A model generated the notes under the pieces. The model made no database searches, was not told the DNA's origin, and saw nothing but the letters and a program-made list of their open reading frames with translations. DNA of 64,000 nt from Ginglymostoma cirratum (Eukaryota): assembly GCA_024137785.1 (NCBI GenBank), contig JAHRHZ010000051.1, positions 12,921,427 to 12,985,426 on the forward strand. The letters are read 5' to 3'. Below, piece by piece: positions 1 through 64,000 of this stretch. Numbering within the stretch: position 1 is the first letter of the stretch; the number at the start of each line of letters is the position of its first letter. The translations under genes were made by a program, and so were the position numbers.

Positions 1-201
1 GTTTGGAATGACCTGCCAGAGAAAGTGGTGGATTCAGATACAGTTACAATGCTTTGAAGTCATCTGGATAAGTTCATAAATATGAAGGATTTGGAGGGAT
101 ATGGGCCAAGCACAGGCAGGTGGGACTAGTTTAGTTTGGGAACGTGATTGATGTGGACTGGTTGGATTGAAGGGCCTGTTTACATGCTGTATGACTCCAT
201 G
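1..201 (+). mobile_element. CR1-type LINE 3' end
   Basis: tggaatgacctgccagagaaagtggtgg...catctggataagttcat...gggcctgtttacatgctgtatgactccatg, similar to the 3' end of the CR1 at 9272-10177. Confidence 0.85.
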
Positions 202-202
202 G

Positions 203-797
203 CACAATTCCAGGAATTGAGCACAAAATCCATGTTGGCAGTCCAAAGCAGACCTTGTAGATTGCTGCACTGGCAGAGATGTTTCTCGGTTGGGACATTA
301 AATCCTAGGCTCCATCTACCCTCTTGGATAGACACAAAAGATCCCATGGAACTATTCAAAGAAGAGCAGGGGTGGTCTCCCTGGTGTCTTGGCCTATAAT
401 TACCAAACATCGTCGATAAAACAGATGAAAGCAAGAATCAAAATTAGATCTTTATCACGTCAACGCATGCAGGACTCCATTTAGCATTAATTGGCTGTCA
501 ATTTTTCAACATTTCAGGACTGTCAATGCTAGACAAGAAAATTTTTGAATGGACCTCTCATATACTAAAGTTGATCTTTCTCTGCACCTTCTCTGCAGCT
601 GTAACACTATATTCTGCATTCTGCTCTCTTACCCTGTTGTACTTATGTAAGGTATGATTTGCTGGCATAGCAAGTAAAACAATACTTTTCACTGCATCTC
701 GATACATAACAATAAAAAATATAATCAAATCAAACAGAGCACTTTCAGGTGTCCTCTGGTTGTGAGAAGTGCTATATAAATATTGATGCTGCTTCTT
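203..797 (+). mobile_element. Deu-domain SINE (SacSINE1/AmnSINE1-like), interrupted
   Basis: aaaagatcccatggaactattcaaagaagagcaggggtggtctccctggtgtcttggcc; tail gtgctatataaat...tctttc; split by an insertion at ~548-735. Confidence 0.7.
548..735 (+). mobile_element. Rex1/Babar-like LINE 3' end nested in a SINE
   Basis: aaaacaatacttttcactgcatctcgatacataacaataa followed by an (atcaa)n tail. Confidence 0.55.
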
Positions 798-1202
798 TCA
801 TTATCTTACCGTTGTTCATGGTAAATAGTTGTAAGCTCACCATTTATGCAGACTAAATTTTAAAATTGCTTATTATTCATAGTCACTTATTACTCATCTC
901 ATGTCTATGTGCCCTTTTTAGACAAGGGAATGCATTTCACTTTAGAAACTGAACATAAAAAGTAACTTATTCTTAAATTATTTCTTTGTGAAAGATGGTC
1001 AAACAATCCAAAGCACAACAAAAGCACACATTTGCGGCTGAACATTGATCAAAATCAGACACAAATTAATGTGCCTCTTTATTATCCATTGTAACTCCTT
1101 AACTTGCTCTTCCAACTAAGGGCAGCAGAGACCAAGAATGGAAAATAAGGCTTCCTAGTCCCCTTGGTTTTGTACTACATAAGACGAGGTATATTTCTAT
1201 TA

Positions 1203-1818
1203 ACAAGGCGTGGGGCTGGATGAACACAGCAGGCCAAGCAGCATCATAGGAGCAGGAAACCTTGATGTTTCGGGCCTAGACCCTTCATTTCTGATGAAGG
1301 GTCTAGGCCCAAAACATCAAGTTTTCCTACTCCTATGATGCTGCTTGGCCTGCTGTGTTCATCCAGCCCCANNNNNNNNNNNNNNNNNNNNNNNNNNNNN
1401 NNNNNNNNNNNNNNNNNNNNNNNNNNNNNNNNNNNNNNNNNNNNNNNNNNNNNNNNNNNNNNNNNNNNNNNNNNNNNNNNNNNNNNNNNNNNNNNNNNNN
1501 NNNNNNNNNNNNNNNNNNNNNNNNNNNNNNNNNNNNNNNNNNNNNNNNNNNNNNNNNNNNNNNNNNNNNNNNNNNNNNNNNNNNNNNNNNNNNNNNNNNN
1601 NNNNNNNNNNNNNNNNNNNNNNNNNNNNNNNNNNNNNNNNNNNNNNNNNNNNNNNNNNNNNNNNNNNNNNNNNNNNNNNNNNNNNNNNNNNNNNNNNNNN
1701 NNNNNNNNNNNNNNNNNNNNNNNNNNNNNNNNNNNNNNNNNNNNNNNNNNNNNNNNNNNNNNNNNNNNNNNGCCTTGTTATCTCGGATTCTCCAGCATCT
1801 GCAGTACCTTTTATCTCT
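1203..1818. mobile_element. Palindromic Penelope-like (family A) terminal mini-insertion, containing an assembly gap
   Basis: Arm 1201-1288 is the reverse complement of 1294-1371 plus 1772-1780. TSD gtatatttctatta at 1189-1202 and 1819-1832. Same sequence as the 3' terminus of the PLE at 43944-44443. Confidence 0.9.
1372..1771. other. Assembly gap (400 N)
   Basis: Run of N. Confidence 1.
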
Positions 1819-4384
1819 GTATATTTCTATTACTTTATTTGAGAAGCTGCATTATGAACTTTGATATTTTTTCATGGTTCTATTTCTGTTAAATGTAATT
1901 AAAATCCTGTATAAGCAGTCAGGAATGAATGAGGTCTTGCTGAGAGTCAAAGGAACCTGAGCTACTTCACCAAAAATTAATCGTTAACTTGCATATTTCA
2001 GGCTTAACCATTATACATTAACCCTATTTGATAAATTCACAAAACAGTATCCTCACGTTGTATGGGTATTATGAAAAGAAATAGAGAAAAACTAAACTGA
2101 AAAACAAAACTAACATTAATTACACATCTCAGTTACTGTTTAAAGAAGATACTAATTGCACTGCAAGTAATGTTAGTGAAAGAAGATCAGATACAATTAA
2201 GCTGCAATACCAGAAGCTGAAGCAATAATGATACACAGATACATAAAACAATAAAATTAATTCTAATTGTTTGATTGAAGAATGCGAAATATGCTTTCCA
2301 AGTTGAACTAATTTATCTTCTTAAATAGAGAGACACAAGAAGTGTGTACAGGTTTTATTTAGTTCATGTTGATAAAAGGAACAACAATAGGAAAAAGTAC
2401 ATTAGCAAACCGTAAGCAAAGATACAATACGGCAAAACTCATGTCGCAAAATTCTTCAGTTCAGTTTGCAGAAGTATCTGTTTTGATTGACACCAATTAA
2501 AACAATTTAACATATGTGTCATAATCGCAAAGGATCAAAACTTCTTTAAAAGATTGCTCTCAAAATTGGATGCAGAAATGTCAGAGGGGGGACAAAACAC
2601 ATTCCCCTCTAAACCCAATCTTAATGTAATAATGATTTTTATTATGTTTGTAATGTTGAGAACCTACATTTTGTAAAAGAAAAATCTACTTCCAACCACT
2701 TCTTCATCTGTTCCATGCCACTTTCCAAGATTTAGCCTTGCTATCTCTTGAAACACCTTTTATAGCACAAATCAATTCATGTCAATTTATGCAGGGGTTT
2801 ATGCAGTTATTCTTTTGAAACATTTTTGGAATTTAAATTAATCACTTAGTCTATAATCCCATCTTCCAGAAAGATATGAAATACACAAACCTGGTACAGT
2901 GTTAAGAAAACTACAGTAGAGTTCTGCAAAAAACATCTCTCTGGAAACTGTCTTGGGTTGAAGATCATAATATATCATAGAAACTGGCCAATAACTGTAA
3001 TCCTTAGGGCTTACTTCAGCAAAAAAAAGTCCCAAGTATTAAGTATGTAAACATCACGTCGTTATCGCCAATCCTGCATTGTTTATTGCTGTCACCAGAC
3101 TCTGAGTTCATGTTGGAAAAGGTGTTTCGGGAGATAGCAGAGGCTAGGGCTTGGAGAGTGGCACAGATGAGGAAATGGGTGGTACATAATCCTTTTTTTA
3201 CACTCTCGACATTGCAGACAAAAGAAAACTCACCATGGCATTATAATTGGTTTGGAGAGAGATATGTTGTTCCCTTTTTAAGCTTAATACATCTACTTTT
3301 GGGAACAATATTTCAAGGAAGTTTCAATATGTTATGAGACAGGGACACACATATTATTTGTTGCATGATTCAATAACTGGGCCAACCTTGGAATATAAAA
3401 CTTAGAAGGAGAAAACACCAGTCAGCCCATCTAATATGCCGTACTTACATTTTATGTTTCTTCACAAATTGAAGCTTAGGCAGCAGTGATATCATCTCAA
3501 TGGTTTTATTTGCTTTCACTCAGATAGAATTCCTTCCATTTTATCTGCACAATATGGAGCAGAACTATACCATTGCATTCTTTGAACAAACAATTAACAT
3601 AGCCATGATGCTTTCTAGAATAATCCCATTCAGAGTCTATTTTGTTAGAAATGCAATGGAATGCATTAGTGAAATGGTTAATACCATTAATAAAGTTCAA
3701 CATATCTTTTATTCCAATATGGTCCTTTGATGAGGTGAGAACTATTACAGTCTTGTAGCTGAGTACAGTCCTGTGTTTCTACAAGCTGTATTTACAAGCT
3801 CAAGAATGAAATTGAGTTGTCTATGCAGAAACAGTAGATCACTTGTAATAGTTTTAAATTATTACATATCAAAATTCAGGCAGTAAGATTGAAGTATATA
3901 TTTGTGCAGTAAGATAAAGTTGCAATTTTACTTAATGTGCGAAAGACAGAAATGACAAAATGTTAAAGGACATTGATCATTGTTTTGGCTTGATGGTTGA
4001 GAAGTTGACAATGTCATAGCTCCTGATTTGATCTGAGCAGTTGGAATAGCATAAAATATTTGGTTCACTATAGTGTCAGTTATTCATTTTTTTATATTCA
4101 TTGAAATTGGTTGAATCTACCATTTGAATTTTGTGACATAGGAACAGAATGAGGCCATTTAGCACCCTGAGTCTTTCAACGAGATTATGGTTTGCAAGGA
4201 TTCCCATTTCCCAGTCCTTGTCCTATAGCCCCTCATATATTTGGTTACCAAGGAAAATAATTTAAAAATGATCAATTGAGCTATCAATATTTCTTTGTAA
4301 TTCTGTTTTGTGATAAAAATAAATGCTAAACTTGGAAGGAATATTATGGTCTTCCAGTTTTAAATAAAATGCCTCCTGGTGGGA

Positions 4385-4785
4385 GGGCCCTTTATCCTTA
4401 TTTGAGTACATAATCAATGTTGACGACACCAATGCAATATGGATGGACTACTTCACTGTTGAAGGTACCATTTTTTTGAGAGCGATGTAAAGTCGAGGTC
4501 CTGTCTTCCCTCTCAATTGGACATAAAAGAGCCAGAGAATTATTCCCCAGGGTCCTAGATCATCTTTATCTCTCAATGGACATCTAAGAAAAAAAACATG
4601 AATTGCTCACTTTGTTGATCTCAATGCAGTTTGTGAGTGTTTGCTGTGCAGAGTTTGGCTATCACATTTTCATATTTACCATAAAACAGCAGTGATTACT
4701 CTTCAGAACAACCTAATTAGTCGCGAAGTGTTTTAGGAGACTCCAAAATTGTGAACATATCATTTAAATGCAAGCCTACCTCTCT
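4385..4785 (+). mobile_element. Deu-domain SINE, decayed
   Basis: gatgtaaagtcgaggtcctgtcttccctctcaattggacataaaagagcc; tail ttaaatgcaagcctacctctcttt. Confidence 0.6.
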
Positions 4786-6225
4786 TTAGTAGTCAGACAG
4801 GCTATTTATGGATTAAATGTGGCAGGCCTCCATTAATAATTACAAGCTGATCTACATGATTATACATGAACAAAATCTCCCTTTGTTTTATACACTGGCT
4901 GCTATAATGTCAGAGACATCAATCTCCAAACAAGTTACAGATTAACACACTTTCGCTCCATGAAACAGAAGATAAAACCTACCAGGGAAAAACTAACCAA
5001 TCAACCTTCTAGCATCTGAAATACTGTCATTCAACTTCCTTTTGGGGGACCATCATAGAAATAGGATTATGTGCACTTAATTGCCACATTTTGTGATATT
5101 TGGGCAGTGGCAGGAGGGTCAAAAGCCCAGCCCACATAAAGGCAAAAAGGTCCAAGCCATTTTGAGGGGCAGGTCACATTTGCTTTAGCGCTCTTCCAGA
5201 ACCCACATAAATCAGCCTCATCTCCTTAAGGATTATTGTTTAGAACACTCAAAGTCTGATTTTTCAACTTGCAGCAAATGAATGCTTCCATGTAAAGCCC
5301 ACTGAAGGCCCAGAAAAACATCACAGTGGCAGCAACAGAAATGAGAATGGATGGTAAATGACACACTGCCATTTTGTTGCCCATTGTGTGTTTGCCGTAT
5401 TAATCTATACTTTCACTTTTTTTCTTCTGAACTGGAACTGTAAATAGTTCTGATACAGATCTGAATAAATTTGAAGAGCTATAGACAGAACAATAATTTT
5501 GTGCTCCTGCAATTCTACGAACAAATTTACTTCACAATTATAACTCGACAAGCTGCTTGCCTGCTGACTGAATAGTGGTCAAGTTTTGTGCTAAAATAAT
5601 CTCAGATAAGCCAACTTGTCTAAAATAAAATGTTATCTTACAATGTATCAAATCAGTATTTTCCAGTCTATATTATGTACTCGCCATAAGATCACACTAT
5701 TACAAGAAAATCTAATTCCACACGATTAATTTGGATGAAGGAACATGATCTTACATCTAGATAAACCTAGTTTTCTGTCTCGCATCTGTGTCCCAAGATT
5801 GCATGACTTTTTCCTCCAGTACCACTGCTAAAATCATTTTCTAAAGCAAATAATTCTTTGCCTGACTTCCTGACACTAATACAAACTTATCACTCGCTAA
5901 TTTAAAATTGTGTCTACTTTGTCCTGCTTTCATTGAAGAAGTACTCACAATTTCGCCATTTTATACTGTTTGACTTTCTAAATACCACAAGAAAGTCCTG
6001 GTCAAATTATTTATCTGACTTCCACCACTACATGAGCAGAAATTTCCTCCATTTAAGGGTTGATAATGACTAAAGCTAACATCTTTAGCCCACCAGAAAC
6101 TGTTACCCAGCCAAACGCTCCATCCCTAGATTTCACTGTTCCACCTTCCCATGTTCTTTTCTACACAAACCTGAGGCCATATAAATCTCAACTGCCTCTT
6201 TACTCACACCAATTCCTTCTGTATA

Positions 6226-7020
6226 AATTCATTCTCAGGATGTGAGCATCCCAGGTGATGACAGCATTTATCACTCGTTCTTAATTGCCCAATAGACGGT
6301 GGTGATGTGCTTCCTTCTTGAAATGCTGCAATCCATGAGTTGTAGATACACCCACAGTGCCACTATGGAGGAGTTTAGAATTTTGACCCAACGACAGTGA
6401 AGGAATGGTATTGCGTGTCCATATGTGACAAGGAGTCAAATTTGCAGGTGTTCGTGTCTCCATGTGCCTGTTGCCCTTGCCTTTTTAGATGGTACAAATC
6501 AAGGATTTGGAAGGTGCTATTGAAGGAGCCTTGGAAAGTTACTGCAGTGCATCTGCTACTATTATGGTTCAGTGATGAAATGTTTGAATGTTGAAAATAG
6601 TGGCTGGGATACCAATCAAGTGGCCTCTTTTGTCCTGGATGGGTCAATCATCTTGAGTGTTTTCCAGGCCAAGTGGGAAGCATTATACCCTTGATGTGCC
6701 TGATAAATGGTGACCAGACTCTGGGAAGTCAGGATTTCAGTTACTCACCACAGAATTCCTCGACTCTAATCTACCTTTGTAGCCATTGTGTTTGAATGGC
6801 TAATCCAATTAATTTTCTGGTCTATAGAAACTGGATATTGATGGTGGGGATTCCCATTGAATGTCAAGGGAGATATTTAGATTCACTCTTAATAGAAATG
6901 CTAATTATCTGGCACTTGTGCAGTGGTGAATGCTATTCAGCCCAAATCTGAATGTTGTCCAGGTTTTGCCTCACATGGACACAAACTACTTCAGTATCAG
7001 AATTTGCGAACAGAGTGAAT
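6226..7020 (-). mobile_element. LINE (CR1/L2-group) 3' portion
   Basis: Minus-strand C-terminus ...TTHGLQHFKKEAHHHRLLGN* followed by a 3' tail ...gataaatgctg...gatgctcacatcctgagaatgaat, homologous to 27720-27856. Confidence 0.8.
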
Positions 7021-8574
7021 TTAAATGCAGAAAGTGCTGGAAATATTCAGCTGCGATGCCAGCATCTTTAGATGAGAAACAGAGTTAATATTCCAAGCCT
7101 GTGCATCAGAACTGGGGCATGCACCCAGGAAAGGATCACACAAGCTGGGTTGAAAATAGATAGGTCTGGGTGTGGTTGGGTTGAAGCCAGTTTGATAGGT
7201 GTTCATATTACCGACGCCAAGGCTGAACACATTCTGCTGCTCTTCCTGTTAGCTTAAATATAACTAATAACACTCAACATTTCAGTTGCCAGGTTTTACT
7301 CAATGGAAATTTACACAGCTTGGTCCACCAATTAGGAAATTTGTGTTTTTTAGAGTCTTATTCACATTTACATTTTGAATGAAATTTTGAATTCAAATTA
7401 CAAATGAAATGCATATCTTAGATAAATAAACATCTGGGCAAAACCACTATCAATGAATAGTTCCCTACCAACCAGTCACTTCTTTCTAATCTCAACATAA
7501 GTAACTGCCTGAAATTGGAAATGAGAGAGATGAAAATGTGGTTTAAAATTGGATTTAGAATGTCTAAAATTGAGATGCTTCAATGACTAGGTCTAGCACA
7601 TAAAATGCAGCTATGACAAAATGTTTGTGGTTCTCATACGTACACTTTGTTGTACTCAATACTGTTATAATTTAGCTTACACAAAGGAGCATGGGCAAGG
7701 CTGTCTGCTCCTGACTAAATGGACATGCACGGCTGCTCCAAACCACATTACATTGGCATAGATAAACACCTCACTCCAGTACCATTGTACACAATCTCCC
7801 ATTAAACTGCTGGATTTAATAGCTGGGTATACCAAATGCCAACACTGTTAACGTCAGGCATAAAATCCATGCTGGGGTGTTAAATCAACTTTGCAAAGTA
7901 TTTCTGCCAGCTCTTGGCTTAATCATTGAGGTAGGCAAAACACAAATAAAGCAACTATAAAAGGCATGAGATGACCTCAAATTCATTAAGTATTGATGAT
8001 GATAATGATGCCCATTTGAAATAGAATTTCATACCCTCTGCTCCATTAGAAAAGTACTCTCAGACAAATCTTCCTAATGCTGCAAGCTACATATAACAGC
8101 ACTATGATTTGCAAAGCACAGGAAGCTATTATCAATGATTGAAGAGTTTTAGAATTTTTAAGTAATCTCTGATTGCCCATAAATTTATTGTTGTGATGAA
8201 TGTATATTCTATAGCATAATAAGCAGTAGTAACTAATAGGTAACTGAAAGAAATGACAACCTACCAAATAAATTAATTCATGGACAAGAAGTTACCTTCA
8301 GTGAAAAGTCAGAAGAGATGCAATATATGTGAGTAATTCCAAAAGGTGAACACCCAATAGTTTAGATAAGACTGCTTCACCGTACATCTTTACAATCTTC
8401 ATTTTCTTTTCCCCCAGGTTTACTTCTTCCTACTACCCCCTTTCATTATGTGAAAATCTTAGGAAATGTTGGCAAAGCAAATGCAGCCATGTGGAAATTA
8501 GCTCACGTGACCATTTTGTCATTATTGAACTGGCTTATGAAAAGCAATGACTCTTTGAAACCTTGGTAAATGGT

Positions 8575-8935
8575 AGAATAAAATTATCTTTTCTGCTAGG
8601 GGAATTCAGAACACATGCATATAACTTTCACATTGAAGTGAAGTTGTTTGGGTAATTTCAGGAAGCACTTCTAAACAAAAAGAGTCACGGAAATATGGAA
8701 ACTCTTCCCTCCCCCCTCACCCGTTAAAAGAAGCCATTGACTCTCTTCCCCTTAAAAAAAGTGCTGTTGAGCCCAAGTCAATTTTAAATTTCAAAACAGG
8801 CTAATAGATTTTTGTTAATCAAGCGTATTAACAGTTACAAAAGGCAAGGTGGGTAAAAGAAGTTGAGATAGAGATTAAACTAGATCTAATTGAATGGGGG
8901 ATAGGTTCAAGTAGTTGAATAGTGTGCTCCATTCT
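8575..8935 (+). mobile_element. Old CR1 3' fragment
   Basis: ttcaggaagcacttc...gaaatatggaaactcttccc...atagatttttgttaatcaag...gatctaattgaatgggggg. Confidence 0.6.
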
Positions 8936-9071
8936 CAATGTCCAATCAAGCCATTACTTCTTAGCATGGTCACATGTTTTTGCTCAGATCCTGGGGGAAC
9001 ACAATTTCAGACCTAGTTTTGTGTTACAGATCAACTTTGAACGAACAAGATCAGGTATCATCATAAAAGCA

Positions 9072-9244
9072 AAGATAAAATCAGAGTTAACGTTTTGGGT
9101 CCGGTGACTCTTCCTCAGAATGGGTCACTGAACCTGAAACGTTAACTGATCTTTTTCTTCACAGATGCTGCCAGACCTGCTGATCTTTTCCAGCAACTTC
9201 TGTTTTTGATCCTGATTTACAGCATCCACAGTCTTTCAGTTTTT
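9072..9244. mobile_element. Penelope-like family B terminus with a short inverted duplication
   Basis: agttaacgttttgggtccggtgactc (9085-9110) is an inverted copy of gggtcactgaacctgaaacgttaact (9122-9147), followed by acagatgctgccagacctgctga...gatttacagcatc. Confidence 0.75.
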
Positions 9245-9271
9245 AGTGTGCATATTGGGGTCATTAAGAAT

Positions 9272-10177
9272 ACAAAATTGATGGTGTAATGGACAGCAAA
9301 GAAGGTTACCTCAGTGTATAACAGGACCTTGTTCAGATGGGCCAATGGGCTGAGGAGTGGCAGACAGAGGTTAATTTTGATAAATGTGAGGTGCTACATT
9401 TTGGAAAGGCAAATCAGATCAGGACTTATACACTTAATGGTAAGGTCCTGGGAAGTGTTGCCAAACAAAAGAGATCTTGGAGGGCAGGTTCATAGCTCCT
9501 TGAATGTGGAGTCACAGTTAGACAGTTTAGTGAAGAAGACGTTTGGTATACTTGCCTTTATCTGTCAGTGCATTGAGAATAGGAGTTGGGAGGATATGTT
9601 ACAGCTGTACAGGATTTTGGTTAGGCTGCCTTTGGAATACTGTGTTCAATTTTGGTCCCCTTGCTATAGGAAAGGCGTTGTGAAACTTGAAAGGATTCAT
9701 AAAAGATATACAAAAATGTTGGCAGGATTGGAGACTTTAATCTGTAGGGAGAGGCTGAGTAGGCTGGGGCTATTTTCCCTGGAGCGTCAGAGGCTGAGGG
9801 ATGACGTTATAGATGTTTATAAAATCATGGGGGTCATGGATAGGATGAACAGTCAAGGTCTTTTCTGCTATGTAAGGGAATCCTAAACTAGCAAGCATAA
9901 GTTTAGGGTGAGAGGGGAAAGATTTAAAAGGGACCTAAAGGGTAACTTTTTCACGCAGAGGGTGGTGCATGCATGGAATGAAGTGCCAGAGGAAGTGATG
10001 GAGCCTGGCACAATTAAAACACTTAAAATGCATCAGGATGGTGTATGGATAGGAAGGATTTAGAGGAATATGAGTCAAATGCTGGCAAATGGGACTAGAT
10101 TTATTTAGGATATCTGGTCAGCATGGATAAGTTGGACCAAAGGGTCTGTTTCCGTGCTGCGCATCTTTATGACTCTA
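9272..10177 (+). mobile_element. CR1 LINE (HER1-like), 5'-truncated: RT C-terminus and 3' UTR
   Basis: ORF 9314-9886 contains LQLYRILVRLPLEYCVQFWSPCYRKGVVKLERIHKRYTKML...ERLSRLGLFSLERQRLRDDVIDVYKIM; ends gggtctgtttccgtgctg...atgactcta. Confidence 0.95.
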
Positions 10178-10744
10178 CGACAGGCCAATTGAGATCTTTA
10201 GCGAATCATTTGAGTCAGCGGTTGAAATGAAGGATTGAAAAGGAAGTAAAATAACAAGCAAGCACAAAGTGAAGCATCCCGACAAATTACAGGCTGGTGA
10301 AGTTAACACCTGCTGTGGTCTAAATGTTAATCGGCAATCTTAACAGAGGATAAAGCAGTCGGGGAAATATAAACCACCCTCTTTGCCAGTAATTGTCACA
10401 CAATCTTTCATTATGTAAAGTGATGAGACTGGGGGTAAAGAATGCACACACAACTAATTGGTGCCAGTCTACAGCACATAGCACAAGAAAAAGGTTTTAA
10501 GTAGCATTCATAGACAAATAGTTCAAAGTCCGCCTGTACAATGTGTCTCACAAGTAAATAAGGAAAATAGGATATTGACTTGTGACATATGGTGTAGAAC
10601 ACAGGTTATCATATATGGCACAAAGCCTATACAAACCATTAGCTTGTTCAATTATTGTACAATCCTGGTCACCGTATTGTAGAACAAGCACTTGCCACTG
10701 AAAGAGATACAGAAAAGGTTATCCATCCAATAACTGCAATCACT

Positions 10745-11155
10745 GGGTATAGCAGCAGAATAGTTCTGTTACTGGACTGTTCATCCACAGGCCCGAACTA
10801 ATTATCCAGAGACGTGTGCTTAAATCCCACCACAGCAGCTGGGGAATTTACATTCAGTTAATTACATTAAAAATTGAATTAAAAGGCTAATATCAATAAT
10901 GATAGCCAATCTAACAGATTGTCGTGAAAGCACATCAGGTTCACTAATCTCCTTCAGGGAAGGGCATCTGCCATTCTCTCCAAATGTGGCCTGTATGTGC
11001 AATCAGACTCACAACAATGTGCTAGGCTCAGACCTGTCCTCCGAAAGGAGTGAGCTGTCCACTCAGTTGCATGCAATGAAGTGACTCGCTAAGAGGGACA
11101 GGCAATAAATGCTGATCTTGTTAGAAATGCCTAAACCCCTTGAATCAATAAAAAT
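10745..11155 (+). mobile_element. tRNA-derived SINE with LINE-like tail
   Basis: gttactggact...aaatcccaccacagcagctggggaattt...ggttcactaatctccttcagggaagg...ggcaataaatgctgatcttg; same family as 33432-33790. Confidence 0.75.
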
Positions 11156-12111
11156 GTCAGACTTTGTGCTACACGAGAGCCTGCAGGAGCTGGGTTTGTT
11201 TACAGTAAATATAAGAAAGGTATCTTGTTGAACCACTCAAAATCCAAAACGGTGACATGTTTGATCCTGATGAGACGTAAGCAGTAAAGTTCAGAAGAAA
11301 TGAATGGTGTACATTCTTGCCACAACCATCCACTACTCAAGAACAATAATTTAAAAGTAAAAATATAAATATTTCATCCACAGGGTAATGTTTTGAGAGG
11401 GCAATTGAGACTAATAACAGAAGCAATTTTAGAAGGGAGCTGACAAGGCATTTGGCCAGAATATCAATAGAGGCACAGACATAATGAACTGTACATTCCA
11501 TTTTTGGACTCTGGAACCAGATAAGTAGACTGAAATATGTTTTCCAAACCTTTGTATTCATATTCTTCTTTGTGAAAGTGGGATTTTTTTTTCCATTTAG
11601 ACAGTTAAGGTATCCAAACATTACAGTTAAGATCTCACCGTTGTTGAAATTCTTATTACTGAAAAAATTATTTATGTCAGGTTGGTTTCTCAACTTGATT
11701 CAACAGATTGGCTCCAGTACTTAACTTATTTGGTCCAGCACTTTCAGTATCTCAGTTGAACAAACTGGCATGACACTTCTCAATTAAAATATTTCTGCAG
11801 CTATTGATGAGAAACACATGTCACTCCAACCAACACATCAACATTACTAACAGCTTTATCCATTAGAACATATTGCAGAGTAACAGCTGGAAATCAAAGA
11901 AAAACAATAACAAATTAGAGTGGTATTTGACTCAGCACTTTACACCCTTCTGGCTGCAACGTTGAGTTCAATAACTTCAGATTATAAACAGTTTCATGTT
12001 TTCAGACAGCAATTTGTCATCGACACAACTCCTAGAACCATCTTTTGTTTCTTTATTACCCTATTACCTAAATTACCCATTGCTTTGTGTGATCCAAGGT
12101 GAGAGATTTTT

Positions 12112-12206
12112 CTGATGAAGGGTCTAGGCGCGAAATGTCAAGCTTTCCTGCTCCTATGATGCTGCTTGGCCTGCTGTGTTCATCCAGCTCCACACCTTGT
12201 TATCTA
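12112..12206 (+). mobile_element. 95-bp PLE family A mini-insertion starting at the hammerhead core
   Basis: ctgatgaagggtctaggcgcgaaatgtcaagc...ccttgttatcta, flanked by 12-bp TSD tgagagattttt (12100-12111, 12207-12218). Confidence 0.9.
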
Positions 12207-12762
12207 TGAGAGATTTTTAGTTTATTTTACAATTTGGACTTTAACTAGCAGCTTGTAGATTTTGGTCTATGTGTTTATGAGGGCGCTGTTAGTTAAACTT
12301 GTTTGGTTTTAAAATCATGCTGAAGAAAAAACTGTGTGTGTGAGGAAGCAGCTCCGGGAGTAATAATGGGAATTCACTTCAGGGAAAGTTTCATGACTAA
12401 AGAGAATAAACATTGCATTAGCTTGCTTTTGGTTTAATAAAAGCAAGAATTGATTAATTTTTGCTTAGGAGAAAAACCCACAGTTTGAAAAGCTTTTGGT
12501 TTTAGTTCACTGAAGGCCTAGCTGAGATTAACTGTAAGGATAGCTTCTCCTTGACAAACAAGTCAGTTTAGACCAATTAAGAAATAGGTTACTTCTGTGA
12601 AAGAGTTTAATTTAAAATTTCCAGATCGGATATGTTTGGTTTATGTGAAGCTAAGAAAGTTTAAGTTCAATTGCTAGACTAATCAAGGAAAGGCTCTCAA
12701 GACCAACAATTGAAAGAAACAGTGATGATATGATAGAGAAAGGAGGTTTGTCTGATATTTCG

Positions 12763-12977
12763 ATACGGGGGTTCTGCTATAATGCATGTTTCTTCAATGT
12801 GAATTGGTTTTAATGTGATTGAAGAATTTAGACTGCTACTTGTAGAACGCGAACTTTTCTTACCAGTATTGCCTCTAACATAATTCCAGCCCCATTAGTT
12901 TAAATGGCGTGACTATTGTGCAATTTTCTTATAATGTAAGATCGCATGAGAATAGAACTATTGCGTTACTGTACTGT
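12763..12977. mobile_element. Tigger/pogo-like MITE
   Basis: gttctgctataatgc...aattggttttaatgtgattgaagaat...ctattgcgtta; homologous to 62895-63088. Confidence 0.55.
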
Positions 12978-13239
12978 AAAGTGATTGTGATGGAATAGAT
13001 GAGATTTTATTGTTTCCATGTGCTTTGAAATCTTTTAACATTCTGTTATACGTAAATGGATTGGTTTGTCCTGTGTTACCTTTTTTTGCACAATAAAACT
13101 CCATTTTATTGTTAAAACAAAATCTTCAGCATTGTATGCTTGTGTTTCAGTCAAAGTTCATCGCATTAAATTTTAAAAGTATGATCTATCAAGCTGGATT
13201 TCAGTCTGTGATCCAGCCATACAGCAGTTGTGATCATAA

Positions 13240-13490
13240 CATTTGCATCACCATCTTTCTTGTTGTTTAATCACTCCTGTCCTCTACTCTCTCACAAAGC
13301 TTCACCTTTGTACTACTTCTCAATTCCAGCCTGTTTTTTCCCACTGTTCTGCACTTTGCCATTAAACTGCTAAATCTCCAACTTCTTCCATTTCTGTCTG
13401 AAGATCATTGGTCTAAAACATTAAGACACCTTCTTTCTCTACAGATGTTGCTCGATCCACAGAGCGTTCTCAGCATTTTCTGATTTTAGT
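13240..13490 (+). mobile_element. Decayed PLE family B 3' end
   Basis: ...ttctttctctacagatgttgctcgatccacagagcgttctcagcattttctgatttt, with a degenerate hammerhead-like segment at ~13390-13425. Confidence 0.55.
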
Positions 13491-14218
13491 CAACAATTAC
13501 ATTAGGCTGAAATTCAGAATAGAGTAATTATGGTTATCTTTCAATCAATAAATGGCATCACTGGATGGATTAACATGACGCATAAGTGCAACCCTTTACT
13601 GTGTAATTGTAATAGCAAATGAAGAATCCCTCTCTATTTGGGATGGAATAGCATAACATGAATGAAACATGTGGAGTGTTCTTGTCTACTATTTCACTGA
13701 AATCCCAAGGAACTTGTTCATTGCAAAATGCAATAGAACAGCCATTAGTATGACACCAACATCATTTTCCACATCACCAGCACCAAGAAATACATCATGG
13801 ATGGCTTGAATTGATTAATGACATATCAAACTAGTTGCTAGTAAGAAAATAATTATGCTAGCCTTTTTGGTCCATAACTGTCTAAACAGCCAAAATCAAA
13901 GGGCTTACTTACAACAGAACTAATTACAATCACCCCATATTCACTTTGTTATAGAGCAATTGCTTTGACAAAATTGAGTTAACTTTTCAACCCTTTCGTT
14001 ACTACACTCTTTCCCTTAGGTGACATGGTGCGGGATGAACTAGAAAAACTAAAGATTGTTATTTTAATGAACATGGAGAATTTTAATTTTTCCTAACACA
14101 AGATAACTCTTTTATGATTGCAGTAGACTGTCCACCAAGAGAGTTATAGGCCAATCTCCCCATAAGTCAGTGCGTGAATGGTGTTCTCAATGGAAAAACA
14201 AGTCATGTGTTGGTATAA

Positions 14219-14290
14219 ATGACCTAATGTAAATGGAAGGAGATGACGTATTGTAAATGGAAGGAGATGACCTAATGTAAATGGACGAAG
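14219..14290 (+). repeat. 24-bp tandem repeat x3
   Basis: atgacctaatgtaaatggaaggag / atgacgtattgtaaatggaaggag / atgacctaatgtaaatggacgaag. Confidence 0.9.
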
Positions 14291-14579
14291 GAAATGTCTG
14301 AAATTGAAGCTGCATTTCCCCAGTGACAAGCAAGACAGTTATGTTCCAGCGAGTCAAGAAACATTTTGCCATGTTTTGATTCATACAAAGTTCCTTCCTG
14401 AAAATATACGAGTGATATTGAGAGAAAATAACGCTGCACATGAGAGCAAAACGTGCATTGTGATATACATGTCACTGAGGATAGATTAACAAAATTTAGA
14501 ACATATAGAACAAATAGTTGTCACACCATTGCTGTCATATCTAAGCAGATATGTTTAATTTTATTTATTTATAAATAAA

Positions 14580-14870
14580 GAAGTCTCCCTTTTAAGACAG
14601 AGATTAGGGGATTTTCTTTCTCTCAGAGAGTCACTAAATTATGGAACTTTCTTTCCAAGAAGCCAATCGAGATTTGGTCTTTAAATTTGTTCAAGTCTCA
14701 GTTAGATACTGTATCTTTTTCATACACAAAGGAGTGAAGTGTCATGGAGAGGGAGGAGGGAGTAGACATGAAAGTGGGACTGAGACCACAACCACACTGA
14801 TCATAATCTTATTGAATGGTGGAGCAGGCCCAAGGATCTAAAAAAACTACTCCTATGTCCTATTTTAACA
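14580..14870 (+). mobile_element. CR1 3' end
   Basis: ttttctttctctcagagagtc...tggaactttctttcc...atcttattgaatggtggagcaggccc...ctactcct. Confidence 0.7.
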
Positions 14871-14949
14871 TGCTTGCCATTCATTCTGATTTAATTGTTT
14901 GCCAAGTCACATAATTATGGTATTTATATTAGAAAGTGCTGAAGGGCAT

Positions 14950-15058
14950 TGGGGCACAGGGGAAGTGTCCCTACTTTTGAACCAGGTGGCCTGGGTTCAA
15001 GTTCCAGCTGCTCCAGAAGTGTATTATAATATCTCTGAACAAGTTGATGAGAAGATAT
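14950..15058 (+). mobile_element. Short tRNA-like SINE head
   Basis: ggggcacaggggaagtgtccctact...gcctgggttcaagttcca (B-box-like GGTTCAAGTTCC). Confidence 0.5.
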
Positions 15059-15214
15059 CCCTGAAAGTGCTGAAGGAGGTTGGAATGTTAAACAAATGCA
15101 TGGGTCCAGCAGAGCAAATTCATTCCACATCATGTGCAAATCTCGTATTCAAAAGAAAACTGATTGAGCAGAACTATTCACTTTTTGAAGAACTTGAGTA
15201 GTGTTGAATATAGT

Positions 15215-15258
15215 GTGTGCCGTTGAAGCTTTTCTCTTGCAACCATCAGGACAGACAC
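15215..15258 (-). ncRNA. Degenerate type-I hammerhead ribozyme motif (PLE family C)
   Basis: Minus strand gtgtctgtc-CTGATGG-ttgcaaga-GAAA-agct-TC-aacggcacac: stem I complementarity, palindromic AGCT stem-III loop, UUC cleavage triplet; core A9 is altered. Confidence 0.6.
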
Positions 15259-15720
15259 AAGAATAGCAAATTTCAAAGGAAGTATGAATTTATATTACAT
15301 GAGAAACAGGGTGTTAATGAAGAATTGCTCCAATGCTTTTGTCCAAATTCAAAAGGCATATTGACCCTCATTGGTTGGGGACTGCTGTGGAGAATGGGCC
15401 AGGGAACAATGCAAAAAACAGAAGTTTGGAGGTCAAAGCTGAAATGCCTGAACAACTTTTTTTCCTGCAGAGAACTGGGCCGTGCATATAAACATTTGTA
15501 GCTTTTAGCAAGCCTTGTTGTAAATCTGGCCAATAATCTTGAATTGGTTATTCATGTGATTCTTGGTACAATCACGATTATTCGGTAAGTGCTGTCCAAT
15601 CACTGAATCTCATTTAATTTTTGACATTATGTTCTGAGTTTTGCAAGCACAGACGACAGTGCAGGTAGTACTCTACACCTTGTAAACAGCCAAAGGGTCA
15701 TGTTATTTTATATGATCCCG
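15215..15720 (-). mobile_element. Penelope-like element family C: GIY-YIG C-terminal region and 3' terminus
   Basis: Minus-strand translation DSVIGQHLPNNRDCTKNHMNNQFKIIGQ...LLKAT...PVLCRKK resembles the SAIxxHL...F.II...LE...P.L segment of PLE GIY-YIG endonucleases; ends in a hammerhead-like motif. Confidence 0.7.
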
Positions 15721-16535
15721 AGTCATTAGGACATATGGTCCATGGACCTGCTATTTTGCTGTCAGAATGAAGATAAAAGCACAAAAATACAGTTTTCTTA
15801 TCAGTTGTAAATTCTCTTGAAAAATACAAACTGTGCTGTCATTTCAGTCATCCCTATCACCCTTTAAGACAATTCAAATAGCACCAGAATCTTTTGCTGT
15901 GTTCAGAATTAATATTGGATTTTAGATTTCTCACCATACAACACCCGAAACAAAGAAGTGTTGAACACAGTCGTTGCTATATTTGACATGGGGCCAGACA
16001 TTGAGAATTAAATGGGCGCTTTGTTTTGTGGAGCAGGCCTCTTTAGGAAAAAGTTTGTGACATGCCAGATGGTGCTAATCAGGCCTTAAGTGGGTAAGCC
16101 AGCATTCGCAATATTCGAGTTTAATAAAAATTCCGTTGGTGAGCATTGTGTAATTCAAAAAGAAAGAATGTGCTTACTGTAGTGCCACAGATGTATTAAA
16201 AAGGGATCTGTGTTAGCAAATAGATGCAAGTGTTAAAGTATGCAGTGAGGAACATGTAAATCAAGCCATAAGGTTGAATATTGGTACTTGCAGATCTGAC
16301 TCTGATAACTGAGGAAAATCAAGCAATAGAGAAAATCAAAATGGCTGCAGGGTTGGGAATCTCCTGCTGTGGTGTTTAAACCCACATTATACAGGTTTAA
16401 CATAACTCTTTCACATTTCATTCTTAAATATAATGCTAAATGAGATCTGATCTTCGAATACCTTACAAACCTTTGCAGCTACCACAGCATTTAGCAATTA
16501 CCTTATAGCGCCCTAAAACTACAGGGAATGTTATG

Positions 16536-16745
16536 GAGATAGTAGGAACTGCCGATGCTGGAGAACCTGAGATAACAAGGTGTGGAGCTGGATGAACACG
16601 GCAGGCCAAGCAGCACCAGAGGAGCAGGAAAGCTGACATTTCGGGCCTAGACCCTTCTTCAGAAAAAGGCCTGAAACGTCAGCTTTCCTGCTCCTCTGGT
16701 GCTGCTTGGCCTGCCGTGTTCATCCAGCTCTACGCCTTGTTTTAT
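16536..16745. mobile_element. Palindromic PLE family A mini-insertion
   Basis: Arms ~16574-16649 and 16667-16741 are inverted. Imperfect TSD cagggaatgtt (16522-16532) / cagggaaaatgtt (16746-16758). Confidence 0.9.
16631..16665 (-). ncRNA. Minimal type-I hammerhead core (PLE family A)
   Basis: Minus strand ttt-CTGAAGA-a-GGGTCTAGGCCC-GAAA-tg-TC-agct: CUGANGA and GAAA boxes, stem II and GUC triplet. Stem I is weak. Confidence 0.6.
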
Positions 16746-17612
16746 CAGGGAAAATGTTTTGACTGCATTAGGAGCCACATTAACAAGAAGTCAGTTACAA
16801 GTATAACAGTACTGTATAACAGCTTTTAGTATCTTGAGCCCTTTAATGTAGTTAAATAGCTGAAAGCAGTTCACAGGAATTTTACAAAGAAATAGTTGAT
16901 AAAATAATCAGTTGTTAGGGAAGAAACCACAAGCTTGTTGAAAATATGCGCTTAGGAACTATCTAAAAGGAAGAAAGAGAGAGATATAAAGAAATACAGG
17001 GAAAGGAAAATTCCAGTGTTTTAGATAACTAGTGGTATTAATGCCAATGGTGCAATAATTAACACCGGGGATACTCAATATTCCAAGCAGTTGGAGAAAG
17101 GATGAATCTGCTCTCCTCTTTTCAATCTCACTATTTGGCCACAACAAAGATATAAATTATTTTTAGTCTGAGACAATACCTCCCATCAATTAAAATCCAG
17201 TTAATTAATGCCTATTGCAAGAGTAAGAAGTCGATACATTTTCTTGACTGAAAGAAAGTGCAATTTTATTATCTACTAACTCTGAGGAAAGAAATGAAGA
17301 CATAACTTAAAGGATAGTCTCCAGTGCAAAAAAGATGATGAGGAATACACAGTTTAAAGTTCATGGGGCATCCTTGAAGCATACATTTTTAACCTCCCAT
17401 TTTTAGTTGGTGTCATGAATCATCAGCAATAGTGAATGTTTTATTACCATTATGACATCAAGAACCAGAATTGGAGAAGTTTAAATATCCTGAAGGGTCG
17501 CAGTGATGAAGGAAAATACAGAGAAACGGGCAGTAGAGGCAATTGGGGGATTTGAAAAGACTGAATAGAGCCATTTATTAACTGGAAGCAAATGCAGGTC
17601 AATGAGCACAGT

Positions 17613-17928
17613 TTTTTTTTATTTCTTCATTGGAATGTGTGTGTCACTGGCGGAGCCTAAATTTAATGCCCACCCCTAATCAGACTGGCTTGACAGGGCC
17701 ATTTCAGAGGGCAGTTAAGAGTCAACCACATTGCAGTGGATCTGGAATCACAAGTAGGCCAGACTGGGTAAAGATGGCAGATTGCCTTCCCTAAAGGACA
17801 TTAGTGAATAAGAGGTTTTTGAAACAATGGTTACATCATTGCCATTAGGCTAGCTTTTAATCACAGATTTTCATTTATTCAAATTTCAACTTCTGCCATG
17901 GTGGGGTTCGAACCCATGCTCCCAAAGC
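17613..17928 (-). mobile_element. tRNA-derived SINE (same family as 33432-33790)
   Basis: agagtcaaccacattgcagtggatctggaatcacaagtaggccagactgggtaaagatggcagatt...ccatggtggggttcgaaccc. Confidence 0.8.
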
Positions 17929-19249
17929 ACAAATTAACAAGTGAATGGAATGTGGTGCAAGTTCTGATAGGGGCAACAGATTTCTGGATTGTCTCCAGTC
18001 TACCTACAGTGGAAGATTCAAAGCTGGCCAGGACAGGCATTATGGGCCTGGATCAGACCACCCAACTTAGGTTGCGATCCAGCTAGGGATTTGGCACTTT
18101 TATGGTTAAAATGAGCAAAGTGTGAAATCAAGGGGGCCTACTAAGAGAATAAAGCCATATAATTCCATAGTTTTGAACCAACAACAAAAAACTTTATTGT
18201 GTCACTTTCAAGGGTAATACAGCCTACAGTACATGTAAAATTATTTCCAATGACTGTGTAATGACTCAGGTTCTGCCCACAATTCCAAGTCAGCATTAAG
18301 AAGTTGCCATTTTTCTTTTTTTACAATCACAGGGCAAGTAATAAGATGGAAAAATATGATCAGTTAAGCAAGGAGCTATTTCTAATCGCTTGGTGAACAA
18401 TGACAGACTGGCACCAGCAAGAGTTTGGCAAGCAAGTTGGTTCCATCTTTATCATCTTCCCAAAGGAATTATACACTGCATGTAGAACCTGAAAAGACAG
18501 GAAATGATGTACTCCTCCTATCAAGAATATGAACTGGCAACATTGTCTTGTAAGCTGTATCCATATCCATAACATGTCCTTGACAAGAACATAGATGGTG
18601 AAATTCTTCCTGTCTATACACTTATTTAAAAGTGGCACAGAATTACAACAGAAAATCCTAGTTTGTGGTCACATTGACCTTTTTATTAAAACTACCAAAA
18701 ATTAGGAACCTTGCCATCTTATAACAGCACATGACGCAGTTGCATCACAATTAACTCATTTGATTTCTCACACTTTACTAACCTGAGTATCTATCACCAG
18801 CTCCCCTGACATGAATTCAGAATCTGGGACAGTAATGCTAAGCACTTGCACTGTTAAGCTAAGGGCTGTGCAGTGGAATTGGAGTCCTGGGTCACTTAAC
18901 TCCTGATCTAGCCACACCAAGCAAGCAACTGCCAAATGCACACTACAGCACCTCTCTGTAAGGGTTATAAGTGGTAAAATAAACTATAAATTAATGGGGG
19001 CAGAGGGGAATGGAGGGAGATGAACTGTCTACAGTGTCATTGGAGGTCAGCAACAGCACAGCTAAGCCTTTCCACCACAGGTATTTTAAAAATGCAGAGG
19101 TAAAGGCAATTAACATATAGTAAATTGAGAACATTTAATCAAATAATGTACTTGTACTTCAATATAAAAATAACCTGTTCCCAAACATGTTACCTTTATT
19201 ACGAATGAATAGGTCCTGACCCAATCAACTTAAACTATAGATACAAATA

Positions 19250-19640
19250 TCCCGATTAGATGCAGGAGTAAGCTATTTGACTCCTCCAGCAGGTGCTGGC
19301 ATTTGATAAGCTCATAGCAGATTTGATGAGGGTCTTTACTTTCCTGTCTATCCCCTATATTCTTTGACTCCCTTGTCAATCAATAAAACTTCTAAGTAAG
19401 CCTTAATAATTATAAGTGAGCGTGCCTTCAAGCAGAGCAAACATGATGGGTAGAACGGCCTACTTCTGTTTCTATATCTTATGGTCCATTGGTCTTTGGT
19501 GAAGAGAATTCTCTTGACCAACAACTCTCTGAAAGAAAGAATTTTCCTTCTCCATTTTAAATGGGAGATCAATTTCTTTTTTAAACTCAATCCTCTATTT
19601 CTAGGCTCTCCAACAAGAGGAAACATGCTCTCAATCATGT
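19250..19640 (-). mobile_element. CR1 3' end
   Basis: Minus-strand ESMFPLVGEPRNRGLSLK; caggagtaagctatttgactcctc terminus. Confidence 0.65.
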
Positions 19641-20717
19641 CCTTGCATAGTTAAAAAGTACGGCATGAAACCAAGACAAAACTTGTCTCTGAGCCAGGAA
19701 GCATGATAGATGAGCCAAAGTTGGTAGCCGATCTTATTGAGTCAATTGACTAGAATGGAATTCAGCTTCATGAATGGACTACCAATCTTATTGCATAGAG
19801 GTCCGATAGTTTTAGAATGAATTCCTGTCAGCAACAGTGTTTCCTTCTGACCTTGAACAGAGCTGGTGATCTCTACAGCATGGATTTCCCCTTTCCTGAC
19901 CTCAGTTTGAATCTGGCATCAAGGTATGGGAATTTCTCCAGGCATATGGCAGCAGTGATGTCAGCAAGCAGGATAATGCCACCAAACAAATTGAAACACA
20001 GTGATAATGTAGAAGTTAAAATATCATGAACAAACTTTTAAAAATAATCTAAAATGGGAATCTTTTGATTAAATTAGAGTAATTTGGCAATAGATATAAA
20101 ATGGTTCCTTCAGTTCAGCAGTAATTATGAACTAGTTCACCATTAAAAATTCTACAAGGTGTAACTTTTTCAAGGATTTTTACAGCAAGGTTAATAGAGA
20201 AACAGTGAACCCTATTGTCAGTTTAATGACTTCCAAGAGATTACAGTACATGGGGACTTAAAGAATGCACCCTCTGGAGAAGTACAATCCTTGACAGCAA
20301 CTTCTGTACTTCCACATCTGCACATGTATGATCTCTGGACACTGCTGTCAGGCTTAGATGAGTCATAATGACGAATGCATAGAATTTGACATGCATTACA
20401 GCCATCAAATCTGAATCAGTATTTTATGGCATATTGAGAGGGCTTCCACAAAGCATTTTGTATGTTCAAGTCACTAAGAGAGTCAGGAGGATGTTTTACG
20501 TATCAATCTATCATCCTCATGTCGTGTTTCTCTTGTTTTTTTTTTATTTTTTCCTCTCTCTATCCCATCTTTCATATCCCTTTCCAACTCTATCATTGAA
20601 GGACAGATACGACAGGTCAAAATGAGGGAGTACATAGTGCACTTCCAATGTAATGCAGTTGGTCAATGGCCCATCTGGCCAACAATGCTACCTTTCTCAG
20701 TTCACAATTACCATTAC

Positions 20718-21758
20718 TGTCATGATGAATCAGAACCCCGAAATGTTACAGAGATTTTGTCTTAAACTTTTAATGAGACATGTCCTTTTTATTTAAAAAA
20801 AACAGGCTGCTACAGACAAAGGAAAAAAACGATGCAAATTTAGTCACAGTCTGGCAAAGTTGTGTTTGGGACCCACAGAATATTGCACCTGATGAGGTGT
20901 CAGAGAAACTTCACACAGAGGGAGAGATGGAACAGGAGGAGATGGGAGGCTGTTTGTCTCCCCTTCTCTCAGCAGAAAACCATCTCTTATACATGATTCT
21001 TTTATATTTTGCCCTACCTGGAATACAGTAAAAGGGTTAAAAACTCACTACAATCGTGGTTTGTATGCGCTGATGGCAGGACTGTTAGTGGACAAAGATG
21101 TGCTAGTGAACAGAGCTTTATGTGTACCAGACTGGGTTTGACCACCAGGTGCTGTGAAGGTCAGAGTTGAAGAACCACACACAAATCACTGTCGCACTGT
21201 AGGTAAAAGGACTCACTCTCTCAGCAGGCCAGTCAGGACGAGAAGGATTCTTTCATTCTGAGTGTTGCTGGCTAACCAAAGTCAGAAGGAAAAAAGGTCA
21301 AAAAATTTCAACTAACTGCAAGGCCAAGTATTCGGAAATTGAATGTTCAACTATTAACTTTTTACTATCAACTCTTCAAGAACCGCCTAGAGAAATGGAT
21401 CCACATATTGTTTAACTTGTATTGTTTTTAGACTCATTTTATATTTATATTTATATTTTGTGTGTACATGTGTTGTGTTATTATTTCTTTTGCATTTGTT
21501 AACTAATACATTCTTTTGGTGTCACTCTTTTGTGAACTCAATAAAACCTAATTAAATTGGCTCCTTTTAAACCCTAAATTCATTTGGTCTGGAAGAAAGG
21601 CATCCACAAGGGAGGGATTGTTTTCAAGTATGCTTGTTGTGACCGAGGGCGAGGGTGAATAGACAGGAATCAGTTTATCCCTCCTCAGCCAGAACATATG
21701 GTGTCTCATCCAGAATAATAAGAAATTGGGGAATCTTGCCTGGGGTCTAGATGTTACA
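20718..21758 (+). mobile_element. Probable solo LTR
   Basis: Begins tgtcatga, ends gatgttaca; internal aataaa and T-rich tract. TSD not evident. Confidence 0.45.
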
Positions 21759-21974
21759 AGTGCTCTGTACGTTATCCCCGACCCTTCACCCTGAGAATCA
21801 TTGTACAAAATCTCCACTGGTTAGTGCCATATCCAACACAAAGGCTGTGGTTGTCCTTAATTACCCCTCCTCTATTCATCACATCTCAAACTGAAAATGT
21901 CGTGGAGAGTCTGGAAAAACGCTTTGTTTTTTAAAGGTGTTTGACCATCAGTGATATTGCTTTTGGAGTTAATG

Positions 21975-22140
21975 GTAAGTCAGAAGGTGATAGGTTTTAA
22001 GTTCCAGTGCAGGACTTCAACATAGAATCCAGACTGAAATTGCAGTATCGCACTGAGAGAGACAGCATTGTTAGGACAGTATCTTTCAGATAAGAAATCA
22101 AATACAAGGCTTCTTCTGATTGCTCAAAGTGCATAAATGG
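21975..22140 (+). mobile_element. Deu-domain SINE 5' fragment
   Basis: agtcagaaggtg...ttaagttccagtgcaggactt...atctttcagataagaaatcaaa. Confidence 0.55.
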
Positions 22141-23615
22141 GTTCGTTGAGTGCAGAGGCCCAAGCAAACAGGTTAAAGTTACTGCCAGTGCCAAGGCAGA
22201 AGAGTGAGAGATAGTACCAAGAATATGGTCAAGTTGCTGGGCAATGATAAAGATGACTGACCAGGAATAAGCAGAGATGATGATTCTATGTATCATATGC
22301 CACTTTGATGTTTTTAGGCCTGAATGATAAGTACAGCAGCAACTGTAATATTGTGATCTTTAAATGAACAGTGAGCCTTGACAAAAACAATATGCCAAAC
22401 AGCACAGCAAAAAAACCAAACAGGGAAAGTTACGTGTAATGCAATGGAGTATTTCTCACAATGTCCAATATACTACAAAAGAAGCCCTTTAGTTATTCCT
22501 CAGTATTCTAATTTTACTTTGGTCCAAGTTATTTTGGTTTATCATTGATAACATGTCATATATTTTTTATAAAAAGCTTTGACAGGTTTCTGTGACTCAA
22601 GTTTGAGCAGGCATGTTACCTAGGGAAATGCAGAAAACGGTGCAAATTGAATGATCACTGAAGCACTCTGGGTTAATTAACAACTGTACCTGGGGATAAT
22701 AATTGAATGTCTGCCCATTTACTGGCTCAACAGCTTCTCCAAGAAAGTTTCACCTCACAATGTCATCAACCCTCTTTCAATAAACGTGCTCATACAAAAG
22801 AACTATTAACATAGCTGACAAATAACCAATTTTAAAAGAGTGCTTTCTTGCCATTTATTTTCACTTTCCAGCCACACCATGGCCCTCCTGGTGTAATTGC
22901 ATAATGGAAACAGCTTTTTGTATTAAAGCTTTGAACTCTTTAGGTCCACAGGTGTAATACAGTTTTATACTTGGTCTTAAGACACTGGAGCAGCAATACA
23001 GATGATTCTTTAAAACTATAGTAGTCCTACAACTCATCTGACTTTCCTGTCTTCAAACTTCTTTGACACCCAAATATATCTAGTTGCTTTGTTAAGCTTC
23101 TACCTATGTACATCAATATCTGGCTCTTACCAATACTGTTCAGAATTTTTTAACTCTTCCAAAAAATCATTGCAAAAACTCACCTTTCCAGAAAGCAAGC
23201 CTCAACATTCTTAATATTTATTTACATCTTAACCCTCAGGAGCTGAGCCTGGCTGGACTTTTAGCTTTGCAGTACCGTGATTTTGAAATTCATCAATGAA
23301 AAACTGCTGTTAATCCACTACAATTCCCAACTCTGATTGGAGGTAGTCCTGGAGATACCGTGCCTATCCTACCTCTCACCCTTCACCTAGCTTCAATCCA
23401 ACTAGTCTCTGCGCTTCTCTGACCCAAGCCATCTTTATCCAATCCATTCTTTCTGACCCCATTCCCTGGTCTTCTCTCCAAAGTCTTCATTCCTGACACC
23501 TGACTGTGATTCTCCACCTCTGAAGCCAGACACACATTCTTCTCCTTTAGTTGTAATCTCCTATCTTTATTCCTGTTGATAGCTTTCAAAGCCAGCTCTT
23601 CTCTCCTCTTTTGAA

Positions 23616-23960
23616 CTGAAAGTAAAGCTTTTTCTAAAGTGTCCCTTGAAAACTCCCAGTTCAGGTACAGCATGGGGCTAGATACAGGAAAAAATCTACT
23701 CTACTTTTGAACTAAAATTAAATGGAAAGTAAAACTTTCTCGACACCTTTGCCATCAAATACTCCCAGGACAGGTACAGCACAAAGTTGGATATAAAATC
23801 CCTTCTCCTCTTTAAAGCTGAATTTGAAATTCTCTCTACTGTTTTGAATTGGAAGTAAACCATTAAAATATAAGTAAAGCTGCGTTGATATCATCATCAA
23901 GCACTTTCAGGACAGGGGCAGCACAAGGTTAGATACAGAGTAAAGCTCTTTCTACTCTTT
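23616..23960 (+). repeat. Degenerate minisatellite
   Basis: Recurring actcccaggacaggtacagcac..gttagatacagagtaaagctc modules at ~23652, 23761 and 23902. Confidence 0.7.
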
Positions 23961-24479
23961 TAAACCCAGCCCTTCTCTGTGCTTTCTCTCCTAAATCTGC
24001 TCCTTCCTCAGAATTCCAGCTGTCTGCCATTTGCCTGCCCTATTTTCAGTCCTCTCCAAGCAGGGATTACTCTCTTACAGTGCCTGGTCATTTTTGGCAG
24101 AGAGAGGAGATAGGGCAGGGGTTGTGATGTCAGGCATATCACCAGGTTAGAGTGGTAACCAGCGCCAACAATGAGCAGGGGTAAGAAATGTTCCTGTAGG
24201 CTTCCTGTAGATTCCTGTAGGCTTCCTGAAAGACTCCCAGACAATCTAAGGGGCAAGACAGTCTTATAGCCCACTGCAATGTCTCCCCAGATCCTGCAAC
24301 AGCCTCATAGATCATCTGAAAGGAGAGACATAATATTAGTTGTCTTCACGTCTTTGGGAGGGAGGAAAATAAAATGATGGTGAATTCTTTAAATGGCCAG
24401 TTCAGGGACCGTTTCAGTCTTCTCAAAGGTGGCAGGTGAATTAGCAGTCACAGTGGATTCAGCAGCTGGAGAAAGAGAA

Positions 24480-24850
24480 GTAATGCATTCGTACTGAGCT
24501 TTACAAACTTTAGGATTTGTTACAGCTATAATCAGGTACTTTAATTGTGTTATCAGTGTTGCTACATGTATCTAAATTGAGCACAGGATCCCAGATAGAC
24601 TGTCCTTCTGTGATCCTGCTAAATAATGAACAGGGCACTGGGAATAGCAGCCCTACTTTTCGTCAAAGTTATGGAATAGGATCTTTTATGTCCTCCTGAG
24701 ACCCTCATCATAAAGACAACACTTTTGACCAGCCAGTGCTCCATTAGTGCAGCACCTGGTCGGGTTTCAGCCTTTATGTCCTCAAGTGTGTGGAATGGGA
24801 CTTGAACTCATAATTTTCCATTGTTCCTGTGGAGGTGTTCTTAAAGGAAC
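24480..24850 (-). mobile_element. Deu-domain SINE, decayed
   Basis: ggaataggatcttttatgtcctcctgag...gtggaatgggacttgaactcataa. Confidence 0.55.
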
Positions 24851-25530
24851 ACAGGCTCAGAATGGAGCCCCTTATGAACAATCATGGTAGAAGGTAGATG
24901 GCAATACATCCAACCACCTTATAACCTAGCACACAGTGAAAGAACTGATTGACTCTATAAGGGTGCACAAAGTAATGCAATGCTCTGGTGTATGTATAGA
25001 ACATACCCTACCAATTTTACAGCTTTACTCCTTTTTTTCAAAACCCATCACAATCTTTCTTTATCAATGACTTTCTAGATTCATAACCACAATCATTGCT
25101 TGCCACATCAGCTTCTCATTTTCATTCAGGGCAATTTTATTTAAAAGACTGTCCCCAATCTCCTCCATCAACACAATCCTCTGCGATATCTGCGCTCTTT
25201 TCATTCAAATCTCTTGCACATTCTTAATTATAATTGTTCTACCTTTGGTGGTTATATCTTCTGTCACTGGGCCTAAAGCTCTGGAATTCCTTTGTACACC
25301 ATTTTTGCTCATTTTCCCCCTTTAAGATATTCTTTAAAACTTACCTATTCAACAAAGTTGTTGTTGTTATCTGGCCTAATTAACTCATGTGGTCCAGTGC
25401 CACTGTTTCTTTTACAAAGATCTTGTGAAATATGTTGGAATGTTTCATTACGTTAAAGGCACTAAATAAATACACAATTCTCCATTTTGCATTATGACAC
25501 ACATCCCTCATTTGGAAGAAATCACCAAAC

Positions 25531-25757
25531 CAGTGCTTCCCAAACTTTTTAACTTGGTGACACCAATGCAAGTTTTGAAAATTGTCACAAGCTGTCAGTA
25601 TTGAGAGGGGCTGGTAAGAATGTGAATCCGTATGTTTATAGAGTTCTAACTTGTGCAGAGCCCCATGATGGCTATTGCTACCCTCAGAGCTCGTGACACC
25701 AAACTTTCAGCTCTGGACCACACTTGGGGTCTCAACCACTATTCTGGGAAACCCTAC
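25531..25757. mobile_element. hAT/Charlie-like MITE
   Basis: Terminal inverted similarity cagtgcttcccaaact ... ttctgggaaaccct. Confidence 0.5.
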
Positions 25758-25960
25758 AGCTAGCACAGTTGGCTAGACAGCTGGTTTACAATGCAAAGTG
25801 ATGCCAACAATTCCCACACCAGCTAAGGTCACCATGAAGGTCCTGCTTTCATGACCTCACCCCAGCACTGAGGCGTGGTGACCCTCAGGTAAAACTTGAG
25901 TTATCTTTCTCTAATGAGAGAGCAGCACCATAGTCCTTTGGGACTATGGTGGCCACTATT
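25758..25960 (+). mobile_element. tRNA-derived SINE (third family)
   Basis: tagcacagttggctagacagctggttt...gaggcgtggtgaccctcaggt...ctctaatgagagagcagc...gggactatgg. Confidence 0.55.
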
Positions 25961-26319
25961 GTATAACACTGACAGGCTGCTAATACTTTAGCCATAAGTG
26001 ATCATAGATACACCCCAGGCATTCTCATTCCGTGCCACAATTAAGTGGATATCCAAGATACTTCAGAAAAAAATGTAGAAATAAAATTAAAATGTTACGA
26101 AGAATCACAGACATTTGCTGATTCTTTTGGAATATTTGTCATTGAAACCCCTTCCTCCCTTCAAGGCCATAACAAAAGTTTTATCATAAAGCATGCAAGC
26201 ACTGAATAGTTTCAACCTCACAATTAATGACAGCAGAAAAAAGTAAAACATCACAGAAAAATGCTGGTATGTGTTTCATTCAACAAATGGAATGTGTTTC
26301 TGAAAAGGTAGCTAGTTGT

Positions 26320-26700
26320 CTGACACATCTCAGTGTTGGCATTCTTACCTCGAGTTTGAAAGTCACAAGAATATAATCCAAACTGATACTCCCTCAGTTT
26401 TGCACTGCTAATTAGGGCAATCTTTTGGATGAAAAGTTTCTTTTAGATGAAAACTTAAATTGAGCTCTGCACATCCTCTCAGTTGGACATAAATGACCCA
26501 TACCACTGTACAGGATTTCTGCTTATCCAACATTTAACCCTAGACTAACTCCACTGAAACTGATTATCTGGTAATTTATCTCCTGGTTGTTTTTCTGCAT
26601 CACACCAGTGGATACACTTCAAAGTCACTTCAATGGCAGTGCAGCATGTTGGGCCATGGTCAGGACATGAAAGATATCATAGAAATGCAAAATTTTTTTT
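26320..26700 (+). mobile_element. Deu-domain SINE, decayed
   Basis: ctctcagttggacataaatgacccataccact...tgattatctggtaatttatctc...atagaaatgcaa. Confidence 0.6.
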
Positions 26701-26846
26701 TAATATTCAAATGGGCAGACAATCTAAAGCCAAATGTACAATTGAGCACAATTTATGTTGGAATTCTTCAAACTGTCCCAATTGGGTCTTCTTGTAGACA
26801 TTGATAGTTTTATGACCAATTCTGAAATATGTTGTCAGTTTCCCTC

Positions 26847-26888
26847 TGTTAAAATTCTATTGAATTGTGTTAAAATTCTATTGAATTC
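26847..26888 (+). repeat. 21-bp tandem duplication
   Basis: tgttaaaattctattgaatt(g/c) x2. Confidence 0.85.
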
Positions 26889-27464
26889 TATCACAAAAGA
26901 TTAGGCAGTTGTGATATTTCTTTTTGTTTTGCTTGTGGATCCTGCTTTGTCCAGAATTGTTTTTGATCATATATTACACCATCACTTTTGTTAGACTCTG
27001 AGAACTGAATAAAACATCAAAATAAAAAGGATTCAATGCATTTCTTTGGCATCTGAAGCTTCTTTAATAAAATGTAATTTAAATAACTTGTCTGACAAAC
27101 AGGAAGTACAGAATGGAAATTCTGATCATTTTAAGTGTTCAGCTCAGCTCAGCTCTGTTGCGTCTGAGCACTGAGCACCTAATTTAATTTTACAATGCAG
27201 GGTGTCACTTTGGGAGTGCAGTGTTGGGGGAGGACCTGGCCCTTGGACAAGACACTAAACTGAGGTCCCATTCGCTTTTCCAGATTACACAAAAAAGATC
27301 CTATTTCAAAGATTCTTCGTCCAGACACTACCACCAAAGCTGCTCATTGCTATCGGAAGATCTAGATGTGTGCAAGATGCTGTTTTAATTCTCTGCCTAG
27401 CAATAATCAGGGCAGAGGGCCATCTTTTGGATTGCATCGGGAGGCTAAGCTTCCATTACAAAGG

Positions 27465-27697
27465 ACACTGGTGAGACTACATCTGGACTACTGTGCACTG
27501 TATTTGTCACCTTAAAGATGCAAATTTAGAGAAGATTGACTACATTATACCAGAATGAGCGAGCGGTCTTATAAAGAAATATTGGACAAGCTAGGTAAGT
27601 ATCAGTTGGACTTTAGAACAGTAAGTGATAACTTCATTGAAACATATTAGATCCTGACCAGTCTTGAAGAGTTGGATGTGGAGACAATATTTCCTCG
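27465..27697 (+). mobile_element. Old CR1 RT fragment
   Basis: acactggtgagactacatctggactactgtgcactgtatttgtcacctta reads TLVRLHLDYCALYLSP. Probably continues at 28640-28830. Confidence 0.65.
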
Positions 27698-27719
27698 AAT
27701 CTCGAATTATTATGATTAT

Positions 27720-27856
27720 TGTGGGTCATCCTACAGCACATGGACTGCAGCGGTTCAAGATGACAGCTCACCACCACCTTCTCAAGGACAACTAGGGTCA
27801 AGCAACAAATACTGGCCAGCCAGTGACGCCCATATCCCACAAGAGATTCAAAAAAC
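27720..27856 (+). mobile_element. LINE 3' end (same family as 6226-7020)
   Basis: catggactgcagcggttcaagatgacagctcaccaccaccttctcaaggacaactaggg...gccagtgacgcccatatcccacaagagattcaaaaaa. Confidence 0.8.
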
Positions 27857-27872
27857 ATGAGGAGCTGGCCAT

Positions 27873-28049
27873 TAAAAACTCAATCAAGTTAGTGAGACCC
27901 AATTTCCCATGCACAAAGCCATGTTGACTATTCCTAATCAGTCCTTGCCTTTCCAAATATATATCCTTCAGGATTCCCTCCAACTTGTCCACCACTGATG
28001 TCAAGCCCACCAGTCTATAGTTCCCTGGCTTTTCCTTACTACCTTTCAT
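27873..28049 (-). mobile_element. CR1 RT internal fragment
   Basis: KGSKEKPGNYRLVGLTSVVDKLEGILKD...IRNSQHGFVHGKLGLTNLIEF. Confidence 0.9.
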
Positions 28050-28082
28050 ACATAGAACATAGATCAGTACAGATGAGGTGCA

Positions 28083-28599
28083 GAGATAACAAGGTGTGGA
28101 GCTGGATGAAGACAGCAGGCCAAGCAGCATCATAGGTGCAGGAAAGCTTGACGTNNNNNNNNNNNNNNNNNNNNNNNNNNNNNNNNNNNNNNNNNNNNNN
28201 NNNNNNNNNNNNNNNNNNNNNNNNNNNNNNNNNNNNNNNNNNNNNNNNNNNNNNNNNNNNNNNNNNNNNNNNNNNNNNNNNNNNNNNNNNNNNNNNNNNN
28301 NNNNNNNNNNNNNNNNNNNNNNNNNNNNNNNNNNNNNNNNNNNNNNNNNNNNNNNNNNNNNNNNNNNNNNNNNNNNNNNNNNNNNNNNNNNNNNNNNNNN
28401 NNNNNNNNNNNNNNNNNNNNNNNNNNNNNNNNNNNNNNNNNNNNNNNNNNNNNNNNNNNNNNNNNNNNNNNNNNNNNNNNNNNNNNNNNNNNNNNNNNNN
28501 NNNNNNNNNNNNNNNNNNNNNNNNNNNNNNNNNNNNNNNNNNNNNNNNNNNNNNCCTTGTTATGTCAGATTCTCCAGCATCTGCAGTACCTATTATCTC
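28083..28599. mobile_element. Palindromic PLE family A mini-insertion, containing an assembly gap
   Basis: gagataacaagg... on the left and ...ccttgttatgtcagattctccagcatctgcagtacctattatctc on the right. TSD agatgaggtgca at 28071-28082 and 28600-28611. Confidence 0.88.
28155..28554. other. Assembly gap (400 N)
   Basis: Run of N. Confidence 1.
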
Positions 28600-28639
28600 A
28601 GATGAGGTGCATTTTGTTTCTGCACAGAGTCACGAACTT

Positions 28640-28830
28640 TTGGAAGTCTCCTCCAAAGAAGAGAAGCAGAGATTTTGATTTTAAGGCAGAGGTAGACAGA
28701 TTCTTGTTAAGCAACTTGTGAAAGGTTATTCCGGTCAGGATTGTGGAGTTGAGGTTACAATCAGATCAGCCTGATCTTACTGAATGACAAGGCAGATTAG
28801 TGGGGCCAAATGACTACTGCTGCTCCTTGT
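28640..28830 (+). mobile_element. CR1 3' end
   Basis: ttttaaggcagaggtagacagattcttg...cagatcagcctgatcttactgaatg...ctactgctgctcct. Confidence 0.7.
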
Positions 28831-28874
28831 TTGTGTATTCGCGTGTTAAAAACAACAAAACGCTTGGTTTGATT

Positions 28875-29082
28875 TCTACATTGGACATAAAATAACTCCC
28901 TGTACTACTTCTCTCCAGTGCCCTGGCCAAGAACCGTCCCTTTCCCAATACCTAAAAAGAGGTTATCTGGCAGCTTCTGGCATTGCTGTTTCCACGCCTG
29001 AAGTGGCTGTGCGTGCAGATCAAAAGGCCTGTTAAACACGTTGGAAGGTTGTGGTAGGCGCTACGTGAATGCAAGACCTTTC
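28875..29082 (+). mobile_element. Deu-domain SINE 3' remnant
   Basis: ccagtgccctggccaag...gttatctgg...aggcgctacgtgaatgcaagaccttt. Confidence 0.5.
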
Positions 29083-30349
29083 AAAATAATTTGTTGTAGG
29101 CCTTTGGGAGTATTGATTTGTACATTCTCCTGAATGTTGGGAGAGAAGCGGCCCACAATCACACGTCAGTCTTACTTCAAGTGAGACAGTGCATAACCTT
29201 TGAACCATATGTGGAATGTGAACTCAATACACCCAGGTCTTTCGTAACGCACAAACGTCTTTGTTCACCGGCCAGTACCGGAGGGTTTGCGATTTCTCTC
29301 TCCCTCTTCTCCCCACCCCCCCGCCCAGATATAGATCCCGAACCTGATCAAATTGGTCTCATTCCAATTCCAACGTGACTTGGCCAGATCTTCCTCTCAA
29401 CGTTAATGCCGTCCAAAACATGATAAAGAGCAGACACCCTTTTTCAGACACGCACCAGGTCTGTCACTATCCGAGAGCAGAAATGAACTGACACAAGCAG
29501 TTTCATTTCTCAGGTGCCAAGGGACCGCTGCCAATTTACAAACACCCTCCCCCCCACCTCGGCTTTGCAAACCTTCGCTCTGTGCGTGCACATAAAGCAC
29601 AGTGGCGTTCCTAGCCTCGCCGTCCTCTGTCGGAATTCTTGCAGGAAAGTAGTTTTCCAAAGTGGCAGTGCCCGAAAGACTGGCCGACATACAGAGGCAG
29701 TGTGTGTGTGTGTAAGCGACCAGACAGTGGATGGGGGCGGCACTCCAGAAGCTTTTGGCTGCTCCCCAGAGTTGGCAGATCCTTTGCGTTTCCGCCAGCT
29801 CACTTACCTTGACGTTTCCGAGACAGAGAGGGAGGGAGAGAGTGAGTGAGTGAGTGAGTGAGAGAGAGACCGAGGATCGGTGTGAATGAGTCACATTCTC
29901 ACGCGAGCCCGCAGCAGCGGCACAGCGGCTCCGCTCTTCAGCTGAAATCCTTCAGGCAGTGGCTGAGCCAGTCTCCAGGAGAGAGACTGTGGGAGACAAG
30001 GGGCGGGGTAGGATCCCTCCTACCTCTCTCTCTCTCTCCTTTTGGTACCTGTTTGCAGTTTGGACCGACCGCAACACCTGAGGCAAGGGAGGCAGCCAGG
30101 CAGGAGGAGACTCTACAAACCCAAACTCTGTTCAAATCTAAAAACCCAGAAAACAACTGTACTCCAGAGCCGAGGAGGGGGAAGCTATCTGACTATTGAT
30201 CGACTCCAACTTTTTATTTTACTTCCCCATCGTCCCCAACCTACCTACCCCTCTGCTTATTTGCCGTCGCTGCTGCCCTGGACCCTCAGAGCCGATGGAG
30301 GCCGGTGTGGAAGACCCTTTAGCCGGGAGGATTTGAGCCTGGGTTTGTT

Positions 30350-30368
30350 CGTGCTGTTTTTTTACAGG
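30350..30368 (+). other. Candidate splice acceptor for the LRATD2 coding exon (5' UTR intron)
   Basis: gtgctgtttttttacag|gtg: polypyrimidine tract plus CAG (AG at 30366-30367). An alternative ggtttatttacag ends at 30445. Mammalian FAM84B has a non-coding first exon. The donor was not identified with confidence. Confidence 0.45.
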
Positions 30369-30546
30369 TGGAGATTATTTTTGTTATTTCTCCCCAACCT
30401 CCGCCTTTTTGATTTCACTGGTTGCCGGGGTTGGTTTATTTACAGTCCTGCGAACTTGTGTGTGTGTGTGTGTGTGAGATTTTTGAAAAAAAAAACAAAA
30501 AAAAGATTAAAAATACACAAGGGAAGGAGGTGGAGGTCGAAGTTGA

Positions 30547-32210
<1,664 letters not shown>

Positions 32211-33182
32211 TGCCAACATGCACCCCTCCCCTCCAAAAACTGGGACACTTACTGATTATCCAGGCTGGAATGAAGAGTTTCGCTTCAAGCTTCTTTCCTA
32301 TTTCCTCTCACCCAGACAAACTGAAAGGAAACATTATCAAGTCAGTGGATTGCACAGAAGTAAAAATGTAATCATGCGTTGACCACACTGTGTTAACTTT
32401 CCTGCAACATTCCTGAGTTAATATAATCACCATTTATAGTGATACTGGAGTGTTGGGGTTGTTTTGTACTCTATTGATAATCTGTGACTTCTCTTGTTAC
32501 TTTTCCCCAAACCACCCCCTTTTCCCCCCACCCCCACCCCAACCCTCCCTCTTTTTATATTGCTTGGGTAGATCAAACCCGTGCTTTAACTGAGAATGAA
32601 ATAACTTCGCTTCAGAAGGGGAACATTTCTCAGTCGTAACAGTTCCTTCAAAATGAAGGGCAAAGTTTAATAGTAGAAGGGGTTAGTTAGGTTGATCTGA
32701 AGAAAGCAAGAAGTCAAGTTAAAGACAGTTGTGGTGATGGACAATGCACACTGGGTTAGAGTGATTCAGTCAGGAGCATTCTGAAGTGCATTATTTGTCA
32801 ACTAAAACGTACAAATACTTTACACAGTTAGCTGGAGAAAATAGCACCTGCTGATTTTAGTTTTTAAGTTCAGCTTCAAGCCCGTATTGGTTTTGGTTGG
32901 TTTCCAGTGTTGATGATACATGTTCCCATGACACATTGAAACAGAGTTTGAAGGTATTCATATTTCTTGCACATCTTTATTGAGATTGAATTGAATATTT
33001 TTATAATGATATTTTTGAATTTATTGTGCATTAAGTTATGCACTATAGTTGATATTTTTTGCCTGCCTTACTGTTGATGTGTGTGACATGTCAAAGTTTT
33101 GCAAGGTTCTAAAGATCAACAGAATGCACAGACTATGTTGATAGTGTCTAAATAAGCACTTGTGTACATTGCGAAACCATGT

Positions 33183-33188
33183 AATAAA
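33183..33188 (+). terminator. Polyadenylation signal AATAAA
   Basis: catgtAATAAAatgttggattatgtgatttt, with upstream TGTA elements (33163-33166, 33180-33183). Confidence 0.6.
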
Positions 33189-33431
33189 ATGTTGGATTAT
33201 GTGATTTTCCATGTGAGAAACATTATGCAGTATTCATGCAAACACGGGGAAATTTTCCTCAAAACTCTTATCTCTCTATTCCACTCCTTTGCCTCATTTC
33301 CCTCCCACAATCCATTAGGAAAGTTTTACAGTGCATATAATTCTGCTATAGCACTCTGTCTCAAAATTTATGTAGCTGTTTGCGCAACATCTGGACATTC
33401 CGAGGTGTTTAATAGCTGATTTAAATAGTGT

Positions 33432-33790
33432 GGGGAGGCGAAGGCCTAGTGGTATTATCACTGGACTGTTAATCCAGAGACCTTGATAATGTTGTGGGCA
33501 CCTGGGTTTGAATCCCGCCATGGCAGAGGGTGGAATTTCGATTCAATAAGTGTCTGGAATTAAGAATCTGATGATGACTGTGAATCTGTTGTTAATTGTC
33601 AGGAAAAACCCAGCTGGTTCACAAATGTCGTTTAGGGAAGGAAACTGCCATCCTTAACTGGTCTGGACTACACGTGACTCTAGACACACAGCAATGTGGT
33701 TGACTCTAAACTGCCCTCTGGATAAATTAGGGACCGGCGGCGAATGCTGCCTAGCCAGTGATACCCTCATCCTGTGAATGAACAAAAAAT
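33432..33790 (+). mobile_element. tRNA-derived SINE, near full length
   Basis: A-box-like ggcctagtggt, B-box gggtttgaatccc, central ggttcacaaatgtcgtttagggaaggaaactgccatcctt, LINE-like tail gccagtgataccctcatcctgtgaatgaacaaaaaa. Confidence 0.85.
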
Positions 33791-33829
33791 TCTTAAGTAT
33801 ACTTACATATGAAATAATTACAGTTATTG

Positions 33830-34150
33830 TTATAATGTGGGACACACAGCAATCAATTTGTAAACAGCAAGCTCTCACAGATAGCAAAGTGATAATTAGT
33901 AAGACTGTTTTCTTTTTTGTGATATTGATTGAGGGATAAATATTGCCCAGCTCACTAGGGAGAACTCTCTGTTCTTCTTTGAAGTAGCGCCACAAGATTG
34001 TTTTGCATCTACTTGAGAAGACAGATGGAGCCTTGTTTAAACATTTCATCTGAAAGACACAGCCTCCAAGAGTCAACACCCTGCTCAAGTACTGCAATGG
34101 TTTTTAACCCTAGTTTATTTTGTGTTTGAGTCTTGCCTTGGGACGTCAAT
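33830..34150 (-). mobile_element. Deu-domain SINE
   Basis: ttgagggataaatattgcccag...gggagaactctctgttcttctttgaagtagcgccac...tttaaacatttcatctgaaagac. Confidence 0.75.
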
Positions 34151-34480
34151 CGTAGTAGTTTTACAGCCTAGAAAGAGGCCATTTGGCACGTTATGTCTGT
34201 GCCTGCTGAAAAATGAGCCTTCCATGCTCCTACATTTGGTATGTCGTCCTGCAGTTTATTGCATTTGAGGTGCATATCCAGACATCCCATAATTGGAAAA
34301 AGGTATCCACCTCTACTGCCCATTCAGCAGTATTCCAGACCACTAACATGCTCTAGGTGAATAAAACTTTCTTTATCTCCTCACTAATCTTACTACCATT
34401 CACTTTAAATCTATGCATCCTGGACACTGACCCTCTGCTAATGTAGGTTGGCCCTCCCTATTCACTCTATCCATGCCTAT
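34150..34480 (-). mobile_element. CR1 3' end
   Basis: tacagcctagaaagaggccatttggc...ttcactttaaatctatgcatcc...ttcactctatccatgcc. Confidence 0.65.
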
Positions 34481-34749
34481 TGAGCCCCCAACCTTCTGAC
34501 TAAGAAGCAAGTGAATTTTCTCTTCCTTGATTAAAATGCTAAACATCACTCGTTCAGGTTGATAAACAATCAGAAAAACATACCCATTCCTGTCGCAGAT
34601 TGGGTGAATTTACCAAATAAGTAGCCAATCCACACAGATCTGGAAGATCCCAAGTTTATACTGTAGTTTATGGTGAGTTAGCAGATCTCTGACAGGGAGA
34701 TGCCTTTGAATAAATTTTCCAGAATTCCTACTGCTATTCTTAGTGGAAT

Positions 34750-35560
34750 TGAATGGTTACAGCACAGAGGAAGTCATTGGCCCATTGTGTCCTTGGTGGC
34801 TCTTTGCAAGTGCCACATAACAAGACTCACTCCCCAATCTTTCTCCCTGGCCCTGCAAATATTACTCATTATGGGCTGGTCCAACTGACTTTTGAAAGCC
34901 ACTTTTAAATGGATCTCCATCAAGCTCACAACCAATGCACTCCACATCCTCACTGCGTAAAACCCTTTTTCCCTTATTGGTTCTTTTGCTGATCATTTTA
35001 AATCAATATGCTCTTGTTCTTAACCATTCCACAAATGGGAACAGTTGCTGTCTGTCTACTGTGTAGATTTCTCATAATTTTAACCATTTCTATCAAATCT
35101 ACTGTGGACCTTCTGTTTAAGGAGAACATTCTATGTAACTGAAATGCTGGTGTAGCAACTATGTAAATATACCTATAGCTTAGCAACTTGTTGATCTTTT
35201 TTGTTCGGTGTCATGTATAGAGTTAGCCTTGGACAAGGCCATCTAGTCCAACAAGTGTAGCAATCCAGTCAGTTCTGTTTTCTAGCTCAATCTCCCTAGT
35301 CCTTCAGGTTTACTTCTCTCAGCTGCTCATCAAATTTCTATTAGGCCCCATCCCTACCGCTCTCATAGGCAGATCATCACCACTCACTGCTTTTTAAAAA
35401 ATCCTCAGATCCCCTTCCTGGATCACTCACCAAACTTTAAATCTGTGTCCCATACTTCCTGTACCATCAGCTAATGGGAACAGCTTTACGTTTTGTATTT
35501 TATCAAAATCTGTCATAAATTGTAGAACCCCTATAAAATTTGTCTTCCATGTCTCTTCAG
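34750..35560 (-). mobile_element. Two adjacent decayed CR1 3' fragments
   Basis: ggttacagcacagaggaagtcattggccc; aatgggaacagt...ctcataattttaaccatttctatcaaatct; caccactcactgc...tttaaatctgtgtcc. Confidence 0.5.
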
Positions 35561-35964
35561 GCATTGCTACCGTTTCGATAAGGTATCAAAAATCAGGGAG
35601 AAAATAAGTTCAAAAGAGAGATTGGAAGAAATATTTTTCATTTCTTTTTCTAAAATAAAAATGTGGCCAGACATATTGAGAATTTTTTTTCATTTAGAAT
35701 AGTTCTTGATGGATATATTGATGATTAAAGTGCAGTCGAGAAATTCCATTATGAGCTGAAAAGGGGAAGGCACCTGTAAACAAGTGTAAGGCAGTTGAAT
35801 GACTGTCTCTATGTAGCTTTTCTATTAGATAATAAAGTCATTTTGTTAGGTATAACTCAACTCCATTTCTGGAGAATCAGTCCTGTTTGTATTGAAAAGT
35901 ATTTATTCTGCAGCCACCTGACTACGGTTAAAACAATGGTGTATGTTCAGAACTTCTCAAACAA

Positions 35965-36440
35965 AAGGAAGACTTGTATTTATTCAGCATTTTTTCAACA
36001 TCTGAGGAGACAGTGTAGTAAATTTAATTGCTTCAGAGACAGTAGGAACTGCAGATGCCGGAGAATCTGAGATAACAAGGTGTTGTCTTGTTGGAAACAT
36101 GGCATCCAGTTGACACCCAGCAAGCTTCCACAAATAGTAATGTGATAATGACCAGCTAATCTGTTTTAGGGAATGTTTCTTCAGGGATAAGAATTGACTA
36201 GGATTCCGTGGAGAACTGCCCTGCTCTTCATTTAGTGCCACAGGACCTTTTAAATCTACCTCAGAGGGCAAACAGGACCTTGGTTTCATGCCTCATTCAA
36301 AAAAACAGCACCTCAGACAGTGCAGCTGTCCATCAGTGTGCCACTGATTTGTCAGACTGTGTTGTGTTCTTCAGACTCTGGAGTAGGACTTCATCCTACA
36401 ATTTTTTGAGTCGTGGTGAGAATACTACTAAGTGAACCAT
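35965..36440 (-). mobile_element. Deu-domain SINE interrupted by a PLE tail fragment
   Basis: gtgataatgaccagctaatctgtttt...gagaactgccctgctcttc...gtgccacaggacctttt; PLE piece at 36032-36083. Confidence 0.75.
36032..36083 (-). mobile_element. PLE family A extreme 3' tail fragment
   Basis: ttcagagacagtaggaactgcagatgccggagaatctgagataacaaggtgt. Confidence 0.85.
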
Positions 36441-37514
36441 GGCTTATTCCAACCTACAAAGTACTTTTTTTCTGACTGAGCTAGTGATTGTGAAACCAAA
36501 TATACTGGACTATACGGATGCAAACTGGAGAACAGTGGCTGCTCAGACTGTCCTTTTTACCTGCTTCATGCAAGCTGCTTTGTATTTACACTGTTATAGA
36601 GCTGCAACTGTAATTGAATGAACAGATCAAAACCATCTACTTTGATGTCTGTCACGGCCTCTGGCACCAAAAGAACCAGTTTGTTTATATTCACTGTCTA
36701 CCGCTGACTTTGCAGATATTGTCAGTTGCAAATTGCAAATATAAATGGGCTATCATGCCGCAGGGAACTCTCTCAGCTGCAGTCTCCCTTTGTTGTGGAT
36801 TCAAAGGTGGACATGATCAGCAATGATTTAAGACTTGTGTCTCAAAGTGCCAATGGACACTTCTGATTCAGTCTGGATGAACTTTGTGATTTATAAAACC
36901 ACGCAGTGTGATAAAGAATTCTGCAAACCACACTCTGCCACATCAAAATGAGCACCACTGAGACAGGAGCAACAGCGACAGTTTCTCAAATTAGCACAGG
37001 GATTGTCCAATGTGGTTGCTGAGAGCTAATTATCCACAACAAGTGAGTGAATGGTCAGTCAAACCTGCTTGATGCTTGTTTTGTAAGCCTGAAGTAAGTT
37101 CTTACCCTCTGAAAGAATGCAAATAAATAGTGTTAAGTCTGGTGCAATATGTTGGGAAACAGAACAGAAGTGGTCTGAGCACATTCTCTCTCTAAAAGAA
37201 TCCCTTTTACATCATGGTGTTAATTTCAGGGAGTACAAAGCATATTCATCCAAAAATGGCTTGAGCATATACCAAGTAAATGACAGGACCACAGGATTTA
37301 AGTATTCGACAAACAAGGGCCATTTATTAAATCAGCAATCTGTTCCTTAATATTATTTTCTAATTAACAGGCATTATCACCTTTATAAACATTGTTAAAT
37401 AATCCTAGGCAACTTTCGGACAGTGTCTTGATCCCAGCTAAAGCTGTTTCAATTAATGGGATTCAACTGACTGGTAAACTTGGTTATTTCCTAAAATACA
37501 GATAGATTAAACGT

Positions 37515-37880
37515 AGGAGGCACAGTGTTTATGGTACTGGATTAGTAATTCAGAAGTCCAGGTCAATCCTTTGGGGACATTGGTTAAATTCCACCACAGT
37601 AGCTAGTGAAAATTAAATTCAATTCATAAATCTGGAATTGAAAATTAATCTTGATAATGTTTACCATTAAATTACAACTAATTGTTGTAAAAACCTATTT
37701 AGTTCACTAATGTTCTTTTGGAAATGGCAACTGACCTACTTGTTGCTTCAGATCCACTGCAAAGTGATTGACTCTTAAGGGCCCTCTGAATGTCCCAGCA
37801 AGAATCTAGTTTAAGGGCAATTAAGAATGGACAACAAAATGATGGCCTTGTCTGTGACACCCATATCACATGAAAAAATA
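37515..37880 (+). mobile_element. tRNA-derived SINE (33432 family)
   Basis: gtactggattagtaattcaga...aaattccaccacagtagct...gttcactaatgttctt...gggcaattaagaatggacaacaaa. Confidence 0.75.
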
Positions 37881-38654
37881 GGACGGTCTGCTTGAGCACT
37901 CAGGATAATAAAGGGCATTGTTCATTTTGCTGTAGTAGGGGAAAGCCAGAAAGAGTCAATGTAAGTTCAGAATTTGAATTAACAACAGGAAAAGAGGTTT
38001 ACACACAATAGCTTGCGAGAGTGCTATCCTCTACCCCTAAAGGACATATTGAAGAATAAACTTAGATGGATATTTAAATAGGAAGTAAAGGATGTAGAGA
38101 ATGGGTGCGGAACTTGAATGAAAAAGCTATCATGCCTAACAATATGGTGCATTTGCCTCAATTGTATATGCAGTAATTTCTGTTACTTTATTAATTGCTA
38201 CAATACCTGCTCTTGATGGTGGAAATATCTATATTTTCATGATGGTTTTGAATCCTTTTACAGCTCTGTACCTAGGTAGATTCAGCATTTTCTAATGCAC
38301 TAATATGTTCAAATGTAAGGGAAAGAAATATTTCATGGGTGAATAAGAATACTTTTTTTCTGTATAATCTTAACCCCACTTTTTCACATATTCCCTCCTT
38401 CAAAGCAAGCAACCTTGAATCCATTAACATCTCTCGAGTACCTCCCTGGTTAGCTAACACATGCCTATTATATGACGTGTGATGAAGTTCTGGTTGGAAA
38501 ATTCTTACTTGTTGCTGTTTAGTGCTTTTAAAATTAAGTTCCCTAGTTGTTGAAATAGTCATTAGTGTTAACTGTTGCCTTGGATCTTTTATCTTTATGT
38601 ATCAGATTCATAAGTTTGAAAAGTCCTGTTTGATCATTGAAAACGAGAATAAGT

Positions 38655-39100
38655 GCATCAGTGGTTGATCAGTAGGTCTTGCACTTGCTTCTCAATCATG
38701 AGGTTCTGAGTTCAAGTGCCAATTAAGAGCTTGAACACAAAAATCAAGGCTGACACTCCAGCACTGCACCGAGTGTTACACTGTCAGGCTGTCATCTTTC
38801 AGATGCGACACTAAACCAAGGATATGTTTTCCAACACGTGTAAAACATATAAGCCCTTGCGGTACAATTTCGAAAAAGAGCAGGGATGTTATCCTAGCTG
38901 TCCTGGCCAATATTTATGTCTCATCCTTAGAGAAATAGATGATCTAGTCTTTATGACATGTTTGTGAGAGTTTACTGTACACAAGTCAACAACTGCGTCT
39001 CCTCTATTACATCAATGGCTACACTTCAAAAAGTGTTTCATTGGCTGTAAAGTGCTTTGGGATATCTGGTGATCATGAAATGGTGCTATAAGTCTATCTG
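38655..39100 (+). mobile_element. Deu-domain SINE, near full length
   Basis: gttctgagttcaagtgcc...tctttcagatgcgacactaaaccaagg...gaaaaagagcaggg...tgtcctggccaatatttat...ttggctgtaaagtgctttggga. Confidence 0.8.
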
Positions 39101-40309
39101 TTTATCACCCTTAGCCATTTCTCTCACAAATCCACTTTGTGGGCAGTATCAAATAATGGTATCACTATAGTCACTTGTTATATGGATCACCAAATACTCA
39201 TTTCTGTTGATTTCATTGAAGCTGAATAGCAGTTAGGGTGTATAATGATCAACTGTTGTGATAGAACCCATTTTACATTATTGTGCAAGAATTTCTAACT
39301 CCTTGAATCCTGTTCATTTCAGTTGGGCTCGCTTAGGTAATAACATCCTTCACTATCCTTTCATAACTTGGTCCTAAACGTGATATTTTTTTTTGTCTCC
39401 GTGCCATATGTTTGAATGGATACAAATGCTATTACTTACTTTGAAATTATGCTGTTTCGGCAGCATTGAGTAAGAAACACACATAAGTACAAACTGAAGA
39501 CACCACAAATTATGAGTGAGGAAAATGCAATTAGAGGGTTGAGCAGTGATGCAACATTCTTTTGTGTCAATTTTCTGCGGCAGAAATACTGTTTTCCATT
39601 CCCAAGTCTCCAAGCAGCAAATTTCCCATTTAAACGGTGCCCTTTGGGGAAAGTCCACAGAATCATGATAAAATAGGGAAAATGAGATGGCAAGTCAATA
39701 TTTTCATATTTCCATGTCATTCTTTTCTACTCGCATATAGTATATTGTAAAGTGTTTAATGCAATTTGATGTGACCTCAGAAAATTATTTGCACCCAAAT
39801 TATATTTATGTTGAATAATGTATCAAACACAAACCACTGCAAAGGTATGCACATACATATGAAGTAAAACAAGATATGTAGGAGTAATGTTTAGGCCTGC
39901 AACCTTTTTGAGCTTTGCTGGGAATGATTGATTTTTGAAACAGATCATTTAGTAGATTATCATTAAGTAAAATAAAGGCTTCGTAAATTATAATTAGAAT
40001 GGACTACATTTTGATGATGTTGTAACAAACGAACGCAAATGTTTAATTCACACACAGTAACAAGATTAATCAGTAGAGGGCAAACATTTGAGGAAATATA
40101 TGCAAAATACATACTCAAGCCTTGTAATAATATTAACACATACCGTAACCACACCTGCATTAGCATTCAAATTCCAAATTCTTATATCAATTCAAACAAG
40201 CTATCATGCAATGTTTACTGAAGGCTACTTTAAACTTCTGTTTAAAAACTTATATTTGTGTATTTTGAATTAATCGTGACCATTGCAATATAACAAAGGA
40301 TACAATAGC

Positions 40310-40697
40310 ATAATCGTTACACTATTGGACCAATAATCCAGAGGTCGAGTAACAATTTGGAGACGTCATTTCCAATCCTGTCGCGACACCTCAAGAGATT
40401 ATGTTCTGTTAATCAGAATCTGGAATAATGCTTGCCACGCGACTACAGGATTGTCAAAAATGGACTTGATTCACAAACATCCTTCAGGGAAGGGAATCTG
40501 CCTTTTTTAGCTGGATTTGAGTGAGTAATCCAGACCCACATCAACATGATTGACACTTCACAGCTCTCTGAAACAGCCTAGCAAGGCATTTAGCTGTATT
40601 TAATGCTGCTTCCAACTACATGTTCAAAAGTAATTGAGAATGGGTAATAAATATTGGCCTCTCGAGCAATATCTTCATTCCATGAACAAATAAAAAT
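40310..40697 (+). mobile_element. tRNA-derived SINE (33432 family), decayed
   Basis: ggaccaataatccagagg...ccttcagggaagggaatctgcc...gggtaataaatattggcc...ccatgaacaaataaaaa. Confidence 0.7.
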
Positions 40698-41959
40698 ACT
40701 TGCATGTTTTCATTTAAAATTCTGTCAGTAAACTAACATAAATCAATTACAGCACTGATATATCAATGTAAGGTATTATAATTCTTGCAATAAGATCAAT
40801 GAAAATAGAATATTATTTTTCCTTTTATTTGTAGTAATTTACTGGAAAGCTTATCCTTCTGCCCAGTTGCTACTCAGTATATAATTGGAATAGCGCTGCT
40901 TTTCTTTCACAAACTCCACCCCAGGGATCAAATGAAGATTTCCAACAAATGAGAATTACTACTACTCGCTCTGTACTCATTTGTGTCAGCAAGTGCTTAC
41001 ATTTGCATTTCTTCTGAAAGGCCTCAACCTCTTTTTAAAACAAAAGGTTGGGGTTAAAGTTCACATTCTTCCGGGAGCAGAGGTTGCATTGGCGCTGCTT
41101 ACAATTCCCAAGTAGCAGCATTCTGAGCATGTGCCATGCAGTCAGTCTCCTACCATACAGCAGCAGGTGAAATGACTCTCAGGTGCTAACAGTGTTTAGG
41201 TGTGATTTAGCTACGTCTTCAAAACAAGACAGAGTAATTTTTAAGCCTGCTTAGGAGCAGATTTCCTCACAAAAACGCCCTGTACCGAAGTTATTTTTAT
41301 ATCAGATGTTTACTTAAGAGAAAAAGACAGGCTTGAATTCACAGACGGATGATTTATGGAGCCATGCTTCATTTCGTCCCTAATCAAAAGAACAGTTATT
41401 GTTTACAGAATGTTTTAGTTTAATATACACCTGCAGTGGGTAAATGAAGAACTTTTATACGCATGGTGCTTTAGAGGTCATCACAGCCAGAACTGCTAGA
41501 GGAGTTGTACGGGACTTAACATCCTGGCAAAATTCTTTTGCCTGTAAGTCCAGTTACACCCTTTTTTTTCGCTCGTATATTGTCAGCATGATATTTCCAA
41601 GGCACAGCCCACTCCACATAAAGTTAAACAAACGCCTGAAGGTAAATCTTCACCTTGTGAGAAGCTGCAAAGACTTTATTTCCAGAATTGCATCAGTCAA
41701 GTCTCGCTCCACAGTGCTCAAATTCCGATCACTGCCTGCCATGCATCACTATTACTATAACTGTCAGACCACTATGTTGGTGGTGGCTGGAGAGTTCCTT
41801 ATTTAATTGTGATGTTCCCTAGGCCCCAATGTTCACAGTCCCATTCATAGTCACTCGCTCAGATATGTTGTGTAATTGCTGTTGTCTAGCAGGCAAACAC
41901 AACAATCAGTTTGAGCACACCAAGTTTTACACTAACAACAAGTAGGCTAAGTGCCCATT

Positions 41960-42190
41960 TAGTCAGTATAGATGGTCATGGATCAGTACTGGCCCGGACA
42001 CCAGCAGAACTCCCTATTCTTTGGAAAGATTAAATGGAATTTTTTATAACTGCATCTGTAGGCTTAGACAGAGAACACTGTTTAGTGTCTCGGGTAACAT
42101 GTGTAACAATGCTGCCCTGGAGTGTCAACCGAGATTGTGTGATCAAGTTCTGGATTGAGGTTTGAATTACAATCCTGTGATTTGAGACAG
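41960..42190 (-). mobile_element. Deu-domain SINE fragment
   Basis: tactggcccggacaccagcagaactccctattctttggaa...ggagtgtcaaccgagattgtgtgatcaagtt. Confidence 0.55.
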
Positions 42191-43943
42191 TGCTTCCATT
42201 GAGGGTGGAGACTCAGGTTAACATCTTATTTCTGTGGAATGAATCAAAAAGCACACATTTCATTGCCTCTGCATAGATTTATCAGCAGCAACGTTCCACT
42301 GGCAGTATGCAGTTCTTTCTGTTTCTATGCTCAACTTTTGCTTCAACCATGGTTTAATGCCAAAATATTTTTAAAAGGCAGTAATTTTTCTATTTACAGC
42401 TGGAAACATGCCAAAATAATTTCAGAGAAGTGAGACGATATAAATTACACTTTACATGTTGATAGTTCTTATTATGTAATGAGTAGTACTTATAAAGTGA
42501 AAGAGGTATGATTGAGATTTCAAATACATTGCATGACCTGTTGAAGACGTATATTGCTGTCTTAATTGCCTGCATGAACAATAACCAGAATGATTGTGCG
42601 TCATTTCCATTTCAATGTCATTAGGCCCAAGTGACATAATTATGTGTTCGGGCATGAGTAATGTTGTTTAAATGTAATGTTTGGCAAATACAGAAGGAGA
42701 AAACATTTGTCTCACAAACTTCAACAAAATCTTTGCTTCTGTCAGCCCAAAATGACGAGAAGACGACATGCAGGTGACAAGACACCACTGGCTAGCATAC
42801 AGGAAACATTTGTGAAAACACCTCATTAGCATATGCCTCTTCTCAACTGCGGAATGTTAATATGTAATGAGCGGTTTGCTGCTGTAAAAGATCAAAACAA
42901 GGAGGTTGCAGTAAAGACCTGTTTGAATCAGCTGAAGCTAGGAATCTGGAAAGTAGCCCCCATGATTTGAGTCATTCAGATTAACCACTCCATTCTTCCT
43001 TTCATATGCTGGTTATTTCCATTTCCATATTGTCAATCGGCCCTGTTCATTGTGTGAAAAGAAACTGCATTGGAGAGAATTTTAACACCTTCCCTTCCTC
43101 ACCACCCCTCCAAACACACTCCACAAAATATGCAGTTTTGGTTTGGGGTAGAGTTTAAGGTAGACAATCTGAATTCCCAATGCCTTCAGTTTTAGCAGAG
43201 GTTGATGGTGATAGTGGGGAAGGTAGGTTGGTGCAGGCAACCAATCTCTCTGAAGTATGCTGGTAATTTGATCCAAAATTTCAAACTTAATTCTGATCAG
43301 CTGGGATTCCTAGATCCTAGTGAGTTGAGGACTGCCTTGTCGTGCCTTTCACTTAGCAGCTCGATTGAAGGTTCCTGCTCTGGCCAACGGCCCATGAGTG
43401 TCACCCTACATAACCTGCTCACTCCCACCTGAACCTGAACCTTACAATCTCCACTAATGTGATTTCCCATGTTCTGATTTGCACACCCGCCCCTAACTTT
43501 TCATCTGCAAAAGCTTCATTCCCCTGCCTTCGACATATAATCTGTTAAGTCTGCTTGTCACCTTTCTCCATCACCTTGTTCTTACCCCATCCATGGCTTC
43601 TCATTTCCAATCCCCGCTTCCACACTTTCCAGTCGACCTTCAACTACCTTGGCACCAATCTCTGATCAACCGCATTGAATAGGAGCTGTGATGAGATGAT
43701 AAAGTTTTAAGTGTTTAATACTGACTTCATTATATTAAAAAAGACACTGTTTAAAATGAATTGAATGTTAAGTCCATTCAAGTACTCAATCGTGAATAAA
43801 AATAAATATTTCTATATTTAATGTTTATATGGAAAAAAATCTCATTGTGACCACTTGAGACTCTTCATCAAACTGAAGTTACAAGCTCCCATTGTGATAG
43901 TGATACATTGTGGAAGTAATCAAGTAGAAATAACCCTAGGGTG

Positions 43944-44443
43944 GAGATAGTAGGAACTGTCGATGCTGGAGAATCTGAGATAACAAGATGTAGAGCTGGA
44001 TGAACACAGCAGGCCAAGCAGCATCAGAAGAGCAGGAAAGCTTATGTTTCGGGTCTGGACCCTTCTTTAGAAATGGGAGAGGGGAAGGGGATTCTTAACT
44101 AAATAGGCAGAAAGGGGGAGGTGGATAGAAGATGGATAAAGGAGAAGATAGGTGGAGAGGAGACAGACAGGTCAAGGAGGTGGGGTTGGAGCCAGTAAAG
44201 GTGAGTGTAGGTGGGGAGTTAGGGAGGGGATAGGTCGGTCCAGGGAGGACGGACAGGTCAAGGACGCGGGATGAGGCCAGTAGATAGGAGATGGGGGTGG
44301 GGCTTGAGGTGGGAGGAGGGGATAGTTGGGAGGACAGGTTAGGGAGGTGGGTACAAGCTGGGCTGGTTTTGGGATGCAGTCGGGGGAGGGGAGATTTTGA
44401 AGCTTGTGAAGTCAACATTGATACCATTGGGCTGCAGGGTTCC
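43944..44443 (-). mobile_element. Penelope-like element family A: ORF C-terminus and 3' terminal region
   Basis: Minus strand GTLQPNGINVDFTSFKIS (end of the GIY-YIG domain), a pyrimidine-rich 3' UTR, a mutated hammerhead core (44043-44072) and the terminus ...cctactatctc. Confidence 0.9.
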
Positions 44444-44856
44444 TCACCCTTAACAACTTCTCCTTCCATTCCTTCCACTTCCTACAGAAAAGGAGGTGGC
44501 TATGGTACCCGCATGGGCCCAAGCTATGCCTGCCTCTTTGTAGGATACGTGGAACAATCCCTGGCCCTATCCCCAACCTCTTCCTCCGTTATATCAATGA
44601 CTGTATCAGCGCCGCCTTGTGCTCCCACGAGGATCTCGAACAGTTCATCCGCTTCACTAACAACTTCCACCCCAACCTTAAGTTCACCTGGACCATCTCC
44701 GATACCTCTCTCTCCTTCCTGGACCTCTCTATTTCCATCTCTGGCAACCACCTGGAAACCGATATCTATTTCAAGCCTACCATCTCCCACAGTTACCTAG
44801 GATACACCTCCTCCCACCCAACTTCCTGCAAAAATGCCATCCCCTATTCCCAATTC
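44441..44856 (+). mobile_element. Penelope-like RT fragment, inverted relative to its 3' end
   Basis: LTLNNFSF...GTRMGPSYACLFVGYVEQSL...LFLRYIND (YIDD mutated)...FHPNLKFTWTISDTSLSFLDLSISISGNHLETDIYFKPT.SHSYL.YTSSHP.SCKNAIPYSQF. Confidence 0.92.
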
Positions 44857-44913
44857 TGTCTGTTACCCCATTGAAAAATTTCAGGGCGATGAGCTTTCAA
44901 CCAAATTGATAAG

Positions 44914-45020
44914 CAGTTTCCAACAAGAGGCCACTGACCTGAAACACTAACTCCGTTTTGCTGTCTCTCCAAAGGTACTGCCTGACCTGCTGAGCATTTC
45001 CAGAATGTTCTGTTCTTGCA
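44914..45020 (+). mobile_element. Decayed PLE family B terminus
   Basis: cactgacctgaaacactaactcc...gcctgacctgctgagcatttccagaatgttctg. Confidence 0.6.
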
Positions 45021-46219
45021 ACATGAGAAGCCTTCCAGGAGTGAACAATGCCATGCCAACTGACCAGAGAAAACCTTGTGTTGTGAATATTCCATGTGAC
45101 AGCATGTATGAAGCATTAATAATTGTGACAAAAAAGTGAAACCTTTTGTTTTAGGAGATTACAATTAATTATTTGTGGTAGCAAGCCGCATGAAGTATGA
45201 AGTTTCATATTCTCATGATCCTATCCATTATTTGAACAATTGCTTCTCATACATTTCAATAGGACAGACATGGGAAAAGAAAATGGAACAGTTACTGGGA
45301 ACTACACCAATGCTGGTAGAAAACAAAAGTTGATTTTGAACTGTTTTAATTGATGATGAAGAAGATAAGGATGGCAGAGTTGTTTAGCACAGACTTGGAA
45401 TGACTCCAATGCACAAAACAATGTGTTGTGTACTTAATGTGTTGATTTTCGTGATTGTGCGTTCGCATTTCTTTTTTGGGCTTCTTACTGAATTGTGAAA
45501 TCAGGTGAAAGAAACTAAAGTTGGCTCCAGAAATTATTTTAACAGGAGACTGTCACCACTTTATCAGCAACGTCATCTTTTATTTCAAATGAGTAACACA
45601 ATGATGTTTTCAAAGTACAACGGTGATCTTCCATGTCATGTATAGTTTGGAAGCTTTAGGAAAGAGGTTTTCCTTTGTTTTTAGCCAGGGAACATTTTTC
45701 CTTTAAAAAAGAACTGTCTTTTAAAAATGTGACAATTGTGTCTGCGTTTAGAATGAGTCCAAAATTGATGCAGAACACTTGCCCGGTTAGCTAAATTCTC
45801 TTTGATGTCAAAGTTCATCTCATAATGAATGGTGAAGAAGGCTCAAAGAGCCTCATAACTAGTTCCTAGTCCTACTTTCTGTGTTTGTGAACCTGTGCCT
45901 ACAACATTATTAATATTATTAATTAAGGAAGAATTTCCAGTTTCCAATTAAAGAGGAACCAGGTCCTAGTTTTCTGACCACTTAAGTCAGTTAGCAACTC
46001 CTTAGAGTTGGCACTTCCTAGATACAGAAATGTCTGCAGGCAGGATAAGAACAGCAACGGTGTAATTTTATCCTCTGGTTGCTATTACTACCATTTCAAA
46101 GAAAGAAGCAAAATAAATTCTGGAAAATCTGATTTCCATATATTTCAATTGAAGAAATGTCATGCAGTGTGAGAAGTATTGGTCTGTCTGATAAAAAAGT
46201 CACTCAAATCAATGAAAGA

Positions 46220-46410
46220 TTAAGGAATACTACAGCGTAGAAGGAGACCCTTTGGCCCATCTAGTCTGCACCACTATGCTTGTACAGCAGTTTGTTTAGT
46301 CCAACTACCCCATTCTTGCCCCAATCCAGTAATGTTTATTTCTTTCAAGTATTTATAGAATTCTCTTTTGAAGGCTACCGTTGAGCCTGTATCCAGCATT
46401 TTATCAATGT
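46220..46410 (-). mobile_element. CR1 3' end
   Basis: tacagcgtagaaggagaccctttggcccatctagtctgcacc. Confidence 0.5.
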
Positions 46411-46979
46411 ATCATATCAAGCTATCAAATCAATCTTGCCTGACCTGGTTTATATTATTTTATCAACATTCACCTCTGCTTGACTTTACTATTACCTCTC
46501 TCATATTGTGATCCACAGTATTTTCCTCTTGTATTTATCTGTATCTTTAAGATTTTTGGGTGCACTTCCCATTTTGAAGTTTAAGAATGGCATCATATCC
46601 CAGTCCTGAACTTCACCCCCTCTCAAAAGAAAAATTAGTTACACTCCCCGCTTTCTGTCCCTACATTGCCCCCATATTGAGTTCCAAGTGATCATGTCTT
46701 GCCTAAATCCTACCTTCAAGACTACAGAGTGCCCTTTGCTGCATTGTCAAGTCTCTACCTGGTATCTCCAGTAGTCCCTTGTGACTTGGCCTTCTCCACC
46801 AAATCTAATGTGGCCAGCCTTCAGCTGCCTGCAGTCTCAACAATACCTTCGATTGACTGGATTATGAGTAAACATGGCCCATCCCCCAGACAGACTTTGC
46901 AGGGAAACCCTGACTCACCTTGGTACCTTGGTCCACCTGAATTTGCAAGATGGCTCTGGCTGACCAACCTGTAAAGCCG

Positions 46980-47802
46980 CCTCTGATTTTGTTTAACTGT
47001 CAGGACTGACGCTGGTCAGACCCCAGGTTGGAAATGGCCCTGCTCCAAATCTACTGTGATGGACTTCCCAGACTGACTGGAGTCCACCTTCACACCACTA
47101 CCCATGCCTCCCTTTTTCCTTTCACACATGACAGCGTTTTTCATGTTCAGTGTTTGCCATGGAGACTGCTGGCATATGCATATGATGCATCACTGTGCAG
47201 TGCACTTCCCACTGTCACCTTTCCTCCTCACAGTTTCCTGCAGACACAAGGTGCCTAATTCCCTCCTATGCTATTGTGCCACATGTACCAGGAAAAGCTG
47301 CTAGCCAACCTTCCCCTCCCCAGTGGCACTTGAGAAGCTGACACTGGTGGATTCCTGGTTCCGATTTGGGCTGTGCCGTAATCCACGGAAACATCATGCT
47401 TCAGTCAACATGGAGGTGCATTTATAGAGCTTCCAGTGAAAGTAAAGAAAAGGGGCACTGGAATGATATTGGTAGAGGTAGCTGAACCTGCGTACTTACC
47501 CAGTCTGGGGGCCAGAACCCAACTTCTCAGTTACCTGCTTGGTTTAGTCGAGTCACTGAAATGCGAATATCTCAATTGGACAAAAGTTAGTCAGGAAGAA
47601 GTTAAGTCATCTCACCATCTTCAGCTGGATGACTTACTTCGACATAAAATAAAAACAAAGTACCAGAGAAAGGCTCAACAGCTCTGTATTAATTGTAATA
47701 GTTTAACTTAATAGTGAGAACCTGATTTTTGGACTCTTGCTCCATTACGTCATCATGCTCACCATCTTTCTGAACGTCCCAGGGAGGGGAAAATTCCACC
47801 CT
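46980..47802. mobile_element. Possible decayed Harbinger-type DNA element
   Basis: Ends in gggaaaattccaccc (TIR-like); faint Myb/SANT-like reading near 47440-47620. Weak support. Confidence 0.3.
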
Positions 47803-50542
47803 TGACTTTAACACCTGAACATTTTTCTCTGTTGCTGTGTTCTTGTGGAACTACCCTCTGTTGCCTTCTGCTGGCTGTAACACTGCTGAAAGGTAACCTG
47901 TCCCACTGTTGGCTTTCTCTTCGTTCTGGTGGTAGTTAAATAGGTAGCATTCTCCAGTCAAGTATTAGCACACACAAGACCTTGAACAATCATGCCAGAT
48001 AATTCACTCATCTTTGAGTACCTCACCTAAAAGCCCTGGTCAACACAGTTAACTCCCCTCTCATTGACTGTACTCTTTAACTAAGACAGTCCAGCCGCGT
48101 CAGTGAGGCTTTGGTCATTAGACCAAAGTGGAAAGAACACTTTGAAACAATACCGGCTATTGTTTGATTCCTAGTTCACTGAAATTTCCATTTAAGTCAA
48201 TATGCTGGTTATAATATCGATTACAGACTATACACCAGCCAGTTGTTAGTTCAACATATTCTGCAAGTGGAAAATCGAAGAAATAAAACCAAGATAGATT
48301 TTGCCACCCTTTTAATCTCTTACACATTGTGGAGTGCAGAGTCATCATATCATTTTGGACAACTTCTTTATGCTCCAGCTCACACTTTGAATACAACCCA
48401 CCATTATCATTATTTCCCCAACTGTTTGTGCTTCAGATATTGGATGCCAATGATCCTTTCACAACACTTTTAACACTTACTAGTTCAGTGAATGCCTTGT
48501 ATCTCCTTGCTCAAAAAGTAGCCCTATGTTACCAATTACCTGATATACCTGAGGAACATGTAGATGTGTTCCTGCCATTCATGGCTACAGTTGTGTTGTG
48601 CTAGGGGCAAATCTGTGAGTTGAACTTATGTCCTGTCCCCTGTACAGTTTTGGTTCATTTGTGGAAAACAAAAGAATGGATTTGAGCAAGGTGCTTGTGA
48701 CAGTCAAATGTTTTGGTTACATGTATTTACAATACAGATAATGACATAAATAAACTAAACAATAGCCGGTGATATCATGTTCTCTAACTCTTACTGCCAT
48801 ATTCTCAAACAGATACAATGCGCTGTGTCCCCCTGTTCAGACTGTCCAACTTAAATAGTTCAATTACCAGTTTAATGAGTAGTGCATAACATAGATGGAA
48901 CTGCAGCAAATACAAAAAGTACTTGTCATATAAATGTTTTCCCCATTAGATACTCTAAAAAGCAGATAGAAACTCAATCCCTATACAACCAATTAAAGTT
49001 ATTAAAATAGCTATTCACTTTTATTGTAGAGTGACTGTTAAAATTCAGTATTATCACAGAAAAGCATAAATCTGCTGGAGCGAAAGTGCTGAGAAGTGAA
49101 TTTTGGCTGTCTGATAATAATCACTTTTTGTGTATTAACTTAATTGATGTTAAATATTATGTAGTATTACTTTATCAGACATTAATATAAAATCTGACTA
49201 AACATTTTTTAAGAAAAAATGCTCTCTTTGAATTTAAACATGCTCTAAAACAGTTACGATCGTTGATTGTGAAGAATCACTGATGTTTATATTCGTTTGC
49301 AAGTCACTATAAAGTTTTAAAGCCATGATATTGAGAAAAATACTATGAGCAGATGTTAACTTATGAATGCATAGGCCTCAAGAAAACTGTCTTATTGTGC
49401 TTCACATTCACCTCCTCCCTTTCAATCTACTTCTCCTCTTCCTCCTTAATCCTCTCCTCCCTATTCCCCCATCTTTTTTGTTCCCCTGCTCCCTTTCCCT
49501 CCATCCTATTCCTTTTCAATTGAACTTTCTTGATTACTGTAGACCAGAAATGTTGAGTACACAGGGAAACCAATTAAAGAGCGCTGTAAGTTTCAACATG
49601 CTTCATTTTGAAATCTGTAGTGATTGCAAACAGAGGCTGAATTCCACGTATATGCAAAACAGAGCAGTCTGACCTCCAAGCCAAGCATATTTGAAATTTA
49701 AAATTCATTTAAAAATGCAATTAACTTTTTAATAATCTTAGATTGCAACAAGTTATATACACTTTTTTACATAATTTGTAAACCCATAAAGATCAGAAGT
49801 ATGAATATCGCAAACTTTAAAATAAAATTATAAAACATTGGCATTAAAGGCAGCCAGATTTAGTGGAAGATTCTAGAGTTGTAGGTTATCACAGAGACGA
49901 GCTGTTGATGCAGCAAGAGAGTAATATTGGAACCCTCAAGAAATAACAGAGCAGAGTCCAGACCAGGACTTACATGCACATGCTACTGTTCTGGGATGTA
50001 GAACATGGTGATCAAAGCAGGAGATCAGACAAAAAGCATGTTATTGACCCATAGAGTGTGGGTCAGAACCTATGGGAACCAAGGGTGCTCAGAATCTGGA
50101 CTGGGACCTACCAAAAAACACACCCTTTGGACAGCTTAGGTAAATTATAAACAATCCAGAAGCTTTTAACCAACTCCACAAAATGTTGCTTTCCAATCAA
50201 CTCAGTGAATTAGGGACCAACTTGAAGAATGGAAACTAATTTTCAGAGAAACTTTGAAGAAAGCTTGAAAACTCTCAACCGACCCAGAAATGCTCAATAA
50301 ATGCAAAGAGATGTTAAAACAACTCAGAGACTTCCGAACAACTCGGGAAAATTTCTATAACAGTTTGCAGTTTTAAGAATGTAAAGTTGCCAGATGATGG
50401 AATACTTATGCATGCCAATGTTTATAAAATGTCTGTCTCCCAAGCCCAGGTTATGAATTGATTCATCTGATTGGTGAGGCTAAAATGGTTGCTTTCATGA
50501 GTTATGCCTGCTATTACAGTAGTTGAGGTGAATAACATAGAT

Positions 50543-50695
50543 AAGGAAACTGCCATCCTTACCTGGTCTGGCCTACATATGACTCCAGACCCACAGTAAT
50601 GTGGTTGACTCTAAATTGCCCTCTGGGCAATTAGGGATGGGCAATAAATGCTGCCTGGTCAGCAACACCCACGTCCTGTGAATGGATAAAAAAAA
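50543..50695 (+). mobile_element. 3' half of the 33432-family SINE
   Basis: aaggaaactgccatccttacctggtctggcctacatatgactccagacccacag...gggcaattagggatgggcaataaatgctg. Confidence 0.85.
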
Positions 50696-50834
50696 TACAT
50701 TCATGGGATGTTTGATAAGTACAGGAGGAAGAAAGGGGTAGAAAGATGAGATGGTAGGAGGATGCTTTTACATACTGGCATAGATCATAGTTTGGACGTC
50801 TAGGTAACTAAAGAAGTAATATAACCATTACAGA

Positions 50835-51450
50835 AGTGACAATACGATGACTTTAAGAGGCATACTTTGTCTTGGTTTTTTAATGCAGAAAGGTTGAGAC
50901 AGAGGTACCGAGCAGTATGCTCAAAGTCAACAAAATTAACAGCATGTGAGGCCTTGGTGTTTTTCAAAGTTGGAACAACAGAAGCAGCCTGAATGGACAG
51001 GATCAAGCTCCCACAGAACCAGAAATTTTAGTTTTAGCTTTCTGCAGTTGCTGAGGTCTTGAAGCTGAATGTGGAAGCTCTTATTTCTCTCTCTGTTACA
51101 GCTAAAAGTTGGGATTCTCTTCCTGCTGAAGACTTGCAAATGAGACAATCAATTTTACTAAATTTACCTTTGTTAAAGGTATGTTTATGGGATGTTACTG
51201 AATTGGAATAGTTAATTAGTAGTATTTGTTATTTTCATAGAGTTATAGTTAAGGCAATGCAATTTTTTTTTTGTTTGTACTTTAACCATAGTGTAAAAAT
51301 AAAGTGCATTTTATTTAAAGTTGAGTAGTTTGACCAATCAAATTGCATCTAGAATGCAACGTTTTACACTTACCTTTAAAATAAGGAAATGTTAGAGTCT
51401 AGGCTATCTTGTTAAATATTTTAAGGGGATTTGGTCTGGCTTATAAGACA
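50835..51450 (+). mobile_element. Probable LTR
   Basis: AATAAA at ~51298 followed by a U5-like tract ending ...ggtctggcttataagaca. Confidence 0.4.
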
Positions 51451-53149
51451 TTGCCTATGTAGATGCTGAAAAGCAGAATTTATAGTCCAGTATTTCGCTT
51501 ATAGGCAGTTTCCATAGACATACTGAGCTACCCTTTGAATTATAATCAGTAATCAAATACAGATCATATCATGACATCTTGCAAAGTGTCAACTATGCCC
51601 TTTGACTGTGATATTGCCTACTGTACATTATGTGGAATAAGCACTATAGCGTCAGGATTCCTTTCTTAAATTGGTAGATTTATTTAATAACAATCCCACA
51701 GTAAGGCAGGAACAGCATGCAATGAAACAAATGAAATGAGGTGGTGGTGGATACTGTTGCAAGTTAGCATCCTAAAAATTCACATGTCATTAACTCCTGG
51801 TAAAACCTGCCAGATAGCAGTGCCATCTTTCCAGAACCTGCTTTATCACATATACATTGCAGCAGACAGACAAGGTTTCCATGCCATTTGCCCCAATTAC
51901 CAACACTAACCCAATATCTGTCATCAAAGCAACAATGTTAGAGGCTACACCATCTTGTTTGAGTTTGCTGAAACCTTGGCTGACTCTCTCTGCTGTTGGA
52001 ATGTCTTAACTTAGGATTCACCTCCCATAAGTAACTTAGAAAGCTCTGCATGACCCCAAATCTGATTATTGGGTGTCCCAGCTCTGGCTGAAGATCTTCA
52101 ACCCACTTATAAAAAGCGAACAACACAGCAACTGTTAAATTACCACTTTCTTGAACTTTTTTTGCCAGAAAGCCTTTATGTTCCACCATTGCGTAAAGAA
52201 CATCATTGCTTCACTCTTCAGACAAACTCCACAGTTTATGTCCTTCCCCATGGGGTCTGCAAGCCTAAAGGAGGGAACAATCCAATTCTGGGAAAACGTC
52301 CAAAGGTGTAGGAGCAAATTCCTTGTTCTTAGCTGGCAGTCAAATCCCTCATAACAACACAATACTCAGAACTGGAAAGGATTTTACTCAATTAACCAGG
52401 GACTCTGTACAATACCATTCACAGCACTGATTGCTTAGCAAATCAGAGACAGGAAGAGGAAAGATAAACTCATTGAAACAAAAACAATACAGAAAAGAAA
52501 AATGGTAGAAGGTGCAGCAGATTAAATTTGAATTTGAATGGAAAAGCCTCAGCAAAGAAAAGGACAGATTAGAAAAGAACAGAAGGAACAAGTTATTACA
52601 GAGTGACATAAAAATATTATCTTGATTATTTACTGCATAAGGATCTAGCTACAAGCCTATTCAAGAAATGTTATCTATTCAAACTCTACTGGAGCTCAAT
52701 AAGAATGCAAGCCAGTACTGCACAGTACAAAATACATTTAAGGAGAGTTAGTTTAAGGAACAGGTAATAGAACTGCTAGGAGTAGCATTTGGCACCAGCT
52801 GTCAGCAATAAACTTGGGCCTTCAGTGCCAGCTGCAGGTGCGTGAGTAAAAAGCATCTAGGATCAACTGCTTAAAGAACCAAGCTGTCAGACTGTCTCTA
52901 TCTCAGCAGCCTCTTTGTTTCGCTCATTGATTCTTGTCTTTATCTTGTCTTCTTGTCTTATCTTGTCAGTGCAGTGGGTGGAGGGAAGAAAAGGAAAATA
53001 ATGAGGATGAGCTGAAAGGAACCAACTATGTTTGGGAAGACTATAAATGATATTGTTGAAGATGTCAATCTTTTTCAATGTAATTCAATTGCACCTCTTC
53101 TTTGTGTGCATCCTTCATCCTATGCTCTGTCTTACAAGCCACTACAGAG

Positions 53150-53458
53150 TCAAGACAATAGACTCTCTATAGTGTGGAACCAAGCCATCTGTCCCATCAA
53201 ATTCCTCCAACGAGCATTCCATCAGAACCCTGTAACTCTGCCTTTCCCATACCTAATCCACCTAACCTGCATACCCTGAGTACTTTGGGTAATTTAAATT
53301 GGCCAATTCACCTAATCTGCACATGTTTGGACTGTGGGAGGAAACCTACATAGACACAAGGAGAATGTGCAAATTCCACAGAGACAGGCACCAAGGATGG
53401 AATTGAACCCCGGTCCCTGGTGCTGTAAGGCAGCAGTGCTAACCACCAAGCCACCGTA
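53150..53458 (-). mobile_element. HE1-like V-SINE
   Basis: Minus strand: A-box tggcttggtgg, B-box ggttcaattcc, V-domain-like tttgcacattctccttgtgtct...cccacagtccaaacatgtgcagattaggtgaattggcc, CR1-derived tail. Confidence 0.85.
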
Positions 53459-54424
53459 GGAGAGGAGCATGTTGTACCAAAAGACTCGTGTGTCGCAAGG
53501 GAGTTGAAGGAATATATGATAACTCAGGCATTTCCCAATAATGCAAGTAAAGATATTTTCCTTGGTACTTACATCTCCGGTGATTCAAGAACCAAGAATC
53601 TATTCATAGCATGTCCTGCTAAACAGCAGAGTGCTCAACACAGTCCACTACCCTTGTGTGCAGTAACAATGGGAAATCATTTTCCAAGTTGAAACATCAA
53701 AGGAAGATGTAGCAGCTTTACCGGAGCCTCTAGCAGTCTCACCACCCCACACAGCCCACAGCAGCCCCTAAGGCAGCTTGGTAACTCTTGCAAAGACCTG
53801 ACTTACAGGTTTGAGCAAAATCTGAATTTTAATCTTCAAGGTCTTCAGCAGGGGGCAGTACCAGGAGGCTTACAGGAACAGTAGCTAACATAAGTGAGGT
53901 TGTGTTTATTGAATGGTGGGACATGTCTGACCTGGGCCTTCAAGATTCATGTAGGTGATGAGTGCAAGATGACCACATCACCACAAAACATAGAGAGCCT
54001 GCAGCAAATACTTTCCAGAATTTGTTGTATGTTGACTTTGCCTTTAAGAGAATTCACCTTCCATGACTCAGTATGTATACAATGTTGTGACACTGCCTGG
54101 CAGTTAGTCTGCTATGAGTCTGCAACCTACAAACAAGCAGAAATCCAGTTGGTTGCTGTAATGTCTTTTTCATAACTTATAAGGTGATTTAGTTCAATAA
54201 ATAAGTAAACTAACCCATTGAGTTAATCAATCCTTGATGAGCAATTGATTACTAGATCATTGTCATTAACATAATAGAATTGAGCCACAAACCTGCAGTC
54301 AACTCTCGATTTTCTGACGTTGACTTCAGGTGGCTAGATGCAGAACCAAGAGAGGTAATAGTACGGACACCAGCAGAATGTGAATAAGTCACAGGTCATG
54401 TGAAATTCACAATAAAGATTCACA

Positions 54425-55600
54425 ATAACGAAAGCCAGAAAATGCTGGATATACTTGGCAGATCAGGCAGCATCAGTGGAGAGAGAAACAAAGGACTGGC
54501 TAGTACACTGGGCTGGCGAGGCAAGGTGTTCCCTGCACTGCAGCAAACATTTCAGAGCCAAGCATACCTCTGTTTAGCCAGCTTGCTCCACTTACATTTT
54601 TCCAGGCTCCACAAATATCCCTATCATTAATAATCTAGTTCATCTATGTAGAAGACATGGCTGTAGTGTTTACAAATGTTTCCAGTCAGACATGTCAGGT
54701 GGTTAATAGAACAAAGAGAGAAGGCCTGTGATTGGGTGAAAGGCACGAAAGACTAAAGGGCAAAAGGGAGAATAGTGCAGGACAAAAGGATATGGTCCTG
54801 GGGCAGCATCTAAAAGAGGTAAAGATGGCAACAGCAGAATTACTACAGACAACTCCTGTCTGAAACAAAAAGAAACGAAAGATGACACGAGATATGCCCG
54901 GAAATTATTGAACTTAGCAGTGAGTCCAGAAGGTTATAGAGGGCCTAATTGAAAGGTGAAATTTGGTTCCTTGAATTCCCAGTAAATTTTATTGGAATTT
55001 TGGAGGAGGCTGAGGACAGAGAGCTCAGAGTGTGGAAACGACAGAGTATTAGAAGGATAAGCAAGGAGAAGTGGAAATTACACTCACAGACAAAGTATTT
55101 GCAACCTGGGAGAGTGGGATAGGAGGAGGTTAAAGGACTTGTGTTGCATCTCGAGTGCTGGAATGGCCAGATCGAGTAGGAAGGGGATGGTTTTTTGGTG
55201 GTGGTTGAAGAATTGACAGCAGTATTACAGAGACAACAGTCCCTTTGTAATGTTGAAATTGAAAGCGAGGGGATGTTTCAAGTGATGTTACTCTGAAGAT
55301 GGCAGAGGACGGTCCACTGAACATGGATGTTAGAAATATTTCTGAGAGGGAGGGGTAATAGTGACAGTAGAAGTGTGGGAAATTAATACTATGGAGGGCC
55401 TTGTCAACCACAACTATGGGGGAGGGGCAGGCGGGTTCCCCAAAGCAAAAAAAGGGTGGCATTCATGAAGTGCTGGCTTGAGGGTTGTGGCATCAGAACA
55501 GATGATAGTGGTGCAGAAACTGAGAGTATGGAATGGTGCCCCAACACGAAGAGGGATGTGAGGATGCATTGGTAGCCTTTGCCACAGAAACAATAAGTCA
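54425..55600 (-). mobile_element. Decayed Penelope-like element (family B) 3' part
   Basis: Terminus agaaaatgctggatatacttggcagatcaggcagcatc (54438-54475). Minus-strand KEPNFTFQLGPL*PSGLTAKFNNF (~54902-54972) resembles the PLE C-terminus E.HLIFRLGTL.P.GLN.EFNNF. Confidence 0.65.
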
Positions 55601-56450
55601 CATCCAGGCAATGGAACTGACAAATCCAATCTATAAGTCATCTTTACTCTGTATGAGTTAAATCACATAAAACTGTAACCAGAAACTCACCATTTTACCC
55701 TAGATATGGTGCCTGTAAGATTGTGATAACCATATTGGACAAAAAAGCATAGGAGCAATTTTAAAGTTTGCATTAGCAATGTAGAGTTCTGCCAGTCAGC
55801 AGTATAATTCAGAAGTTCAGATTTGAATCATTTACTATTTTGCAAAACTTTTGCTATAAACTCACAGCAAAATTCACCTGAATTTCAGATGCATGTCTTG
55901 CCACCAGCAGCAGAGTCGTTAAATTATTCCAGTAATATCCAAGGCATAATAGGTAGAATCAGAACCATGAAAGTAATGAATAAAGACAAGAAGCTTTTGA
56001 AGAGGCTTAAATGATTAACAGAGCCAAAATCAACAAGTAGGTCCAAGAAGATGAGAATGACAACAAATCATGGTAGTTGTCACTCAGTAAATGAAGCATC
56101 CTTAATCGCTTTCAATGCAGGCTAATCTCAATAATAGTGACATTAATATTCAGTTTGACCCTACGCTATTGTTCAAGCTCACATCCTATCCATCATTGAT
56201 GGATATTTCATCTCAGCAACATCAGTCAGATTTCAACATCATGGTTGCTGAAACCAATTTCTAGTTGTATTGTCAGCTTCAAGCTTAACTTTTCCAGTGT
56301 TCTTTCCATCTATCTCCTAAACTTCATTCTATGTAGAGTCCAACCCATCAGATAGTCTTCATCATCCCCAAATTCTATCTCACATTAAATCCTTCTGACG
56401 TTCAATAGCTCCTTAGCACACATGCCAAAATAATTCAGGAATGCCAAAAG

Positions 56451-57900
56451 ACAGGTAAGGCAGATGAACTCAGGGCATGGATGGGAACACGGATCTGGGA
56501 TATCATAGCTATTACAGAAACATGGCTGAGGGAGGGACAGGACTGGCAGCTCAATGTTCCATGGTACAGCTGCTATATCACAGCAGTACTTGGAGAGGAT
56601 ATTTCGGAAGGATCAGTCAGAGAAACTAAATGGTAGAAATTAGAAATAAAAAAGGGATGATCGCATTGATGAGATTGTACTATAAGTCCCCCAATAGTCA
56701 GAGGGATATCAAGGAGCAAATATGTAGGGCAATCACAGAAAGCTGTAAGAATAATAGGGTTGTAATAGTAGGGGATTTTACCTTCCCAGGCATACATAGA
56801 TTGGAACTGCCATAGTGTTAAGGGCTTGGATAGAGAGGAATTTGTTAAGCGTGTTCAGGAAAATGTTTTTAATCAATATGTAGATGACCTTAATAAGGAA
56901 GGGGCAAAACTCGACCTCCTCTTGGAAAATAAGGCAGGATAAGTGACTGAGGTATCAGTCAGGTAGCCCTTTGGGACCAGTGACCATAATTCTATTAGCT
57001 TTAAAATAGTTATGGAAAAGGATAGGTCCAGTCCACAAGTTAAATTTCTAAATTGGAGCAAAGCTGATTTTAATGGTATTAGACAAGAACTTTCAAAAAT
57101 TGACTGGGGGAGGTTGTTCACAGGTAAAGGAATATCTGGCAAGTAGAATGTTTTCAAAAACAAGATGAGAGTTCAGGACCAGCTTGTTCCTGTTAGTGTG
57201 AAAGGCAAGGCTGGCAAGAGTAGGGAACACTGGATGACGCTCAATATTGAGGCTCTAATCAAGAAAAAGAAGGGGACGTATGTCAGTTTTATGCAGCTGG
57301 GATCAATTGAATCCCACGAGGAGTATAAGGATGTAAGAATACACTTAGGGGGATCTCAGGATGGCAAAAATGAGATAGCTTTGGTAGATAAGGTAAAGGA
57401 GAATCCAAAGAGATTCTACAAAGGCCTTAAGGGCTAAAGAGTAACTAAGGAGAGAACTGGGACCCTTAAAGAACAACAATAATGTGTGGAGCCACAGGAT
57501 ATAGGTGAGATCCCAAACAAATATTTTTTGTCAGTATTTACCGTGGAGAAAAACATGGAAGCTAAGAAGGAACTTGGGGAAATAAACGGTGATGTCTTAA
57601 AAAGAGTCCACATTACAGTAAAGGAGGCTCTGGAGTTCTTAAAATGCATAAATATAGATAAATCCCCTTGAACTGATCAAGTGTATCCCAGGACGTTATG
57701 GGAAGTGAGGGAGGAAATCGCAGGAACCCAGCGGAGAAATTTGAATCATTGACAGTCATGAGTAAGGTGCCGGAAGACTGGAGAATGGCTGATGTTGTGC
57801 CATTACTTAAGAAAAGCTGCAAGGAAAAGCCAGGGAACTATAGACCGGTGAGCCTAATGTCAGTGGTGGGTGAGCTGTTGGAGGGAATTCTGAGAGACAG
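56451..57900 (+). mobile_element. CR1 LINE ORF2: APE endonuclease and RT N-terminus, frameshifted
   Basis: DIIAITETWLREGQDWQLNVP; LYYKSPNS...VVIVGDFTFP; LDLLL; SDHNSISFKI; VPEDWRMADVVPLLKKSCKEKPGNYRPVSLMSVVGELLEGILRD. Confidence 0.95.
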
Positions 57901-57904
57901 CTTA

Positions 57905-58330
57905 CACAGATGGCCACTGTCCTGTTGCATTTGTGGGCACATGGCTGAGAGATTGCACACAGATAACCCATCACTCCCTGGACGGAGCCAGTCACACAGA
58001 GGTAGAACACCTCAGTGACTTTCACAACCTCAGGAAAAGGATAGCCTCCCACTCCTGCAGCTCTCAATCCTGCTCCAGCATTAGGCACAGTTCCATTGCA
58101 GTGTCCCAGAACATATGAAGCCTGCATTAACATTGTGCTTTGCTTATCCACAGGAAATGGAGTTGGAACCAGAAAACACAGGGCATCCTGAGGTTGGGAC
58201 CTCTCCCTGAGCTGGGTGCTCCTGGTCTTCCATGCTCGCCTAGTGCTAAACCTGGGCCTGCAGATGGCGGTTGTTCTCCTGCAGTGGGATTCATCACTCT
58301 TGGTAGAATTATTTCTGATAAATTCAACAC
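57905..58330 (-). mobile_element. Harbinger (HARBI1-like) transposase N-terminal remnant
   Basis: GGYPFPEVVKVTEVFYLCVTGSVQGVMGYLCAISQPCAHKCNRTVA resembles the Harbinger HTH segment (..KV..AL.FYATGSFQ...GD.CGISQ..AH.CI..V). Confidence 0.65.
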
Positions 58331-58489
58331 TATGAAGATACCCAAGTTCAATGTGCAAGCCCCAGTGGCAGTTCACAAATTAGCTCTGACTTGCTTCTGA
58401 CCCATAAAGACCCTCAGTGTGCATGGGTAGCAAATAGGCAATGAAATGATTATAAATTTAATATAGTTGGGCATTGCAAATGGCTGCCT

Positions 58490-58625
58490 CATGTTTTTGC
58501 TGTTACCATGTACCTGCATCCAACAAATCTTTCACCTAGAGCCAAAGAGAAGTTATGGCTGGAAATGCTGCTCACAGTAAGCAAAATCAGCACCAAGGCC
58601 TGCCTGGTCACCCGGTGCCCCTCCT
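58490..58625 (+). mobile_element. Possible Myb/SANT-like remnant of the Harbinger second gene
   Basis: RAKEKLWLEMLLTVSKISTKACLVTRC, resembling the trihelix W.E.A..VS..S...R...QC pattern, divergent from the transposase remnant. Confidence 0.4.
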
Positions 58626-60699
58626 GAGCCTCCATGTTTCCTTTTATCTCACACTCCCCTGACTGCCCATATCTCCCAAATGTGGAGACCCATAACATTG
58701 AACTTTGCCTACAACTGTCTTCCCTGACCTGAATCCTGGCATTACATGTCAAAAATGCTCATATTGCACTTCTATGTCCCCCTGAGGAAGAAACAGTTGC
58801 AATCACTGCCAATAACCCACCCCCCCCACCCCAGCTCACCACTACTGTGGCCTACCACACCCTCCAATGTTGTTTCTATTTACCTTGAGCTTCCCCTTGT
58901 TACCACACTACTCCCCACATTGACAAATGCTTCTGCTTTCCCTCACCCCGCCCCTTTGGTCATTGATCCCACTCACCCCCATCACCCTCACAGGTGCCCC
59001 ACCCAAACTCTCCTGAAAGATTGATGGATGGACACCCAGGTCCCTATTCATCACAGAATACTGGCTGACTTTGATGAGCAGCCTCTAGGCATGACCAAGC
59101 AGACCCCTGACCACTGTGTTTTGCAATTCCCCTGACAACATGCTATTACCCTGACTGCTTGTGCTTGCTGTACAGGACCAACTGCTGAAAATTCACCGGA
59201 TTATACTGGCTCAGACTCCCTGACTGTGAGCGTCCCAAGCTGATGATTGATTGAGTCAAAGCCCCTCTGTGTGGACTGTGGTTGTGACTGACAGTACATC
59301 CCCTGACTGATAGAGAACCGCTTTTGACTGGATTGAGAACAATCTCGCAGGAAATTTTTGACTTGGCAATTTGGTCGAATAAACATACAGTGTTTTTGCA
59401 ACACAGGCAGCTGACACATCTGTAGGTGTTAGACAGACATTTTAGTGACCCATTCACCAAGACACTTCCCATACCAAAACCCCTCCCCACCATTGTTCAC
59501 TGGACAGATCCCCACTGACTAGCAACCTGACTGTGCAAAACAACACTTTAAAATAGTAAAAATGACCTCCTTTGCCTCTGACTGAAGAACCAAGGTGCTA
59601 ACAGCATGGAATGCTGAGACATGGCAAGGTATGGATATTGGTAGATAGGCATTATGTTAGCAAATGCGGAGGGAAAAAGCAAACGTTACTGAGATGCAGC
59701 CTAGTCCATCACATGAGCTGGATGCCCGTCCCTGTATCCAAAGTATCCCTATTGCCAACACATCCTACAACGTAAGTCTTTGCTTCCCAAGCAGCCTGCT
59801 GTTGTATCAGAGAGGTACCATGAAGGCCATGATAGCATGGTAGATGCTGGATGTCAATCTCCATGGCTGCCCACAGCATATACCTTGAAATATTGTTGCC
59901 CAGTGCCCAGCATAGAGGTCGGTTGGAGCAAGCGGTGAGCTGAATCTTCCAGGAACGTGCTGTGGTTTCCTTGTCAAGTTTTCCCATTGTTGCAACTTGC
60001 TTGGCAAGTTTTGGTAAGGTGGGAGACTGAATATTAAAGAGATGAGTTGTGCTATACGCAAGGTGTTTAACAATCAGTAGTAACCATCAGTTCGCAACTC
60101 GACACTGTCTAGTGAGAATCTCAACATGCCGTTTCTGAAAAGCATAAAAGATTGCTGTTGACATCGAAATGGGCATCACCACACTTTTCACTTAATTCAG
60201 CCACACATCCCACCATTCCCCCCATTACTCCAATCTCTTCCTGTGCTCCATCTCCAAACTTTGCCCCCTCTTCTGAGTCCAGAACTCATCTGCTCCCATC
60301 TGTTTTCTTTCTTTGTCTTTTCTTCTGTTTGCTTTTCCTCTTTTTCTTTCTTTTTACATTTGTTTCCTTTTCTTCAAAGCCTGGACTCACAGGTTGAGCT
60401 GAGGCTCCAGGCCCACAACTAGGCTTGGGTACCTGAAGGAGCAGAGGAATTGGTGAAAGGGATGGTGGAGGACCCCAATGACTGATGGCCTGCGGCAGCT
60501 TCTGGGGGACAGTCAGGTGGAGAACAGGAGGTATGTGAAACCCATGCCTCCTCAGGCCCATGGCCCCAGCTCAGGTATGGAAATCACGGGAATGACAGCA
60601 ACAGATAACCGAGACCCCAGAGACAGTTTCAGAGACCCTGGAGCCCACTTCAGAGATTGCAGCCAATGTCCAAGGAGGAACTGGAGGAACAACAGAGGA

Positions 60700-62300
60700 G
60701 GAACAAGAAGAGAGAAAGATGAACTCTGTTATAGTAAAATATCGCATTATATTCAGTGTTTCAAGACGATACACGCAAAAAACACTTCTCGCTGTATTTT
60801 CATATAAATCTAAATCTAAATCTGTCTGCAGATTCTGGTAAAAGCTATGTTCCACAAGAGAACATGGGACTAAAATGTGCAAGAAATCTAAGTGCCTGAA
60901 AAAGCCGAAATGCAACACAATGCTCCACAGCAGTATGTTAACAGCCAACAAGGGAACAATGTCAAAGGCATTTCCAAACTTCAAACCCTGGCATACAAAT
61001 ATGTCAACAAAGTTCAAAAGGTAACTGCAATGTCATACAGTGTGCGAGCCCCAGACAATCAGTACATGTATTCAATTTGACAACAACATGGACATCGTCA
61101 GAAAAGCTGATGCTTTTACCATCATTCAAGTGATAAACCTGGAAAGGAATGAGAAACATGCACCAGATGCCAGGATTGACACTGGTACAAGTGCAAATAT
61201 CACCCCCTTTGCATACTCAGTAATGCACTTTGGAAACAGGCACAATGTTGTACAGTCCACACATAACAAATTAATTGCTTACCAAGATTCTGACATCCAG
61301 TACATTAACATTACCCACCTTAAATATCAATATGGCTTCTTGACTTGGACATCTGAAATGGTTTCCATTGTTGATATAGCAGGACTTTCTATCAGTGGTT
61401 TACCAGCATGCACAGACCCATGCTATTATAGTCAATGAGGAAAAGAACACATAAATTCCAACACCACAGGTTTCTGACCACAACATTGAGTTCATCTATT
61501 ATCTATTCAGAAACGCGTCATTTCTGAAGAAGGGTCCAGACCCGAAGCGTCAGCTTTCCTGCTCCTCTGATGCTGCTTGGCCTGCTGTGTTCATCCAGCT
61601 CTACACCTTGTTATCTCAGATTCTCCAGCATCAGCAGTTCCTACTATCTCTGAAACTAGATGTGCAGTTGGTTAGTTCCAATGCTGTCGGCCAACTTCTA
61701 AGTCCTGCTAAATAACAAAGGGATTCCTCCAGACCCACACGTGGATATTGTCATATACAAATTAATTGATAGTTTCAACATCAATGTCATCTCATTGGCT
61801 TTGTTCACACCCAAGCAGAGCTGAGTAATGAGCTATGTCTCATGAGGTCCAACTGCAACAGCTCAAGAAGGTAATTATCAGTAGGTGGGCTGAACACATT
61901 CAGCAGGTAGCCCCTGAGCAAACATATTCTTTCTGGTCATTCACAGATTAACTAGGACTGTCGAGGGATGTAATTTTCAAAGGCAAACAAGTGGTCATTT
62001 CACAAGGTCGACAGTGAAATATGCTTGATCATTTGCCCGTTGGTCATATAGGGAAAGACAAAAAGCCAAGACATTGGCACATAATTCCAACTATTAGCCC
62101 AACATCATTAAGGACATTGATGCAGTCACGCAAAACATGTCATTCTATCAAATTCAACAGCTGAAAGAATCTTTCAGCCCACACAAAATTCTTTCTGAGC
62201 TATGGCGCAAGATTGCCACTGATATTTTCTGTGTCAAAAGATACAATTAAATTCTGGTGAAAGACTATTCCACTAAATTCCCTTTTGTGAGACAAATCAA
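60700..62300 (+). mobile_element. Gypsy/Ty3 LTR retrotransposon internal remnant
   Basis: Protease motif RIDTGTSANI (~61170-61200); integrase-like GHIGKD...PNIIKDID and LWRKIATDIF...ILVKDYSTKFPFVR (~62040-62295); many stops and frameshifts. Confidence 0.75.
61521..61656 (+). mobile_element. PLE family A mini-insertion nested in the Gypsy remnant
   Basis: tttctgaagaagggtccagacccgaagcgtcagc...ccttgttatctcagattctccagcatcagcagttcctactatctc. Confidence 0.9.
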
Positions 62301-62894
62301 ATGTAGTGCACTCTTCCAGGACATGTACAGGGAGTGGCATACTCAACACATTCCCTCCTTTCCTCACAATCCTCAAATGCTCTCTTGGAATGCACTATCT
62401 ATATGGTAAATTCCAAATGATCATTGAACGTAAAGCTACCAGCCAAGATTTTCAGATATCCATGAAATATCTTCATGCTATTGTCTAGGCAATGGTTTAC
62501 CCTCACCATCAGCTCTCATGTTTGGAAGAAGGATCCACACTGTTTTTACCTCACACACTGTTACCACCCAGCTACAGATACACAATGCATTATTGAAAAA
62601 ATGGGAGAAAATGATGCAACAACACGAACAATGAGCAGTCATTCCAAATTGAATTTGGACGAAGCATCAGAGTGCGACATTTTTATGCTCGTTCCCTCTC
62701 AGGAATATATCCCAGTTCTTTGGTTTTGCTCCATGACATCTTTGTCATTTAATCCCTCCCACCCTCTAAGCTATACCTGGCCTTCCCTTTTGTTCTACCT
62801 CACCCACTCTACCTTTTACAACAGCAAATTAAAACACTACTAACTCTTCAGTTTAGAAGTATTATACTAGAGTTGAAACATTGACATTGTTTCT

Positions 62895-63088
62895 CTTTCT
62901 ATAGCTGCTGTTTCGTTAACGCGAATTGGCTGTAACACGATTGATGAATAGTGGATGCTGTTTGGGTAACGCAAACTTTCTATTGTACAGGTATAGCGAC
63001 TTTCTTTGGCGATCTCTCGATAATGCGATTTTCTATAGTGCAAGGTCATACGAGAACACAACTGTTGCATTATAGGAGAACTACCTGT
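62895..63088. mobile_element. Tigger/pogo-like MITE
   Basis: aacgcgaattggctgtaacacgattgatgaat...gcattataggagaactacctg; homologous to 12763-12977. Confidence 0.55.
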
Positions 63089-63214
63089 GCTGAGTTTCTG
63101 TGGAAGTTTCTGTTCATTGTTACATCACCTCGTGCTTGATCTATATGGCACCTCGATTCCATTTTCCCATCATATTATTATTCCTGAAAAGGACAGATTT
63201 GTAACAATAAAGGG

Positions 63215-63320
63215 AAAGGCTAGTGGAGAGCGACTAAATTAGATAGCTCTTTCAAAGATGTGGCACAGCAATGATGGACCATATAGACATTTCCTGTGCT
63301 GTAAGATTTTATAATTCTGG
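63215..63320 (+). mobile_element. CR1 extreme 3' end
   Basis: gatagctctttcaaaga...gcaatgatggacc...ttcctgtgctgtaagattttataattct. Confidence 0.55.
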
Positions 63321-64000
63321 ACACTGACAATTCCTGAGTTTAAATTTCGAAGAAATTGCTATATTTAAACACCCTGCTTATCCTACGTCATTATGTAATA
63401 CTTATGGGGAAGTGCTGATACCAACATACATTAACACTGGTATAATGCATAATTTACTAATTCATTTCCTTTAATATCTTTTGAAATTTTATTACTTTTG
63501 AAACACACCAAATATTTCACTCCATTCCTCAGTGGACTCTTGAGTGAAATCTGGGCATTAAATGAACGTGGAAATGTCAAATCCATTGTAAATCCTTTTG
63601 GTCTAAACACTGTTGCAGACAGTTCAAATCAGAACCAAAATTGTTTAATTTTGTTCTTCCAATAATAAAAGAACTTATCAGATTAACTTTATTGTCCAAA
63701 TGGGTTGAAGGAACAAGTGTAGTGCTAACTTCATAATGCAGTCTAAGAAAATTAAATCGGCTTACATACTTTGCTAATATGATCAAATATGGAGCATTTC
63801 AGCTTTATTCACCATTATTCAAAGCTTGCTGCATTGCTGCAATGGAATTCCAACATTAGTGATCATTATTATATCCTAAGCATGAAGACCATAAACCTTT
63901 ACATGTATTCAGTCAATAATTACTTTGAATTTAATAACTGGCAATCTGTTTTACCGATTTTCCAAGCCAATATAACCTTAAGAAGGCTTTCATTTATGGT

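Follow-up and report, generated by a model that had tools for sequence, protein, structure and literature searches.

The hammerhead-like motifs scattered through the window, by which we mean the whole 64,000-nucleotide stretch of Ginglymostoma cirratum DNA analysed here, are probably minimal type I cores lying in the pseudo-LTRs (pLTRs) of Penelope-like elements (PLEs), Neptune-type for families A and B and Poseidon-type for family C. The copies of 100-135 bp would then be dead run-off cDNAs of the leader RNA, with stem I as the predicted 5′ end of this RNA.

The motifs are of a kind known in PLE pLTRs since 2014, the minimal type I hammerhead, whose stem III is palindromic (ACGU in both A and B, AAGCUU in C), as the earlier note had recognized from their sequence. 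The conserved core (C3-A9, G12-A15.1, U16.1 and H17) is the majority state in all eight A/B subfamilies, and the family C majority also has it once CpG decay is read back. Stem II, of 4 bp in A and 5 bp in B, has an extra A after A9 in both families and is closed by G10.1-C11.1; in family C it has 2 bp and no extra base, C11.1 being deduced from a decayed CpG (9 C, 33 T, n = 52). Stem I comprises 4 bp in B and 5 bp with a likely extension in C. The 2-3 bp formerly attributed to family A fits its largest subfamily, which has 2 bp, but not two less diverged subfamilies with 3-4 bp. The first pair of stem I is U-A in A/B and C-G in older A-like copies and in C, and the third is U-G in A2 and G-C in B. 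Across families, then, the catalytic boxes are constant while the stems vary yet still pair, as had been anticipated, a comparison drawn from family majorities and not from a formal covariation statistic. On this sequence evidence, the master lineages preserved the core while their stems changed.

Every motif listed earlier was re-found at its given place, the position of each core being that of its first base, C3. The statement that most copies are damaged also holds, the strict descriptor being passed by just one listed core, at 16662. The features of the window are as follows.

1201..1819, family A insertion, head-to-head: a short arm, 1201-1286 (-), and from 1286 onward a long (+) arm whose core, at 1291 (+), has G12A and a broken palindrome; the long arm enters an N gap at 1372-1771; tail end at 1773-1819
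9072..9245, family B pair, head-to-head: first arm 9072-9120 (-), whose core at 9118 (-) has G12A; second arm 9122-9245 (+), beginning at stem II, without the first box and with the full tail
12109..12205 (+), family A solo short copy: begins 3 nt ahead of core 12112 (+; boxes intact, mismatch in stem II) and terminates at the short 3′ site; 12-nt flanking duplication
13398..13487 (+), decayed B-like copy: tail match at E=0.003
15189..15313 (-), pLTR of family C, with a TATA box (15294), an initiator-like A (15264), a core at 15249 that has A9G and a broken stem II, and a cut predicted after 15225 (initiator-like A and cut counted from the sequence)
15440..15690 (-), approximate limits: decayed C-terminal piece of the putatively Poseidon-type GIY-YIG endonuclease of family C
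16536..16748, family A pair, head-to-head: the long arm, 16536-16665 (-), beginning 3 nt ahead of core 16662 (-; passes the strict descriptor); short arm 16667-16748 (+)
28083..28599, family A head-to-head insertion: centre, including the core region, inside an N gap at 28155-28554
36035..36083 (-), family A tail-only fragment without core
43944..44443 (-), 3′ end of a family A insertion: C-terminus of the endonuclease, then the 3′ UTR, core at 44070 (-; G5A) and tail, with a mutated TATA-like patch at 44105
44445..44856 (+), inverted RT fragment, part of the 43944..44443 family A insertion
44918..45018 (+), approximate limits: decayed B-like copy, separate from the adjoining family A insertion
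61519..61651 (+), family A solo copy: begins 5 nt ahead of core 61524 (+; A15.1G); full tail

Not listed before were the inverted partner arms 1201-1286 and 16667-16748, the family A insertion with its core region inside the N gap 28155-28554, the tail-only piece 36035-36083 and two weak B-like tails (7028-7088, 54436-54493). Identical 12-nt stretches flank the 1201..1819 insertion, consistent with a target-site duplication. The window copies are either solo or head-to-head (inverted); tandem head-to-tail hammerhead units, the criterion for retrozymes, were found in none of them, and one tandem pair occurs elsewhere (L031). A Pfam search of seven window fragments matched the LRAT gene only.

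The motif is part of the pLTR of PLEs carrying a reverse transcriptase (RT) and a GIY-YIG endonuclease. Linkage to RT/endonuclease sequence was seen at 16 of the 18 family A loci listed among 19 non-self ones, 19 of 25 family B loci and 16 of 20 family C loci. In truncated copies of all three families the pLTR follows the endonuclease, and where an ORF end is attached in the window (44443 and ~15610) the motif lies on the sense strand, 3′ of the endonuclease C-terminus, as first described. The 3′-end location given at that time is nevertheless incomplete: in 12 of 24 near-full-length non-self A loci the pLTR runs directly into the ORF, with the motif just 5′ of it, and one of these 12 starts at -3. 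An in-frame ATG is present at +46, 18 nt past the predicted cut, in 10 of 10 A loci tested, and the frame opened by it stays open beyond the next Met in seven. For family B, no full-length pLTR-ORF junction was found in 8 extended loci.

By alignment, A and B are sister Neptune-type families and not independent ones, because their ends are 70% identical over ~125 nt and their RT/endonuclease pieces roughly 45-65% identical; of the three independent families initially claimed, C does stand apart. Both A and B have a CX4CxxC before the endonuclease, matching the CX2-5CxxC linker between RT and endonuclease in the Neptune clade (PMC8557442). Pfam gave a weak RVT_1 match on the A/B RT (E=7e-4). 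The majority translation of family C (20 loci) contains a domain resembling GIY-YIG; the short stretch that precedes it lacks a CxxC linker, and the RT was not recovered. This family is a separate, old lineage, which from its motifs may be of Poseidon type, in the Penelope/Poseidon clade. A and B are young families and very abundant, with 177 A arms and 103 B arms per Mb.

The earlier note had suggested scans with Rfam models or a motif descriptor. A minimal-hammerhead descriptor (stem II of at least 4 bp, stem I of at least 2 bp) produced 41 matches in 880,408 readable bases of the same genome (117 stretches, the window included) and none in each of 10 Markov shuffles, so that the motifs are not due to chance; the loosest setting produced 55 matches versus 0-2 in shuffles. 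Many other 10-kb stretches consist of N throughout and did not enlarge this sample. The Rfam 15 covariance scan returned no hammerhead match up to E=10 either in the window or on three of the best-preserved copies. Its miRNA-family matches arise from the inverted arms and were set aside.

Concerning the state of the inserted copies, all core bases are kept in 52 of 76 A copies, 31 of which also have stem II and a perfect palindrome, and the core is intact in 8 of 31 B copies. Core and tail have diverged alike in B (5.8% vs 6.0%), and the difference in A (2.2% vs 3.8%) is marginal (p=0.04, uncorrected for composition). There is no clear selection on copies after insertion, and they are probably inert. 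Upon co-folding of two molecules, a natural B copy formed a double hammerhead. The minimum-energy folds of both A copies examined are in an inactive register, the first core box being paired to the strand of the cut site; folding of a family C copy did not yield the hammerhead either. This register and the 2-bp stem I of the largest subfamily are the weak points of family A for a ribozyme model. Copies starting within 1 nt of the predicted cut numbered 2 of 158 in A and 2 of 91 in B (expected, 3.25 and 2.75); since the upper 95% limits are 4.5% and 7.7%, a footprint of a few percent is still compatible with these counts. Where contigs have loose ends at the A cut position, hammerhead sequence from farther upstream is still attached, and the cause is a subfamily indel rather than cleavage.

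About a third of the A and B copies begin right at the motif, for which reason we place the start of the element RNA, with good likelihood, at this boundary. The 5′ starts fall at -6..0 relative to the core in 53 of 158 A copies (28 of them at -3) and 25 of 91 B copies, versus 4 and 1 in the 54 positions farther upstream, a pile-up with p of 1e-21 (A) and 3e-7 (B) relative to the downstream rate. The most frequent start, -3, is one base after the predicted initiator A. Public runs, of which all 18 considered consist of assembled contigs from which RNA ends cannot be read, contained loose family A ends at -3 in 3 of 4 runs, one from another organism, and family B strand-switch joints at -5..-3 in 4 of 4. 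A TATA-like box precedes an initiator-like A near stem I by 29-31 nt in all three families (31, 29 and 30 nt in A, B and C); this pattern, chosen after inspection of the sequences and including a weak variant of the box in A, was matched by 12, 25 and 49 of 5000 shuffles. Such a layout is not universal, since the D. virilis promoter is TATA-less, with a start 46 nt before an intron (PMC2377424). Family C copies are old, and the few recovered, by chance, start at scattered positions. An explanation of the B start by splicing, with the CAG of stem I as acceptor, was rejected: most such copies retain the G or AG, family A has no AG there, and the listed B contig joints lack such a skip.

The 3′ side shows two preferred ends, ~33 nt apart. 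Head-to-head pairs join a short to a long 3′ end in 11 of 24 cases in A and 12 of 21 in B, and two long ends in 0 of 24 and 1 of 21; flanking duplications of 7-15 nt accompany 8 of 28 A and 6 of 23 B copies. In the cycle that we propose, RNA polymerase II would start at -4 relative to the core in A and B and at -15 in C. The element RT, primed on nicked DNA at either of two tail sites, would copy the uncleaved RNA up to its 5′ end and stop there; because it would often act on both target strands, head-to-head pairs would result. Longer copies may derive from read-through RNA of partial tandems, and the predicted ribozyme would probably process tandem transcripts by slow, dimer-only or protein-dependent cleavage.

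A bolder version of this cycle can be put forward, although it is less likely than not. A PLE promoter would place the RNA 5′ bases in stem I in two clades, the 5′ ribozyme would cap the message, and several hundred thousand short inserts would be strong-stop-like cDNAs, the RT beginning ~100-130 nt inside the RNA and running off its 5′ end; long copies would then need an RT jump to the repeated RNA end. If true, PLEs would have a strand-transfer step of LTR-like kind, and a single mechanism would account for pLTR, tail and head-to-head pairs.

The fixed 5′ start could instead reflect RT stalling or template switching on long read-through RNA, at a point set by the folded hammerhead or by an upstream pyrimidine tract. 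Most head-to-head junctions do involve the motif start, with no upstream arm in 35 of 49 pairs in A and 32 of 44 in B (bait loci included), a C-rich tract is found immediately upstream in A, and tandem read-through RNA is the usual model in the accessible text of PMC11167929. An RT moving 3′ to 5′ would however reach stem II first, yet starts cluster past the entire core, and the upstream tracts differ between A and B whereas offset and TATA spacing are identical, so we regard stalling as rather unlikely. The abundance of A and B arms, the flanking duplications seen in some copies and the retrozymes of PLE origin reported, one chondrichthyan genome included, in the available part of 10.64898/2026.07.22.740005 would all suit a separate, non-autonomous retrozyme-like mini-element, itself copied. 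Such an origin of the 100-135 bp pieces is very unlikely, considering that they hold no sequence beyond the pLTR, share subfamilies with the long copies, lack the TATA box, are seldom tandem and have junctions that vary by copy.

We further consider it highly improbable that the dispersed cores are active ribozymes cutting host transcripts often enough to matter, an effect that the earlier note had raised. The many A copies with a complete core and the abundance of family A in contigs from runs presumed to be of RNA speak for it, but the core is kept in few B copies, it has decayed much like the tail, and copies beginning at the cut are not in excess. Among published relatives, as far as the accessible texts report, monomers are inactive and dimers weak (PMC4209133), and the anole motif is protein-dependent, with RNA ends absent at its cut site (PMC11167929); cleavage was seen in 1 of 9 Xenopus dimers.

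The preferred reading, run-off copying of a leader RNA that starts at stem I, can be set beside known systems. Minimal hammerheads occur in metazoan PLE pLTRs, including the fish Xena, Poseidon and Neptune (Cervera and De la Pena 2014, PMC4209133). As described in the accessible text of that study, they share with the present motifs the type I topology, the CUGANGA and GAAA boxes, the G10.1-C11.1 pair, a short stem I, a palindromic 15.2-16.2, an extra base before stem II (here in A and B) and thousands of truncated solo copies; stem II has 4-5 bp (A, B) or 2 bp (C) here versus 7-8 bp in its Schistosoma families. Sharks are not among the hosts named in that text, and its supplements may list one. 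The Anolis carolinensis Poseidon element, for which an internal RT start and an uncleaved template were described in vitro (Frangieh et al. 2024, PMC11167929), resembles ours, in the sections available, by a hammerhead at the pLTR-ORF junction, a tail set by two RT start sites, extension of both target strands, an uncleaved RNA template and the absence of ends at the cut site. Its ORF starts at stem II, whereas the first in-frame ATG in A is 18 nt past the cut, and a clustering of 5′ ends at stem I, as seen here, is not described in those sections.

Similarly, Penelope pLTRs of Adineta vaga (Arkhipova et al. 2013, PMC3846280) contain a TATA box, an initiator-like motif and the first codons, and occur as inverted head-to-head and solo pLTRs with a one-sided tail. 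The accessible text attributes the inversions to self-priming on an antisense template and the solo pLTRs to recombination or deletion, and does not tie the start site to a ribozyme. Non-LTR retrozymes (Li et al. 2026, 10.64898/2026.07.22.740005) are, in the part available, likewise pLTR-derived, with a type I hammerhead and one chondrichthyan genome, but are defined by tandem hammerhead repeats, unlike the solo or head-to-head window copies.

As a source of host RNA cutting the present finding carries little weight. To the known cases this genome adds large, young families, A and B, that make it possible to count 5′ and 3′ ends as well as promoter motifs. If transcription does start at stem I, the PLE replication cycle can be put to the test.

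All the minimal hammerhead motifs listed in the earlier note were found at their window sites. Position zero was set at C3, the first core base, from which offsets were counted for all copies, and predicted cleavage would create a new 5′ end at +28 (family A) or +30 (family B). A strict descriptor, demanding both boxes, stem II, a palindromic stem III and H17, recovered a single listed window copy, 16662(-), which bears out the earlier remark that most window copies are damaged. With stem II of at least 4 bp and stem I of at least 2 bp, the descriptor yielded 41 matches in 880,408 readable bases of a genome sample that is not strictly random (the window plus 116 ten-kb stretches, from round coordinates or next to readable ones, many filled by N), versus none in each of 10 shuffled sequences. 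An Rfam scan of the window and of three of the best-preserved copies missed the minimal motifs.

To characterize the carrier elements, loci were gathered with family-specific baits. The reverse transcriptase (RT) fragment at 44445 gave 19 further family A loci, and 16 of the 18 with rows shown presented RT, a CX4CxxC linker, a GIY-YIG-type endonuclease, about 370 nt, and then the motif and tail. Upstream sequence of family B gave 25 loci, 19 with an endonuclease C-terminus on the same strand; these pieces share roughly 45-65% identity with those of A, and the B and A ends align at 70% identity. Since the CX4CxxC-type linker marks Neptune-type Penelope-like elements (PLEs; PMC8557442), its presence in both assigns A and B to this type. 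The endonuclease piece of family C gave 20 loci, 16 with the C promoter or motif downstream; its majority translation is a GIY-YIG-like domain preceded by a short stretch without the Neptune linker. By its motifs, C is tentatively assigned to the Poseidon type. The carriers therefore form two lineages rather than the three independent families proposed earlier.

A second family A bait, the N-terminal part of the ORF, gave 24 further loci. In 12 of them the pseudo-LTR (pLTR) stops at +126..128 and passes directly into the element body; one of these begins at -3. In all ten pLTR-body loci tested, the RT ORF shares its frame with an ATG at +46, and in seven this frame stays open beyond the next Met. 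These pLTR-to-ORF junctions thus make the motif a pLTR feature, which heads a complete element and closes truncated ones, as in the anole element (PMC11167929). The 3′-end placement claimed earlier describes the truncated copies and is only part of the picture. A partial tandem at a locus outside the window (L031:227-513) carries two A pLTRs separated by 28 nt of element body, a natural dimer arrangement.

Family A 3′ ends cluster at about +93..96 and +126..128, an interval that is the known PLE tail. For 5′ ends, we counted copies from the genome sample and bait-locus flanks, bait matches excluded, that were at least 84% identical, reached +70 and had clean flanks. Starts at -6..0 were found in 53/158 A copies (28 at -3), versus 4 in -60..-7, and in 25/91 B copies, versus 1 (p = 1e-21 and 3e-7). 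No excess was seen at the predicted cut (2/158 A, 2/91 B). Public contigs, whose ends are DNA junctions and not RNA ends, showed loose A ends at -3 in 3/4 runs and B strand-switch joints at -5..-3 in 4/4. Most head-to-head pairs consist of a long arm and a shorter one. At 177 arms per Mb for A and 103 for B, each family would have, if the sample is typical, several hundred thousand arms genome-wide. The two N gaps in the window, each of 400 nt (1372-1771 and 28155-28554), lie inside A head-to-head insertions, and 31/146 A matches in the sample adjoin an N run or edge; A head-to-head hairpins may disrupt assembly.

Family majorities place a TATA-like box upstream of an initiator-like adenine; the two are 31 (A), 29 (B) or 30 (C) nt apart, and the adenine lies at -4, -4 and -15, respectively. 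This pattern, picked post hoc, recurred in 12, 25 and 49 of 5000 shuffles; C also has two upstream CCAAT boxes. TATA and initiator also occur in rotifer pLTRs (PMC3846280), whereas the D. virilis promoter is TATA-less (PMC2377424). At about +30 to +52, B carries a splice-acceptor-like pyrimidine tract and CAG directly 5′ of the ATG common with A, whose frame stops after 16 codons in most B subfamilies; no spliced joint was among those listed from public contigs.

Most likely, the pLTR promoter would begin the RNA at stem I, a putative start site of which we found no report in literature on pLTRs with TATA, strong-stop or template switch. RT would then most likely begin at either of two tail sites and copy uncleaved RNA up to its 5′ end, in a presumed run-off; copying on one or both target strands would produce short solo and head-to-head copies, and read-through of partial tandems the long ones.

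Cleavage of any kind by the motifs is putative. Upon folding, a natural B copy forms a double hammerhead, two A copies take inactive registers, and one C copy gave no hammerhead. PLE hammerheads are already published for fish, coelacanth, frog and reptiles, with inactive monomers and weak dimers (PMC4209133); our searches found no account of those of sharks, and its supplementary data or related work may cover them. In the anole element the motif is protein-dependent, with no RNA ends at the cut site (PMC11167929), and 1/9 Xenopus dimers were cleaved (10.64898/2026.07.22.740005). The earlier suggestion that dispersed cores could cut host transcripts is therefore unsupported. No motif copy lies in the one recognised host ORF of the window, listed here with the other features.

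30547-31443, +, single ORF of 298 aa carrying an LRAT domain (PF04970, E=1.4e-9), presumably an LRATD/FAM84-type gene
31460-31623, 41-bp tandem repeat directly after this ORF
10956-11044, 17703-17790, 33633-33789, 37731-37790, 40529-40570 and 50538-50693, separate family of short dispersed repeats, probably a SINE or LINE 3′ end
14945-15015, weak tRNA-like match (E=1.4)
9290-9886, 27800-28050 and 57677-57870, ORF fragments that we take to resemble CR1-type LINE RT

Two other groups of loci lie elsewhere in the genome. A fourth hammerhead family (L284, L183, L050, L045 and others; 14 copies), without a match in the window, has a 6-7 bp stem II, an additional U after A9 and a self-complementary 4-bp stem I. 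A fifth (L178, L270, L225, L303 and others; 16 copies) has an AGCU palindrome, stems of 4 bp and AATAAA immediately past the cut site; its long copies carry a TATA box about 39 nt upstream of the core.

Inserted copies decay: the core is intact in 52/76 A and 8/31 B copies spanning it, and core, stem II and perfect palindrome together in 31 and 2. Core and tail mismatch rates differed in A, at 2.2% versus 3.8% (p=0.04 with no correction for composition), and were 5.8% versus 6.0% for B. At the family level, clustering of 277 A/B copies gave eight subfamilies with an identical core. Stem II has 4 bp in A, topped by U-A or U-G; in B, stem II has 5 bp and stem I 4 bp. The 2-3 bp stem I ascribed earlier to A fits its largest subfamily (2 bp, 102 copies) and one of two less diverged subfamilies (3 bp, 34 copies), not the other (4 bp, 23 copies); older A-like copies have C-G, not U-A, as first stem I pair. 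In C (52 copies), reading back CpG decay gives stems of 5 bp (I, likely with a bulged extension) and 2 bp (II), and a palindrome of 6 nt. The two further families from outside the window retain this core on entirely different yet pairing stems. Across family majorities the catalytic core is constant while stems change but pair, which is the trace that selection on master elements would be expected to leave.
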